The notes below the pieces were generated by a model, which had not been told where the DNA came from, ran no database searches, and was given only the letters and a program-made list of their open reading frames with translations. Made by a program: the position numbers and the translations under genes. This document shows positions 1-64,000 of a stretch of DNA of 64,000 bases, piece after piece (the stretch's first letter is position 1; every line of letters begins with the position of its first letter). The stretch is taken from NCBI GenBank assembly GCA_963843795.1, contig CAWJLW010000006.1, forward strand, positions 434,001 to 498,000, in the 5' to 3' direction. Origin of the DNA: an uncultured bacterium (GTDB lineage Bacteria > Armatimonadota > Abditibacteriia > Abditibacteriales > Abditibacteriaceae).

Positions 1-1
1 C

Positions 2-112
2 GCGTGGTCAATTATTGAAGCCACCGCAGAAATCCGCCGCCAATCCGGTTACCAGTTCGACCCCAAAATCGTCGATTCTTTTCTCGAATTGCCCCACGCT
101 GATTTAGTGTGA
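2..112 (+). CDS. 3' end of an HD-GYP domain protein (truncated by window start)
   Basis: Manual translation AWSIIEATAEIRRQSGYQFDPKIVDSFLELPHADLV* matches the HD-GYP C-terminal pattern (W..EEA..EI...G.QFDP..V..FL). Confidence 0.7.
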   Translation, partial: AWSIIEATAEIRRQSGYQFDPKIVDSFLELPHADLV

Positions 113-128
113 AACCCATTTTTCCGAT

Positions 129-164
129 AGAAACGCCGCTGCAAGTACTTGCAGCGGCGTTTCT
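129..164. terminator. 36-bp perfect palindrome centred on GCAAGTACTTGC; probable terminator hairpin
   Basis: AGAAACGCCGCTGCAAGT|ACTTGCAGCGGCGTTTCT, 17 nt after the HD-GYP stop. Confidence 0.7.
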
Positions 165-210
165 CATTGACTTTTGAAGCGTATGGTTGAGAGTAAGTGC
201 AGATTGAATT

Positions 211-375
211 GGTGAATGGGTACAAACAGAAATCTTCAATGCTCGCCAACGCGAGCTAAAGGAAAAGCGGCGCGTTTTGTTTCCGATTCGTCTGACACCG
301 TTTGAAACGCTACGCAAATGGAAAGCTTTTGACAGCGATACGGGCTGCGATATGGCGCGCGAAATCCGCAAGTAC
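211..375 (+). pseudogene. Remnant of a TIR-domain gene (C-terminal part of a TIR_2-type domain)
   Basis: Translates GEWVQTEIFNARQRELKEKRRVLFPIRLTPFETLRKWKAFDSDTGCDMAREIRKY. This resembles, from memory of the family, bacterial pentapeptide-repeat/TIR proteins (S.WV..EI..AR.RE..E.RR.LFPIRL...W..FD.DTG.D.AREIREY). In-frame TGA at 205-207 and no start codon at the 5' end. Confidence 0.65.
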
Positions 376-432
376 TTGCAGGGCGCATTTTTTGCATTTA
401 AGCGCGCCGATTAACAAGGGAAGTGGAATATT

Positions 433-1458
433 ATGGGTTTGAAAAAGGCGACACTTTGGGCACTTAGCGGCGCGGCGGCGACGGTTGGAACGATGGTGGT
501 TTTGCAGAAAAAACGTCATTTCGATCTCACCAATCGCGTGGTTCTCATCACCGGCGGCAGTCGGGGTTTCGGTTTACTGTTGGCGCAGGAGTTCGCCAGT
601 CGTGGCGCGCGCGTGGCGATTTGTGCGCGCGATGGCGAAGAGCTGGAACGCGGGCGCAGGTACTTGCAGCAATTTGGTTTGGATGCGCGCGCGTTCGTAT
701 GCGATGTGACGCAAAAGGCGCAAATTGAGCATTTGGTGGAAGAAGTCGAGCGCGAGTTGGGTTCGGTCGAAGTGCTGGTCAATAATGCAGGCGTAATTTC
801 GATGGGGCCGGTCGATGCAATGACCGATGAAGATATGAAAGCGTCGATTGACACCCACATCTGGGCGGCCTGGCACGCTTGCAACGCCGTTTTGCCCGCG
901 ATGCGCGCGCGGGCTAGTGGGCGCATTTTGAATATTTCGTCTATTGGCGGGCGTGTCAGCGTTCCGCATCTCACGCCTTATGCAGTGGGCAAATTCGGCT
1001 TAGCGGGTTTGTCGCAGGGCTTGCGCATTGAATTGGCGCAATACGGTGTTTTAGTGACGACGGCGTTTCCGTTTCCCATGCGCGTCGGTTCGTTTATTAA
1101 CGCGACAATGAAAGGTCAACATCGCAAAGAGTTCGCGCTGGGCCAAATTGTTGATTCTAATCCGCTGCTTTCGCAAAACCCTGAACGCGCGGCGCGCAAT
1201 GTCGTGGAAGCTGTGATTCGCGGCGATTCCTATATCGTGCCCTCGAATCGCGGGCAACTGGCGATTACATTAGCTGCGGTTTTTCCTGGACTGGCACTGG
1301 AAGCGACTTCGCTGCTGGGCCGTTTTATGCCGTCCAAAGATGGACCGGAAAGCATTGGCAGCGCGGGCGTGAAAGGCAAAGACAGCGAATCGGTGTTCGC
1401 ACCTTCGGTTTTAACGGTGCTCAACGACAAAGCCGCGCGCGAGTTGAACGAGCTTTAA
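433..1458 (+). CDS. SDR family NAD(P)-dependent oxidoreductase
   Basis: TGGSRGFG Rossmann motif, NNAG, YxxGK catalytic motif, N-terminal hydrophobic segment. Confidence 0.9.
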   Translation: MGLKKATLWALSGAAATVGTMVVLQKKRHFDLTNRVVLITGGSRGFGLLLAQEFASRGARVAICARDGEELERGRRYLQQFGLDARAFVCDVTQKAQIEHLVEEVERELGSVEVLVNNAGVISMGPVDAMTDEDMKASIDTHIWAAWHACNAVLPAMRARASGRILNISSIGGRVSVPHLTPYAVGKFGLAGLSQGLRIELAQYGVLVTTAFPFPMRVGSFINATMKGQHRKEFALGQIVDSNPLLSQNPERAARNVVEAVIRGDSYIVPSNRGQLAITLAAVFPGLALEATSLLGRFMPSKDGPESIGSAGVKGKDSESVFAPSVLTVLNDKAARELNEL

Positions 1459-1480
1459 ATGCAGATCATGAAAGTCGCAA

Positions 1481-1536
1481 AGTGAAGAGAGAATGGCGCG
1501 CTGCAAGTACTTGCAGCGCGCCATTCTCTCTTCACT
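1481..1536. terminator. 56-bp perfect palindrome between convergent genes; probable bidirectional terminator
   Basis: AGTGAAGAGAGAATGGCGCGCTGCAAGT|ACTTGCAGCGCGCCATTCTCTCTTCACT. Confidence 0.75.
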
Positions 1537-1541
1537 CCCAT

Positions 1542-2087
1542 TTAAAATCTGGTACCCACCATCAGGGCTAACCCGCCGGGATTAACGCCCGCGACGCTGC
1601 CAACGATGTGATATTTGGCTTCCACAAAGAATTGTTTGGGGAATTGATAGCCGACCACACCGTAACCGCCGACGGTAGTTTTGTTTTCGCTTCTAGCACC
1701 GTTCGATGCGCGCACGAAATAGGGGCCAAGGCCAGCGCCGAAATACACGTTGCCGGTCGCGCTTTGCAGCGGGTTGGGCGGCGAAAAATAGCGGCCAATC
1801 GTGACTGGAATCATGCGCAGCTTGCCGCCGTTGCCGCTACTCTGCGAGTAACCGGCGCTCACCAGATATTTGCCCTGACCCAAGTTGGGAATCGCGACAT
1901 CGGCTTCGATGTTGAAAGCAGTTCCGCCCGCCAAAGCTTTGGCATCGCCGGTGCGTTGCAAAATGCCGATTTTGGCACGAACGGGAATGACGCCGGTGCT
2001 TTGGGCGTTTGCGGGCGCGGCCATGCTCCAAACGAGGCCAGAAAGAGCGAGGCAGGTTCCTGCGGTGCGAAAGATAAATTTTGTCAT
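1542..2087 (-). CDS. Small outer-membrane beta-barrel protein
   Basis: Signal peptide (APANA-Q), alternating beta strands (YFGAGLG, GYGVVGYQF, FFVEAKY), C-terminal Phe. Confidence 0.75.
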   Translation of the reverse strand: MTKFIFRTAGTCLALSGLVWSMAAPANAQSTGVIPVRAKIGILQRTGDAKALAGGTAFNIEADVAIPNLGQGKYLVSAGYSQSSGNGGKLRMIPVTIGRYFSPPNPLQSATGNVYFGAGLGPYFVRASNGARSENKTTVGGYGVVGYQFPKQFFVEAKYHIVGSVAGVNPGGLALMVGTRF

Positions 2088-2281
2088 GGCTGTTCTCCAC
2101 AAAAATTGAAAATACTCGACAACGGAATGGCGCGAGTGTAACGATTTGAACGGCCCGAATCTACTTTGAGCAAATTATTCTGGTGACAAATGAAGTTTGG
2201 CCTTTACAGATGCCGAGGTTCTTGATAAGATTTCTCTTCGCGCGCCAGCCAAGACAATTTTCGGAGTGCGTCACCCACAAT

Positions 2282-2354
2282 GGGCCGGTAGCTCAGTTGG
2301 TAGAGCAGGGGACTTTTAATCCCAAGGTCATAGGTTCGATTCCTATCCGGCCTA
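2282..2354 (+). tRNA. tRNA-Lys (TTT)
   Basis: GGGCCGG acceptor stem, AGCTCAGTTGGTAGAGC D arm, CTTTTAA anticodon loop, GGTTCGATTCC T arm. CCA not encoded. Confidence 0.96.
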
Positions 2355-2361
2355 CTTATCG

Positions 2362-2397
2362 AAAACACCCCGCAAGTACTTGCGGGGTGTTTTTTTG
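2362..2397 (+). terminator. Rho-independent terminator of tRNA-Lys with the palindrome as apex
   Basis: AAAACACCCCGCAAGT|ACTTGCGGGGTGTTTT followed by a T run. Confidence 0.8.
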
Positions 2398-2410
2398 TGT
2401 CGCGGCAAGC

Positions 2411-2452
2411 TGTAGCTTGCAGCGTGTAGCTTGCAGCGTGTAGCTTGCAGCG
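2411..2452. repeat. Tandem repeat, 3 x TGTAGCTTGCAGCG (7-bp sub-period)
   Basis: Three exact 14-bp copies read directly. Confidence 0.9.
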
Positions 2453-2539
2453 CGCGCGATTCACGTTTAACAAACTCATTTTCTGTATTTTGCGAAAGGC
2501 TGTGAAAGCCTTCAGCGTGCTTGCTACACTGCTTACGTT

Positions 2540-4166
2540 ATGTTACTTATTGAAAACCTTCGCAAACAATGGGGGCCACAAGTCCTCTTCAAAGACGCCG
2601 AAGCCTCGGTCTATCCGGGCGAGCGCGTTGGATTGGTCGGCCCCAACGGTGCCGGCAAAACAACTTTATTTCGTATTATTCAAGGCACAGATGACGCTGA
2701 TGGCGGCTCTGTCCATATCGACGATTGGGCCACAGTTGGCACCTTGTCGCAAGAATCGCAATGTCGATTAGGTGTGACTGTGCGCGAGGAAATGCTGTCG
2801 GCGTTTCCCGAAGTCGATGAAGCGCGCCAACAAATCGAAGCGCTTAGCGCCAATCTGGGCAACGATCAAAGTTCGTTCGAAAATCGCGAGGCACTGCGCC
2901 AATTATCTAAAGCGCAAACCGAACTCGATATGCAGGAAGCGCACACCGTCGAAGCGCGCATCGGTCGCGTTCTCAGCGGTTTGGGCTTTGGCAACGACGC
3001 GATGGATCGTCTGACCGATGAATTTTCCGGCGGTTGGCAGATGCGCATCGCGATGGCGAAAATTCTGCTGCGCGAACCCGATTTGCTTTTATTGGACGAA
3101 CCGACCAACCATCTCGATAGCGCGGCGATTAAATGGTTATTGAAGTACTTGGAAGATTATCATGGCGCGGTTCTGGTGATTTCGCACGATCCGAAATTCC
3201 TCAACAAAATTGTCAATCGCATCATCGAAGTCGATCAGGGTCAGTTGAACGATTACGCGGGCAACTATTATCAGTATCAGCGCACCAAAGCCGAAAATAT
3301 CGAGCGTCAGCAGGCGGCGTATGATCGCCAACAGCGCGAACTGGAACGTCAGCAGGAATTTATCAACCGTTTCGGAGCCAAAGCAACCAAAGCCTCGCAG
3401 GTGAAAAGCCGCGAAAAAATGCTTGATAAAATCGAACTGGTTGAAGCTCCTATCGCCAACAAGCGCGAAATGATCTTCAAATTCCCTGAAGCTCCCAAAT
3501 CCGCGCTCGACGTTTTGCGTGTCAAAGGTGTCAGCAAAACCTACGATAAGCTTAAAGTTCTGCAGGATATCGACCTCAAAGTCAAACGCGGCGACCGCAT
3601 CGCACTGCTTGGCCCAAATGGCGCTGGCAAAAGTACTTTGCTTCGCATTTTGGCTGGCGTCGAAGCGCCCGATGAGGGCGGTTTTCGCGAGGAAGGGCGC
3701 AATGTACTTATCGGCTATTTCGCACAGCATCAGGCCGAAGCGCTGGATCTAAATCGCAGCGCGTTGGAAGAAGTGCTTTATGGTTTGGATACCGAGCCGG
3801 AACGCGAAGCGCGTGGTTTGCTGGGTCGATTGATGATTCGTGGCGATGAAGTGCACAAGCCGGTGCGCGTTCTCAGCGGTGGCGAACGCAGCCGCGTGGC
3901 GTTGGCCAAGTTCCTGATGCAGCCCGCCAACACGCTTGCTGCTGGACGAGCCGACCAACCATCTCGACCCTGGCAGCCGCGAAGTTTTGCAGGAAGCTGT
4001 GGCAAATTTCGAGGGCACGGTCGTTACGGTGTCGCACGATTTGCCGTTCATTTCGGCTGTCGCGACCGAAGCGTTTCGTTTGGAAGACGGGCGTTTACTA
4101 GAAGAACGCGAATCGCTGAACGAGAACGCCGGACGCAATGGTCAGGGTAAAAAAGGCAAGAAATAA
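2540..4166 (+). CDS. ABC-F family ATP-binding protein (apparent +1 frameshift near 3935)
   Basis: Two ABC domains (GPNGAGKT/S, FSGGWQ, LSGGER, LLDEPTNHLD) and no TM segments. The second LLDEPTNHLD lies in the next frame (ORF 3936-4166). Confidence 0.9.
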
Positions 4167-4168
4167 GC

Positions 4169-4687
4169 GTGGACAAAACCAGCGTGACTGGAGAGATTCA
4201 CACGCGCCAACTGCGCGCCGCCGACATTCCTGTCGTGCGGCGCGTTTTGGCGCGTGCCTTTGGCGAACTGTTCGACTGGACCGAAAGCGTCGAAGAAACC
4301 CTTGCCCGTTGGGATGTGGAAAACGGCGTTCCGGATGTAAACGATGCGATGCAGCATTACATCGGCAATCGCGGCGAATTTCGCGTTTTGGTCGATGGCG
4401 AAACCATCGTCGGCATGGGCGCGGTGCGTCGTTTGAGCGATGAAGTGTGCGAATTGAAGCGAATGTGGTTTTTGCGCGCTTATCGCGGTCGCGGATTGGG
4501 GCGCGCTTTAGCGCTTGAATTGATCCAATGGGCACGCGATAATGGCTACCAAATCATGCGTCTAGATAGCGGTTCGGCGCCCTTATTTGCTCCCGCGCAC
4601 ACTTTATACCGTTCATTGGGATTTAGCGACATCGAGCGCTACAATGAAAACCAATACGCCACTGTTTGGATGGAAAAGATGCTATAA
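4169..4687 (+). CDS. GNAT family N-acetyltransferase
   Basis: CELKRMW...YRGRGLG acetyl-CoA motif, A..LY.SLGF. Confidence 0.88.
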   Translation: MDKTSVTGEIHTRQLRAADIPVVRRVLARAFGELFDWTESVEETLARWDVENGVPDVNDAMQHYIGNRGEFRVLVDGETIVGMGAVRRLSDEVCELKRMWFLRAYRGRGLGRALALELIQWARDNGYQIMRLDSGSAPLFAPAHTLYRSLGFSDIERYNENQYATVWMEKML

Positions 4688-4703
4688 AGGGAATAAATAA
4701 GAC

Positions 4704-5378
4704 ATGGCTTCCGTGATCGTCTTTGACTTAAATGAAACTTTGCTGGATATGAGCGCACTGGACAGTTTCTTTGCGGACAAATTTGGTAACGCGAAAACAC
4801 GCCAAAGCTGGTTTCAAACCTTGGAAAGTTTGATGTTGACAACTGTTGTCGTGCATCGAAACACACCGTTTAGCGAATTGATGCTCGCGGCGTTAAATAT
4901 GACGGCGCAGCGCGAAAGAATTGAGTTATACGCTGCCGATGAGAACGAATTATCGGAGCAGATGAAACGTCTCGCGCCGTATGGCGAAGTTGAAAGTGGT
5001 TTGCAAATGTTGCACGACGGTGGTTTTCGTTTGGTGGTTTTGACCAACGGGGCCCAAAAAGCTGCGCACGAACAAGTCGAATTCGCCAGATTGACCAATT
5101 ACTTTGAAAAAGTGCTGTCTGCGCAAGACACCGGAATGCTGAAACCAGGACGCGTGACTTACCAGTACGCGGCGCGCGAACTGGGCGTCGAATGCGCTGA
5201 TATTCGTTTGGTCGCGGCGCATCCGTGGGATATAACCGGTGCCGCTGCTGCCGGTTGTGCAACCGGATTTATTGCGCGACCGGGCAAATTTGCCGATCCC
5301 AGCGGCACGCCACCCGAAATCGAAGCGCGCGATTTGAACGATATGGCAGAGCAAATTCTCGATAAAGACAAACCCTAA
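4704..5378 (+). CDS. Haloacid dehalogenase type II (HAD superfamily)
   Basis: VFDLNETLLD, LTNG, KP, LVAAHPWDI.GA motifs. Confidence 0.88.
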   Translation: MASVIVFDLNETLLDMSALDSFFADKFGNAKTRQSWFQTLESLMLTTVVVHRNTPFSELMLAALNMTAQRERIELYAADENELSEQMKRLAPYGEVESGLQMLHDGGFRLVVLTNGAQKAAHEQVEFARLTNYFEKVLSAQDTGMLKPGRVTYQYAARELGVECADIRLVAAHPWDITGAAAAGCATGFIARPGKFADPSGTPPEIEARDLNDMAEQILDKDKP

Positions 5379-5744
5379 TGAAATGAGAATTTCCTGGCCT
5401 TGACACTGATTTGTATCTGGCAAGTACTTGCCTGCAGTTTTCGAGGCGATTTTTCAATTATCTGACTTTACCGTTTCCTCAGCGGCCACCGCATTCGCCC
5501 GCCGAACGCGCATCATCGGTTTGTGAAACGCTAAAAGGTGGGGAAATCGGCTTGTTCTTCTTGGCATCGCAGAATTTGGTGACACAAAAATAGTTTCCTT
5601 CGCTCCAACAATCCGCAAAATGTCAGCGCATTTGAGTTCCAACAGTCAGGTGGTACGTTGATTTTTTGCCAGATAAAATTTTCACTCAGCGGTATTAATT
5701 TTCAGGCGCTGCAAGTACTTGCAAGGCACTAAATTTCAATTTTT

Positions 5745-6113
5745 ATGAATATCACGACACAGGTCAAGCGTTTAGATCACATTCATATTTGCATTCCGCA
5801 CGGCAAAGAAGACGAGGCGCGCGAGTGGTACACGAGCGTGCTGGGCTTGCGCGAAACCGAGCGTCCGGCTTCGCTGGGGCCGGGCGGTTTGTGGCTCTTG
5901 ATGGGCGATATTTGCGTGCATCTCGGAATCAGCAATGATGTACCACATCGTAATCCGCACGCGGCGTTTGAAGTGGAAGATTTGGAAACGCTGCGCACAC
6001 ACCTGCAAAATCACGGCGTCGAAATCGGCCACGAACCGGATATTCCCGGCGTTAATCGCTTCGCTTTCCGCGACCCTTTCGGCAATAAGTTCGAGTTTCT
6101 CGAACGCGATTAA
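5745..6113 (+). CDS. VOC/glyoxalase family protein
   Basis: LDHIHI, HAAFEV, FRDPFGNKFEF. Confidence 0.88.
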   Translation: MNITTQVKRLDHIHICIPHGKEDEAREWYTSVLGLRETERPASLGPGGLWLLMGDICVHLGISNDVPHRNPHAAFEVEDLETLRTHLQNHGVEIGHEPDIPGVNRFAFRDPFGNKFEFLERD

Positions 6114-6152
6114 TCAGGCGTATTGTGCGCCGCAAGTACTTGCAAATCCACT

Positions 6153-9152
6153 ATGGAACTACGATTACAAACCTCGTGGCCAAAATGCGCCGTCGCAATT
6201 CTCACGATAGCAACTCCAGCGCTGGCGCAACCTACGCCGGTGCAAACCCTGAACGATTACAACGAACCGTTTCTGTTCACGTATGGAACTTGGGAGAAAA
6301 AGCCTACTGTTCAAAATGGCGTGGCGCTGCTGAATGGAATTACCAACGCGGGCGGCGGCGGGCATCTGCTGCCACTCGATTTGAGCGGCAAAACTGAACT
6401 TTCGCTCGCGGTGCGTTTGAAAATTGGGCCTAACAATCAAGCGCAAACGCTGCGAGTTTTGTTGTTGGATAATCAAGAGCGCAGCGCGATCTGGAATTTT
6501 TCGCTCGATGGTGTACCCAAAGGCCAAATGCAACTGCTGACGCCGCAAGAAGGCGCGACTTTGGCCACACCTAATGACACCGGCAAGCCGAATCAAGCGC
6601 CCGATTGGAGCAAAATCGCCAACTTGCAATTGCAGGGCGATTGGAATGGTAACAAGCCGCTCGATGTCGAAGTCGATGCCGTGGTTTTGGTGCAGCCCGA
6701 TGCCAGCATGATTGCACAACGACAGCAGCGCGTGGCGCGTTTGGCACAGGAAGCCAGTGCGAAAAAGCAAGCTCAGGACGCGCTCAAAGCCAAGTATGCG
6801 CAACGCACGCAGCTTTCGCCGCGCGTCGTCAATGTCGCGCCGGTCGCGCCCGCTGTGCTGGCGCTGACCATTGAAAGTGGCCATATTTCACCCGGTGCGC
6901 TCGAACCTTATGTGCCCAAAGACGGCGATAAGACAACCGAAAAAAAACGCGAAGATGGCAAATTAGAAAGCGTGCAGCTGGTGCGCAATGGCCAAACGCT
7001 GGGCTTTTTGCTGCCAACCTGGGGGCCAAAACGCGAATGGTTGCAGCGCGGCGAGACTTTTGAAGGCGAACCGTTACTGGAATTTGTCGCCGATGACGCG
7101 GCCAACTTCAGCGTAATTTCGCCCGATGACGCCAATTACAAAACCGCGCAAAAGCCAGTTTGGATAGGGCGCAAAACTACGCCGATCAAATGGTCAACCA
7201 GCGCCAACGCGTTTGAAATGCGCCACAGCATTTATCTTCAATTGCCTTTTGCTTTGTCGTCCGGCAAAAAATATACGGTGAATTTGGGCGAATTGAACAC
7301 GCAAAAAGCGACGGTTGAATTTAGCGACGACGCGAGCCAAATGCGTTCGGAAGCGGTTCATGTCAATCAAATTGGCTATCGGCCCGACGATCCGGCCAAG
7401 CGCGCTTTCGTTTCGTGTTGGATGGGAACCGGTGGCAATTTAACGCTGCCCGCGACTTTGAAATTTTCGCTCGTCGATGAGAAAAGCGGCAAAGCGGTTT
7501 TTAGCGGGCAAAGCGACAATCATTGGCCCGCCAGCAAGCCGGAATTGATGCAGAATGACGAGAATTTCAATGGTACCGAAGTGGCTCGCCTGGATTTTTC
7601 AGGTTTCAAGACGCCGGGCCGTTATCGTGTCGTGGTCGAAGGCATTGGCAGTTCGTATCCGTTTGAAATCGGGCCGGATGTCTGGCAGCGCGCCTTCACC
7701 GTTCAGATGCGCGGCCTGCTGAATAATCGCAGCGGCATTAAATTGGGGCCGCCTTTCACGACTTTTCAGAAGCCGCCAGATATGGTGCCTGCTGAGGGTT
7801 ACGAAGTGTTGAAAAGCCATTATCGCGCGGTCGAGAAGGGCGGCGAAAATTACGCGGCCATCAAAGCTGGGAGTACCGGCGAAAAAATGATGCAGGCGTG
7901 GGGTGGCTATCACGATGCGGGCGACTGGAATCCGCGCCGCGTTACACACATGAAAGTCAATATGGCCGCTCTGGAATTGTTCGATCTGTTCCCCAAGTAC
8001 TTTGGGGCGCTGAAGTTGAACCTTCCGACGACGCCCGGTTTGAATCCGAACGTGCCGGACGTTTTGAGCGAAGCGGTCTGGGAATTCGGGACGTTTCAGC
8101 GTTTGCAGCAGGCCGATGGCGGCGTTGGTTACGGCATCGAAACCGGCGATGGCGATCCGTTGCCGGGCGAGGTTTCGTGGCTGCAAAGTATGCCCGCGTT
8201 CGTGCTAAACGGCGATTACAGCAGCAGTTGGTATTACGCTGCGGTCGGCGCGCGTCTTTCGCGCGTGTTGCAGCCCTATGATGCCAAAGCCGCGCAGGGA
8301 ATTCGCGACAGCGCTTTGCGCGCTTTTAATTTTGCCGAAGCCGATTTCGCGCGCGACAAAGCTGCGGGAGAAACTGACAAGCGTGATAATACGTGGGAAG
8401 CGATCGACACGCGGAATCTGGCCGCCATCGAACTGTATGGGGCGACGCGCGAGCAGAAGTATCACAACATTTTCCTGCAAGACACGGTTTTAAAAGACAC
8501 TAAACCCGATTTGTTCGCGTGGACGAAGCACGTCCAGCGCGACCAGGCGTTTGCTTATGCGCGCTTGCCCAAAGGTTTGGGCGATGAAACGCTGAAGCAG
8601 AAAGCGATTGCGGCGACCCAAGAAATGGCCGAGCGCGCTTTAAAATATGCCTCGAATAATGCGTTTAATTTAACGACGCCGGACAAAGGCAAGCCGCAGT
8701 TCATCGGCTTTTACACCACGCCCGATGCCTTTGACCTCACGCGCGCGCATTTTCTGACTGGCGACAGCAAATATCTGGCGGGCGCGGTGCAAGCGACGCA
8801 GTTCCAAAGCGGCGCGAATCCGAACAACATCGTGTATACGTCTGGCCTGGGCGCTAATCCGATCAAAAACCCGTTTCATCTGGATAGCCGCTTGACCGGA
8901 CAAGATGCGCCTGCGGGTTTGACGCCGTATGGCAATATCGATTTCAAGCGTTGGAACAATAACGGCATCACATGGCCGATTACGTGGTTTTTATCGAAAA
9001 ACACCGTTCCCGATCCCTATAATTGGCCCACAGCCGAAGCGTATTGGGATTTAGGGCAATGGCCGATGCTGGAAGAATTCACCGTCGATGCGTGGTCGCC
9101 GAATGTGCAGGTTTGGGGCTATCTGGCGGCACGCGAACCATTGAAACCGTGA
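6153..9152 (+). CDS. Secreted GH9 glycoside hydrolase with Ig-like (CelD_N) module and N-terminal CBM-like domain
   Basis: Signal peptide, VHVNQIGY Ig module, GGYHDAGD GH9 motif, G.NP...Y.SGLG. Confidence 0.82.
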   Translation: MELRLQTSWPKCAVAILTIATPALAQPTPVQTLNDYNEPFLFTYGTWEKKPTVQNGVALLNGITNAGGGGHLLPLDLSGKTELSLAVRLKIGPNNQAQTLRVLLLDNQERSAIWNFSLDGVPKGQMQLLTPQEGATLATPNDTGKPNQAPDWSKIANLQLQGDWNGNKPLDVEVDAVVLVQPDASMIAQRQQRVARLAQEASAKKQAQDALKAKYAQRTQLSPRVVNVAPVAPAVLALTIESGHISPGALEPYVPKDGDKTTEKKREDGKLESVQLVRNGQTLGFLLPTWGPKREWLQRGETFEGEPLLEFVADDAANFSVISPDDANYKTAQKPVWIGRKTTPIKWSTSANAFEMRHSIYLQLPFALSSGKKYTVNLGELNTQKATVEFSDDASQMRSEAVHVNQIGYRPDDPAKRAFVSCWMGTGGNLTLPATLKFSLVDEKSGKAVFSGQSDNHWPASKPELMQNDENFNGTEVARLDFSGFKTPGRYRVVVEGIGSSYPFEIGPDVWQRAFTVQMRGLLNNRSGIKLGPPFTTFQKPPDMVPAEGYEVLKSHYRAVEKGGENYAAIKAGSTGEKMMQAWGGYHDAGDWNPRRVTHMKVNMAALELFDLFPKYFGALKLNLPTTPGLNPNVPDVLSEAVWEFGTFQRLQQADGGVGYGIETGDGDPLPGEVSWLQSMPAFVLNGDYSSSWYYAAVGARLSRVLQPYDAKAAQGIRDSALRAFNFAEADFARDKAAGETDKRDNTWEAIDTRNLAAIELYGATREQKYHNIFLQDTVLKDTKPDLFAWTKHVQRDQAFAYARLPKGLGDETLKQKAIAATQEMAERALKYASNNAFNLTTPDKGKPQFIGFYTTPDAFDLTRAHFLTGDSKYLAGAVQATQFQSGANPNNIVYTSGLGANPIKNPFHLDSRLTGQDAPAGLTPYGNIDFKRWNNNGITWPITWFLSKNTVPDPYNWPTAEAYWDLGQWPMLEEFTVDAWSPNVQVWGYLAAREPLKP

Positions 9153-9158
9153 GGCAAA

Positions 9159-9182
9159 GGCTCTGCAAGTACTTGCAGAGCC
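9159..9182. terminator. Palindrome-centred hairpin between convergent GH9 and nfi
   Basis: GGCTCTGCAAGT|ACTTGCAGAGCC. Confidence 0.6.
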
Positions 9183-9187
9183 AAATT

Positions 9188-9880
9188 TCACTCGTTCGCC
9201 GCGCTATTCTCCAGTCGCATTTCATTGACATACAAATGCGCGCGGCGCGTGGGTTCGGGCACGCGGTAACCGCCATCGCATTGCAACATCAGTTCGATTG
9301 AAGTTTCTAAATCCATCAAATGCCCCGGCGAAACATAAACCGGCGAGACGCGATTTTTGGTGCGTAAAGCCGCGCCGACGGTGCGCTTTTTGTAAATCAT
9401 CGGCGACCAATTGCCGCGCGTTTCACTTGGTTCGTCAAATTTGCCAACTAAGACCGACTTGGCGCAGCCGATGGTAGGGCGCTCGAACACCAGACCGGCG
9501 TGGCAGGCGATGCCCATGCCACGCGGATGCGCTGTGCCCTGACCGTCCATGACAATCGCGTCCGGCTCGATTTCCAATTTTTCCCACGCCTCGATCAAAG
9601 CGGGCATTTCGCGAAACGATAAAAGGCCCGGCACATAGGGAAATTTCGCGGTTGTGACCACGCCGCTGCGCGCGATGGTTTCCATCGTGTTCAAATTCAA
9701 TACGATAATCGCCGCGTAAATCACCTCAGAAAATTTGTTGAAAGAAATATCGGCGCCCGCGATGGTTTCGATTTTTCGCGTCGGCTTTTCGATAACGACT
9801 TGCGACGCCAATTCTTTTTGCAGCGCGACCGCGTCTTTGGCGTTTAAATCCCACTTGTGCAGTTTTCGATAATGTGCCAT
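9188..9880 (-). CDS. nfi: Endonuclease V (deoxyinosine 3' endonuclease)
   Basis: IAGADIS, FPYVPGLLSFRE, DGQGTAHPR..GIACH, PTIGCAKS, PEPTRRAH. Confidence 0.93.
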   Translation of the reverse strand: MAHYRKLHKWDLNAKDAVALQKELASQVVIEKPTRKIETIAGADISFNKFSEVIYAAIIVLNLNTMETIARSGVVTTAKFPYVPGLLSFREMPALIEAWEKLEIEPDAIVMDGQGTAHPRGMGIACHAGLVFERPTIGCAKSVLVGKFDEPSETRGNWSPMIYKKRTVGAALRTKNRVSPVYVSPGHLMDLETSIELMLQCDGGYRVPEPTRRAHLYVNEMRLENSAANE

Positions 9881-9962
9881 GAGGCTGGAACTCTCCCTCC
9901 CGTGCGCTTTCTGATTATCCCAATCGCGCGAATAATTGTCATTTTCGCTATAATTTTCTTCG

Positions 9963-11453
9963 ATGTTTCTTTCCAATCTTCGTGTCTCAATTTTGTTTTG
10001 CCTCTTGCTGAACTTATCTTTGGCTGCGTTTGCTCAACAGCCTCCTTATCCGCTGGGGTCGATTAAGCCCTTTGATCCTTCGATCGAAAGCGCGCCGGAA
10101 ACCCCTGCGCCGCGCGATTTCATTCGTCCTTTAGCCAAATTCGAGCCGCAGAATGGTTGTTACATCGGTGCGTTTATCGAGAACGATTACACGGTGCAGG
10201 GCGATATCGGCGCGTGGGAGCAGATGACGCGGAAAAAGCACGCCAGCTATTTCACCTATGTCGGTTATGGTCGCCCGTTTCCGCAAGCGTGGGTCGGGAA
10301 AGTGAAAGCGGCCGGAGCTGCGCCGCACATCGCGTTCGAGCCGAATAACGGTTTGGCCGAAGTGGAAGATGGTCCGTATTTGCGGGCGTGGGCGCGCGAT
10401 GCGGCGCGTTCGAAATGCCCGATTTTCTTGCGCTGGGCGAGCGAAATGAACGGCAAAACCTGGACGGCGTATGGCGGCGATGCCGAAGTTTATATCGAGA
10501 AATTCCGTTTGATTTCCAAAATCATGCGCGAGGAAGCGCCCAATGTGGCGATGGTGTGGACGCCGTTCGCCGAGCCCGAAAGCACGATCAACAGCTATTA
10601 TCCGGGCGATGAATGGGTCGATTGGGTCGGCGTCAATATTTACGCGGTTTACGTCAACGATGGCGATCCGCTGCGTCCGGCGGCGCAAAAAGATATTCTC
10701 AAAGGCTTGCGCTTTATGGAAGCCAATTACGGTGCACGCAAGCCAATTCACGTTTCCGAATTCGCCGCCACAATTTATTGCAAGGGCAGCGCAGCCGATA
10801 CGGTTGATTTTGCCATCGCGCGCATGAACACGTTTTACGGCGCGATTCGCGACCAGTTTCCCGATGTCAAAGCTGTGAACTGGTTCTGCTGGGACACGAT
10901 TCGCGCCAACCACCGCAACAATAATTACTCTATTATCGACGATGGCCGCGCGCTCGCCGCTTATCGAAAAGTCGTCGCCGATCCGTATTTTCTGCCCAAC
11001 GTTGCTTACGACGCCACGCAGTGGCCCAGCGTCACCAAAGGCGGTACGACATTGGGCGATAACGGAATCACGCTGCACGCCGGAACCGGCATGAACGCCG
11101 AAGAAATTCTGCAAAACGCCGGTGCCAACGGCGGCGATGCGGCTCCAAACCGGCCAACCGGCGCGCCAACTGTCAACCTCAGCAAACCGATTGTGCTGGG
11201 CGTGGTTCAAAGCCAACAGATTCACGGCCCGCTGGAACTGCGCGTGCAACTGCCGCCCAACGTTTCGCCGCGCAGCCTGATGTGGCAAATTGATGGACGC
11301 ACCGTTTCGATGACCAATGTGCGACCGTATAGCTTGTATCTTCCGGCGCGCCGTTTGATGCCCGGTTTCCACTCCGTGCGCGCCGTCGCCCATTTCGATG
11401 GCGATACGCCGGAAATCAGTTCCTCGGATGTTGAATTTGAAATTATGGATTGA
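9963..11453 (+). CDS. Secreted GH26-family glycoside hydrolase with C-terminal Ig-like domain
   Basis: FLRWASEMNG, YYPGDEWVDWVG, KPIHVSEF motifs; signal peptide. Confidence 0.8.
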   Translation: MFLSNLRVSILFCLLLNLSLAAFAQQPPYPLGSIKPFDPSIESAPETPAPRDFIRPLAKFEPQNGCYIGAFIENDYTVQGDIGAWEQMTRKKHASYFTYVGYGRPFPQAWVGKVKAAGAAPHIAFEPNNGLAEVEDGPYLRAWARDAARSKCPIFLRWASEMNGKTWTAYGGDAEVYIEKFRLISKIMREEAPNVAMVWTPFAEPESTINSYYPGDEWVDWVGVNIYAVYVNDGDPLRPAAQKDILKGLRFMEANYGARKPIHVSEFAATIYCKGSAADTVDFAIARMNTFYGAIRDQFPDVKAVNWFCWDTIRANHRNNNYSIIDDGRALAAYRKVVADPYFLPNVAYDATQWPSVTKGGTTLGDNGITLHAGTGMNAEEILQNAGANGGDAAPNRPTGAPTVNLSKPIVLGVVQSQQIHGPLELRVQLPPNVSPRSLMWQIDGRTVSMTNVRPYSLYLPARRLMPGFHSVRAVAHFDGDTPEISSSDVEFEIMD

Positions 11454-11463
11454 AGATGTCGAA

Positions 11464-11493
11464 AAGCGCGCTGCAAGTACTTGCAGGGCGCTT
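11464..11493. terminator. Palindrome-centred hairpin between convergent GH26 and GH127 genes
   Basis: AAGCGCGCTGCAAGTACTTGCAGGGCGCTT (one mismatch). Confidence 0.6.
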
Positions 11494-11515
11494 CAGATTT
11501 TTCAGGAATGCAATT

Positions 11516-13891
11516 TTATTGCGCCCACGCTTGTAATTCTGCGCAGGAGGAAAACGCTTGCTGTGGGGAAGTGCCGCTGGCAGGAACGCCAACGATGCGC
11601 AGGGCGCTTAGGGTTTGTGGCCTTGGCAGAATCAAGGTGAATAATTGGCCGTCTTGCAGAGCGGCGGCGCTGGCAGAAGTTGTTGCAGGATAATCGTCGA
11701 GTGTATCGATGGTTCGCCATGTGTCGCTCGGCACATTTTTGATTTGTAATTGCGGCTTGCCAAAAGCGGTCGAGCTATCGAACCAGCCTCCATCGGGAAA
11801 ACTGTGCCCATGCGCAAAGACAACACGCTGCACAACGATCGGCGCGTCGAAAGTCAGGGCATACCAATCGGTCTCACTTTTAACATTGTCGAAGGTGACT
11901 GCATAGGTACTGGTATCGCCATCGTTGATATCGCCTGCCACATTACCCTCGCGTGAGCGCGAGGGCGTGCCGATAAGTCCCCTGTGAGGCAGCGCTTGCG
12001 GCGTCCAAAGCCAAATCGCGAAACGTCCATTATTGCCTGCTTCTGCAAAAGGAATCAGAGTGGCAGGGCGTAGTGTGGTTGCCTTGGAAGTGAGCAATGA
12101 AGTTTTGAAAATCAAAGGTTCTACGGCATTAGGTAATTGCGTTTGGGCGGGCAAAAGCATAACTGGTGTAGTAGGAGCGAGGGCAAGGCCGCGAAAAGTG
12201 GGCAGAGTTGGGTTGAGCTTTTCTTCAAAGGCCAAAACCAGAGGACCCCACAGCAGCGCGTCGTGGCCTTCATTGGAATGCTCGCCCGCAATCTGGCGCG
12301 ATTGCATCTGAAAATCGAGCTCGATGCGGTCGCCATTTTGCCAACGCTGCGGTTTTAACACCAGCCATCCGTTTTCCAAACGCGCGTTTGAGTTTTGTTT
12401 CTGCCTGTTGCCGATCTTGCGCAAATTCATCGGTAGTGCCCATTGCGGCGCGCGCACTTTGAAACCGAAGATAGCGGGTTTCGAGAGTTGCAGCGTCCAT
12501 GTGGAATGACCGACGCGTGGAAAGTCACTGTGCTGTTGTATCGTGACGCTCTGACCGTTTAACACAAGTTGCGTGCGCGAAGATTCAAAAATATTAACTG
12601 CCACGCCTTGATTTTTATCGTCTTGCAAGTACTTGCAGGTAGCGAGAAGCGGCAATAACGCCATACCGCGCGGTCCGCTTGACAGACAGCAACTGGTGCG
12701 GTTGCTGAGCGGCTTTATGCCTTCAAGAGGTGTGTAATAACACCACAACGTGCCGTCGGTGCTTTGTGCAGCAGCCAGATGATTATAAAACGAGCGCTCG
12801 AGTTCATCACCATAACGCGCGTCGCCGGTAAGGCGTAACAGTTGGGCGTTCAGCTGAATCCACGTCACTGTGACGCAGGTTTCGCCCACATTGGCACCTG
12901 CGGTGTTGGGCAGTTCATCAGGCGTGCCAAAGTGCTCGCGGTGACTCGTCGTGCCGGTGATATATAATTGATGCGTCACGATGTCGTGCCAGGCATTGAT
13001 AACGGGTACCAATAAAGTTTTATCGCCGGTTGCGCGCGCGAGTTCGCATAACCCGACTAAATTCGATAGCATTTCGTACGACTTGCCGTTGGCCGTTTGA
13101 TCGACGCGCTTACCGTTTTGCAAATCACTTAGCAAATGCGGCCCATGCGGCTCCTCCCAAGAGCGCACAATATAACGCGCGAACTCTAAATATTTAGAGT
13201 CACCGGTCGCGCGGTATAGCAAAACCATCGGCTCTAAAACGCTGGTCGAAGCCATGCCGACGTGCATACCCGCATCGACGATGCTTTTGCGCGTGGGGAA
13301 GGTAGCAACAAGCAAATCGCCGATTCGGCGACATGCTTGCAGCGCGGGCCGATTGCCGGTGTAACGAGCGTAGGTGATCAGCCCAATCAAATCGTATTTG
13401 TGCACCCACACATCCCAACTCGTCCACTGCTGAGCGTGCTCATAAGTCCCCAGATAACCATCATCTTCCTGAGTTTTAAGCAATCGCGTCACTATGCGAT
13501 CGAGTTTGGTTTTCAAAGCGGCATCGCCGGTATAGCGCCATGCCAACGTCGCGGCGTGTAGAAATTTGCCGACGTGCTCGCCCTGCCAATCCTGATGCTC
13601 TACTTCGCGCCGTTCGAAAGCATCCAATAAATCGTTCTCGTCCACAGCCAACAAACGATTCCGCTCGCTGTTCACCACACGCTGTCCAAGATAGCCTTCC
13701 AGATGTACCTGCCAAGGCTCGGGCAGTTGCACTACGTCCGGCAAACGCGCCGCGACCGCATCCGAAAGTGCTGATGGAAACGCAGAGGGCAACACTTGCG
13801 ACGTTTCAAGAGGACCAGCCACTACAGGCAACGGCGACACGAAAGTGATAATCGTGGCCAGACAAAGCAGGAATCTGCAAAAGTGTGTCAT
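11516..13891 (-). CDS. GH127/GH146-type beta-L-arabinofuranosidase (DUF1680) with extra C-terminal domain
   Basis: WQGEHVGK, ETC, SCC Zn/Cys motifs, W.NGD.I.L.F.M, GPLVLA. Confidence 0.85.
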   Translation of the reverse strand: MTHFCRFLLCLATIITFVSPLPVVAGPLETSQVLPSAFPSALSDAVAARLPDVVQLPEPWQVHLEGYLGQRVVNSERNRLLAVDENDLLDAFERREVEHQDWQGEHVGKFLHAATLAWRYTGDAALKTKLDRIVTRLLKTQEDDGYLGTYEHAQQWTSWDVWVHKYDLIGLITYARYTGNRPALQACRRIGDLLVATFPTRKSIVDAGMHVGMASTSVLEPMVLLYRATGDSKYLEFARYIVRSWEEPHGPHLLSDLQNGKRVDQTANGKSYEMLSNLVGLCELARATGDKTLLVPVINAWHDIVTHQLYITGTTSHREHFGTPDELPNTAGANVGETCVTVTWIQLNAQLLRLTGDARYGDELERSFYNHLAAAQSTDGTLWCYYTPLEGIKPLSNRTSCCLSSGPRGMALLPLLATCKYLQDDKNQGVAVNIFESSRTQLVLNGQSVTIQQHSDFPRVGHSTWTLQLSKPAIFGFKVRAPQWALPMNLRKIGNRQKQNSNARLENGWLVLKPQRWQNGDRIELDFQMQSRQIAGEHSNEGHDALLWGPLVLAFEEKLNPTLPTFRGLALAPTTPVMLLPAQTQLPNAVEPLIFKTSLLTSKATTLRPATLIPFAEAGNNGRFAIWLWTPQALPHRGLIGTPSRSREGNVAGDINDGDTSTYAVTFDNVKSETDWYALTFDAPIVVQRVVFAHGHSFPDGGWFDSSTAFGKPQLQIKNVPSDTWRTIDTLDDYPATTSASAAALQDGQLFTLILPRPQTLSALRIVGVPASGTSPQQAFSSCAELQAWAQ

Positions 13892-14029
13892 AGAAAATCA
13901 AATTAGACTGCACATGCAATTCTTGTTTCGCGCTGAGATAAGATGATTGCAAAAATGCCCTCCCGAATTTTCAAGAAGGCGCTGTGCGCAAAGCGCATCG
14001 GATGCGCTTTTATCGTTTCTCAAACAGAT

Positions 14030-14938
14030 TTATTTCTTCGCTTGCAAAGCCAGCGCTTTCCAAATCAGTGGCGTGTCGTTGCTGATGATTCCATCGACGC
14101 CCAAGGCGATTAATTTTTGCGCTTTTTCGACATCGTTAATGGTGTAAACCCACACTTTGAAACCGCGACGATGCGCTTCGTCGATGCTTTCGCGCGTCAA
14201 TTGATCGTTCCAGCCCACGACGCGCGCGCCAGTTTTCTGGATGGCGTCGAGATAATTTGGGGCCAGAACTTTCTCTTCTGGTTTCAAATTTTTGCCTTCG
14301 AAATTCGATGGCGGGCCGAGCGCGCCCAGCACCAAATCGGGCGCTATTTGGTGGCAATCGCTCAGAAAATTCCAATCGAATGCTTGCACAATAACGGTAT
14401 TCATGGCGTTCTTTTCGCGCAGTAATTTCGCGAGTGTCGCCGCGTCGCCGCCTTTACGTTCGATGAGCGTAACCGAATCGCGATTGATGAGGTCGATGGA
14501 TTCGCTCAGCGTCGGCAGCTTGGTTCCGACGTAGCGATTTGAAAACCATTTGCCCGCGTCCAAAGTCGCGAGTTCGGCTGCGGTTTTGTCGTGCGTCGTG
14601 AGCTTGTCTTTGCCCCAGCGCGCGCCCGCATCAGTCGTGCGGTCGAGCGTTTTGTCGTGCAGCACGACCGGAACCTCATCGGCGCTGTGGTAATAATCGA
14701 GTTCGATTAAATCGGCTCCGGCGCGCGCCGCCAGCTCGAACGACGCCAGCGTGTTTTCGGGCGCGATGGCCGAATAGCCGCGATGCGCGATAACCAACAC
14801 GCGCGGCGCGGCCAGCAATTCTTGAGCAGTCGGAATCGTTGTCTTTGGCATTTTTGGTTCGGGCGCGGCAGAAATTGCTGCCGCGAAAGTGGCTGTTGTC
14901 GCCAGCAAAAGTGCTGAAGGAAAAATGGGAAATCGCAT
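14030..14938 (-). CDS. Glycerophosphodiester phosphodiesterase
   Basis: IAHRG...APENT, IELD, HD.TLDRTT, GVDGII; signal peptide. Confidence 0.92.
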   Translation of the reverse strand: MRFPIFPSALLLATTATFAAAISAAPEPKMPKTTIPTAQELLAAPRVLVIAHRGYSAIAPENTLASFELAARAGADLIELDYYHSADEVPVVLHDKTLDRTTDAGARWGKDKLTTHDKTAAELATLDAGKWFSNRYVGTKLPTLSESIDLINRDSVTLIERKGGDAATLAKLLREKNAMNTVIVQAFDWNFLSDCHQIAPDLVLGALGPPSNFEGKNLKPEEKVLAPNYLDAIQKTGARVVGWNDQLTRESIDEAHRRGFKVWVYTINDVEKAQKLIALGVDGIISNDTPLIWKALALQAKK

Positions 14939-15045
14939 AAATTTATCTCTTGGAGCTGAAAGTCTTTGGTGTCGCTTCTACAAGCAAAGTTGCGAATAGT
15001 TCACAAAGTGTTGTTTAAAGGCGCATTAAACGCGAAATTAACGTG

Positions 15046-15083
15046 CAAAAAGCGCGCTGCAAGTACTTGCAGCGCGCTTTTTG
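15046..15083 (-). terminator. 38-bp perfect palindrome downstream of putA
   Basis: CAAAAAGCGCGCTGCAAGT|ACTTGCAGCGCGCTTTTTG; T runs on both strands. Confidence 0.75.
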
Positions 15084-15094
15084 TTTGCCTCGAA

Positions 15095-18000
15095 TCAATC
15101 GGGTTTTTTCGACAGCGCGTGGCGCGTCGGCGGCAGCCATTCCGAGATTTGGCCGTAGCGATGGCGCGTTTGCGAAATCGCTTGTTCGTGCAGCCAGAAG
15201 CGCAGCTCCAAGCGTCCGCTGTGCGTGAGCGGCGCTTGAATCCAATTCAAATCGAGTTCATACGCCGCGCGCAAAACATCGTCGCTGGGCGTTTCGGTCG
15301 TGCGCAGAAACTCGGCGTTCTTCATCAATTCCGGCAAACGCGCGATGAAAGATTGGTCGCTTTCTTCGCTTTGCAAGCTGATCGTCAGATTTACGCCGGT
15401 GATTTTCGCCGCGAGTTTGGCGCGCTCGATAGTCGTTGCGTCATCGTTTTGCAAACGCAAAATCACGCCGCGACTGGGGCGATAGCGGAAAACGTTGCTT
15501 TCGCAGTGCAAGCCCGAAGGATCGTGATTGACGGAAAAATGCTCATCCCACGCGCGCTGATAATTCTGCTCGACTTCGGAAATTGGAAATTCGCGCGCAT
15601 CGGTCAGGTGGCAGAAATTGAAAACGTAGTTCGGGCCGCCGGCTTTGGCGCCCGGACCGATGCTCGATTGCTTCCAGCCGCCGAACGGTTGGCGCTGGAC
15701 AATCGCGCCCGTGATGTGGCGATTGATATACAAATTGCCGGCTTGCACTTTGTCGCGCCACAGGCCAATTTCCTGCGGGTCGAGCGAATGAATGCCCGCT
15801 GTGAGGCCGAACGCGGTCGCGTTTTGCCATTCGATGGCTTGCTCCAGCGAATTGGCGCGCATCAAACCCAAGACCGGCCCGAAACATTCGGTTTTGTGAA
15901 ACCACGAACCGGCGCGCACGCCCAACTTGATGCCCGGACTCCACGAACATGCATCGTCGCCGATTTGCTGCGGCTCCAATAGCCATTCTTCGCCCGCTTC
16001 GAGCGTGGTCAAAGCGCGCTGCAAATTCGGATTTGGCTCTTGAATCGTCGGCGTCACGACGTTGCGCGCATCGGTGGCGGGGCCAGCGTGTAAGGCTTTT
16101 GGCGGCGTCGCGCAGTTGACGGCGGAAATCGGGGTCGTCGTAAACCTCGGCTTCCAAAATTCCCAAACTCGCTGCCGAACATTTTTGTCCAGCGTGGCCA
16201 AACGCCGATTTCACCAAGTCTTTAATCGCGGCTTCGCGGTCGGATTGCGCGGTGATAACCAAGGCATTTTTGCCCGAAGTTTCGGCGAACAAACGCAAAT
16301 CGGGACGCCAGTTTTGGAACAGGCGCGCGGTTTCCAGCGAGCCGGTGAGAATGACCGAAGCCACGCGCTCGTCGCAAATCAAGGCTTTGCCGGTTTCGCC
16401 ATCGTCGCAGGGGAAGAATTGCAGCACGTCGCGCGGCACGCCCGCCTGCCACAACTGTTGTGCCAGCAGATGCGCGATGGCGACAGTTTCGGGCGCGGGC
16501 TTGAAAATGACCGTGTTGCCCGCCATCAGCGCGGCCAGCACGCCGCCGCACGGAATCGCATACGGAAAATTCCACGGCGGCGTCACGGCGACCACGCCCA
16601 ATGCTTTGGCTTCGATGCCTGCCGGAATTTCAAAATGCGCGTAATAGCGCGCGAAATCAATTGCTTCCGAAACTTCGGCGTCGGCTTCTTCGATGGCTTT
16701 TTTGGCCGTCGCGCGCATACACGCAATCGACTCGAAACGACTTTCGCTCATCACTTGCGCCGCCTGACGCAAAATAGCGCCGCGCTTTTCGATGCCCAAA
16801 TTTTCCCAGCCAACTTGCGATTTTTGCGCGGTTTGCAGCACGTCTTCCAAAGGTGGCAAAGTTTCCAGCGGCGCGGCTTGCCAGTTGTCAATGGCTTCCT
16901 GCAAGGACTTGCGCGTGGCCGGTTGCGTCCAATCGGAGTCTGGTTCGTTTTTGAATTCTTCGCTGTTGGCGGCGTCAATCGCGGGCTTCAAGCGGCGCGA
17001 GCGCGAGGAAACGTCGTGACGATTTTCCCAGCCTTCGGCAAAGGCGCGCGCCTGTTTTTCCCACGCTGCGGAACCGGGCGCAAGCGCGAACAAATCGTGC
17101 AAAAAGTTTTGCGGCGCGGTGTTTTCGTCCAAACGGCGAATCAGATAGGCCAGCGCGCTGAGAAAATCGTCGCGGCCCACGACCGGCGCATAAAGCAACA
17201 GTTCGCCCGCCGCATCGTGAACGGCGCGCGCCTGATGGTTCGCCATGCCTTCGAGCATTTCGATTTCGACGCGTTCGCGCACGCCAAATTGGTCGCGCAA
17301 AATCAAGGCAAGTGCGACATCGAACAGGTTATGGCTCGCCACGCCCACACGCGCGACCGCTGCGTTTTTCGGGCTGGCAGCCGAATTCCAGCATGCGGCG
17401 AAAGTTGGCGTCGGTTTCGGGTTTCGAAGCGTAAGGCGCGGCGTGCCAGCCGTGCAATTCGGCCTCGACGTTTTCCATCGCCAAATTCGCGCCTTTGACC
17501 AAACGAATTTTAATCGGCGCGCCGCCCTTTTCGACGCGCGCTTTGCGCCCATTCGACCAATTCTTGCTGCGCGCGCCACGAATCGGGCAAATAAGCTTGC
17601 AGCACAATGCCCGCTTCGAGCTGCTGGAATTCCGGCTTTTCCAAAGTTTCTTTGAAAACCGCAATGGTCAAAGCCAAATCGCGATATTCTTCCATATCCA
17701 AGTTGACGAACTTTTTTTCCGGCAAAGCCGCACGGTACAACTGGCGCAAGCGCGATTTGATTTCCCCAATGGTTTCGTCCCACGCCAGCAAGTGAATCTG
17801 ACTGTAAATCGCCGAAATCTTGATCGAAATGTAATTGATATCGGGCTGCGCGAGATATTTGAGCACGGTTTGAAAACGGTGCGCGGCTTCTTCTTCGCCC
17901 AGAACCGCTTCGCCCAAGTGATTCAAATTGATATCGAAACCGGCCTTGCGACGCGTCTGCAAGTACTTGCGCAGCGCTTTGTCTTCGCCGTCCAAAATCA

Positions 18001-18419
18001 CGCGCTCGGTTTCGCGCGCGCATGCGTTCTTCGACTTGCGGCATCACGATGCTGGGCACGACGACGCTGGCCGCGCCTCCCAAACCCATCAGCACGCGAT
18101 CCATGAGGGCGGGATATTGCGGCAAACCGAACTCCTTGAACAGTTCGCGCCAGCGTTCGGCCTGCACGCCGCGCTTGCTGGAACGAAAAACTTCATCGAC
18201 CATCGCGAACAAAAACGCTTTGCCGCGCGGGTCGTCCATCAAGCGCGCCATTTGCGCCGCTTCGCGCTTTTCATCGGCGTTTTGCTCGCTTTGCGCGCGC
18301 AATAATAAATGCTCGGCCAACGCGTTGACTTCGGATAGCAGCGCGGCATCGTGCGAAGAAGGCTCGGTAGAAAGCAAAGCGGTCGCGCTCATGGTGGTCA
18401 CTCCGTTTACTGGTGGCAT
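15095..18419 (-). CDS. putA: Bifunctional proline dehydrogenase / P5C dehydrogenase PutA, with 4 apparent frameshifts
   Basis: PRODH motifs (NLNHLGE, NLDMEEY, GIVLQAYL, IRLVKGAN, ASHN, YLIRRLDEN) and ALDH motifs (PWNFP, ETSGKNA, GQKCSA, ECFGPVL, QPFGG) are spread over ORFs 15543-18419, 17510-18001, 17329-17664 and 15095-16201. Confidence 0.9.
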
Positions 18420-18597
18420 CGACGTTTTTATCGCCAGATGATAAATGTCGCTGCACTAAATTTTACCAATAAACTTCGCACGTTCTGAGCTTCTCGGCGC
18501 TCCGAATGGATAGAAATTCGCAGCAAGAGTTCGCGGTTTTGGTTGTGAGTTGTAACCTGTTCGTTACTTAACGCTGTTGCAAGTACTTGCAGCAACA

Positions 18598-18633
18598 AAA
18601 AACGCCTTCCCGAAATTTCGGGAAGGCGTTTTT
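18598..18633 (-). terminator. Perfect palindrome terminator downstream of the GH2 gene (core CGAAATTTCG)
   Basis: AAAAACGCCTTCCCGAAA|TTTCGGGAAGGCGTTTTT. Confidence 0.75.
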
Positions 18634-18665
18634 GCATTAAACGCAGCTGCAAGTACTCGGCGGCG

Positions 18666-20615
18666 TTATTTGTCTTGATTTTCAATCGCGGCGGGACGAA
18701 TTTGGCTGCTGCGGATGCGTTCGATATCGAACTTGTCGCTGCGGTCGAAGAAGTAAATTCCGTTGACTTCCTGATACACATCAGTCAGCTGCGTGTAGCA
18801 GTAGCCAAACATGTTCGGGTCGTCGAGAAGTACTTTGCACAGGCCATCGAAGCGCTCGTAGAAATCTTCAATTGTGCGCACCGGCTGGCCGTAACCCCAG
18901 TTGCCGCTGTCGTTGCGATTGGTTTGTTCGCCATCATCGCCTGTAATCGGCTCCCATTTGATGCCGCCAAACTCGGAAACAAAGAACGGTTGGCCTTTGT
19001 AGGGCGTGTTCATCGGACGATGGCCGCCGGTGTAATGCTTGTTCATGAACGGATTATCTTGGGCCAAACCTTTCTGGTTTTCCTTGAATTTATCCGGTTC
19101 CTGTTCGTAATCGTGGCAATCGTAAATGTCGGTTTCCAAGACGCGATGCGAATAGCCCGAAGCATCCAAAACCGGACGTGTTTTATCGGCAGTTTTGGCG
19201 CACAACCACAGGGCGCGCGTCGCGCTATCGAGCGAACGAATTTCGTCGGTCATTTCTTCCCAGGTTTCGTTGAGGGCGCACCAGCCGACGATTGAAGGCT
19301 TGGAATAATCGCGGTCCAGTACTTCCAACCACTGCGCGGCATAAGAAATATCGAAATACTGAGAGTTTTCTTCCGGCCCGCGACCGACACGACAGCCCCA
19401 ATCGGCGAATTCGCCCCAGCACAAATAACCCATGCGGTCGGCGTGGTATAAAAAGCGTTCTTCAAACACTTTCTGGTGCAAACGTGCGCCGTTGAAACCC
19501 GCCGCAATCGACAGCTCGATATCTTCAATCAATGCCTGATCGCTGGGTGCGGTGAAAATGCCGTCTTCGTAGAAACCCTGATCTAAAACCAGACGTTGAA
19601 ACACGGTTTCACCATTGATTTTAATCGCCTTGCCGTCAAGTGCAACCGAGCGCAAACCGGCGTAGCTTTTGACGGTATCGGTGACGGTTTCGCCGTCCAA
19701 TAATTCAATCTTCAAATCATAAAGAAAGCCGTCGCCAGCCTGCCACAAGTGCACGCGATCTTCGGGAATGCGAAAGGTGATTTGCGGTGCCATCGACACA
19801 TCGGCGCGCACAGTCAATGTTTCGATTTCGCCTTTGTCGTCGGAAATTGTCGCGCGCAGTTTCATGCCTTTGCGCACGTTTGAAAGCGGTTGTTCGAGCG
19901 TGATTGTGCAGCTGGAAACGTCGGGCGTAATTCGCGCACGCAACAAGTGAACTTCGGGCACGGGTTCGAGCCACACGGTTTGCCAGATTCCAGTCGTGCG
20001 GTAATACATGCAGCCGTGATTCTGATACAACTGCGACTGTTTGCCGCGCGGTTTGGGCGATTCCAAATCGTCTTGCGCACGGAGAACAATCGTGATTTCA
20101 TCGCCCGCTTTCACGCCGTCTAAAGGCACAGAAAATGGCGAGAAACCACCGCGATGCCTGCCAGCAGGAACATACGAGGCGGCTTTGATTTGTTCGCTGG
20201 TCATGCCCGTTGGCGTGGCTTTCAGAATTTTTGCTTTATCTTTGGATTCTGCTGCGAGCTTCTCTGCTGCTGCGATGGAAGCAGGCGAGCAAATCCAGAC
20301 AATCGCATCGTAATCGACCGCGCCGAAATGCAGAATGACTTTTTTGTCCGTCCATTCAGTTGGAATCGTCACGGTTTTGCGGTACCAAACGGCATTCATC
20401 TGATCGACGTTGTGAATGCCCGAAAGCGGCGATTCTGGGCAAAACGGCACGGTGATTTTGGAATTCAATTCGCGCTCGACCATTCCACGCGCCGCGCCGG
20501 TGTTTCCGGCATCAATTTCAAACTGCCATTCGCCATTGAGGCACAGCCAATCGGCACGCTCGAACTGCGGGCGCGGATATTCGGGACGTGGCATTGCATT
20601 GTTTTCTACTGCCAT
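18666..20615 (-). CDS. GH2 glycoside hydrolase (beta-galactosidase/glucuronidase-like)
   Basis: PRPEYPRPQF.R..W..LNG.W, LHFGAVD, GIWQTVWLE, LDQG, NE acid/base, SEFGG nucleophile, YTQLTDV. Confidence 0.9.
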   Translation of the reverse strand: MAVENNAMPRPEYPRPQFERADWLCLNGEWQFEIDAGNTGAARGMVERELNSKITVPFCPESPLSGIHNVDQMNAVWYRKTVTIPTEWTDKKVILHFGAVDYDAIVWICSPASIAAAEKLAAESKDKAKILKATPTGMTSEQIKAASYVPAGRHRGGFSPFSVPLDGVKAGDEITIVLRAQDDLESPKPRGKQSQLYQNHGCMYYRTTGIWQTVWLEPVPEVHLLRARITPDVSSCTITLEQPLSNVRKGMKLRATISDDKGEIETLTVRADVSMAPQITFRIPEDRVHLWQAGDGFLYDLKIELLDGETVTDTVKSYAGLRSVALDGKAIKINGETVFQRLVLDQGFYEDGIFTAPSDQALIEDIELSIAAGFNGARLHQKVFEERFLYHADRMGYLCWGEFADWGCRVGRGPEENSQYFDISYAAQWLEVLDRDYSKPSIVGWCALNETWEEMTDEIRSLDSATRALWLCAKTADKTRPVLDASGYSHRVLETDIYDCHDYEQEPDKFKENQKGLAQDNPFMNKHYTGGHRPMNTPYKGQPFFVSEFGGIKWEPITGDDGEQTNRNDSGNWGYGQPVRTIEDFYERFDGLCKVLLDDPNMFGYCYTQLTDVYQEVNGIYFFDRSDKFDIERIRSSQIRPAAIENQDK

Positions 20616-20672
20616 AAATTGGATTTCTCCTGAAATTAAACTGCAAGTACTTGCAGCGGTTTAACAACATGC

Positions 20673-20706
20673 CAAAGCGCCCTGCAAGTACTTGCAGGGC
20701 GCTTTG
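20673..20706 (-). terminator. 34-bp perfect palindrome downstream of the GH51 gene
   Basis: CAAAGCGCCCTGCAAGT|ACTTGCAGGGCGCTTTG. Confidence 0.65.
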
Positions 20707-20734
20707 AAGCTTATTCCTAAGTTTGAGTGAAGGA

Positions 20735-22207
20735 TTACGAAAACGCGATAGTGATTACAGATTTAGCGGGTACATCAATTGTGATTTGACCGTTTTCAAT
20801 CGCACCAATTTCAAATTCTTGTGGCGCGATAGTTTCGGGTGCATCGAAAGTGTTGTGAGTATCCAACGCGTCGGCAGTCAAGATACGCGCCTTCACATTG
20901 GAAACTTCGATTCCACGCAGCGAAAGCTGCAGTTGCGCGCTATCAGTCGGATGCAAATTGGTGATACCAACGTTCGTGACACCATTCTTTTGCGACGCGG
21001 TTGCACTGAGATTGGGAATGGGATGAGTTTCGTGTTCAATTTCGGTGAAGTCGTTGTGCGTCGGCAGATACTGCGCGTCATGATGCACTTTATACATCTC
21101 GAAAACGTGATAAGTCGGCGTCAAGAGCATTTTTTCCTTGTCGGTCAAAATCATCGCTTGCAATACATTGATGGTCTGCGCGATGTTGGCCATGTGCACG
21201 CGGTCGGCGTGCTTATGGAAAATATGGAAGTTCAACGCGGCGACTAAGGCATCGCGCAGTGTGTTCTGCTGATACAAAAAGCCCGGGTTAGTACCTTCTT
21301 CCACATCGAACCAAGTGCCCCATTCATCGACGATTAATCCGACGCGCTTCAACGGATCGTAACGATCCATAATCGCACCATGACGAGTGATGAGTTCATC
21401 CATTTCCAGCGTTTTACCAAGCGTTGCAAACCATGCGTCGTTATCAAAACCGGTCGCCGCGCCTTTTTTGTTCCAATTTTCGGGAATTGTGTAATAGTGC
21501 AGCGAAAGACCGTCCATGAAACCACCGGCGCGATGCATCACGACTTCTGTCCACTGATAATCTTGCGCGTTCGGGCCACACGCGATTTTGTAAACGCGGT
21601 TATCACCGTAATTACGTGCGTAAGTCGAATATTGACGATACAAGTCGGCGTAGTATTCGGGGCGCATATTACCACCGCAACCCCAACTTTCATTACCAAT
21701 GCCCCAATATTTCAGAGGCCACGCTTTTTCGTGACCGTTTTGGGCGCGTTCATCGGCCATTGGCGAACCACCGGGATGTGTGACATATTCGACCCATTGG
21801 CTCAGCTCGCGCACCGTTCCGCTGCCGACATTGCCGCAAATATAAGGTTCGCATTCGAGCATTTCGCATAAATCGAGGAATTCGTGAGTGCCGAAATGGT
21901 TGTTTTCCGTAACGCCGCCCCAATGCGTATTAACAATTGAAGGTCGGCCTTCGCGTGGGCCAATGCCGTCCTGCCAGTGATACTCATCGGCGAAACAACC
22001 GCCGGGCCAGCGCAGGTTGGGAATATTGAGGTTTTTCAGCGCCGCAACCGTATCGTTGCGAATGCCGCGCGTGTTGGGAATTTCGGAATCTTCGCCTACC
22101 CAGAACCCCTCGTAAATACAGCGGCCCAAGTGTTCGGCAAAATGACCATAAATATGACGGCTGATCTCGTGCGTGCCCTGATCGGCATTAACTGTCAAGT
22201 GAAACAT
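20735..22207 (-). CDS. GH51 alpha-L-arabinofuranosidase
   Basis: [48 protein letters not shown]. Confidence 0.93.
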
Positions 22208-22393
22208 ATAACTCCTGAAATTTGGGATGTTTGAAGGATGCGTAATATCCACGCTGCATGCAAGTTTAGTAATAGGTTGCCTTGAAATTACAGGTGCAAG
22301 TACTTGCAAGGCATATTGGGCCTGTAGCTGCTCTAAAATGAAGTGCGCGCGGTCTAAATCGTGTTGCACAAACAAGGTTGATTGTTTTTTATT

Positions 22394-23617
22394 ATGCTCA
22401 CTCAGCTTTCCACCATTCGCAACGCTCAAGAGATCGTTTATCGCACGGCTTATCGCACGCCACTCTGGCACAGCGCAAGCATTTCTCGCATTGTGGGCGA
22501 CGCCGATTTGCAGTTAAAAATGGAGAATTTGCAGCGCACCGGCAGCTTCAAAATTCGCGGCGCAACTTATAAAATTTCCACCCTGACCGATGAAGAGAAA
22601 AAACTTGGCGTTGTCACAGCCAGCGCGGGCAACCACGCGCAAGGCGTTGCGCTCGCCGCGCGCGAAGCCGGTGTGAAGGCCACGGTTTGGATGTCGCGTT
22701 TTGCTTCTAACGCTAAAGTCGAAGCAACGCGCGATTATGGCGCGCATGTGATTTTGGAAGGCGATAATTTCGACGAAGCGGTCGCAGCGGCTCAAAAATG
22801 GTCACAGGAAAGTGGAGCCGTGTGGATTTCGGCTTATGACGACGAAGCCATTATCACTGGCCAAGGTACTCTGGGGTTAGAAATTCTCGAAGATTGCCCC
22901 AATATCGACACCCTTTTATTGCCCATCGGTGGTGGCGGTTTATTTAGTGGCGTAGCAACCGCGATTAAAACGCTACGACCCGAATGTCGCATTATTGGCG
23001 TGCAAGCCAGCGGCTGCGATAGTGCAGTGCGTTCGTGGCACGCAGGCGCACTTTTGGAACCTCCAAAGGCTGTGCAAACCATTGCCGATGGCATTGCGGT
23101 GAAAAGCCCGTCGCCCTTGACTTTCGCGCACATCCAGGCTTTTGCCGATGACATGGTCACTGTGAGCGATGCGAGCCTCGCGCAAGCCGTGATGCTGCTT
23201 TTGACGCGCGCTAAATCCATCGTCGAACCTTCGGGCGCGGCCAGTTTGGCGGCATTGTTGGAACAACCACAATTGGCGCGCGGCAAAACTGTGGCGTTGC
23301 TGTGTGGAGGTAATATCGACTTGCGCGTGCTATCCGATTTAATCGAACGCGGTTTGTCCAGTTCGGGTCGCTATCTGCGCTTATGGACGAGTTGCGCCGA
23401 CCGTCCCGGCGGTCTGGCCGCGCTTCTGGCAGTCGTCGCTCAAGGCGGTGGCAACGTGATTGAAGTTACGCACAACAGGCTGGCGCGCGGTCTACCGTTC
23501 GACCAAACCGTGATCGAAATGCTTGTTGAAGGACGCAATCAGCAACATCTTGATGAAATCAAACACACGCTCGAAACGCGCGGCTACACTCTGTGGCTGC
23601 CACGCGATGGCGATTAG
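22394..23617 (+). CDS. ilvA: Threonine ammonia-lyase with C-terminal ACT domain
   Basis: [19 protein letters not shown] motif, [24 protein letters not shown] domain. Confidence 0.9.
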
Positions 23618-23627
23618 AAGATTTTGA

Positions 23628-23665
23628 CGCCAAGGCCTCTGCAAGTACTTGCAGAGGCCTTGGCG
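23628..23665 (+). terminator. 38-bp perfect palindrome after ilvA
   Basis: CGCCAAGGCCTCTGCAAGT|ACTTGCAGAGGCCTTGGCG. Confidence 0.6.
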
Positions 23666-23689
23666 CATCAGAAACTCAAAAGAGCCTCT

Positions 23690-25210
23690 ATGAAATTGCA
23701 CTTCGCCATTTTTTTCAGTGCCCTGTGGTTTTGTCACGCGTTCGCGTGCGCCGCCGAGCAGCCGTTGCAAATTTTCGTAGGTGGCGACGTTTTGTTGGGG
23801 CGTGGCATCGCGCGCACTCTAGATTCGCCGCATAATGCGCTGCAAAAATGGCGAAGTGCAATTTCCTCTGCCGATCTCGCTTTCTGTAATTTAGAGTGCG
23901 CTGTTTCCACCCAACGCCCGCATAGAAATACGCAGCTTTTAGCCACGCCCGACTCTTGCAAGTACTTGCAGCGCGCTGGAATCGACATCGTTTCGACCGC
24001 GAATAACCATGCACTCGATGCCGGCGAAGCAGGCGTGCGCATGACGCAATCAACGCTGTCGGATTTAAAAATTGTGTTTGTCGGTTCGCGTTGGAATTCA
24101 ACACTTTGGATGCCCTACCGCACGACTATTCGCGGACGACGCGTGGCGTGGCTGGCGGCTACGGCGTGGGGGCCGTTTCAAAATGGCAAGGCGCAAGTAC
24201 GACCGATTGCGGGCAGCGGTTTAATTGACCAAGTGCAGGCGCTTAGCCGAGCGGGCGAACTGGTTTTGGTTTCGCTGCACTGGGGCGTTGAATATTCCAA
24301 AGCGCCCAGCGAAGGGCAAAAACGAATTGCGCGGGCCTTGATTGATGCGGGCGCAAGCGCCGTCATCGGCCATCATCCGCACGTCGCGCAGCCGGTTGAA
24401 ACTTATCGTGGGCGTCCGATTTTTTACAGTCTGGGCAATTTTTTGTTCGACCAAACCAGGCAAAAGCAAAGTGGTTTGGCGGCAGTGATTGCAATTGATG
24501 AGAAGCGGCGTGTTTCGTGGCGGAGTTTTGAAGTGAAAAAGATCGCTGCAAGTACTGGCAGCGTTTCCACACCCGCTGATGAAACCCTCATTGCCCAACA
24601 TTGTGGCCACTTTCTCCTTAACGAAAAGCGTCCTCAAATTTTAACGTGGACAAAGCTCAAAAGTGGCCTGCATCATTTGCGTTTGTTAACGAAAAATGGC
24701 GAGGCTTGGCGCGTAATGGCGCAAGGCTTTCATGCGAATATTTGGGATTTACAAATTGGCGATATCGATGGTGATGGGCGCGACGATATTGTAGTTGGCT
24801 TGTTTCAGCGTGCGAAATTGGACACGCAAATCAAGCGACGCTTGCATATTTACGATGTGAATTTTCAAGGCGGTTTTCGTCCCAAATGGCGCGGCAGTGC
24901 ATTGAGCCGTCCGTTTCGCCAGTTCGTGCTGTTGCCCAACGGCAAAGGCGTTGATGTGGTGAGCGTGGAGAACAATCCGTTGCCAGAATATCGCGGCTTT
25001 GAATGGATCGCAGTTTATCGTTGGAACGGCTTCGGTTTACGCCTGATTTGGGACACGCCGGTGCGCGGTGTTATCAGCGAATTGCAAAGCGGAAAAGATG
25101 CGCACGGTGTATTTATCGGCTTTCGCCAGAAAGCCGATAATTTGAATCGCACCTTAGCCTTGCGCATGAGGCACAATGAAAAGGGGGAAATTAGTTTTTA
25201 TGCTGAATGA
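23690..25210 (+). CDS. CapA/PgsA-family metallophosphatase-like protein with C-terminal FG-GAP-like domain
   Basis: GDV, NLE, ANNHALD, HWG, GHHPH, YSLGNF motifs; DIDGDGRDDI; signal peptide. Confidence 0.82.
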   Translation: MKLHFAIFFSALWFCHAFACAAEQPLQIFVGGDVLLGRGIARTLDSPHNALQKWRSAISSADLAFCNLECAVSTQRPHRNTQLLATPDSCKYLQRAGIDIVSTANNHALDAGEAGVRMTQSTLSDLKIVFVGSRWNSTLWMPYRTTIRGRRVAWLAATAWGPFQNGKAQVRPIAGSGLIDQVQALSRAGELVLVSLHWGVEYSKAPSEGQKRIARALIDAGASAVIGHHPHVAQPVETYRGRPIFYSLGNFLFDQTRQKQSGLAAVIAIDEKRRVSWRSFEVKKIAASTGSVSTPADETLIAQHCGHFLLNEKRPQILTWTKLKSGLHHLRLLTKNGEAWRVMAQGFHANIWDLQIGDIDGDGRDDIVVGLFQRAKLDTQIKRRLHIYDVNFQGGFRPKWRGSALSRPFRQFVLLPNGKGVDVVSVENNPLPEYRGFEWIAVYRWNGFGLRLIWDTPVRGVISELQSGKDAHGVFIGFRQKADNLNRTLALRMRHNEKGEISFYAE

Positions 25211-25263
25211 AAACAAAATGTCGCCCAGCAAGTACTTGCAGCGTTGATTAAAGGAAACACGCC

Positions 25264-28200
25264 ATGAAAACCAAATTTTGTCGCGTCGCATCATTGGTAA
25301 TTGCCGCCCTGAGTTTTGTCCTCGCGCCGGTACACGCCGCGCCCTTAAATTTAAACGCGCTTGGCTCAGGCATCGCCAACGCGCAATTATCGCCCGATGG
25401 CGCACGCGTCGTTTATCAAAAGAAAACGGCACAAGGCTGGCGCATTTATACCGCGCGCAGCGATGGCAGCGGGCAAAAAGCCTTGAGCAACGGGCCGAGA
25501 AACGATGTTGAACCATCGTGGCGCGGCGATGGCGCGTTGATCGCTTTCGCTTCCGAGCGCGGCGGCAATTACGATCTTTACGCGGTGCGGCCCGATGGCA
25601 GTGGTCTGCGCCAAATCACTAAAACGGCAATTGACGAGCGTTCTCCGCAGTGGTCGCCGCGTCCGTTTGGTTTGTTCAAGCCCGATGCGTATGCTGTCAC
25701 TGATCATGGCGTGATGGGACGCAAGAAAAGCGATATCGGGCCGGGCGAACTAAAATTGCTGGAAATGTTGGCTAAAGGCGATTCCGGCGAAGATAGTTGG
25801 GAAGATTACAAAGCGAAATTTGATCTCAAAGCCGTGAAGCGTTACTATAAGCTGCTTTGCGTTGAGGGCAGCGGCGATAAGCGCCTCATTGCCACGATGC
25901 GCGACGATGGCAATTTGCGCCAAACGCTAAATACGGGAATGCCGGGCGCACATCTCAATCCGAGCTGGGAACGCAGCGATCGCGCTATCGCGTTTTCGCG
26001 CCGGGTCGGTAATCAAACGGCGATTTATCGCGCCGATTATCCCAACACCAGCGATTTGAATTATGGACAGGGAACGCTCAAACTGGGCATCGACTTGCCA
26101 CAGTGGCGCAAATCTATTCAACGTTTGTATCTGGCTCCAATGGTAAACGTGAATTTGAATTGGACTCCCAACGGCGAATATGTCGCCGTCGCAGTGGGCC
26201 GTGAACTGCGCTTATTATCACTGCCCAATTCTGGTCTGGCGACTTTGACTGCGAAAAGCAACGCTGAAATCGCGCCTTATGGATTGAATTGGTTGAACGA
26301 TGGCAAAACCGCATTAGTGACCAACACCAGCTTGAAATTACAAACCGTGAAAGTCGAGAATCCTTTGTTGGACGTGATGAACATCCGCGACTTTGGCGAT
26401 GAAATCGAAGCGCGCGACCGTTATTTGTTGGCGCGCAATTCATTCGTGGCAGCGGGGCCGCCGCGCAAGCAGATGTATCACGTTTATGAAGAAACCGATT
26501 ACGAAGATTTGCCGATTTTCGTCACGACCGATTCGCTCCTGCATCTCAACCATTTGATTTTTGATTACTTATTGCGCGGCGTCGAAACCGAGCATTTGAT
26601 GCCCGAAGTCATCGCGCTTTCGCAGCATTACTTGCAAAGTTCGCTGGCGCAGATGAACTTGACGACGAATCCTCAAGTGAAAAGCGCCGCGCGTGGCAAC
26701 GCCGCCTTTTTCGCCGTCGCCGCGCGCCTGGCGATGGGCGCAGTGAAAACCGGCGAACTGTCGGAATCCGCGCCCAGCAATGACGACCCCTTGAGCGCCG
26801 ACCGCGCCACATTGCGCGCGCGCACGATGCAAAAGCAAAACGCGCTGCTCAAAGAATGGACAACGCCGCTGCAAAGTACTTTGGACGCGCTACCCGCCGA
26901 TATCAAGCAGTTGGCCGAGCAGGAATTGAAATTGATTGCGGCGCACGGCGGCATGGCAAACAGTCCGATTTTCGGCGGCGAATTAACCGGCGTCGGCGAC
27001 CCTGACGCGCCTTTGGTTGATACGCGCATTGATTACAGCGATTTCATTCCTCGCGGCCATTATTCGCGCTCGGAGATTTTGCGTCGTTATTTTCTGGTCA
27101 CGCGCTGGCTTTCGGGTGCGCCGTTTCGCCCCAACGCCGATGGTTCACGGCGTGCGCTGCTCATCATGAGCGCGACCAATCCTCCAACGCAAACGCGCTT
27201 GACTCGCGTGTTAAACGTGATGAGCGTCTTTGTCGGTGACGCCGATGACGCCGATATGAAAAGCTACGCGCCCATCGCGCAAAACGTGTTCGGCGGCATA
27301 CCCGGCATCAACAATTTGGCCGATGAGAACAAAATTGCTGCATTTGTGACTCAAGCCGCGAATTTGCCGCAACCGCGCATCGCGGCCAGTCGCGGCGGGG
27401 CGTTTCGTTTTCTGCCGCAGCCGTATACGCTGGACGCTGAAATCATGCAGAACATGACTTATGACCGCAACCCGCCGGATGTGGGAACAGAATTGCAACC
27501 ACGCTATTTCGCGCTGGGTTTGGATGTAATGGGCGTTTTAGGTTCAGATCGCGCGCGCGCGATTTTGGAGAATACTAAGTTCGGCGGCACGTTTTTCAAT
27601 TTCGATCTCAAAGAAACCGAATACGCCAATTACAATCCGCAATTTCAGGCCGAACGTGCGCATGTTCATTCGATGAGCGCAGCCGAATGGAATCGCAATT
27701 TGTATACGCGCACCTTGCATTCGATTTTGCCCTTATTACAGCCGACTAAAAGCGCATATAAATTCACGCAAAATCAGGCGTGGACGGACAAAAATCTCAA
27801 CACGGCGCTGGGAACGTGGGCGGAATTGAAACACGACACGATGCCGAAAATGCCGGTCGCTATTGAAGCTGGCGGCGAAGGCGGTCTGAGCGAAGCGCCG
27901 CTGTGGGAACAACCGCGCGGCGCGATTGAACCCGCACCGCTGGTTTATCAGCGCTTGGGCGAATTGGTCGCTGCCGAACGCGCCGCATTGCAAAGTGCGG
28001 GTTATCTTTCGGCGGATAGAAAACAGCGTTTGGACACGTTTTCGGCATTATTGACGATGATTGCCAAGCTGGAAAAGAAACAAAGCACGGGCGCGGCGTG
28101 GAGCGCGACGGAAATCGAGCAACTGCGCTTTTATGGCGCGTATCAAGAGCACCTTACTTTCGTTACCGCTGAAGGCGAAGGCGGTTCCATGGAAGCCAAT

Positions 28201-28488
28201 GATATGGCGATTATCGCCGATGTCGCTATGGCCTATTCGACGGTTTTGAACCAGCAATTGGTGTTACAGGAAGGCGTCGGGCGCGCGTTACCGATTTATG
28301 TGGCAATTGAGCGCAATGGACGGCGCGAATTGGCGCGCGGCGCGATTTTTTCGTATTACGAATTCACCCATCCCGCCGAAGATCGTTTGACGGATGAAAA
28401 ATGGCGCGAAGTGTTGGATGGCGATAAGGCGCCGAAATTACCGGAATGGACGAAAAGCTTTGTTTCGCGCGTGGGCGCGAGCAATTGA
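25264..28488 (+). CDS. DUF3160-domain protein with N-terminal TolB/PD40 beta-propeller repeats
   Basis: SPDG, IAFASER.GN.DLY repeats; PIFVTTDS.LH, DYS.F.PRGHY, GTWAELKHDT, IIADV, G.IFSYYEF, RLTDE.W. Confidence 0.8.
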   Translation: MKTKFCRVASLVIAALSFVLAPVHAAPLNLNALGSGIANAQLSPDGARVVYQKKTAQGWRIYTARSDGSGQKALSNGPRNDVEPSWRGDGALIAFASERGGNYDLYAVRPDGSGLRQITKTAIDERSPQWSPRPFGLFKPDAYAVTDHGVMGRKKSDIGPGELKLLEMLAKGDSGEDSWEDYKAKFDLKAVKRYYKLLCVEGSGDKRLIATMRDDGNLRQTLNTGMPGAHLNPSWERSDRAIAFSRRVGNQTAIYRADYPNTSDLNYGQGTLKLGIDLPQWRKSIQRLYLAPMVNVNLNWTPNGEYVAVAVGRELRLLSLPNSGLATLTAKSNAEIAPYGLNWLNDGKTALVTNTSLKLQTVKVENPLLDVMNIRDFGDEIEARDRYLLARNSFVAAGPPRKQMYHVYEETDYEDLPIFVTTDSLLHLNHLIFDYLLRGVETEHLMPEVIALSQHYLQSSLAQMNLTTNPQVKSAARGNAAFFAVAARLAMGAVKTGELSESAPSNDDPLSADRATLRARTMQKQNALLKEWTTPLQSTLDALPADIKQLAEQELKLIAAHGGMANSPIFGGELTGVGDPDAPLVDTRIDYSDFIPRGHYSRSEILRRYFLVTRWLSGAPFRPNADGSRRALLIMSATNPPTQTRLTRVLNVMSVFVGDADDADMKSYAPIAQNVFGGIPGINNLADENKIAAFVTQAANLPQPRIAASRGGAFRFLPQPYTLDAEIMQNMTYDRNPPDVGTELQPRYFALGLDVMGVLGSDRARAILENTKFGGTFFNFDLKETEYANYNPQFQAERAHVHSMSAAEWNRNLYTRTLHSILPLLQPTKSAYKFTQNQAWTDKNLNTALGTWAELKHDTMPKMPVAIEAGGEGGLSEAPLWEQPRGAIEPAPLVYQRLGELVAAERAALQSAGYLSADRKQRLDTFSALLTMIAKLEKKQSTGAAWSATEIEQLRFYGAYQEHLTFVTAEGEGGSMEANDMAIIADVAMAYSTVLNQQLVLQEGVGRALPIYVAIERNGRRELARGAIFSYYEFTHPAEDRLTDEKWREVLDGDKAPKLPEWTKSFVSRVGASN

Positions 28489-28549
28489 ATACCTACCGCG
28501 TGCTGCAAGTACTTGCAACATACTTTTCGTGTTGTAACTCATTTTCATC

Positions 28550-30091
28550 ATGATGTCTTCTCCGCCAGCCTCCGCGCCACAGCGCACCGCGATTATTGAT
28601 TTGGGTTCTAACACCGCGCGTCTGGTGGTGATGCGTTTTGTGCCCGGCTTTAGCTATCATCTCGAAGATGAAATCCGCGAAATCGTGCGTTTGCGCGAAG
28701 GCATGACAGAGCAAGGCTTGAGCGAAGCGGCGATGATGCGCGGCCTGTTCACGCTGCGTTTATTCAAGCGCTTCTGCGACAGCATTCAGGTGTCGCAAAT
28801 CATCGCTACGGCGACCAGCGCGGTGCGCGAAGCGGCTAACGGCGCAGAATTTCTCCGACGCGTCGAAGAGGAAGTCGGTTTGTCTCTGCGCTTATTGAAC
28901 GGCGAAGAGGAAGCGCGGTTCGGAGTTTTGGGCGCGCTCAATGCCGTCGATTTGCACGATGGCGCGGTTATCGATATCGGTGGCGGCAGCGCTCAACTGT
29001 CTCAAGTGCGCGAACGGCGATTTGCGCGCGGGCAGGCGCTGACATTAGGTGCTCTGGCACTCACCGAACGCTTCGTGCAGTCCGATCCGATTAAAAAGAA
29101 AGAAATCAAGGCCGTCGAAGCCGAAATTGCGCGCCAGCTGGACGAAGTGTCGTGGCTGCAAAATGAGCGCGGTCACTTAGTTGGTTTGGGCGGCACGATT
29201 CGCAATCTGGCTAAAATCGAGGCCGCACGACTCGATTTTCCTTTGCCTAATATCAACGGCTTTCATTTGCAGCGCGCGGCGCTGGACACCACAATTAACG
29301 AACTCATCCAACTGCCGTTGGAAAAGCGACGGCGCATTTCCGGTCTGGCGCGTGACCGCGCCGACATCATTTTGCCCGGCGCGCTCGTTTTGCGCGCTGC
29401 AATGCAACGTTTGGATGTTTCGGAACTGGCAATTTCCGAATATGGCCTGCGCGAAGGCTTGTTTTTCGAGCATTTTCGGCGTGATTTGCCCGGCCATGTC
29501 GCGTCCGATTTACGTTTGTTTGCCGTCTTGAACCTGGCGCGTTTTTACGATTTTCAAGAGGCGCACGCAAGTCATGTGCGCCATCTCACGCAGCGGCTTT
29601 TCGATCAGTTGGCGTCGCTGCACGGTTACGGCGCGCCCGAACGCGAACTGTTGAGCGCTGCTGCGCTGCTGCACGACATCGGCATGGCGATCAAATACAA
29701 CGACCACCACAAATATTCGCAAACCCTGATTTCCAGCAGCGCGCTACCTGGCTTTTCTCCACGCGAGGTTGCTATTATTGCGCTTCTGGCGCGTTATCAT
29801 CGTAAAGGCACACCCAAGAGCGGAGATTACGAATCGCTACTGGATGAAGGCGACGACCTTCGCTTGTTGAAATTGTCGGCGCTGTTGCGTTTGGCAGAAT
29901 ATCTGGAGCGAGGTCGCGCCGCTTTGGTAAAGGACATTTCGGTGCGATGGGATGACAAGAATCTTTATTTAACTTTAATTTCTCATGAACATCCTGCGGT
30001 CGAATTGTGGGAGGCCAGCCGCAACGGAGCCGATTTAATGGAGCCCGCTTTTGGGCGCACGGTCGTGTTGGATAGCCACATGGTAGATTAG
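28550..30091 (+). CDS. ppx: Exopolyphosphatase / pppGpp phosphohydrolase (Ppx/GppA) with HD domain
   Basis: IDLGSN, ATSAVREA.NG, DIGGGS, GLREG, LLHDIG. Confidence 0.9.
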   Translation: MMSSPPASAPQRTAIIDLGSNTARLVVMRFVPGFSYHLEDEIREIVRLREGMTEQGLSEAAMMRGLFTLRLFKRFCDSIQVSQIIATATSAVREAANGAEFLRRVEEEVGLSLRLLNGEEEARFGVLGALNAVDLHDGAVIDIGGGSAQLSQVRERRFARGQALTLGALALTERFVQSDPIKKKEIKAVEAEIARQLDEVSWLQNERGHLVGLGGTIRNLAKIEAARLDFPLPNINGFHLQRAALDTTINELIQLPLEKRRRISGLARDRADIILPGALVLRAAMQRLDVSELAISEYGLREGLFFEHFRRDLPGHVASDLRLFAVLNLARFYDFQEAHASHVRHLTQRLFDQLASLHGYGAPERELLSAAALLHDIGMAIKYNDHHKYSQTLISSSALPGFSPREVAIIALLARYHRKGTPKSGDYESLLDEGDDLRLLKLSALLRLAEYLERGRAALVKDISVRWDDKNLYLTLISHEHPAVELWEASRNGADLMEPAFGRTVVLDSHMVD

Positions 30092-30096
30092 TGCAG

Positions 30097-31326
30097 TTAA
30101 TCTTTTTGGAAAAGCACTAGGCTGGCGGCCAACAAAGAAATCGCTGCCGTCCAAACCAGCGATGCTTTCAAGCCGTAATTGTCGGAAAGAATGCCCGAAC
30201 CCAGAGGCCCTAAACTTTGCCCTACGGCAAAAATTATAGTGGCGACAGCAATGCCAAGATTCCAGGTCACGACGGGTAAATGACGACGAATCAAAACGGT
30301 GATTGCTGTCACCACCGCCATCGAAGCCAACCCGAATAGCAGAGCGGAGCAGAGCAGCACTGGCAGCGCTTCAGAAAAGAGTGGCAACAGCGCGCCGATG
30401 GCGGTTAAGGTCAGCATCAGCGCCATTGGCCTGCCTCCGCGCCATTGTGCCAGAGGAATGCGCCATAGCGGGCCACTGGCGATCATTGCTACGCCCAGAG
30501 CCGTCCACACCGAAGTTACGAGGCCGGTCGAAGCACCCTGCGCTCGCAGATAAGCGATGAGAAAGGTCATGTAGGCGATATACCCCAAGCCAAAGCCAAA
30601 GTAGCCTATCAGACCAAAGCGTATAGCTTTCCAATCGGGACGGCTCGCTGGAGCGTCGGAAGCTGGGCGCATGACAATCGCATCAGCCAGAGCGCGCGAG
30701 GCAAACACAACCAGTGCTGTCCCCAGAAGCCCGATTCCAGCCAGAGCCAACCAAGCAATGCGCCACTGCGCGGCTCCCGCACCGTTCAAAAGTAGCGGCA
30801 GCCCAAGGCCACTCAACACCGTGCCGATTCCCGGTCCGCTAAAGTAAATTCCCATTGCCAACACTGTTTCTGTTTCATTAGCGCCTAGGCGGGTTGATAA
30901 TCCAGCACCGGCGATAAATGCTACGGCACCTGCTGTCCCAACCAGTGCGCGCGCCAGCAAAGCTAGCCCATAAACCGACCCCAATGACGAGAGCGCCAGA
31001 GTTGCCACGACAGCGAACAAGCCTCCCAGCAGGGCGCGCCGCGCGGACAAGCGCACGATCAAAGGTGCCGCAATCAGGGCGCCGAGCAAATAGCCAACAG
31101 CGTTTGCCGTATTGAGCCCACCAGCCTGAGAATACGTCCAGTGCAAGTCGGTGCGCATCGCGGGAAGAATGAGAGCGTAGGCGAAGCGTCCGAAACCAAT
31201 AGCTATTGCCGGAGCGAGACAAAGCCCCAACGCCAGTGGAAGGAAAGCCGCTTTGTACGGTTTTTCTGCAACTTCAACTAAAAGGTCGTTCTTGGCTGCG
31301 GCGACTGCTGGGTCGGTTTGGTTCAT
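30097..31326 (-). CDS. YbfB/YjiJ-family MFS transporter
   Basis: GFGRFAYALILPAM, N..GYL.GA, GLGYIAYMTF; about 12 TM segments. Confidence 0.85.
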   Translation of the reverse strand: MNQTDPAVAAAKNDLLVEVAEKPYKAAFLPLALGLCLAPAIAIGFGRFAYALILPAMRTDLHWTYSQAGGLNTANAVGYLLGALIAAPLIVRLSARRALLGGLFAVVATLALSSLGSVYGLALLARALVGTAGAVAFIAGAGLSTRLGANETETVLAMGIYFSGPGIGTVLSGLGLPLLLNGAGAAQWRIAWLALAGIGLLGTALVVFASRALADAIVMRPASDAPASRPDWKAIRFGLIGYFGFGLGYIAYMTFLIAYLRAQGASTGLVTSVWTALGVAMIASGPLWRIPLAQWRGGRPMALMLTLTAIGALLPLFSEALPVLLCSALLFGLASMAVVTAITVLIRRHLPVVTWNLGIAVATIIFAVGQSLGPLGSGILSDNYGLKASLVWTAAISLLAASLVLFQKD

Positions 31327-31383
31327 ACAATCAATTTCTTTCCTAGATTCAACGCTTTATTCCCAACCTTTAACCAGCGTTAT

Positions 31384-32112
31384 TTATACGCCAGCAAAAC
31401 ATCGGAGCGTATCAGCATTGCGCACCGCATTTCCATCGCCATCGTTGTTGAAGTAGGCCCAGACATCTTTGTCTCGGCCGTGCCATTCATGAATCCGTTC
31501 GGCCCACCAGCGCAGGTCGTTATCCGAATAGGAACCGCCATAAAGGTGATTCTCATCCGGTCCATGCAGGCGCACATAAACAAAAGACGCCGTCGCTTTT
31601 AGCACGCAGGGCAAGCCCGCTCCACTCATCACGCAGTAGGCGACATTGTGCTGCTCTAACAGTGCGTAAATTGCATCGCAATGCCAGCTGGGGTGGCGGA
31701 ACTCGATAGCGGTTTTTATATTCAGTGGAATCTGTTGGAGAAAATAGGCGAGCCGGGCATCGTCGCGTTCAAAGCCGGGAGCCAGTTGCACCAGCCAGAT
31801 GCCGAGCTTTTCGCCCAATCGTCTTAAGCCTCCGGTCATGCGCCGCGTCCATTGTTCCGGCTCGTAAAGTCGCTTGCTATGAGATAAGGCGCGCGAGGCT
31901 TTCACCGTCATACGAAAGCCCGCAGGCAAACGATTGTGCCACGAACGAAAAACGGCATCGGAGGGCCAGCGATAAAACGGACTGTTGACCTCAACTGTGT
32001 TGTAGCGGGCGACGCAACAAGCAAAGCGTTCCGGGCCGGACGCGCCATACGGATACAGCACGTCCTGCCAATGATCGTAGCTCCAACCTGAAGTGCCGAT
32101 ATAAATAGCCAT
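31384..32112 (-). CDS. DUF72 (YecE-like) protein
   Basis: IGTSGWSY..W, VEVNS.FY, EFRH.SW, YVRLHG, YFNND..G.A. Confidence 0.9.
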   Translation of the reverse strand: MAIYIGTSGWSYDHWQDVLYPYGASGPERFACCVARYNTVEVNSPFYRWPSDAVFRSWHNRLPAGFRMTVKASRALSHSKRLYEPEQWTRRMTGGLRRLGEKLGIWLVQLAPGFERDDARLAYFLQQIPLNIKTAIEFRHPSWHCDAIYALLEQHNVAYCVMSGAGLPCVLKATASFVYVRLHGPDENHLYGGSYSDNDLRWWAERIHEWHGRDKDVWAYFNNDGDGNAVRNADTLRCFAGV

Positions 32113-32279
32113 CGCCTGGCGAATGGCAAGAAGCAGACCATAAACTCTTTCAATGCGAGGAACAAAAAGCCTACACAAATGCTTCAAATCAAGTTAAAAT
32201 TACGCTGTATCAAGCCATTGGCGTCGCAGAACAAGAGGCGAAAAGCCAGCGAAGTGCATCGATATTTTAGGCACACTCC

Positions 32280-32352
32280 GCGGAAGTAGCTCAGTTGGCA
32301 GAGCGCGAGCTTCCCAAGCTTGAGGTCGCGGGTTCGATCCCCGTCTTCCGCT
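32280..32352 (+). tRNA. tRNA-Gly (CCC)
   Basis: GCGGAAG acceptor stem, TTCCCAA anticodon loop, GGTTCGATCCC T arm. CCA not encoded. Confidence 0.95.
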
Positions 32353-32356
32353 CTCT

Positions 32357-32390
32357 AAAGCGCGGGGCAAGTACTTGCCCCGCGCTTTTT
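32357..32390. terminator. Palindrome-centred terminator between tRNA-Gly and the convergent membrane-protein gene
   Basis: AAAGCGCGGGGCAAGT|ACTTGCCCCGCGCTTT plus T run. Confidence 0.8.
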
Positions 32391-33904
32391 CATTGCGCCT
32401 TCACGAAAATTATAAAACGCACATCACGATGGATTTCGCGCCACTGTTGATTCGCTGCAAGTACTTGCAGCAGGCCACGCTCGACTTTTCTATCGACAAG
32501 CCAACCATCAATTTCATACTTTCGCGTTAAATCTGTCACATTTTTGCCGGATGCCAATTGCAAATAATCGCGCCATTGCTGCGGCGGATAAAACTCAAAG
32601 CGCGTGTCGATCCACACCCTTTGGTCAGGCAACTGCCACGTTAAATAACTGCCGGTGGGCGCGTTGTGCCAGAGATGTTGCGGGCGTTGACTGTCGGGCA
32701 AGCCTGCAAGTACTTGCACCGCCCGGATTGGGGTTTCTTCGCTGGTAAGTTGTCCAATTTGTGGCGGCAAGCCCAGAGTGGGTTTCCACATCGGCAGTAA
32801 TGGTAGCAGCATCAGCCACAAAAACAAGGCTAAAATTGCGTTGATGCGGCGCGAAAGTAAAGTTTCCAAGCGTGGAATTTTGGGTGCAGTCGCGCGGTCG
32901 GATAATGCCAAAACCAGTGGCGTGAAGGCGATAATCGGAAACCAAATAATGTAGCGGCCCGATGTGATGGCGAGCCAGAAAAAAGCGACGATGAGAACGA
33001 CATCGGTGCGAGAAGGACGTTGGCGCGCGTAAATGAGAGAGATGAAAACCCACAAGGCGAAAGCGAAAAACAAGGCTTCGGAACCGTTGCGTGGACTGGG
33101 GCTGAGCCACTCCGCCGAGAAACGATTCGATGGGTCATTGAGCATTTTTATCACGTAAAACAAAACGCCCACACCGCGTGGATTGCACAGCATGGCAAGT
33201 GCAACGGTGAAAGTTACTGCGATCAGGTTTTTGGCATCGGCAAGTACTTGCCGCGTTGGTTTTTCAACAATCTGTCCGATTAAGGTCAAAATGCACAAAG
33301 CCACCCCAAGTACGAACGAGCCATGCGTGTTGACCCAAATGATCATCAGAACCGGCAACGTCCATAACGCGCGCGCTTTTCCGCGCCGATAAGCTTCTAA
33401 GGCCCACACGAAGCCGACAAATAAGGGCAGTGCGTAAATTTGAGGTCGCAAAAGCCAGTTGTCGAACGAAACCAAAGTCGCCAAAAGCAGCACCAAAGCG
33501 GCGGCGCTTTGGGCGTGTGGAATGTCGATTTGCCAAGATTGCGCACGTTTGAGCGCTAATTGGAAAAGCAGGGCATAAGAAGCGACGACAAGCGCGGTTT
33601 GGCTGATGATAAGAAGGGGCAAACCGCCGATTTGCCATTGAACGTAGAAGGCGAGTTGAGCGAACCAGCTTTGATCGAAGAACGGCGCGCCAGGCCGCGT
33701 CCACGAAAAACTATCGAATTGTGGGATGAAATGTCGCGCCCAAATATCGCGGCCCTGGGCCATGTGCCACCAGAAATCGTGCGGGGGAACCGGTATCAAA
33801 AGCACGCGCAGCGCGATGGGCAAAAGCGATAAAACCAGACACAGGGCCGAAAAGCTGAGGCCGAAAGAACGCGACGAACGCGATGCAGTCGAGGAAGTGG
33901 TCAT
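32390..33904 (-). CDS. Polytopic membrane protein, probable GT-C-fold glycosyltransferase
   Basis: D.WWH...G..I loop after TM1, RPQ, WVN.HG, EW.SP, and a soluble C-terminal domain with VWIDTR.E.Y. Confidence 0.65.
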   Translation of the reverse strand: MTTSSTASRSSRSFGLSFSALCLVLSLLPIALRVLLIPVPPHDFWWHMAQGRDIWARHFIPQFDSFSWTRPGAPFFDQSWFAQLAFYVQWQIGGLPLLIISQTALVVASYALLFQLALKRAQSWQIDIPHAQSAAALVLLLATLVSFDNWLLRPQIYALPLFVGFVWALEAYRRGKARALWTLPVLMIIWVNTHGSFVLGVALCILTLIGQIVEKPTRQVLADAKNLIAVTFTVALAMLCNPRGVGVLFYVIKMLNDPSNRFSAEWLSPSPRNGSEALFFAFALWVFISLIYARQRPSRTDVVLIVAFFWLAITSGRYIIWFPIIAFTPLVLALSDRATAPKIPRLETLLSRRINAILALFLWLMLLPLLPMWKPTLGLPPQIGQLTSEETPIRAVQVLAGLPDSQRPQHLWHNAPTGSYLTWQLPDQRVWIDTRFEFYPPQQWRDYLQLASGKNVTDLTRKYEIDGWLVDRKVERGLLQVLAANQQWREIHRDVRFIIFVKAQ

Positions 33905-34007
33905 AAAATCGAAAAATGAAAGCGGAATGTGTAGGGCAAGTACTTGCGGAGCGTTTTTAGTGGGATTTAATCCAATCTTTACACAAATTCCCGCATACTC
34001 TTAACAT

Positions 34008-35591
34008 TTGATGGCGATGATAACAATGGAACTTTTGCAGTGGAGCGGCTGGTTGGTCGCTTTAATCGTAGGCATTTTGTGGTGGCGCGAGCGGGGCGAA
34101 CTGCGCAAACGGCGGCGCGGCGCGATGGGCGCGATTGGAGCGTTGCGCGCTTTGCAAAAGCGCGATTATCGACGCGCGCTGGCGCTGGCAGAAAAATATC
34201 TGCCAGGCGAAGAAGAATTTGGTCGAGACTTTCAGCATGAGGCGCGCGGGACGGCGAACGCTAGCAAACGAGCCGTCGGCAACGCGGCACGCCCGCCTGC
34301 GTTGCGTCCTTTGGGAACGGTGGAGGAAAGCGAAGTGACGATTACAGCCAATCAGAGCGCGTCGCTGCAAAGTGTGGCTACGGCATTTCAGCACACAGTT
34401 TTGCAACTTGAAGCGCGCGATCACGATGCGCAAATTGCGCGGCGCGAACTCGAAGATGTTCTGGCGTCGCTGCAAGATTCGGTGCTGGTTGTGGATGAAG
34501 AAGCGCGTCTGCGCTTTCTCAATGCCGCCGCGCAGAAGTTTTTCTCTGTGCGCGCCGAAGATGTCCTTGGGGCGCATGTTTTGGAAGCCCTGCCCTCGTT
34601 TGGACTCGAAGCTGTTATTGGCGATGCGTTGCGCGAGGGACGCGATCACGCGCGTGAAGTGTCGCTGTATGGCGCTTCGGATGAAGATTCGGGCATGACC
34701 AACCGTCGCGAAGTTTTACTGCGCGTGGCTCCGGTGCGCCGCGCCGATGGCAACATTTCGGGCGCGGTCGCTATTGTACAAGATTTGACCGAACTGCGGC
34801 GATTGGAGCGCGTGCGCCGTGATTTTGTCGCCAATGCCAGCCACGAATTGCGTACGCCGATTGCCAATATTCGTGCGGTTGCCGAAACCGTGCTCGATGG
34901 TGCGGAAGACCCGACTTTGGTGCACCGCTTTTTGCCGCGTCTGGTCGAAGAAGCCGAGCGTTTGTCGCGTTTGGTGAGCGATTTATTGGATTTGGCGCGC
35001 GCCGATTCCAATCTGGATGCGCCCAACGCGCGCGTCGATTTGTGCGCCATCGCTCGCGAAGCGACCGCGCGCTTGCACGAAAAATCGCTGGCCAATCGTG
35101 TCAGCATTCATTGTAAGTGTTCCGCTGCGGTCTGGGTGAACGGCGATAGCGCAGCTATCGAACAAATCGCGTTTAATCTGTTAGATAACGCGCTTATGTA
35201 TACGCCTGCCGAAGGCGAAATTGAAATTGCGGTGTGCGATTCCGATGATAGTCTTCTGTGTTCAGATGACGACAAATCTGAGAATTTGAGTGCGGTTAAC
35301 TCCAAGGCGGCGACGGTAGAAACGGGCGAAATGTGGCGCGCGCCTCATGCACAGATGGCGGTTTTGCGCGTACGCGATAGCGGCATCGGCATTCCAAATA
35401 GCGAACTTCCCCGCATTTTCGAGCGCTTTTATCGTGTCGATAAAGCGCGTTCGCGTTCACAGGGCGGAACCGGTTTGGGGTTGGCTATTGTCAAGCACAT
35501 CGTTGAACGTCACGGTGGCCATGTGCGCGTTGAAAGCGAAGTCGGGCGTGGTACAACGTTCTGGATTTCGCTGCCCGCTGCCCGCTCTTAA
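34008..35591 (+). CDS. PhoR-like PAS sensor histidine kinase
   Basis: R.DFVANASHELRTP H-box, NLLDNA, D.GIGI, RIFERFYRVDKARSR..GGTGLGL.IVKHIV. Confidence 0.88.
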   Translation: MMAMITMELLQWSGWLVALIVGILWWRERGELRKRRRGAMGAIGALRALQKRDYRRALALAEKYLPGEEEFGRDFQHEARGTANASKRAVGNAARPPALRPLGTVEESEVTITANQSASLQSVATAFQHTVLQLEARDHDAQIARRELEDVLASLQDSVLVVDEEARLRFLNAAAQKFFSVRAEDVLGAHVLEALPSFGLEAVIGDALREGRDHAREVSLYGASDEDSGMTNRREVLLRVAPVRRADGNISGAVAIVQDLTELRRLERVRRDFVANASHELRTPIANIRAVAETVLDGAEDPTLVHRFLPRLVEEAERLSRLVSDLLDLARADSNLDAPNARVDLCAIAREATARLHEKSLANRVSIHCKCSAAVWVNGDSAAIEQIAFNLLDNALMYTPAEGEIEIAVCDSDDSLLCSDDDKSENLSAVNSKAATVETGEMWRAPHAQMAVLRVRDSGIGIPNSELPRIFERFYRVDKARSRSQGGTGLGLAIVKHIVERHGGHVRVESEVGRGTTFWISLPAARS

Positions 35592-35617
35592 CAATCATAA
35601 TCACAAAAATTCCGCAA

Positions 35618-35656
35618 TTTAAAGTGTTCTTAAACATCGCTCATTTATGCTTTAAG
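35618..35656 (+). promoter_or_regulatory. Putative Pho-box-like direct repeats with 11-bp period upstream of the porin
   Basis: TTTAAA (35618), CTTAAA (35629), CTCATT (35640), TTTAAG (35651). Confidence 0.4.
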
Positions 35657-35724
35657 GCCGATACAGCAAAGTAGCAGAAATTTTAAGAACAGTCGCAGCT
35701 AGCGACCGTGAGGAGAACAAAGTA

Positions 35725-37020
35725 ATGACAGTTCGTAAGACAATGCTGGGCGCGATGGCGGGCGCAATGTTGATGGCGGGCGCACCTCTGTGGGCGCAGA
35801 ACGCGACCACAGTTGATCCCGATGTGGGCAACGCAGCCGGACAAAAAGCCGCCGGTACCATCAGCAGCGACGATGTGGCTGCGCTGCGCGCACAAATTCA
35901 AGCGTTGCAAGAGCGTCTGGATAAAATGGAAGCCGGACAGAAAACCGCAATGGAAGCCGCTGCCAAAACTTCGCCGGTCACGACAAAAGAAAAGGTGACT
36001 TTGTCGGGCTTGCTGCAAGTACATGGCTTGGGCTTTGTCAGCGAAAATGAGCGCACCGGTGGACGCAAAGGCAACGATACGATTCGTTTGCGTCGCGGCG
36101 AACTGCGTTTGACGGCTCCCAACATCACCGATCGCGTTTCGGGCACCATTATGTTCGATCCGGCCAAAGCGATTTCGGGCAACACCAACATCGCCAACAA
36201 CCAGAACCTCAACATTCGCGCTCGCGACAATGTGCTTCAGGAAATGACGGTTACCTATCAATTGGGCAAAGTCGGCGACAAAGCCAACAACACGTTCATT
36301 GATATCGGCCAGTATAAAATTCCCATCGGCTACGAAAGTCTGGTTTCGGCTGGATCACTGCAAACCGTCGAACGCGCTTTAATGTTCACGCAACGCGATC
36401 CGTATGATGGCGCCTACGGCGATGTGCGCGATTCGGGCATTCAACTGCGCGGTCTGGTCAGCAATCAATTCGATTATCGCATCGGCATCTTCAACGGCTT
36501 GGGCGAAGTACAAAACACGACCGCCGTCAGCGACCAGAAAGCGATTATCGGTCGTCTGGCATACAGCCCGACCGGTGTTCCCGGCTTGCAATTGGGCATT
36601 TCGGGCGCTACGGCCAAAAACGCCACTCCCAGCAGCAACGGCACGCGCATCGACCGCAACATTTTTAACTTGTTCGCGGCTTACAAGCGCGACAAAGCTA
36701 CGTTCCAAAGCGAATACTTAACTGGCAAACAACAATTGCAGGGCGCACCAACCAACAGCGAAATTCAGGGCTACTATGCTTCGCTGGGTTATTTGTTCAC
36801 ACCGAAATTGGAAGGCATTTTGCGTTACGATTCTTTGGACACTAATCGAAACGTGAATAACGCCACCGTGAAAGACATCACGCTGGGCTTGAACTACTAC
36901 CTCAAAGGCAACACGAAAATTCAAGCCAACATCGTGCATCGTAATAGCGATCAGGGCGCTCCCAGTTCGCTACGCAACGACCGCACCGAAATTCGCACCA
37001 ACTTTCAGGTCGCCTTCTAA
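35725..37020 (+). CDS. Outer-membrane porin, phosphate-selective OprO/OprP-like
   Basis: Signal peptide, short coiled coil, LRR..L, GQYKIP.G.E, RD.GIQ, GLNYYL, C-terminal Phe. Confidence 0.78.
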   Translation: MTVRKTMLGAMAGAMLMAGAPLWAQNATTVDPDVGNAAGQKAAGTISSDDVAALRAQIQALQERLDKMEAGQKTAMEAAAKTSPVTTKEKVTLSGLLQVHGLGFVSENERTGGRKGNDTIRLRRGELRLTAPNITDRVSGTIMFDPAKAISGNTNIANNQNLNIRARDNVLQEMTVTYQLGKVGDKANNTFIDIGQYKIPIGYESLVSAGSLQTVERALMFTQRDPYDGAYGDVRDSGIQLRGLVSNQFDYRIGIFNGLGEVQNTTAVSDQKAIIGRLAYSPTGVPGLQLGISGATAKNATPSSNGTRIDRNIFNLFAAYKRDKATFQSEYLTGKQQLQGAPTNSEIQGYYASLGYLFTPKLEGILRYDSLDTNRNVNNATVKDITLGLNYYLKGNTKIQANIVHRNSDQGAPSSLRNDRTEIRTNFQVAF

Positions 37021-37028
37021 AAATCGCC

Positions 37029-37080
37029 TTGAAATGCCAAAACCGCCTGCAAGTACTTGCAGGCGGTTTTGGCATTTCAA
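37029..37080. terminator. 52-bp perfect palindrome between the convergent porin and ABC ATPase genes
   Basis: TTGAAATGCCAAAACCGCCTGCAAGT|ACTTGCAGGCGGTTTTGGCATTTCAA. Confidence 0.75.
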
Positions 37081-37090
37081 ACTCACCCTT

Positions 37091-37846
37091 TTAAGGGTTC
37101 AACAAGCGCGCCAGAAATTCGCGGGCGCGTGGGGTTTGTGGGTTTTGCAACATATCAGCGGGCGCGCCTTGCTCGGCAATGCGGCCCGCGTCCATAAACG
37201 CGATGTGGTGCGCGACATCGCGTGCAAAGCTCATTTCGTGGGTCACGATAACCATCGTCATGCCGTCGCTCGCTAGGCCGCGCATGGTTTCCAGCACTTC
37301 GCCCACCAATTCTGGGTCGAGGGCGGAAGTCGGTTCATCGAACAGCATCAAATGTGGCTGCATCGCTAAGGCGCGCGCAATCGCCACGCGCTGCTGCTGT
37401 CCGCCCGACAACCGATCCGGAAATTCCTGGGCCTTGTCCGCCAGATGCACGCGCTCTAAAAGTTCGCGCGCCTGCGTTTCGGCTTGGGCACGCGGCGTTT
37501 TCAAAACCTGTCGCGGCGCGAGAGTGATATTATCCAGCACATTTAAATGCGGAAACAGATGAAAACGCTGAAACACCATCCCGACGCGGTGGCGTAGCGC
37601 ATTTAAGGCGCGCTCGTCGGCGCAAACCGTGACATTATCAACTCGCACTTCGCCTGCAGTCGGGATTTCCAAACCGTTTAAACAGCGCAGCAAAGTACTT
37701 TTGCCGCAGCCCGACGGCCCGATAATCACCACGACTTCGCCCGCAGCGACCTGCAAATCAACGCCGCGTAGCACTTCCAAATCGCCAAATTTCTTGTGCA
37801 AGGCGCGCACTTCGACCAAGTTTTGCGCTGGATTAATTTCACTCAT
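37091..37846 (-). CDS. Polar amino acid ABC transporter ATP-binding protein (GlnQ-like)
   Basis: GPSGCGKST, LSGGQQQRVAIARAL, FDEPTSALDPE, VTHEM.FA. Confidence 0.92.
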   Translation of the reverse strand: MSEINPAQNLVEVRALHKKFGDLEVLRGVDLQVAAGEVVVIIGPSGCGKSTLLRCLNGLEIPTAGEVRVDNVTVCADERALNALRHRVGMVFQRFHLFPHLNVLDNITLAPRQVLKTPRAQAETQARELLERVHLADKAQEFPDRLSGGQQQRVAIARALAMQPHLMLFDEPTSALDPELVGEVLETMRGLASDGMTMVIVTHEMSFARDVAHHIAFMDAGRIAEQGAPADMLQNPQTPRAREFLARLLNP

Positions 37847-39285
37847 CGTGTCACCTCCCAACGCCGTTCCAGCCACGCGGCCAAGCGCGTGAGCGGGAAT
37901 GTGACGGCCAGATAGAACAAGGCCACTGCTGTCCACACCGGCAGCGGCGCGGCCAGTTGCGAGGCCATTTCCTGACCCGAACGCGTGAGTTCGGCCAAGC
38001 CGATGACCGAAACTAAGGAAGAATCTTTCAGTAATGCGACTGCTTCGTTAGTCAGTGGTGGCAAACTGCGCCGCAGCGCTTGCGGCAAAATCACCCAGCG
38101 CATCGCTCCACTACCGCTCAGGCCCAGCGAACGCGCGGCTTCACTTTGTCCGCGCTCGACTCCGCCGATTCCGGCACGAAAAATCTCCGCGATATAAGCC
38201 GCGCTATTGAACGAAAGCGCCACAATCGCCGCGCTCATCGCTGGCAAGTCGATTCCAAGCAGCGGCGGCAGCGCGTAATAAACGAAAATAATCTGCACCA
38301 GAAGCGGCGTCCCGCGCAGCAGTTCGACGAAAATTGCGCACATCAAACGCAATGCTTTTCCGCCGCCCGTGCGGCCCAACGCGATTAGTAATCCGCTTGG
38401 CAAACCGATGAAGAGCGCGCTCAACGTGAGAACGAGCGTAATTGCCAAGCCGCGCGCCAGCATTTTTATCACATCATTGAGCGGAAACGCGCTCGCACCC
38501 GACGCAGCGCTTTTGGCATCGGCCGCGCGCGCGGCTGCGCCGAAATACTTTTCTTCCAGCGCTGCGAAACGCCCATTGGCGTGCAATCGCGATAATGCAG
38601 CGTTCACTTCGCGCTGCAATGCTTGGTCTTGTGGGCGCATCACGATGCCATAGTTTTCGCGCGTCAGCATCGCGCCGACAGTTTTTAACTGTCCGAAACC
38701 ATGAGCTAAAAAATAGCGGATTGTGGGCGCATCGCCGACCACACCATCAAGATTACCGTTTTGCAAATCTTGCAGCGCCAGATCAATCGTTGGGTATTTG
38801 CGTACCTTGATTTTCGGCTCGCGCTTCAAAACCTCGCTCGCGGTCGTATTGATTTGAATGCCCGCCGTTTGGCCGCGCAGCGCTTCCAATCCGTCGAGAT
38901 TTTGCTCTTTGCGAATGGCGACAATTTGGCCCGCCAGGTAATACGGTTGAGAAAATGCCAGCCGCTGCTGCCGTTCGGGCGTAATGGTCACCGATGACAT
39001 CACCATGTCGATTTTATTGCCCAGCAGCGCGGGAAACACTCCATCGAAAGCCGTGTTTATCCATTGCGCGCGGGCGCCCATTTCCTGCGCGACGGCATCT
39101 CCCAGTTCAATGTCGAAACCGGTAAATGCACCATTTTTCATCGACTCGAACGGCGGATAAGTCGCATCCGTGCCGATGCGCAGCGTTTTGCCACGAAACG
39201 AAGCCGTCTGCGCCTCAATACGTGCAATGTGTGCCGATAAAAACAGGGCGATTAAAAGCCAGCAGAATCGAAATCCGCGCTTCAT
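37843..39285 (-). CDS. Polar amino acid ABC transporter, fused substrate-binding protein and permease
   Basis: DATYPPFE, GFDIEL (SBP family 3); RGTPLLVQ, AEIFRAGI...GQ.EAA..LG (permease). Confidence 0.9.
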   Translation of the reverse strand: MKRGFRFCWLLIALFLSAHIARIEAQTASFRGKTLRIGTDATYPPFESMKNGAFTGFDIELGDAVAQEMGARAQWINTAFDGVFPALLGNKIDMVMSSVTITPERQQRLAFSQPYYLAGQIVAIRKEQNLDGLEALRGQTAGIQINTTASEVLKREPKIKVRKYPTIDLALQDLQNGNLDGVVGDAPTIRYFLAHGFGQLKTVGAMLTRENYGIVMRPQDQALQREVNAALSRLHANGRFAALEEKYFGAAARAADAKSAASGASAFPLNDVIKMLARGLAITLVLTLSALFIGLPSGLLIALGRTGGGKALRLMCAIFVELLRGTPLLVQIIFVYYALPPLLGIDLPAMSAAIVALSFNSAAYIAEIFRAGIGGVERGQSEAARSLGLSGSGAMRWVILPQALRRSLPPLTNEAVALLKDSSLVSVIGLAELTRSGQEMASQLAAPLPVWTAVALFYLAVTFPLTRLAAWLERRWEVTR

Positions 39286-39470
39286 ATTGTCATCCCGACG
39301 ACCGAAATTTTCCTATTAGCAGCCAGTATAGATGTGACGCGTATGAAATCGCGCTGCATGTACTTACAGAAACGACACATCATCTCATCAAAAAAACGCT
39401 GCTCGAATGAAATTCGAGCAGCGTTTTCGTTTGCAATTGCGCTGCAAGTACTTGCAGCGTTCAATGTGGC

Positions 39471-39710
39471 TTATCCAGCGATAATATCGCCTTCGATGGG
39501 ATCGACGCGAACGCCTTGACTTTGAATGTAATCAATGGCGCGTTCGATTTCGGCTTCGTCGCCTTCGAGTTGCAAGTCCATCCAGCCAGCTTCGGCTTCG
39601 ACGTTGGCGCGACGAATTGAAAACGTCACATCGAACTCTTTGGCGACTTTGCACATCACCGGATCGGCAATCGTCTCGCGCGGAAACGTGAGATGTAAAC
39701 GATCTTTCAT
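39471..39710 (-). CDS. NIL domain protein
   Basis: L.FP......PV......FDV..SIRRANV...GWM.L.LEG pattern. Confidence 0.8.
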   Translation of the reverse strand: MKDRLHLTFPRETIADPVMCKVAKEFDVTFSIRRANVEAEAGWMDLQLEGDEAEIERAIDYIQSQGVRVDPIEGDIIAG

Positions 39711-39727
39711 AACTATTCCGTTCAAAT

Positions 39728-40003
39728 TCAGCCGCCAGCAATGGCGGGCACAATCGAAACTTCGTCGCCGTCTTTAAGCGGCGTGTCGAGTTTTTGTAGA
39801 AAACGTACGTCTTCTTCGTTGACATAAACATTGACGAAACGACGCAATTCGCCTTTGTCGTCCAGCAAGCGATTGCCGAACTCATCGTTTTTGGCTTTCA
39901 GGTCTTCGATAACGTCACGTAAGGTGCCGCCCGAAGCCTGCACTTCAGCCTGTCCATCGACTAATTGTTGCAGCGGGGTGGGAATGCGAACTAATACGCT
40001 CAT
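39728..40003 (-). CDS. MoaD/ThiS/CysO-like ubiquitin-fold sulfur carrier
   Basis: V.IPT.L, FVNVYVN.EDVR, C-terminal PAIAGG. Confidence 0.92.
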   Translation of the reverse strand: MSVLVRIPTPLQQLVDGQAEVQASGGTLRDVIEDLKAKNDEFGNRLLDDKGELRRFVNVYVNEEDVRFLQKLDTPLKDGDEVSIVPAIAGG

Positions 40004-40059
40004 AATGACTCCGTAAATAATTGTCTTATCTGTGCATGCAAGTACTTGCAGTGCAAATT

Positions 40060-41367
40060 TTAATCGTTCAACGCGTCGAACGCTTTCTGGAAAGAACCCA
40101 GATTTGGCTCGATTTGCAGCGGTTCGCCGACTTTGCCTTGAATCGCTTCCTGCGTTTTCAAGCCAATGCCAGTGATATATGCGACCGTCACTTCGTCCGC
40201 GCCGATTTTGCCTTGTTCAGCCAATTTCTTCAACACGGCAATTGTCACGCCGCCGGCGGTTTCGGTGAAAATGCCTTCTTTTTGTGCCAGCAGTTTGATA
40301 CCTTCGACAATTTCTTCATCGCTGGCTTGCGCTGCTGCGCCGCCGGTTTCTTTGATGATGTCGAGGGCGTAAATTCCATCGGCGGGATTGCCGATAGCCA
40401 GACTTTTGGCGATGGTTTTGGGCTTGACTGGCGTCACGAAATCCAAACCGTTTTCAAAAGCGTGCGCGACCGGATTGCAACCTGTGGCCTGCGCGCCCGA
40501 AACGCGAATTGGCTTGTCGTCGATCAAACCGAGCTTAATAAATTCGCCGAAACCTTTGTGGATTTTGGTCAGCATCGAACCCGAAGCAATCGGAATCACC
40601 ACATGGTCGGGCGCTTTCCAGTCCAATTGTTCGGCCACTTCATACGCCAAAGTTTTCGAGCCTTCCGAATAATAAGGCCGCACGTTGATATTCACGAACG
40701 CCCATTTCGGCTGGCGGTCGGCGATTTCGCTGCACAAGCGGTTCACTTCGTCGTAATTGCCTTTGACCGCGACAACTTTTGGCCCGTAGACCAGCGAGTT
40801 CATCACTTTTCCGGCTTCCAAATCGGCGGGAATGAAAACGAAACAGTTCATGCCCGCGCTCGCGGCGTGCGCGGCAACCGAGTTGGCCAAATTGCCGGTG
40901 GAAGCGCAAGCGGCGGTATCGAAACCAAATTCGCGAGCGCGCGTGAGAGCAACCGAAACCACGCGGTCTTTGAAACTCCACGTCGGATTCGCGGTGTCGT
41001 TTTTGATGTAAAGGTTCTTCAAACCCAGCGCTTTGCCCAAGTTTTTGGCGTGGACGAGCGGTGTCATGCCAACTTGTAAATCGACGCGGTGTTCGGCGTT
41101 ATCGACCGGCAATAAATCGGCGTAGCGCCAGATTGAATTGGGGCCGGCTTCGATGGATTCGCGGGAAATATTCTGGCCGATTATGTCGTAGTTGTAATCG
41201 ACTTCAAGCGGGCCAAAGCACATTTCGCAAACGTGTTTGGGCGCCAGTTCGTAGGTCGCGCCGCATTCGCGGCACTTCAAACCGCGCAAGCGCGGCGAAT
41301 GAGATTGGCCATTTTTCTGATGGCCGTTGGTGGCGAGGGTTTCGCTGGGGGAAACTACTGAATTCAA
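40060..41367 (-). CDS. thrC: Threonine synthase-like PLP enzyme with N-terminal Zn ribbon
   Basis: CRECG...C..CFGPL, NPTWSFKDR, CASTGNLA, EGSKT. TTG start preceded by AAGGAG. Confidence 0.82.
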   Translation of the reverse strand: MNSVVSPSETLATNGHQKNGQSHSPRLRGLKCRECGATYELAPKHVCEMCFGPLEVDYNYDIIGQNISRESIEAGPNSIWRYADLLPVDNAEHRVDLQVGMTPLVHAKNLGKALGLKNLYIKNDTANPTWSFKDRVVSVALTRAREFGFDTAACASTGNLANSVAAHAASAGMNCFVFIPADLEAGKVMNSLVYGPKVVAVKGNYDEVNRLCSEIADRQPKWAFVNINVRPYYSEGSKTLAYEVAEQLDWKAPDHVVIPIASGSMLTKIHKGFGEFIKLGLIDDKPIRVSGAQATGCNPVAHAFENGLDFVTPVKPKTIAKSLAIGNPADGIYALDIIKETGGAAAQASDEEIVEGIKLLAQKEGIFTETAGGVTIAVLKKLAEQGKIGADEVTVAYITGIGLKTQEAIQGKVGEPLQIEPNLGSFQKAFDALND

Positions 41368-41614
41368 GGCGTGCTCCTTTCGTGTTGAAACGTAATGAAT
41401 TGTGCGTTTCAGGTGTACACGCGTTATCGCGGAATTCTCAGCGCACTTTCCCTTTGAAACCGTTGCAAGTACTTGCAACGACTTCCCCTTTAAAAGTGAC
41501 GATTGAGGGCGATGAACGAAATTGGATATTACAGGCTAACAATTTTCTGTGCACTGCGCCAACGAAATCGTGCTCGCAACGTTCCCCTAAACGTGTGCGA
41601 TTTCGGGCGTAGCT

Positions 41615-41710
41615 GCAGAGAACACACAGATAATAGGAAAAAATCCAAGTGCAGGTACTTGCCAGAGCAAATTTTAAAAGTTCTCTGTGTTCTCTGCGAC
41701 AACTCTGCGT
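41615..41710. repeat. Imperfect inverted repeat GCAGAGAACAC(AC)AGA ... TCTGTGTTCTCTGC with a palindrome variant in the loop
   Basis: Arms at about 41615-41630 and 41684-41697, extra CTCTGCG at about 41703, GCAGGTACTTGC at 41651. Confidence 0.6.
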
Positions 41711-41771
41711 CCCAGCGCGAAATAAGAAGTTGCGGAAATGATAAAAAGTTGATAAAAAAGAAGTGTTATTT

Positions 41772-41852
<81 letters not shown>

Positions 41853-41869
41853 GTTCAGTCGTTCAATTT

Positions 41870-42571
41870 ATGTCGCAGAATTCCTCGGCTTCACAGCCTG
41901 CAACTACACCGGAAGAAACCGTTTCTTCCGGTGTTTTGTCGTCTGATTTACAACCTCGCCTGTGGCTCGCTTCGGCCTCGCCGCGTCGTGCGCAACTGCT
42001 GCAAACTATCGGCGTGCCATTTCAGCTTTTGGCCAATCATGCCGATGAGCCCGAACCCAACGCACAAGATCACGCTCATCCGCAGAATTATGTCGAAGCC
42101 CTCGCGCACAGTAAAGCCGCGTCGTGTGAATTTCCTCCGGCTGACAACACTCATTTCGATATTGTGTTGAGCGCTGATACCGTTGTGTGGCACGACGGGC
42201 AAATTCTAAATAAGCCGCGTGATGAAGCTCAGGCGCGACAAATGTTGGGCAAGTTGGTCGGGCAACGGCATCAGGTTCTGACCGGCGTGTGCTTGCGGTG
42301 GCGCGAAAATAACGAAGCCCGTTTTCTAATCTCTCACGAGCGCACAACAGTTCAGTTCGCACATCGCGATGCGGCCTGGGTCGCGCGTTATGTTGCCAGC
42401 GGTGAACCGATGGACAAGGCTGGCGCTTACGCCGCGCAAGGTTTGGGCGCGTTGCTCATCGAACGCATCGATGGCGATTTTTGGAATGTAGTTGGTTTGC
42501 CGCTTTATCGCACCGGACAAATGCTGCGGCAGTTAGGCGTGGCGCTGGAAAACTGGTGGCCGAACGATTGA
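41870..42571 (+). CDS. maf: Maf family nucleoside triphosphate pyrophosphatase
   Basis: LASASPRR, ADTVV, KP, GEPMDKAGAY, NVVGLP. Confidence 0.92.
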   Translation: MSQNSSASQPATTPEETVSSGVLSSDLQPRLWLASASPRRAQLLQTIGVPFQLLANHADEPEPNAQDHAHPQNYVEALAHSKAASCEFPPADNTHFDIVLSADTVVWHDGQILNKPRDEAQARQMLGKLVGQRHQVLTGVCLRWRENNEARFLISHERTTVQFAHRDAAWVARYVASGEPMDKAGAYAAQGLGALLIERIDGDFWNVVGLPLYRTGQMLRQLGVALENWWPND

Positions 42572-42676
42572 GTCGTGCACTGTAATTCGCCGGCAAGTAC
42601 TTGCCGCGCAACCTGTGCCAAACGCGGCGCGTCGAATTGGACACAAATTCCTCTGCAAGTACTTGCCACAACCGCT

Positions 42677-45100
42677 ATGAAAAATTCTTGTTCCCGTTTC
42701 CTCGTCGTTGCCGCGCCTTTAGCGCTGGCGACTTCGATTTTCACGCCCGCCGCGTACGCGCAAAAAAGTTCTAAGATGCAACTTTCATCGACTGTGCAGA
42801 AAACTATCGCCGCGCAAGAATCTGTTCCCCGAATTCCCGCATGGAAGATTTCTGGCGTCGCGTCCCCGACTGTTCAAGGCTTCGATTTGGCCGATGTGAC
42901 GCTTTTGGACAGTCCTTTCAAAAGCGCGATGGAAAAAGACGCGGAATATCTGCTCAGTTTGAATCCCGATCGTTTTTTGCACGGTTTTCGGAAAGAAGCC
43001 AGTTTGGAGCCCAAAGCGCCGATGTATGGTGGCTGGGAAGCGCGCGGCGTGGCCGGCCACTCGTTTGGCCATTATCTGTCGGCAATGGCGATGTTGTATC
43101 GCTCGACGGGCGATGAGCGCGTTAAAGAGCGTTTAAATTATTCCATCGACCAGATGGCCGAAGTGCAAAATGCCAACGGCGATGGTTATGTGGGCGCGAT
43201 TCCCGAAGGCAAGCGCATCTGGAGCGAAATCCGTCGGGGCGATGTGCGCGGAACAGGCTTCGATCTCAACGGCGGATGGGTGCCGTGGTACACGATGCAT
43301 AAAGTGTTCGCCGGCTTGCGCGATGTGTATCGTTTTACGGGAAATGAAAAAGCCAAAACTGTGTTGATCGGTTTGTCCGATTGGGCGATTGGCCTCACCA
43401 AAAATCTCGATGAAGCCAAATGGCAGAATATGCTGGCCGCCGAACATGGCGGTATGAACGAGGTTTTAGCCGATGTATATGCGATGACGGGCGAGAAGAA
43501 ATATCTCGATTTGTCGGAACGCTTTTTTCATCGCGCGATTTTAGAGCCGCTGGCTGCACAGAAAGACCAGCTGGCAGGGCAACACGCCAACACGCAAATT
43601 CCCAAAGTTATCGGCAACGCGCGTTTGTATGAACTCACTGGCGACCAGGAAGACGCGACGATTTCGCAATTTTTCTGGAACACCGTAGTTCACGACCATT
43701 CGTATGTCATTGGCGGCAACAGCAACTTCGAGCATTTCGGGCCACCCGACGAACTGACCGGCGCTTTGAGCACGAATACGACCGAAACTTGCAACACTTA
43801 CAATATGCTCAAACTTACCGAGCACTTGTTCGAGCGCACGCCGCAAATTCAATACGCCGATTTTTACGAACGCGCGCTGTATAATCACATTTTGTCCTCG
43901 ATTAATCCCAAAGACGGCATGACGACCTATTATGTGCCTTTGGTTTCGGGCGGCAATCGCACCTACGGCACTCCAACCGATTCGTTCTGGTGCTGCACTG
44001 GCACCGGCATGGAAAATCATGTCAAATATGGCGAAGGCATTTATTTCCACAGCGCCGATACGCTGTATGTTAACGGCTTTATTCCCTCGATTTTGCGTTG
44101 GCAGGATAAAGGTTTAACGATTCGTCAAGATACCCAATATCCCGAAAGCGACAAAACCAAATTGACCATCACGGCGGCGAAACCCACCAAAGCTGCTTTG
44201 AAAATTCGGTGTCCGCAATGGTTGGCGAGCGATGCGCAGATCACTCTCAACGGCAAAAAGCAGAACATCGCAACCAAAGCTGGAACTTATGCGACCTTGG
44301 ATCGAACGTGGAAAAGTGGCGATACAATTGAAATTCGCTTGCCAATGCAGCTCACGCAAGAAACTTTTCCCGACGACAAAAATAAAGTCGCATTTTTGTA
44401 TGGGCCAATCGTTCTGGCGGGCGATATGGGCAAAGAAGCTGGCCCGATTCCGGTTTTGCTGACGCAAAATAAGCCCTTGAAGCAGTGGCTTTTGCCCGTC
44501 GCGAATGAATCGCTGACATTTCGTACCGTTGCGAACTCGGGCGTGATGCAGCCAGTCGCCGTCACTCTAAAGCCGTTTTACGCGATTCATGTGGATAAAT
44601 ATGTTGTTTACTGGGATCAAATGACGCCCGCGCAATGGCAGGAACGCAAAGCGCAAATCGCGCGCGACGAAGCCCTCGAAAAGGCGCGTTTGGCGCGCAC
44701 GATTGATGAAGTGCGCTTTGGTGAACAGCAGCCCGAAGTCGATCACGCGATTAAGAGTGAAAACAGCAGTGTGGGACGCCATCAAGAAATTGCGTTTCGT
44801 CACGCGCCCGATGGTTGGTTTGAAGTTGAGATGCGAGTGCTGCCGGATGCGCCGATGGAACTGGCGTGCCGTTTCTGGGGCAGCGAAAATGGCGCGCGCG
44901 AATTTGATATTTTGGTAGACGGCAAAGTTATCGCCACGCCCAGTCTGGCGCAGCAGAAGCCGAACCAGTTTTACGTCGTGGAATATCCGATTCCTGTAGA
45001 ATTGACGCGTGGCAAAGCGAAAGTGACGGTGCGCTATCAGGCTAAAGCGGGTAATATCGCGGGTGGCGTGTTTGGTTCGTGGATGTTGAAGGCCGAATAA
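42677..45100 (+). CDS. Secreted GH146/GH127-type beta-L-arabinofuranosidase (DUF1680) with C-terminal domain
   Basis: YGGWE, GH..GHYLSA, EHGGMNE, HANTQIPK, ETCNTYNMLKL, FWCCTGTGMEN. Confidence 0.9.
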   Translation: MKNSCSRFLVVAAPLALATSIFTPAAYAQKSSKMQLSSTVQKTIAAQESVPRIPAWKISGVASPTVQGFDLADVTLLDSPFKSAMEKDAEYLLSLNPDRFLHGFRKEASLEPKAPMYGGWEARGVAGHSFGHYLSAMAMLYRSTGDERVKERLNYSIDQMAEVQNANGDGYVGAIPEGKRIWSEIRRGDVRGTGFDLNGGWVPWYTMHKVFAGLRDVYRFTGNEKAKTVLIGLSDWAIGLTKNLDEAKWQNMLAAEHGGMNEVLADVYAMTGEKKYLDLSERFFHRAILEPLAAQKDQLAGQHANTQIPKVIGNARLYELTGDQEDATISQFFWNTVVHDHSYVIGGNSNFEHFGPPDELTGALSTNTTETCNTYNMLKLTEHLFERTPQIQYADFYERALYNHILSSINPKDGMTTYYVPLVSGGNRTYGTPTDSFWCCTGTGMENHVKYGEGIYFHSADTLYVNGFIPSILRWQDKGLTIRQDTQYPESDKTKLTITAAKPTKAALKIRCPQWLASDAQITLNGKKQNIATKAGTYATLDRTWKSGDTIEIRLPMQLTQETFPDDKNKVAFLYGPIVLAGDMGKEAGPIPVLLTQNKPLKQWLLPVANESLTFRTVANSGVMQPVAVTLKPFYAIHVDKYVVYWDQMTPAQWQERKAQIARDEALEKARLARTIDEVRFGEQQPEVDHAIKSENSSVGRHQEIAFRHAPDGWFEVEMRVLPDAPMELACRFWGSENGAREFDILVDGKVIATPSLAQQKPNQFYVVEYPIPVELTRGKAKVTVRYQAKAGNIAGGVFGSWMLKAE

Positions 45101-45279
45101 TTCGCTGTCATTGCCACGTCTGAGATGACGTGCGCGGCGATTTTTGCGAAAATGAAGCCCCGCAAGTACTTGCAAGTCAAAAACGGCCCCGCAAGTACTT
45201 GCGGGGCTTTGTGGCGTTTCTAGCGCGAGCCATCTTAACCGTTTAAACATTAAGCAGCGCAGTGGCTGCTGGAGTTATT

Positions 45280-46320
45280 TTGCTGAAATCATTATTTGGA
45301 CGTTTCGCTCAGGATATGGGCATTGACCTGGGCACGGCGAATACGCTCGTCCACGTCAAAGGTCGCGGCGTCGTGTTGCGCGAACCTTCGGTTGTGGCCA
45401 TCGATCAGGACAACAATACGGTGCGTTCGGTGGGCGAGGAAGCCAAGATGATGGTCGGGCGCACGCCCAGCCATATCATCGCCATTCGACCGCTGCGCGA
45501 CGGTGTTATCGCCGACTTTGAAGTGACGCAGCGCATGCTGCAATATTTCATTCGCAAAGTGCATCGCGGGCGCGGTTTCGCTTATCCGCGCGTGATGGTC
45601 GGTATTCCGTCCGGCATTACCGAAGTCGAACGTCGCGCTGTCATCGAAGCCGCCATGACGGCGGGTGCGCGCGATGCTCGCACCGTCGAAGAGCCGATGG
45701 CCGCAGCGATTGGCGCTGGTCTGCCGGTCAGCGAACCAACCGGTTCGATGATCGTGGACATCGGCGGCGGCACGACCGAAGTCGCGGTAATTTCGCTGGG
45801 CGGTATCGTGACCAGTCGTAGCTTGCGCGTGGCGGGCGACGAAATCGATGAAGCGATTGCGGCTTATGTGCGGCGTACTTACAGTATGTTGATCGGCGAA
45901 CGCACGGCAGAGCAATTGAAAATGGAAATCGCTTCGGCTTATCCGCTGCGCGAAGAAATCGAAGCCGAAATCAAAGGGCGCGATCTGGTTAATGGCCTTC
46001 CGCGCAGCGTGATTATCAATTCGGCAGAGCTACGCGAAGCGATTAAAGAGCCGGTGTGGGAAATTGTTGAAACCGTGAAAGCCACGCTTGAACAAGCGCC
46101 GCCCGAACTGTCCGCCGACGTGATGGAGCGCGGCATCTGGCTGGCGGGCGGCGGTGCGCTTTTGCGTGGTTTGGATGAGCTTTTGGCGCACGAAACCCAA
46201 ATTCCCATTCACATCGCCGATGATCCACTGACTTGTGTGGCGATTGGGACGGGACAGACGGTTGAAGCGTGGGACACCTGGAGCCGCACCAATCAAGCGG
46301 TTTACGGCGTGAATAAATAG
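45280..46320 (+). CDS. mreB: Rod shape-determining protein MreB
   Basis: [50 protein letters not shown] start after GGAG (45262 is an alternative). Confidence 0.96.
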
Positions 46321-46406
46321 CAGCGCAAGTACTTGCCGAAGGTGTTGCATAAATTGTTGTCCTTTTCCTGTTGCAAGTACTGGCAACACCGTAAATTCTG
46401 ATTTCT

Positions 46407-47219
46407 ATGCGTTCGTGGTGGATTGCGATTCTTTTATTTGTCTGCGGTGCTTTTGTGGCGTGGCATTATTTGTCGGGCCGCAATGGGCGCATTGCCGCAC
46501 CCGAAACCGCTGCTCTGGCTGCTCTGCGCGCGCCGCAGCGTGGTTTGAGCGGTTTCGGCGGGTGGGCCAGCGATGTGGGCCGTGCGCTGGTAAAGCGCGA
46601 TTCAATTGTCAGCGAAAACGAAACTTTGCGTGCCAAAGTCGAAACTTTGCAGGGCGACAACGTGCGCTTGAATCGTTACCGGCGCGAAAACGATGAACTG
46701 CGTGCGATGCTCAAAATGGAGCCGCGTTTTGGTGGGCGTAATGTGCCCTGCGATGTCGTGGCATTAGACTTTTCAGCTTATGCGCGCCGCATTTCTCTGA
46801 ATGTCGGTGCGCGCCAAAACGTGCGTCCCAAAGATGTGGTTTTTACGCCGCAAGGTTTGGTCGGGCAAATTATCGCGGTGAACAGCGGTTTGCCACCCAC
46901 CTCGCAGGTGCTTTTATTGACCGACCGCCAATCGAGCGTGGGCGCGATTACCCAACGCAGCAGCGCCAAAGGCATCGTCAGTGGGACAGGCGGACAGTTG
47001 TGCAGCATGAGTTATCTCGACTTTAAAGCTGATGTGCGCGAGGGTGATATTGTGGTCACGGCGGGCGATTCGACCATTTTTCCGCGCGGCATCGCGATTG
47101 GCCGCGTGCTGCGCGTGTGGCGTAACAAAACCTACTCGACGATGAGCGCCGATATCGAACCGATGGTCGCCTTCGACCAAATCAATAGCGTTTTTGTGCG
47201 CGCTCAGGCCGGGCCGTAA
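46407..47219 (+). CDS. mreC: Rod shape-determining protein MreC
   Basis: N-terminal TM, coiled coil (EN..LR), GLVG.I, GD.VVT.G...FP.GI.IG.V; follows mreB. Confidence 0.9.
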   Translation: MRSWWIAILLFVCGAFVAWHYLSGRNGRIAAPETAALAALRAPQRGLSGFGGWASDVGRALVKRDSIVSENETLRAKVETLQGDNVRLNRYRRENDELRAMLKMEPRFGGRNVPCDVVALDFSAYARRISLNVGARQNVRPKDVVFTPQGLVGQIIAVNSGLPPTSQVLLLTDRQSSVGAITQRSSAKGIVSGTGGQLCSMSYLDFKADVREGDIVVTAGDSTIFPRGIAIGRVLRVWRNKTYSTMSADIEPMVAFDQINSVFVRAQAGP

Positions 47220-47268
47220 ATGAAACGCGTGTCGCAAGTACTTGCCGCCTGTTTTTCCAAAATAATCA

Positions 47269-47787
47269 ATGCGTGAAAGAGCGACGTGGAGAATTTGGCT
47301 TGTGCTGTGGTTGTTAGCGGCTTTGCAAAGCACGCTGCTGGCGCGCTGGCATCCGTTCGATATTGATGTCGATTGGATTCTGCTTTCGGTGGTTTCGGTC
47401 TCGATTCTTCTGGGTTGGCCGGTCGGCGCGATTTACGGATTGGTTGCGGGCTGGTTGACCGGCGTGTTGGTCGGTGATTTTCCCGGCTCGTTCGCGATTT
47501 CGCGTTTCGCCTCAGGCGGCGTATTGGCTGGCTTCGATAAATTTTTCTCTCTGGATAATCCCTTCGCCGCGCCTTTGGGCGCAGCCGCAGCGACGGTTGT
47601 CGCTAATTGTACTTTCGCGCTGATGTCGCCCGCATCATTTCCAGTCGCGTGGTGGCTGCAGCGCACTTTTACGCAAATCGCTTTGCACGCAGTTTTAATC
47701 GTGCCGCTGCACTGGATTTTAACGCGCGTGGTTTTGCCGCCTTCTAAACGCTTGTTCGGTCATGATACCGTGCATCGATTGGGTTGA
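47269..47787 (+). CDS. mreD: Rod shape-determining protein MreD
   Basis: 172-aa hydrophobic protein directly after mreC. Confidence 0.75.
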   Translation: MRERATWRIWLVLWLLAALQSTLLARWHPFDIDVDWILLSVVSVSILLGWPVGAIYGLVAGWLTGVLVGDFPGSFAISRFASGGVLAGFDKFFSLDNPFAAPLGAAAATVVANCTFALMSPASFPVAWWLQRTFTQIALHAVLIVPLHWILTRVVLPPSKRLFGHDTVHRLG

Positions 47788-47898
47788 ATTGTTCCCTGCA
47801 AGTACCTGCGCAAGTTACTTGCAGGGAACAATTTTTGTCCGAGGCTATCGAAAGCGAACACAAAACTCCTCCGATCTCCCGGTTGTCAAGGTTTCCTC

Positions 47899-50793
47899 AT
47901 GTTCAAATTTCGCACTTCTTATACTGCCGCCCGTTTTCTGGCCGCCTTCACTTTTCTCGGTTTTCTCAGCGTTGCCACGCGTGCTGCGCAGTGGCCCACA
48001 GGTTTGACCGCACCGCAAAATGTGCGCGGGAAAACAGGGCATTTCGGTACGCGCCTTTTGAGCAAACGCACTTCAAGTCGCGTTTTGCGTGGCGCAAGTT
48101 CGAGCTATTTTGCTGCAAGCGGTTTTTTGTCGCGTGCCAATGGCACGACGTTGAATTTTACTTTTTCGGGTTTTGAAGCTCAGCGCCAAGCTCAGCTTAG
48201 CGCTTTCGCGCAGGCGATTTATCCTTTTTTGGTGCAGGTTTATGGTGAGCCAGCGCCTTCACAGCGCGGCCAAACCGTGCCGGTGATTTTCAACGCAAAT
48301 GCGGGCGATGGCGTTTACGATTTGCAAAGCGGTGCGCCCGGAACGATTAAATACAGTCCCTATTCGGTGGCCGATTTACAAGCTGTTTTTGCGGATGCGC
48401 AGGGCAATTGTGATGCGACCTGTCAGTCGAATGCCGAAGCGGTCGCGCTGCAGCGCGATCAATACAACATTTCGCGACAAATGGCGCTGGCTTTCCACGG
48501 CGCGCAGGGCTTTCAAGCCGATGCGTGGGAATTGGGCTTCTCGAACGCTGCAGCGTTGGTGGCGAACTGGAAATATTACAATTCGACGCCCGCTTTCAAT
48601 CCGGCTATTCTGGGCGATTATTACCTTCCGGGCTACGATTTCTTCAATCGTCCCGGCATCGGCAACCGTTATTTTTTCTCGTCAACGGGCACCAGCGGGA
48701 CAGATGGTTTTCTGGCCAGCACGCGCTCGACGATTGCTCAGGCGGCATGGCTCAAAGTGTGGATTGAAAATCCCGATTTCTTTCTTTTGTTCAATCGTAC
48801 CTATTACGCGCGTTACGCCGAAAGTTTACGTAGCGACGATGCAATGCTGAACACGTTGGCGGCTTCGATTGTGCCGACCGTTGAGGGTCTGGCGTGGGAA
48901 ACCTGGCGCGCGCAGCAGCAAATTTTGAATACGACAATTGTTAGCGGCAGCAAGTTGATCTTGATTGCGGTGCCGCTGGTAAATTTGGAAGCGGGCGACA
49001 CGCGTTCGGTTTTCGCGACTTTTGCGTTTCGCTTTCGCACCGGTTCCAACGGCGATGACACGCCACTTTCTGGTGTCGATGTCGGGCAGTTCGTAGTCAC
49101 GGATGAAAGTGGGCGCGATATTACCTCGTTGTCCGCCGAATTGCGCGGCGGCCAAAAATTGAGCTTCGATGGCGAGGGCGCTTCGTATTTCAATGTGCCC
49201 GGCCAACTTCCCATTAAAGACCCGCTTATCGGTTTTGCGGGCACAGCAACCAGCGCCAATGGCAACCGCGAACAAGCGCGCCTCACTGTGAATCTGCTTG
49301 TCGGTTCGCAGCAGGTAAACACGATTTTTCCTTATGGCGTGGCCGGCACAGTTTCTAAGGCCAACGGCATTTACGGTGCGACAACGAAAACGGTCAGCGG
49401 GCGCGTTAGTGTGGCTCTGGTTTCGACCACAACTGTCACCGACAAAGCGACTCTGGCGCGCGGTGCATTTGGCAGCGCGCTCACTTATCCAAGCAGTGCC
49501 AATGTGAAAGCCACACTTCAATTGTTGCCCGCAGATGGAAGCACGGGTCAAGTCTTTCGGCGCAATTTCGCTTGGTCGTATAACAATGGCCCGCAGGGTG
49601 TGGGCGTGATTTTGGAAGATAGTGCTTCGACTCCCGATCCGACGCCAACTCCCACCACAACGCCCGCGCCCAGCAGCGTGACGGCGACGTGGCCAATTCG
49701 CGGGCAGAATCATTGGCGCTTGGTGTCGCTACCGATCACGCCCAGCGAAACCGATGCGGCGCGGGTGTTTCAAACTCCCGCCAACGAACTGAAATTGGGC
49801 CGCTTTCGCTCGACTCTGACGCCAACGCCCGCAACCGGAACGCGCTTTATTTTTGGCATCGACGCCACGCGCAACGACGCTTATCCGCACTTGCCGCAAA
49901 ACGTCGCGCCGGGTCGCGGTTACTGGCTGTATTTGCCGCAAAGTCGCCGCATCACGGTACCCGGAACGCTTTTGCCGACCGATGCGCCAGCGAGCGTTCG
50001 GTTGGAAAGCGGTTGGAATTCAATTGGTGTGCCGTTTCCCGCGCCCTTTAATGTCGGCGCGCTGCAAGTGAAAAGCGGGGGTTTGACGATCAGTTGGAAC
50101 GAAGCTATCGCGCGGCGCTGGCTAATGCCGGGCGTGTGGTCGTGGAAACAAGATGGCGGCTATAAACGCGTCGATTTGACAGCGGGCGCAGCCGTATATC
50201 CCTACGAAGGCTATTTCGTTTACGCGGTGCCGGGACGCGCTTTGGAACTGGTTTTCGATCCGACCAAACGCAGCGGCGCTTTAACTGTGGAGAGCGACGA
50301 AACGACGGGTGAGAATTGGCGTGTGGCAATGAACGTGCGCACACGCACGACGCGAGAAGATGATTTCGCATTTGGTGTGGTGCCGCAGACCGCGACGCGC
50401 CAATTTGCGGCACCACGACCGCCAGCGGGCGAGCGTTCGGTTTTACTGTGGTTCCAGAATTCGGGCGATCGCACCGCCGAAAGTTCGGGCGCGGGGCGCG
50501 AGAGCGGCTGGTCGCAATCGTTTCAAGCGCCGATTGCTACGCGCGGCAACTGGGAATTCTTTGTCGATGGCGCTGCTGCGGGCGAACTGGTGCTGTTGAG
50601 CTGGGGCGATACGCGCGTTGTGCCTTCCAATTTGATGCTGACTCTGGTTGATTTGGAAAACGGTAAGCGAACCGTGATGACTGCGAGCGCGACGAGCGCC
50701 GGTGCCAACTCGTATCTATTTACGATGGGCAATGTGGCACGCCGTTTTCAAATTGAAGCCACGCCGCGTGCACTGCAAGAAAAGTCGGATTGA
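47899..50793 (+). CDS. Large secreted hypothetical protein (degenerate metallopeptidase-like N-terminus, Pro/Thr linker, beta-rich C-terminus)
   Basis: Signal peptide, 964-aa ORF, PTPTPT linker, W.LVSLP / PG.GYW / GWN.IG.PF motifs. Confidence 0.7.
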   Translation: MFKFRTSYTAARFLAAFTFLGFLSVATRAAQWPTGLTAPQNVRGKTGHFGTRLLSKRTSSRVLRGASSSYFAASGFLSRANGTTLNFTFSGFEAQRQAQLSAFAQAIYPFLVQVYGEPAPSQRGQTVPVIFNANAGDGVYDLQSGAPGTIKYSPYSVADLQAVFADAQGNCDATCQSNAEAVALQRDQYNISRQMALAFHGAQGFQADAWELGFSNAAALVANWKYYNSTPAFNPAILGDYYLPGYDFFNRPGIGNRYFFSSTGTSGTDGFLASTRSTIAQAAWLKVWIENPDFFLLFNRTYYARYAESLRSDDAMLNTLAASIVPTVEGLAWETWRAQQQILNTTIVSGSKLILIAVPLVNLEAGDTRSVFATFAFRFRTGSNGDDTPLSGVDVGQFVVTDESGRDITSLSAELRGGQKLSFDGEGASYFNVPGQLPIKDPLIGFAGTATSANGNREQARLTVNLLVGSQQVNTIFPYGVAGTVSKANGIYGATTKTVSGRVSVALVSTTTVTDKATLARGAFGSALTYPSSANVKATLQLLPADGSTGQVFRRNFAWSYNNGPQGVGVILEDSASTPDPTPTPTTTPAPSSVTATWPIRGQNHWRLVSLPITPSETDAARVFQTPANELKLGRFRSTLTPTPATGTRFIFGIDATRNDAYPHLPQNVAPGRGYWLYLPQSRRITVPGTLLPTDAPASVRLESGWNSIGVPFPAPFNVGALQVKSGGLTISWNEAIARRWLMPGVWSWKQDGGYKRVDLTAGAAVYPYEGYFVYAVPGRALELVFDPTKRSGALTVESDETTGENWRVAMNVRTRTTREDDFAFGVVPQTATRQFAAPRPPAGERSVLLWFQNSGDRTAESSGAGRESGWSQSFQAPIATRGNWEFFVDGAAAGELVLLSWGDTRVVPSNLMLTLVDLENGKRTVMTASATSAGANSYLFTMGNVARRFQIEATPRALQEKSD

Positions 50794-51060
50794 GCGCGAA
50801 CCGAATACCTTCGCAAGTACTTGCAAGGCAAATGAGGGTGTGAAAGTGGTGAAGTTTGGGTGCGTCGCGTTGACATGGTGCGGTGCGAACTGTAAAATCA
50901 GTGTGCCGCCTGAGCGATCTTTGGTTACGGGTGTTGTTCAATAGCGAAGTGTTGTGGAACAATGGAGCGCGAGATTTTGTCTCAGGCCCTTGTTTTGATG
51001 ATGGCAAAGAGTTTCAGCGAGCGTTTGGAAGGATGAGCAAACGCCGTCGAGGAGAAATAG

Positions 51061-52158
51061 ATGTCCAATGCGTTAAATTTCAAAAAGCGTGGCTCGTCGT
51101 GGACGGCGTGGCGCTGTGCGGGTTTTGCCACTCTCGCCTTGAGCGGTTGTGTAATTGCTAACGTCGCCGGTTGCGGCGGTGGTGGCACTTCCAATAATCA
51201 GGCTCAGGGCCAGACTGTAACCATCGGCCTAGTAGATAGCAGTGCCAACGGCATCAACGGAACGGTCACGCTCAATGGCGTCACCAAAACCACCAGCAAT
51301 GCGCGCGCTACCTTCAATGGTTTGGCCCCTGGTGCCTATGATCTAACTTTCACCGTTGCGGGACAAACCACGACCACGCGCATCGTGATTAACTCGGAAG
51401 CCAATCAAACTTTCGTCGCCTCACCCGGCTTCACTAACGTTTCCAGCAACGGCATTCGTGTGACAGGTCGTGTATTGCTTAATAGCCCGGCTACCAGTTC
51501 GGTCGCCGCTTGCACCAACAGCAGCACACCCGTTACGGCGGCATTGGTCATTCGGGTTCGCGCTCTGAACCTGCCCGGACAGCCCATCGTTGCCAGCGTT
51601 TTGCGTTCGGCTCAGGCCGCCGGTGCCAACGGTTCGTATGCAATTCTGTCGTTCCCGGCTCCCGGCACTTACCGTGTGGAAGCCCGCTCGCCCAACACCA
51701 ATTCCAACGCCGCGCAGTTCACGGGCAGCAGCGCTTCTTTCACCGTAATCAACAACCAGAGTGTGCCGAACTTGGATATTTGTGTTAACACCGGTTTGGT
51801 CGGCCCCGGAGGCACGCCGCCGCCGCCTCCCGGCACGCCGACGCCCGGCCCCGGCACTCCCGGTGCTGGAACGCCTTCCAGTACCAACACACCTCAGGCA
51901 ACCGTGACCAACACGCCGATTGGAAGCAATAATCCGGGAAGCACGCCCAATCCTAACGCGACCAATACGCCGGTGCCAACCAATACACCCGTACCCACTA
52001 ACACACCTGTGGCCACAGCGACACCAACTACCAACCCGCTTGCTACGCCAACACCCATTGGTGCTAATCCCACACCGACGCCAATCGGAGGTAGCGCGAC
52101 TCCGACCCCCACGACGGGTGTTCCCGGTGTTCCTGGTGCCTTGAAGCGCCGCCGCTAA
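51061..52158 (+). CDS. Lipoprotein with beta-sandwich domains and a Pro/Thr-rich C-terminal tail
   Basis: Lipobox VAGC followed by GGGG, PG.Y repeats, TNTP/TPTP repeats, AGGAG RBS. Confidence 0.75.
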   Translation: MSNALNFKKRGSSWTAWRCAGFATLALSGCVIANVAGCGGGGTSNNQAQGQTVTIGLVDSSANGINGTVTLNGVTKTTSNARATFNGLAPGAYDLTFTVAGQTTTTRIVINSEANQTFVASPGFTNVSSNGIRVTGRVLLNSPATSSVAACTNSSTPVTAALVIRVRALNLPGQPIVASVLRSAQAAGANGSYAILSFPAPGTYRVEARSPNTNSNAAQFTGSSASFTVINNQSVPNLDICVNTGLVGPGGTPPPPPGTPTPGPGTPGAGTPSSTNTPQATVTNTPIGSNNPGSTPNPNATNTPVPTNTPVPTNTPVATATPTTNPLATPTPIGANPTPTPIGGSATPTPTTGVPGVPGALKRRR

Positions 52159-52180
52159 AATTGCTCCAACCGCAACCAAC

Positions 52181-52221
52181 CGAAAACGTCCGTATCGCAA
52201 AAAGCGATACGGACGTTTTCG
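52181..52221 (+). terminator. Rho-independent terminator hairpin
   Basis: CGAAAACGTCCGTATCGC-AAAAA-GCGATACGGACGTTTTCG. Confidence 0.7.
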
Positions 52222-52333
52222 ATTTGCTCCCCATGTTTTTGAAAAATTTGCCTTGACAGCTTACGGCAAGTACTTGCTACAACCGTTTCCTGCAAATGCT
52301 TCGCGCTTTAATGCATCAAGCGCTCAATTTCCT

Positions 52334-53071
52334 ATGACGAATCCTCGCCGTTCATTCATTCACTTCATTCGCCGTCAGGGTTGGTTTGCTCGGCATGGCG
52401 CGTTGGGTGGCGGACGGATTTTATGGGTGCTGGTGGCGGCAGCGGCTTTGGGTGCGACTCCATCGTTTTTACGCTGGCTGCGCACCGACGGCGAACCCGA
52501 TATTCTAACTAATCCCGCTTTGAATGTCGGGCCGTCGGTCAGCGCGCAGGGCATGGAACTTATGGCGCGCGACGATAAAGGCCAGCGAATCTGGCAAATC
52601 AAAGCGCGCCAGATTGATATTTCCGCCGATAAGCGTTACGCGACAGCGACCGGTGTGGAACGCGGCATTTATTTCCGCGATGACAAACCGTATCTGTATA
52701 TTAAAGCCGCAAAAGTTCGTTTCGACCAGCAAACCCGCGATTGGCATTCGCCCGCCGAATTCACGGTGCGCGGCCCGGACGGTTTGGTTCTCAAGTCGCG
52801 CGATGCGCGTTGGAACAATGCGCTCAAAACACTCGATTGTCCGCAACTTGTCGTCGCCACGATGAAAGGCACCACGATAGAAACTTCGCAAGTCGTGTAT
52901 TACGCCAACCTTAGCGAACTGCGCGCGCGTCAGCCAGTCGATTTGAAATCGGACGCTATTAATGTCAAAGGTGCGCCTGCCATCGCCGATTTGAAGCGAC
53001 GAACCGTGCGGTTTCAAGGCGGTGTCGATATGATGATTCAGCCCAAAGCCGTCGAACGAATAATGCGCTGA
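52334..53071 (+). CDS. LptC/OstA-like beta-jellyroll protein
   Basis: Single N-terminal TM, then G.R.WQI.A and repeated beta strands typical of the LptC fold. Confidence 0.6.
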   Translation: MTNPRRSFIHFIRRQGWFARHGALGGGRILWVLVAAAALGATPSFLRWLRTDGEPDILTNPALNVGPSVSAQGMELMARDDKGQRIWQIKARQIDISADKRYATATGVERGIYFRDDKPYLYIKAAKVRFDQQTRDWHSPAEFTVRGPDGLVLKSRDARWNNALKTLDCPQLVVATMKGTTIETSQVVYYANLSELRARQPVDLKSDAINVKGAPAIADLKRRTVRFQGGVDMMIQPKAVERIMR

Positions 53072-53080
53072 AACAGATGA

Positions 53081-53115
53081 GAAAAGCGCGCGGCAAGTAC
53101 TTGCAGCGCGCTTTC
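53081..53115. terminator. Palindrome-centred hairpin between convergent genes
   Basis: GAAAAGCGCGCGGCAAGTACTTGCAGCGCGCTTTC. Confidence 0.6.
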
Positions 53116-53130
53116 GCGGTCATTAGCTTC

Positions 53131-54345
53131 TTAATCGTCCGATTGGCTTAATCGTTTGATTTCTTCTTTGGCCAACGCTTCGTGCGAATCGCGTAGCACC
53201 TTTTCAATTTTTCCGATGACCGGACTTTTGTGCAAAAATGGCTTCATCTGAGGCCAGTATTCGTCCAGCTTTTGAGCCGTTTCGCCGGGAAAAAAGTGAT
53301 CGTTGCGACCCATCAAATTGTAGCGACCTTTGGCCCATTCCTTCAAATCGAACGCGGTATTGTAAGTGTGCAAACGCAGAATTTCCAGAACGTGAATCTG
53401 GCCCGGCAAATCTTTCCATTCCGGCACGCCGCGAAACCAACCGTCGCACCATTCGCGCCCCAGCACGCGCTCCATTTCAGCGCGTAAACGCGCTTCAATC
53501 GGTGCAATTGTGCTAGAAATTTCATCGTAAAAGCGCAAACTTTTCACATGCTCGTCGAAATCTGTGGGACGCGCTGCGCCGATGCTCAAGGTGTGAACTT
53601 CGGGACGATTCAGGCAATACAAATCGTTAAATTCAATCGGTGAAAGCGGCGCGCACAATTCTTTGAGCTTGTCCGATGGGTCGTATAAACGTCCGCCTTT
53701 ATCGGTCGGGGAAATGATGAAAACGCCCATGTCATGCTTTTTCGATAGCTCGATGGCGCGCCAATTCAAATCGTTCACAAAATACCAGTGAACGTTGAAA
53801 TAATCGAATTCGCCGGTATCAATTGCAGTTTCAATCGCCTGATAAGTTCCGTGCGTTGAAAAGCCGACAAAGCGCACGCGACCATCTTTTTGCAGTTGGC
53901 GCACGACATCCAAGCAACCGCCTTTGCGGATGGTTCGGTCAAGTGCTTCCTGATTGTTGATGCCGTGAAACGACAGCAAATCGACGTGATCGAGTTGCAA
54001 GTAATTCATTGACTTTTCAAAGTTTTCCAGAAACGCTTTCGGGTCTTCATTTGGCCCGACTTTGGTTTGCACGATGAGCTTATCGCGCTCGATTTTAGGC
54101 AAAACCCAACCCAGTTGCATTTCGGAAGAACCATAGCCGCGCGCGGTTTCGATGTGATTGATGCCGAGTTCGAGTGCGCGATGAATTGTGGCTTCAAGGT
54201 TTTTCTGTTCATCTGCGGGCACTTCGTCGGGATCGACATCTCCCCATTTGTGCTGATAACGCATACCGCCGCAGGAAAAAACCGGCATCTGAAGTTCGGT
54301 GCGTCCAAAACGACGATAACGCATTGCGGGTAGAGAAGAAGTCAT
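53131..54345 (-). CDS. Aldo/keto reductase family protein
   Basis: YRRFGRT, GINHIETARGYG.SE, QTKV, GFSTHG. Confidence 0.9.
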   Translation of the reverse strand: MTSSLPAMRYRRFGRTELQMPVFSCGGMRYQHKWGDVDPDEVPADEQKNLEATIHRALELGINHIETARGYGSSEMQLGWVLPKIERDKLIVQTKVGPNEDPKAFLENFEKSMNYLQLDHVDLLSFHGINNQEALDRTIRKGGCLDVVRQLQKDGRVRFVGFSTHGTYQAIETAIDTGEFDYFNVHWYFVNDLNWRAIELSKKHDMGVFIISPTDKGGRLYDPSDKLKELCAPLSPIEFNDLYCLNRPEVHTLSIGAARPTDFDEHVKSLRFYDEISSTIAPIEARLRAEMERVLGREWCDGWFRGVPEWKDLPGQIHVLEILRLHTYNTAFDLKEWAKGRYNLMGRNDHFFPGETAQKLDEYWPQMKPFLHKSPVIGKIEKVLRDSHEALAKEEIKRLSQSDD

Positions 54346-54473
54346 AAAATTTCACACCAAAATGCCCTGCAAATGAAAACGCAAGTACTTGCAGGGCCCA
54401 TCCACTTTGAATTTCAATAAGACACAAGTTTAGCGTGCGCGCCACAACCGCGTGCACGTTAAAATATCTGGTG

Positions 54474-55712
54474 ATGAATAAGCAATCTCAATCTTCCACT
54501 CATAATTCCCTTTCTATCGCCGAACGTCCCGAAGTGGCCGCTTTAATCGAGCAGGGCGCGCACAGCGGTCGCGTTTCCTATGCGGCTATCAACGCTGTTT
54601 TGGGCGATGATGCACTGGATGATGCACTAGTCGAAACCCTGCTCGAAGCCATCGAAGCGCGCGGCATTAAAATCGTCGATAGCGACGAATTCGACGCTTC
54701 CACTACGCCAGAAGAAAAAAACAGCAAAAAAAGCAACGATGATTTGGACGATGTTTTGGATTCGCTGCAAAAACTCACTTCGATTCCGGGTCGCGAAGAT
54801 TCGCGTGCCACAACATTATCCGACGAAGCCAACGATGACACGCTTGGCCCGGCTGTCGAAGAAGCCTTGCCGCAATATCTGCATCGCATGGCGCAAGTGC
54901 CACTTTTAACGCCCGAAGAAGAAGAACGATTGGCGCGCGCGATGCGCGCTGGTGGGCCGGATGCCGACAGTGCGCGTCAGAAATTAGTCGAATCCAATCT
55001 GCGTCTGGTGGTTTATATGGCGCGCAAATACGAGGCGAACACGACATTGCCGATTTTGGACTTGGTGCAGGAAGGCAACATTGGCTTGATGCGCGCGGTT
55101 GACCGTTTCGATCCCGACCGCGGTCATCGCCTCAGCACTTATGCGACGTGGTGGATTCGCCAGAGCATCAATCGCGCGATTCGCGATCAGGCGCGCTCGA
55201 TTAAGTTGCCCGCACAATTATCCAGCGCGATTCAAACTTTGCAGCGCTTACAGCGCGAACTCTCGCAGCAGATGGGGCGCACGCCTTCGCGTCAGGAATT
55301 GGCCAACGCCAGTGATATGAGTCTGGCGCAGGTCGAAGTCGCGCTGGGCGCGGCGCTGGGAACACTGTCGCTGGACGCACCTTCGGGCGACGACGAAACT
55401 TTCGAGTTGGGCGATTCTGTCGGCGATGGCGACGAAGACGCGCCGCTCACCGCCGCTTCTCTGGGCGAACTGCGCGTCCACATCGCGGGCGCGCTGGAAA
55501 ATTTGTCTGAACGCGAACGCAATGTGCTGGAAATGCGCTTTGGCATGGGCGAATTTGAAAACATGGGTTCGCAAACGCTTGAAGATGTCGCGCGCGAACT
55601 GCACTTATCTCGTGAACGCGTGCGCCAGTTGGAACTGCGCGCGCTGCGCAAATTGCGCCGCCGCGCCGTGCATCTGGACGGCGACGAAGACGATTACGAC
55701 TTCGAAGATTAA
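54474..55712 (+). CDS. RpoD/SigA-family sigma-70 factor (divergent, likely non-primary)
   Basis: Region 1.1-like N-terminus, NLRLVV..A.KY, DLVQEGNIGL.RAV.RFD, STYATWWIRQ, region 4 SRERVRQLE. Confidence 0.88.
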   Translation: MNKQSQSSTHNSLSIAERPEVAALIEQGAHSGRVSYAAINAVLGDDALDDALVETLLEAIEARGIKIVDSDEFDASTTPEEKNSKKSNDDLDDVLDSLQKLTSIPGREDSRATTLSDEANDDTLGPAVEEALPQYLHRMAQVPLLTPEEEERLARAMRAGGPDADSARQKLVESNLRLVVYMARKYEANTTLPILDLVQEGNIGLMRAVDRFDPDRGHRLSTYATWWIRQSINRAIRDQARSIKLPAQLSSAIQTLQRLQRELSQQMGRTPSRQELANASDMSLAQVEVALGAALGTLSLDAPSGDDETFELGDSVGDGDEDAPLTAASLGELRVHIAGALENLSERERNVLEMRFGMGEFENMGSQTLEDVARELHLSRERVRQLELRALRKLRRRAVHLDGDEDDYDFED

Positions 55713-55753
55713 ACGCTGCGAAACACCAGTTGCAAGTACTTGCAAAACACTTT

Positions 55754-56197
55754 ATGGCTGCTAAAAAAGACGATCCACATTTTAAACTGCAACGCAAAGC
55801 GCAATCGCGTGGCATCGGTCGCGAACCGCAGAGCGACGACGGCTACAAGCGTCACGTTTTGTTTTGTGCCGGCTCGAGTTGCTGTTCTTACGATGTCGGC
55901 AAGCCGATTCTCAAGTACTTGAACAAGCGTTTGAAAGATTTGGAAAAAAGCGGCGTTGCGGTTTATCGCACGCCAGTCGATTGTTTATCGGTTTGTCGCG
56001 GAGGCCCATTAATGGTGATTTATCCCGAAGGCACCTGGTATGGCGAACTCACTGAAGAAAAATGTGAGCGCATTATCGAAAATCACTTATTGGGTGGAAA
56101 GCCGGTTGAAGAACTCGCGTTTGCCAGCAATCCGCTGGTTGAAAACGGTACGGTCTTAAAACCGATTAGCGTCGAGAAGAAGCCAAAAAAGAAATAA
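55754..56197 (+). CDS. Thioredoxin-like [2Fe-2S] ferredoxin
   Basis: HVLFC...CC, CLSVC..GP..VIYPEGTWY, HL.GGKPV. Confidence 0.88.
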   Translation: MAAKKDDPHFKLQRKAQSRGIGREPQSDDGYKRHVLFCAGSSCCSYDVGKPILKYLNKRLKDLEKSGVAVYRTPVDCLSVCRGGPLMVIYPEGTWYGELTEEKCERIIENHLLGGKPVEELAFASNPLVENGTVLKPISVEKKPKKK

Positions 56198-56208
56198 CCC
56201 ACAAACAC

Positions 56209-56242
56209 AAAAGCGCCCTACAAGTACTTGCAGGGCGCTTTT
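56209..56242. terminator. Hairpin with a palindrome variant between convergent ferredoxin and cysN
   Basis: AAAAGCGCCCTACAAGTACTTGCAGGGCGCTTTT. Confidence 0.65.
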
Positions 56243-56258
56243 GGCTTTACGATTTAAT

Positions 56259-57536
56259 TTATAAAATCATGCCCGCGCCAACTGTCACATTGGTCGCTTC
56301 ATCGATCAAAATCAGGCTGCCGGTGTCGCGGTTTTGGCGATATGAATCGACGCAGAGCGGCGCGGTAGTTTTTAGTTGCAGACGCGCGATGTCGTTGAGA
56401 CCAATTTCACTCGGTTGGTCGATGCGCTCCATTGTGGTCATGTCGATTTTGTAATCGACACTTTTCACCACGCAGCGCGCATCGCGCGTGGTGTGTTTCA
56501 GCGCGTATTTGCCATTAATTTGCAGCGGAACTTCATCCAGCCAGCAGACCATAATTTCAATTTCGCGCGTGACTTTGGGCGCGCAATCACCGGATACAAT
56601 CATGTCGCCGCGCGAAATGTCGATATCATCGCTCAAGCGCAGCGTGGTGCTAAGTGGCGCAAAAGCGCTTTCCAGCGGGCCATCGGCGCTTTCAATCGAA
56701 GCGATAGTGGAAGTTTGACCGCCGGGAAGTACTTGCACAGCGTCGCCTTTGCGAAAAACGCCGCCCGCGATGCGCCCGGCGTAGCCACGATAATCGTGAA
56801 ATTCGTCGCTCATCGGACGAATCACATATTGCACCGGCAAGCGCGGCTGTGTGCGATTGAAATCGTTATCAATCGGCAAAGTTTCCAACAAGCCCAATAG
56901 CGTCGCGCCGCCATACCATGGCATATTCTGCGAACGATCGACGACGTTGTCGCCTTTCAGGGCAGAAATCGGCAGAAAATGCAAATCGCAATCGCCGTCG
57001 ATTTTCTTCAGTGCATCGCGGAAATCGCTTTGAATCTGCTCGAAACGCTCCTGCTCCCAATCGACCAAATCCATTTTATTGATGCAGACCAGCAAATGCG
57101 GAATGCCCAAAAGCGAAGCGATAAACGCATGGCGCCGCGTTTGTTCGACCACGCCGTTGCGCGCATCAATCAGGATAATCGCGGCGTTGGCGGTGCTGGC
57201 GCCGGTCACCATGTTGCGCGTGTATTGGATATGTCCGGGCGTGTCGGCGATGATGAATTTGCGGCGCGGCGTGGCGAAATAACGATACGCCACGTCAATC
57301 GTGATGCCTTGCTCGCGCTCGGCGCGCAAGCCATCGGTCAGCAACGCAAGATTAACTTGCTCATCGCCGCGCCGTTCGCTGGTCGCGACGATTTGTTCCA
57401 TCTGGTCTTCAAAAATCGACTTGCTGTCATACAGCAAACGCCCGATCAATGTACTTTTGCCATCATCAACGCTGCCCGCTGTGGTAAAGCGTAGCAGTTC
57501 CATATCGAGATAGCCCTGGGTAGAAAATTCACTCAT
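56259..57536 (-). CDS. cysN: Sulfate adenylyltransferase subunit 1
   Basis: GSVDDGKSTLIGRLL, EREQGITIDVAYRYF, DTPGH.QYTRNM, NKMD. Confidence 0.95.
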   Translation of the reverse strand: MSEFSTQGYLDMELLRFTTAGSVDDGKSTLIGRLLYDSKSIFEDQMEQIVATSERRGDEQVNLALLTDGLRAEREQGITIDVAYRYFATPRRKFIIADTPGHIQYTRNMVTGASTANAAIILIDARNGVVEQTRRHAFIASLLGIPHLLVCINKMDLVDWEQERFEQIQSDFRDALKKIDGDCDLHFLPISALKGDNVVDRSQNMPWYGGATLLGLLETLPIDNDFNRTQPRLPVQYVIRPMSDEFHDYRGYAGRIAGGVFRKGDAVQVLPGGQTSTIASIESADGPLESAFAPLSTTLRLSDDIDISRGDMIVSGDCAPKVTREIEIMVCWLDEVPLQINGKYALKHTTRDARCVVKSVDYKIDMTTMERIDQPSEIGLNDIARLQLKTTAPLCVDSYRQNRDTGSLILIDEATNVTVGAGMIL

Positions 57537-57545
57537 AACTTTGGA

Positions 57546-57580
57546 GAGATGAGAGGGAAGAGATGAGACGTGAGATGGAA
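57546..57580. repeat. Degenerate heptamer tandem repeat between cysD and cysN
   Basis: GAGATGA GAGGGAA GAGATGA GACGTGA GATGGAA. Confidence 0.65.
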
Positions 57581-57665
57581 AACCGTGCTGCAAGTACTTG
57601 CACTCAGAAAACTGAACTTCAGTGCAAACTTTCTTCTTTCTCCCCTCTTAAATCTTCCCTCTCGA

Positions 57666-58562
57666 TTAAAAATAGCCAGCTTTTTTGCGGTCTTCCATGG
57701 CGGCTTCACTGCGTTTGTCGTCGGCGCGACCGCCGCGCTCGGTTGTGCGCGCACTCGCCACTTCTTGAATAATATCTTCGACCGAACTTGCGGGCGATTC
57801 GACCGCACCCGTGCAAGTTGCATCGCCGACGGTACGAAAACGCACCTGCATATCGACCAGATGTTCATCGGCGCGCGGCACTAAAAATTCGGTCTGAGCG
57901 AGCCACATTCCATCGCGCTGAAAAACCGGACGTTGGTGCGTGAAATACAAGGTTGGCAATTCGATGTTTTCCTGCAAAATGTATTGCCACACGTCCATTT
58001 CCGTCCAGTTGGAAATCGGAAAAACGCGAAAATGTTCGCCGATATTTTTGCGGCCATTGAACAAATTCCACAATTCGGGCCGTTGATTTTTCGGATCCCA
58101 CTGCGAAAAATCGTCTCGATGCGAAAAGAAACGTTCCTTAGCGCGCGCTTTTTCTTCGTCGCGCCGCGCACCGCCGATGGCGCAGTCGAATCCCAATTCT
58201 TCGATGGCATCGACTAAAGTCACGGTTTGCAGCGCATTACGGCTGGCGCGCGGTCCGGTTTCTTCGCGCACGCGCCCCGCATCAATTGAATCTTGCACAC
58301 TTCTGACAATCAATTTTGCGCCCAACTCTTTTACCCATTGGTCGCGATATTCAATGGTTTCGGTGAAGTTGTGACCCGTATCGATATGCATCAAGGGAAA
58401 GGGAATTTTCGCGGGCCAGAAGGCTTTGCGCGCCAAATGGGACACCACAATTGAATCTTTGCCGCCCGAAAACAAGAGGACGGGACGCTCGAATTGTGCG
58501 GCAACTTCGCGCAGGACGAAAATGCTTTCGCTTTCCAGTTCTTTTAAATGACTTAGTTTCAT
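57666..58562 (-). CDS. cysD: Sulfate adenylyltransferase subunit 2
   Basis: LFSGGKDS, GGARRDEEKARAKER, WDPKNQRPELW, C-terminal ME.RK..GYF. Confidence 0.96.
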   Translation of the reverse strand: MKLSHLKELESESIFVLREVAAQFERPVLLFSGGKDSIVVSHLARKAFWPAKIPFPLMHIDTGHNFTETIEYRDQWVKELGAKLIVRSVQDSIDAGRVREETGPRASRNALQTVTLVDAIEELGFDCAIGGARRDEEKARAKERFFSHRDDFSQWDPKNQRPELWNLFNGRKNIGEHFRVFPISNWTEMDVWQYILQENIELPTLYFTHQRPVFQRDGMWLAQTEFLVPRADEHLVDMQVRFRTVGDATCTGAVESPASSVEDIIQEVASARTTERGGRADDKRSEAAMEDRKKAGYF

Positions 58563-58688
58563 AAGCTCGTTTACCAGCTTTTATTCAACGCGCGAATCGT
58601 CTGCGCGTTCATTTGTCTACCTCGCAGGTAGATTTTTAGCCGAACGCTTATTTTACTTCAATTCGCCGCCTCGCGTAAACTGCAATTT

Positions 58689-59663
58689 ATGTTGCGCGAC
58701 CACTTCAATCGGACTTTCGGCACTTTGCGCATCAGCGTCACCGACCGCTGCAATTTTCGCTGCGCCTATTGCATGCCCGCGCACGGCGTCGAACTGGCTT
58801 CCCGCAGCGAAATCCTCACGTTCGAAGAAATCGCCCGAATCGTTCGCGTCGGCGCGCAATTAGGTTTGCGCGATATTCGCTTGACTGGCGGCGAGCCAAC
58901 GGTCAGGCGCGATTTGCCGCGACTTATTGCACTGTTGCGCGAAATTCCCCAAATCCGCGACATCGCTATGACAACTAATGCCGCGCTTTTGTCCGATTTG
59001 GCCGCGCCTTTGAAAAATGCGGGATTGAATCGCCTAAACATTTCGCTCGACACTTTGCAGCGCGAACGCGCGCACAAGTTAGCGCGGCGCGATTTGCTGC
59101 CGCAAGTACTTGCAGGCATCAATGCCGCGCAAATTTTCGCTCCCCTGAAATTCAACGCCGTCGTTTTGCGCAGTATCAACGAAAATGAATTGTGCGATTT
59201 GGTCGAATTTGCCCACGCGCACGGCGGCACGATGCGTTTTATCGAATGGATGCCGATGGGACAAACCGCGTTCGAAGCGCAAAATCAACTGGTCACAATT
59301 CAAGAAATGCGAGAAATTCTCTCCTCACGTTTCGATTTACAGCCGCTGCACAATGCGCCCTCAGAGCCGGCGCGTTTGTGGCAATGCGCGCGCAGTGGCG
59401 CACAAGTTGGCTTTATCGGTTCGATGAGCGAACATTTTTGCGACAGTTGCAACCGAATGCGCCTGACAGCGCAAGGCGGTCTGCGTCCGTGTCTGCACCA
59501 AAATGCCGAAATTGATGCGCGGGGAATTTTGCGCAATGGCGGCGATGATAAAGACATCGCTCAATGCTTCGCGCGCGCGGCAGCGTTGAAATGGGCGGGG
59601 CATCACATGAATAATGTAATTCCGTTGTATTCGAGCAAAGATATGGTTTCAATCGGTGGTTGA
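58689..59663 (+). CDS. moaA: GTP 3',8-cyclase MoaA
   Basis: LRISVTDRCNFRC.YC, LTGGEP, FC..CNR.RLT..G....CL, C-terminal IGG. Confidence 0.95.
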   Translation: MLRDHFNRTFGTLRISVTDRCNFRCAYCMPAHGVELASRSEILTFEEIARIVRVGAQLGLRDIRLTGGEPTVRRDLPRLIALLREIPQIRDIAMTTNAALLSDLAAPLKNAGLNRLNISLDTLQRERAHKLARRDLLPQVLAGINAAQIFAPLKFNAVVLRSINENELCDLVEFAHAHGGTMRFIEWMPMGQTAFEAQNQLVTIQEMREILSSRFDLQPLHNAPSEPARLWQCARSGAQVGFIGSMSEHFCDSCNRMRLTAQGGLRPCLHQNAEIDARGILRNGGDDKDIAQCFARAAALKWAGHHMNNVIPLYSSKDMVSIGG

Positions 59664-59678
59664 AAGGCGCTGCAAATA

Positions 59679-60185
59679 ATGGCAACACAAGCTATGAACG
59701 AAAATCCCAACGCGACGCAAATGATTGATGTGGGAGGTAAACAAATCACGCAGCGCGAAGCCATCGCACAGGGCACGATTCAAATGACCGCACAAACCGC
59801 GCGTTTGGTGCAGAGCGCGACTTTGCCCAAAGGCAATGCCATCGAAACTGCGCGCGTGGCGGCAATTATGGCCGCCAAACGCACACCGGATATTATCCCG
59901 CTTTGTCATCCGCTTTTAATCGCGAGCGTGAAATGCGAATTCGAATTTGACGAGAATTTGGAAGCGCAAAACGACGCGGCAAGTACTTGCATCACGGCGC
60001 GCGTGCGTGTGAAATGCAGCGGACAAACTGGAGTGGAAATGGAAGCACTCACCGCAGTCAGCGCCGCGTTGTTAACGATTTACGACATGACCAAAGGCGT
60101 CGATGAAACGCTGGAAATTCTCAACGTGCGTTTGTTAGAAAAGCGCGGCGGTCGGAGCGGCGTGTGGACGCGTTCCGACGATTGA
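59679..60185 (+). CDS. moaC: Cyclic pyranopterin monophosphate synthase MoaC
   Basis: MIDV..K, AAKRT..IIPLCHP, TGVEMEALT, IYDM.K, K.GG.SG. Confidence 0.95.
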   Translation: MATQAMNENPNATQMIDVGGKQITQREAIAQGTIQMTAQTARLVQSATLPKGNAIETARVAAIMAAKRTPDIIPLCHPLLIASVKCEFEFDENLEAQNDAASTCITARVRVKCSGQTGVEMEALTAVSAALLTIYDMTKGVDETLEILNVRLLEKRGGRSGVWTRSDD

Positions 60186-60207
60186 AAGCCGCAACTTTTC
60201 GAGTTCA

Positions 60208-62316
60208 TTACAACAGTTGCGCCAATTCCTCAGCCGAAGTTACCGGCGCTTGGCACGCGAAATTCTGGCATACATACGCCGTCGCGCGCCCGTCGCGCGG
60301 CGTCATTTCGCGCACGAAAGGCATCAAATTTCCCAACATATCACGATTGTCTTCATGCAATTTAATGATCGACGCGAACGGTAAAAATTTTTGGTAAATA
60401 GTGCGCTGCAATTCTCGAAAATCTTCACTGTCGCGTTCGCCAACTAAAACGATGTGTTGGGGCGCGTTATGAAATTGCAGCGCGGCGCACAGCAGCGCAG
60501 GCATCGCGGAGGGAATCGAATGCAAGCGTTCGCCAAATAATGGGAGCGACTTTTCGGCGCGTTGGCGTGCAAGGTCATCGTCTAAAAGTTGCGCCAAACG
60601 CACATCGTTTTGCGCGGAAATGGCATGCGATGACGGCTCGGCGCCGTCGTAAGATTCTTTGTCGCGTACTAAAACGTGCGGGTCGTTGGGCGCGCTGAAA
60701 TAACCGCCATTTTGCTCGTCCCAGAACAGGCGCGCTTGCGTTTGTGCAAGTACTTGCGCCCATTCCAGCCAGCGCGTTTGTCCGCTCGCTTCCCACAAAT
60801 CCAATAATCCTCGCACCAGAAAAGCGTAATCATCGGCAAAGCCACCAATCGGCGACGCGCCATCTTTATAATGACGCTGCAAAGTTCCCGCTTCAGCATC
60901 GAATAATTCGTTTTGAATAAATTCCGCTGCGCGCGAAGCCGCTTGCAAGTACCTGCTATCATTCAAAATCGCGCCCGCTTGCGCGAAAGCTGAAATCATC
61001 AAACCATTCCAGGCTGTGATGATTTTCTCATCGCGATGCGGGCGCGGACGCTGAGTGCGAATCTCGAAGAGCTTGTCGCGACATTCCGTTAAAATTATGT
61101 GCGCCTGCTGAACTGTCCACGAAAATTGAGGCGCGATTTTTTCCAAACTTTCGCGCTCGAACAAGATATTTTGACCGCGAAATTCGCCGTGAGGGTCACC
61201 TTCGCGCGGCGCATTACCTTTCGCCTGCACCTGATAAAAGGCTTTGAAAAGTGGCGCAGCGTCGCCCAGCATTCTGTCAATTTCAGCTTCTGTCCACACG
61301 TAAAACGCACCCTCAACTTTCTGCGGAGCGCTTTCTTCTGGCAACGAATCGGCGTCTTCGCCTGCGAAAAATCCGCCGCTTTGGTGCGTCAAATCGCGCA
61401 TCACATAATCGAGCGTGGAACGCACCATGTTGTAAAAATACTGGTCGCCGCTGATTTGTCCGATTTCTAGTAAAGAAACGACCAGTTGAGCTTGGTCGTA
61501 AAGCATTTTTTCGAAATGCGAAACGACCCATTGCGCATCGACGCTGTAACGATGAAAACCTCCACCCAGATGATCGCGCATGCCACCACGACACATCGCT
61601 TCCAGCGTGCGTTGCGACATTTCAATGGCGTTTTTCTCGCCAATGGCAGCGTGCGCGCGGTGCAGGAAATCGTGCGTTACCGGACGCGGGAATTTGGGTG
61701 CCTCACCGAAACCGCCCCATTTCGGATCGAACTCTGAAGCGAACTGTTGCAGTGCGCCACTGAAAACTGCTTCCCACTGCACCGCATTTTCTTCGTTTTC
61801 GAGGGATTTACGTGCGGCGTTTTTTAGAAATTGTCCGGCATTTTCGGCGATTTTGTTGATATTATCGCGGTCGTCGTCCCACGATTTCGCGATAGATTGC
61901 AGCAGCGTCGGAAAGCCGGGACGACCATACGCATCGCGCGGCGGAAAATAAGTGCCGCCAAAAAACGGTTCGAGTGCGGGCGTGAGAAAAACCGACATCG
62001 GCCAGCCGCCCTGTCCGTTGTTGGTAGCTTGCACAAAGGTCATGTAAACGCGGTCGATGTCGGGTCGCTCTTCGCGGTCGACTTTAATGCAGATGAAATT
62101 GGCGTTCATCAATTGCGCGATCGAATCGTTTTCAAAAGATTCGCGCTCCATTACATGACACCAGTGACACGTCGAATAACCAATAGACAAAAATATTGGT
62201 TTGTTCTGGCTGCGCGCTAATTCAATGGAAGCATCGTTCCATTCGTGCCATTGCACCGGATTATGCGCGTGTTGTAGCAGATACGGGCTTTTGGCGTGAA
62301 TGAGTTCGTTGTTCAT
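60208..62316 (-). CDS. YyaL/SSP411-like thioredoxin-domain protein (DUF255)
   Basis: [47 protein letters not shown]. Confidence 0.92.
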
Positions 62317-62321
62317 AATAT

Positions 62322-63083
62322 TTACGATGCATTTTTCAAGTTCAGATGCTGAATGAAGAATTGCAATGAATCTTGAATATGCAAATCCCAGTACTCCCAA
62401 GTGTGCGCGCCAGGGTTTTCCTGATACTCGTGCGCGATTTTCTGCTCTTGCAAGTACTTGCAGAAAGCGCGATTGTCTTCGATAAGAAAATCATCGACGC
62501 CGCAATCTATGCGCAGAGCCGGTAGTTGTTCGCGGTCGATTTTTTCGGCTAGCGCGTATAAATCATCTGCGCCGCCGCGCGGCTTCGACCCTAAAATTTG
62601 AGCAAATTCGAGATTCAAATTTTCGTCGTCACGCAAATTATGACCAAAGCCCAAAGCGCCGGAATGCGAAACTGCTGCGCAGAACATCGTGGGATATTTG
62701 AGCGCGAATTTCATCGCCCCATAGCCGCCCATTGAAAGGCCGGCCACGACGCGCCCGCGCCGGTCGGGAACCGTATTGAATGCGTTATCGACAAAATTGA
62801 TCACGTCGCGGGCGATGTAAGTTTCGTATTGGCTTTTGGAAGCGTCTTTGGCGTCGCAATAAAAGCCGCGCCCTCCGTCGGGCATTACAACAATGAGCGG
62901 CAAATCGCGCACGTATTTTTCGATGTGACTGAGACGCATCCATGCGCTATGATTGTCGCTGAGGCCGTGTAAAAGATACAAAACCGGAAACGGGCCAACT
63001 TGGTTTTCGGGCCAGATAACCGATAAATTCATCATCTTTTGCAGTGCGTTCTGATTGTTCATCTGTAAAATTGCGCTCGCCAT
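62322..63083 (-). CDS. Alpha/beta hydrolase esterase (tributyrin/acetyl esterase-like)
   Basis: YLLHGL, GLSMGG nucleophile elbow, DCG.DD, G.H.W.YW. Confidence 0.88.
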
Positions 63084-63244
63084 TTGAAATCCTTTTTCCT
63101 TAATTTAGCTTTGAAACCGGCGATTTGAATGCCGATGAAGTAAAAATTTCACCGCAGGTGCCTGCGGGGCGTTTTGTGCCAGCCGATTATACTGACAAGT
63201 GCCCTGCCAGTACTTGCAGGTCGGTTTATTGAATTGAAAACGTT

Positions 63245-64000
63245 ATGGCCAATCCACTCCGCGATTTTTTGTTTGGCACGATGCAGCAACCCAAGCGCGA
63301 GCTTGTCGAAGCCATCGAGCCGCGCCGCACTTTCGATGATGTTATTTTGCCCGATTCCACCCGTTTAGCCCTTAAACACGCACTCAATCAAATTCGCAAG
63401 CGCGACTTGATTTTTGGGCGTTGGGGGTTGGGCGAACGCCACATGACCGGGCAAGGTTTGGCCTTCAACTTCGCCGGGCCGCCGGGGACGGGCAAAACCG
63501 TGTGCGCCGAAGCCATCGCGCAAGCTCTGGGCAAGAAACTTTTGGTCGTGCGGTATTCGGAAATGGAAAGTTTGTGGGCGGGCGAAACCGGAAAAAATGT
63601 CGCCGCCGTCTTTCATTCGGCGCGTGAACAGGACGCGGTTTTATTTTTCGATGAAGCCGACGCCATCGCGGGAAAACGTTTCGCCAATGTGACTCAAGGC
63701 TATCAGCGCGAAGCTAATACGGTTGTCAATGTGTTGTTGAAAGAATTGGAAGATTTCGATGGCGTGGTGATTTTCGCAACCAACTTAGCGGCCAACTTCG
63801 ATCCGGCGTTTGAGCGGCGCGTGCGCACACATATTTTGTTTGAAATGCCCGGCCCGAAAGAGCGCGCGCAGATTTGGCGCGTGCAGTTGCACCAAAGCAA
63901 GACACCTTTAGCGCCAGATGTCGATTTCGAAGCGTTGGGTGAAAAATACGTGACGGCGGGCGGCGATATTAAAAACGCGGTCTTGAAAGCCGCCCAAATT
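63245..64000 (+). CDS. AAA+ ATPase (truncated by window end)
   Basis: Manual translation MANPLRDFLFG...TFDDVILP...WGL...GPPGTGKT (Walker A), FFDEAD (Walker B), ATN...DPAFERR. Confidence 0.85.
   Translation, partial: MANPLRDFLFGTMQQPKRELVEAIEPRRTFDDVILPDSTRLALKHALNQIRKRDLIFGRWGLGERHMTGQGLAFNFAGPPGTGKTVCAEAIAQALGKKLLVVRYSEMESLWAGETGKNVAAVFHSAREQDAVLFFDEADAIAGKRFANVTQGYQREANTVVNVLLKELEDFDGVVIFATNLAANFDPAFERRVRTHILFEMPGPKERAQIWRVQLHQSKTPLAPDVDFEALGEKYVTAGGDIKNAVLKAAQI

Follow-up and report, generated by a model that had tools for sequence, protein, structure and literature searches.

The 12-bp palindrome GCAAGTACTTGC was found scattered by the thousand over the genes and spacers of a genome of the family Abditibacteriaceae and, judging from its sequence features, it is one form of a GTAC-centred dialect system, HIP-like in kind. 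It is read here, tentatively, as an uptake-sequence-like tag that would be recognised when DNA enters the cell during natural transformation and would thereby drive itself into the genome. The window (the whole analysed stretch of DNA, 64 kb) displayed 45 exact copies between 141 and 62461, one per 1.4 kb, against none in 100 dinucleotide shuffles. Allowing at most one mismatch gave 55 matches (shuffle mean 0.12), and near-copies comprised ten with one mismatch and four with two. Our own gene calls placed ten exact copies in genes, one on a gene edge and 34 in intergenic DNA. A first-pass annotation of the window, which had counted 45 exact copies, about a dozen single- or double-mismatch copies and about ten copies inside genes, was confirmed on all three counts.

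The source genome (G000; 4.3 Mb, 92 % complete) harbored 2,567 exact copies, with all 11 contigs occupied. A genome-wide count against Markov and codon-shuffled models had been suggested by the annotation; order-5 Markov expectations were 7.4 (motif masked) and 610 (unmasked), and the 757 in-gene copies compared with three to six after synonymous codon re-draws. As in HIPs, the palindrome was over-represented more than 16-fold in genes and spacers, and the annotation's proposal of a genome-wide HIP/DUS-like system maintained by a trans-acting factor was judged right. An assembly or adapter artefact was ruled out, two other organisms from public metagenomes holding the same 12-mer (loci among L189-L268, ~70 % nucleotide identity, 61-69 % GC; sets mgM and mgR represent the same organism and were counted once). 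A public-run contig was also identical across the copy at 50813, and this contig may originate from the source study.

Among spacers of at least 20 bp, copies occupied 41-68 % of those between tandem or convergent genes and 15-52 % of the divergent ones; the annotated statement that most intergenic spaces carry a copy held roughly. Spacers of at least 40 bp displayed ~0.6 copies each, regardless of length. Neither strand polarity nor ori/ter bias was seen in G000, and the region of the inferred terminus was not depleted (367 versus 387 and 388 copies per 600 kb), so that the motif was neither restricted to nor kept out of it in the manner of SlmA- or matS-type sites. Kilobase-scale periodicity of the copies was not seen in this genome, nor was the 10-90 kb chromosomal periodicity of HIP1 proper (top Fourier power 6.4, null mean maximum 6.5, in a test simpler than the published one). 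The longest copy-free gaps included IS-rich islands, and the virB region was devoid of copies. Six viral loci sharing a 16-mer had one copy each, probably by chance. Individual sites of the window are listed in Table 1; an Rfam scan of the window returned three tRNAs and no other match.

Table 1. Copies of the palindrome and related sites in the 64-kb window
Feature	Position	Strand	Remarks
GCAAGTACTTGC copies	141..62461	.	extended consensus AAAGCGCGCT-[12-mer]-AGCGCGCTTT
Ten one-mismatch copies	656..63217	.	656, 16901, 24548, 41651, 46373, 47798, 56220, 56725, 60945, 63206
Terminator-like hairpin copy, perfect 12-bp arms	129..164	.	arm analysis
Copy with perfect 22-bp arms, between convergent genes	1481..1536	.	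predicted two-way terminator
Copy with 10-bp arms	2362..2393	.	directly after tRNA-Lys (2282-2354)
In-gene copy, K-Y-L frame	12625..12636	-	K-Y-L frame likewise at 368, 17959, 62450
Copy with 13-bp arms and A/T runs	15046..15083	.	predicted RNA fold: 18-bp stem, 4-nt loop, -30.3 kcal/mol
Pair spaced 41 bp (four helical turns), 11-bp arms on second	20643..20706	.	coordinates
Copy with 13-bp arms	23628..23665	.	after threonine ammonia-lyase gene
Copy with 10-bp arms	32357..32388	.	directly after tRNA-Gly (32280-32352)
Three in-gene copies (32457, 32706, 33240)	32457..33251	-	ORF 32390-33904, all in Q-V-L-A frame, armless
Copy with 20-bp arms, between convergent genes	37029..37080	.	arm analysis
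Pair spaced 62 bp (six turns), no long arms	42593..42666	.	coordinates
Pair spaced 29 bp (~three turns)	45162..45202	.	upstream of mreB
In-moaA copy encoding P-Q-V-L-A	59102..59113	+	in register with 24 aligned orthologues
In-gene copy, A-S-T-C frame	59979..59990	+	G001 dialect at aligned place
In-gene copy, Q-V-L-A frame	60746		frame reading

Alignments show that the in-gene copies mostly arose in register through substitution, altering residues. Sites aligned gap-free in 80 of 99 cases in one set and in 26 of 30 in another, and orthologous positions held near-matches, as expected if copies arise in place; at the moaA site, the corresponding codons of congener G001 spelled that genome's dialect (T-K-V-L-C). 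Q-V-L-A was the commonest tetrapeptide in G000, 506 of its 569 occurrences being encoded by the motif, and identity at three motif codons dropped to 0.15-0.29 (0.61 overall), which indicates that a coding cost was accepted. Once present, sites were conserved between genomes beyond control words, like those of HIPs: 31/54, 29/59 and 5/9 persisted in three kin (control hexamers 16/343, 26/399 and 7/64), and AGTACT ranked first of 941 six-mers in conservation between two kin of 83 % identity. Sites shared with genus g6 amounted to 7/48 in G009, 0/22 in G012 and 0/29 in G006. Compensatory turnover between kin was not seen (5/22 versus 0.19 expected).

Copies repelled each other below 0.5-1 kb. The pair correlation g(r) below 1 kb was 0.51-0.69 in G000 and 0.1-0.6 in G006, and below 400 bp it was ~0.2 then 0.4 in G009 and G012; AGTACT was the most self-avoiding word among 707 and among 776 six-mers in two sets. 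Genes gained copies where the flanking spacers were copy-free, short genes displaying 17 copies/Mb when both sides held copies and 279 when neither did. Repulsion between copies within one gene was not seen, and a comparison of near and far gene halves was not significant (128 versus 149).

The DNA around the copies was also patterned. Flanking A/T and G/C oscillated with a 10.6-bp period, symmetrically around the palindrome centre, to ~75 bp and weakly to 100 bp in G000, where an amplitude of 0.040 was reached by 0/300 shuffles. Amplitude and phase were equal in genes and spacers, in all three frames and across codon positions; arms without the first A/T tract kept the wave (0.028, control 0.007), and control words did not display it. 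Copies less than 110 bp apart shared a face of the helix (n=144, R=0.36, p ~1e-8). One-mismatch copies displayed the same wave genome-wide and are therefore likely decaying or arising sites. The wave was significant in G009 (0/200 shuffles), where it was short, and in one metagenomic relative (0/300), and weaker in a second (4/300) and in G001 (10/300); it did not reach significance in G012, in G006 or in a subset of 91 sites. The wave is a putative helically phased DNA-bending pattern, and the palindrome is likely the grip of a candidate two-fold symmetric DNA-folding protein.

Highly iterated motifs were detected in seven of 27 family genomes, in four forms sharing the GTAC-centred core and distributed patchily over at least two separate clades; in the other 20, the counts and samples analysed revealed none, and many of these genomes were almost purged of AGTACT. 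According to the annotation, absence from close relatives would have refuted the motif, a test that would mislead: each of the 60 relatives searched held at most three exact 12-mers, yet kin hold other dialects of the core. To our knowledge, uptake sequences have been proven in two families only, and three decades of work have not settled what highly iterated palindromes do. A single family with GTAC-amplifying and GTAC-purging genomes, four dialects and at least two clades offers a natural experiment in which the reader could be sought through gene presence and co-varying residues; exclusion distance and phased flanks yield quantitative predictions, applicable to HIP1, DUS and USS, for uptake drive versus chromosome architecture.

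Cyanobacterial HIP1 (GCGATCGC) and the alternate HIPs share with the 12-mer a palindromic form, a density of 0.5-1 per kb inside and between genes, conservation between genomes, a presumed orphan-methyltransferase site at the centre and lineage variants, according to the cited accounts (PMC4390886, PMC5861425, PMC13756078). They differ in sequence and phylum, in length (5-8 bp, against 8-22 here) and in their long-range periodicity; the cited HIP literature, as far as it extends, reports neither sub-kilobase exclusion nor a helical flank wave, and here sister lineages purge the core. HIP1 proper has a GATC/CGATCG core instead of GTAC, and both words were depleted in G000 (0.47 and 0.20). The SlmA-binding site GTGAGTACTCAC, as described in PMC3020112, is a dimer-bound palindrome of 12 bp that is likewise centred on AGTACT, its inner 8 bp being the G012 dialect, but the 12-mer occurs in thousands of copies, is not depleted near the inferred terminus and does not avoid promoters as SlmA sites do.

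The tentative reading as an uptake tag would run as follows. Written into genes and spacers mostly by substitution and kept at roughly one copy every 1-2 kb, the palindrome would serve as a chromosome-wide tag at which a two-fold symmetric protein folds DNA, most likely as DNA enters the cell in natural transformation; preferential uptake and recombination would then spread the tag through the genome, in the manner of DUS and USS. The orphan methyltransferase may mark GTAC as self, a single tag per fragment may suffice and so produce the 0.5-1 kb exclusion, a shift in the reader's flank preference may rewrite a genome into a new dialect, and an anti-GTAC bias in the same pathway may have purged sister lineages. 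The density of about one copy per kb was counted in its favour, as were the mutual exclusion with its saturation of spacers, the accepted coding cost, the persistence of sites between kin, the copy-free IS-rich islands and virB region, and the presence of competence genes. According to PMC3630211 and PMC7811141, the DUS of Neisseriaceae and USS of Pasteurellaceae likewise combine that density with dialects that differ around a constant core, a bias in coding frame, a second use in hairpin terminators, even spread and A/T-rich flanks; the common core and patchy distribution of the dialects here also resemble those of DUS (PMC3630211). HIP1 is also reported to boost transformation in a methylation-dependent way (cited in PMC13756078). 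Differences concern the core, a perfect palindrome where DUS offer a non-palindromic core to a ComP-type minor pilin and USS are not palindromic either, and the wave, which extends on both sides well beyond the 31 bp of the full USS; a reach of ~75 bp is more in keeping with an intracellular complex of supercoiled or wrapped DNA. G000 encodes ComEC, ComEA, a pilB/pilT/pilC/pilD/pilin locus and DprA-like and ComF-like genes, as do motif-poor kin for the machinery; with ComEC in 30/31 class genomes and ComEA in 5/5 tested, motif-poor ones included, the competence genes do not discriminate. The pilC gene was frameshifted in the assembly, which may be a read error since 9/135 orthologues tested were frameshifted too. 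No uptake receptor for the 12-mer was found. Of the four makers named by the annotation, such a receptor and a nucleoid protein are the two retained as candidates.

A possible but rather unlikely alternative is a nucleoid landmark, in which an abundant dimer bound to the 12-mer on the chromosome would, together with the phased A/T tracts, pin supercoiled loops at their tips, or position wraps of ~150 bp, every 1-2 kb, with selection keeping one site per loop. It would account for the wave with its symmetry and reach, in genes and spacers alike, its survival without the first A/T tract and absence from control words, the common helical face of close neighbours and its recurrence in G009 and the metagenomic kin. 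Plectoneme loops are reported to contain phased A/T tracts (PMC4132750), and for HIP1 a role in the nucleoid was put forward by Xu et al. (PMC5861425). On the other side, the dialect switches and the 20/27 family genomes without the motif are awkward for an essential scaffold, the purge of GTAC in sisters is left unexplained, kilobase-scale periodicity is missing, and the wave is short in G009 and falls below significance in G012, G006 and the 91-site subset. A histone fold was not found by two Pfam models, which a divergent fold could escape (PF00808, 0/31 genomes; PF09123, 0/5). HU and YbaB/EbfC, like EVE, MutS, ComEA and ComEC, were present in motif-rich and motif-poor genomes alike; no motif-linked pattern was seen in the HU alignment, and screening by codon bias for a small, abundant protein that might read the motif gave no convincing candidate. 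Unlikely, too, is the bolder version of a ~150-bp, nucleosome-sized positioning code in a bacterium with no histone detected, with a strict methylatable palindrome as dyad, phased bends on either side, one unit per 1-2 kb imposed even on coding sequence, an undescribed folding protein whose specificity was rewritten at least four times in the family, and purging of GTAC in sisters by the same pathway.

Strand discrimination, with hemimethylated GTAC in the 12-mer guiding mismatch repair or some other step after replication that needs a site within ~1 kb, is improbable. The methylatable palindromic core, even spacing at ~1 kb reach, lack of polarity and of ori/ter bias, MutS with a MutL-like gene, and an orphan methyltransferase intact in 7/7 motif-rich genomes would all fit. 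MutH, on the contrary, was not found in any of 5 genomes, substitution density between two kin was flat (0.15-0.16) from 50 to 800 bp off a shared site, four-fold-site GC was flat from 100 bp to 1.5 kb away from copies, and one-mismatch copies had GTAC broken about as often as the flanks. The methyltransferase, which had no conserved neighbour gene and was also intact in 13/20 motif-poor family genomes, is probably GTAC-specific, the depletion of GTAC being the only pointer to its target; the annotation's plausible methyltransferase target stands as the likely one. Phage methyltransferase matches were all below 60 % (best ~32 %), the best solved relatives were M.RsrI, M.MboIIA and CcrM, and the Atlas added the family only, so that no target could be transferred. 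G000 (92 % complete) had one candidate m6A enzyme, and a C5 methyltransferase was not found there, a further difference from cyanobacterial HIPs. AGTACT was nearly missing from two other families lacking this enzyme, and GTAC was scarce also in G016 and G002, where it was not found.

Strong gyrase sites, with the 12-mer as cleavage segment and the wave as C-terminal-domain wrap, were considered seriously and rejected on flank phase, which leaves them very improbable. As far as the cited sources describe it, the E. coli motif is a symmetric 120-150 bp pattern of 10-11 bp period, alike in wrap length and period (PMC6379681), and GTAC as the 4-base stagger satisfies its three central preferences, -4G/+8C, -2A/+6T and +1G/+4C (PMC12324340); G000 also has one type IIA topoisomerase. 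Flank GC, however, ran in anti-phase on the dyad (r=-0.46 against Table DS10 of PMC6379681, +0.42 only with a 5-bp shift), the -3 and -1 bases were the least favoured in that table, the core is a strict 12 bp where the gyrase motif is degenerate, and the other dialects fail -4G or -2A.

Methyl-directed repair, one of the makers proposed by the annotation, can scarcely be the sole, neutral cause. Elhai's model for HIP1 reportedly has such repair turn near-matches into functionless copies of the motif, and the in-place origin of copies, with near-matches at orthologous sites, and the co-occurring orphan methyltransferase agree with such a ratchet. A local process, however, can neither respond to a neighbour as much as 1 kb off nor mould flanks as far out as 75 bp; the copies also exclude one another and persist between genomes, and the enzyme is intact in 13/20 motif-poor genomes.

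REPs are hairpin-forming intergenic repeats of hundreds to thousands of copies, linked to RAYT genes, and the annotation had also named an HUH/RAYT nuclease as maker. A REP-like mobile hairpin or standardised terminator is most doubtful and is contradicted for the core: the one RAYT gene in G000 was flanked by its own GTAG-type REPs, different from the 12-mer, and in-gene copies are mostly not insertions. The REP/RAYT combination of a GTAG-type foot with a hairpin, an extragenic position beside a RAYT gene and spread by insertion is not displayed. Insertion-like in-gene sites (7/99, against 33/1,840 control windows) and 13 exact head-to-tail duplications speak for it; against it are the gap-free in-gene sites, perfect arms of at least 8 bp in only 7/757 in-gene copies, and G012, whose almost armless copies display the same mutual exclusion. 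NTS/Ssn repeats, according to the cited part of PMC11893778, are likewise hairpin-forming, intergenic and present in hundreds to thousands of copies, but the 12-mer differs from both classes in lying in genes in register, unclustered and without flanking a cognate gene; no cluster marking such a gene and no small Ssn-like GIY-YIG gene were seen in G000, both GIY-YIG matches lying in long frames. What the terminator account retains is the arms: 486/1,786 spacer copies, including 185/296 in convergent spacers, had perfect arms of at least 8 bp, and terminator hairpins are predicted as a secondary use of this subset.

The 45 copies counted in the window by the first-pass annotation proved exact: the 12-mer palindrome GCAAGTACTTGC occurred there 45 times, against 0 in 100 shuffles, and near-copies, put at about a dozen, amounted to 10 with one mismatch and four with two. 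Enrichment extended to the whole genome of this Abditibacteriaceae bacterium (G000; 4.30 Mb, 11 contigs, 92% complete), whose contigs all carried copies, 2,567 in total, compared with 7.4 under a masked order-5 Markov model. Copies were divided into 757 in genes (three to six expected from a codon re-draw), 1,786 intergenic, 19 on gene edges and 5 at contig ends, class counts being approximate because gene positions came from our own caller (3,564 genes). Constraint was about equal over all 12 positions, with 0 to 68 occurrences per single-mismatch word. In-gene copies encoded Q-V-L-A (498), K-Y-L (144) or A-S-T-C (115), depending on the frame; QVLA was the most frequent tetrapeptide of the proteome (569; runner-up 234), and 506 of these were written with the motif letters, using the rare codon GTA. 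Motif density was flat along the main contig, without bias between inferred origin and inferred terminus. The two longest motif-free gaps (26 kb each) were IS-rich islands, while further long gaps coincided with very long genes or carbohydrate-enzyme clusters. Most six-base palindromes were strongly depleted in this genome (0.17 to 0.4 of expectation), AGTACT, the central hexamer of the motif, being amplified instead; GATC and CTAG were likewise depleted (0.47).

The 12-mer marks a genuine HIP/DUS-like system that is selected or driven, its sequence and its phylum both being new for this kind. It is distinct from HIP1 and is no REP, and can be called at most a candidate DUS. The exact 12-mer was not found in the literature searched; subscription journals, methylome databases and supplements could hold it. 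In that literature no apparent description was found of an Abditibacteri palindrome, repeat or transformation link, of over-represented AGTACT or of a GTAC-type HIP. GTAC and AGTACT were absent from the main text of Elhai's paper.

The in-gene copy of moaA was in register with 24 orthologues, and the congener G001 displayed its own dialect (a lineage-specific, differently flanked version of the GTAC-centred motif) at the same codons. Compared with genomes lacking the G000 dialect, in-gene sites aligned without gaps in 26 of 30 and 80 of 99 cases (two comparisons). A minority of in-gene copies may be insertions, since insertion-like sites (7/99) exceeded the control rate (33/1,840). Amino-acid identity at three motif codons was 0.15 to 0.29 versus 0.61 overall. 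In a lineage resembling genus g1, that of G000 and G001, at ~65% protein identity, AGTACT was kept in place at 31/54, 29/59 and 5/9 sites, versus 16/343, 26/399 and 7/64 for control hexamers (unmatched for codon constraint). AGTACT also ranked first for conservation among 941 six-mers (114/142 counted from both sides, median 0.44) in 60 kb aligned at 83% identity between two metagenomic kin.

Copies avoided one another. Their density at distance r relative to chance, g(r), was 0.51 to 0.69 under 1 kb and about 1 farther out in G000. Within genus g6, the initial pair of 200-bp bins gave about 0.2 and then 0.4 in G009 (780 kb used) and G012 (400 kb), while in G006 (360 kb) g(r) stayed under 0.6 as far as 1 kb. 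No other six-mer of comparable abundance avoided itself as strongly as AGTACT in either of two sets (707 and 776 words), and the list of 500 seven-mers in G000 was headed by two motif words. Genes compensated for motif-free spacers: short genes of G000 carried 17 copies per Mb when both flanks bore the motif, 148 when one did and 279 when none did, a trend fading above 2.5 kb. Counter to this exclusion, spacing between copies inside one gene did not exceed chance (per-gene counts were slightly over-dispersed), a half-gene test was not significant and no compensatory turnover of sites was seen between the two metagenomic kin. No kilobase-scale periodicity was found in G000.

Motif flanks displayed a helically phased composition. 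AA/TT peaked at about 14, 25, 35, 46, 56 and 67 bp on both sides of the motif centre (best period 10.6 bp), and the amplitude of the GC wave (0.040) was reached by none of 300 shuffles. Genes matched spacers in amplitude and phase, with similar agreement among all frames and between third and first-second codon positions; the wave was still present in arms without the first tract, and neither control words nor GTAC sites elsewhere showed it. Neighbouring copies 17 to 110 bp apart shared one helical face. The wave was clear and shorter in G009 (0/200 shuffles), significant in one metagenomic relative (0/300), marginal in the second (4/300) and in G001 (10/300), and not significant in G012, G006 and a 91-site subset. 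This symmetric, phased pattern implies that the reader, a presumed protein recognising the motif, would bend DNA evenly to both sides of the palindrome. Nucleosomal DNA has a similar spacing of A/T peaks, but searches for a histone fold were negative (PF00808, 0/31 genomes; PF09123, 0/5). Sub-kilobase exclusion and the long phased bend were two features for which no counterpart was met in the literature consulted.

Absence from close relatives, a concern of the first-pass annotation, was nearly complete for the exact 12-mer, found at most three times in 60 relatives, but kin carried other dialects. AAGTACTT occurred 2,725 times in G001, mostly in the form CAAAGTACTTTG, and GAGTACTC 2,650 to 4,077 times in G009, G012, G015 and G019, with the form TCGAGTACTCGA in three of these four. 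G006 contained 759 matches to one half of a 22-bp palindrome bearing two GTAC, and a looser form, CAAGTACTTG, was encountered in two organisms from public metagenomes. The 22-bp palindrome (L072, L457-L476; about 0.5 per kb) had its GTACs 18 bp apart, a centre of AT or AA, and the same mutual exclusion out to 1 kb. Among 301 phylum genomes, AGTACT exceeded 750 per Mb solely in five family members and reached no more than about 240 per Mb in the rest; in genera g2 and g5, all 17 genomes had between 1 and 126 copies. It was nearly erased in G005, G026, G022, G008 and G011 (1 to 5 copies in 4-6 Mb) and likewise in families f11 and f34, which lack the G000-type methyltransferase. Motif-poor status was based on targeted counts and 3-65 kb samples, so that an unrelated motif could have escaped. 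Motif-poor relatives had other, non-GTAC repeats, of CAGCCACG type in G007 (L061-L062) and G016 (L070) and of GGGTGCAGCGCC type in G017 (L074). The motif-rich genera g1 and g6 were not sisters in a four-protein tree, and few G000 site positions were common to G009 (7/48), G012 (0/22) or G006 (0/29); repeated gain of the motif and an ancient origin with turnover are therefore both possible.

The only N6/N4 methyltransferase match in G000 (C6:2517368-2518135) bore a DPPY motif; no C5 methyltransferase was found in this 92% complete genome. Of 27 family genomes, 20 had an intact copy of the enzyme and two a broken one, and in five it was not found; it had no conserved neighbour gene, and beyond the family it was found in 0/275 genomes of the phylum. 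Near its homologues from other phyla (enzyme-bearing loci only), GTAC ranked first for depletion among four-mers in pooled Verrucomicrobia (675 vs 1,212 expected) and at three single loci; it came second in Acidobacteria, fifth in Chlorobia. Within the family, GTAC stood at 0 to 0.45 of expectation in motif-poor genomes with the enzyme and at 0.73 to 0.87 in three genomes without it, with exceptions in G016 (1 seen, 23 expected) and G002 (22 seen, 64 expected), where the enzyme was not found. Given such exceptions and the near absence of AGTACT from enzyme-free families, GTAC is only the likely target, as judged from these counts, and the enzyme by itself does not suffice for the motif, though it may be required. 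The G020 version (L080) grouped with those of G000 and G001 and not with its own genus (weak to moderate support), a possible transfer.

Perfect arms of at least 8 bp surrounded 185/296 copies in convergent, 279/1,226 in tandem and 22/264 in divergent spacers of G000, and just 7/757 in-gene copies. Being frequent in convergent spacers and rare in genes, arms are best read as a secondary, predicted use of the motif as terminators.

Any mechanism has to account for a benefit that senses neighbours over nearly 1 kb, for symmetric bending, for the toleration of altered residues, and for dialects that shift rapidly and are lost patchily. Our tentative preference goes to an uptake-type drive, which might keep the motif in the genome and under which switching reader specificity would cost little. 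Passages of PMC3630211 and PMC7811141 offer precedent in uptake sequences for the density, the dialects, the second use in terminators and the even distribution; according to a passage of PMC7811141, DNA is believed to fold where it is taken up, and methylated HIP1 is said to raise transformation, as cited in PMC13756078. Competence machinery was encoded in G000 and equally in motif-poor kin. That the motif is a nucleoid landmark, a site of chromosome architecture, is somewhat less likely: the long flank wave fits it better than an uptake drive, but the patchy, shifting distribution fits it worse. A gyrase site, first suggested by the flank wave, is improbable, since the motif satisfies the -4G, -2A and +1G preferences but misses those at -3 and -1 of the E. 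coli matrix, to which its flanks are anti-phase (r=-0.46). The proposal of an undescribed HIP/DUS/REP-like system stood in its HIP/DUS-like part and lost its REP part, as the hairpin repeat flanking the RAYT-like gene has no relation to the 12-mer (the genome contained 15 occurrences of a 14-letter piece of this repeat); a REP, a repair signal and a neutral ratchet all appear very doubtful.

Head-to-tail duplications of the 12-mer, mostly within perfect terminator-like arms, probably arose by template switching. Frameshifts in the putA-like gene and pilC are likely read errors because 9/135 tested orthologues changed frame in the G000 assembly.

Coordinates of individual features (C6, main contig of G000; L, loci)
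Feature	Location	Remark
Y1 transposase (RAYT-like) gene	L001:1090-2670 = G000:C6 about 751,600-753,200	lies between inverted pairs of a hairpin repeat that begins with GTAG
Motif copy in moaA	window 59102	
putA-like gene	window 15095-18419	seemingly broken over several frames
pilC	L487:13725-14960	frameshifted
Duplicated 12-mer	G000:C6, e.g. 373245, 425362, 741191, 2705917	exactly head-to-tail 13 times; 7 more with one extra base
Motif near-match in 16S rRNA gene	G000:C6 ~24,430	variable stem; two extra central bases; probably coincidence
14-bp unit, three perfect tandem copies	window 2411-2452	follows tRNA-Lys and the motif hairpin there
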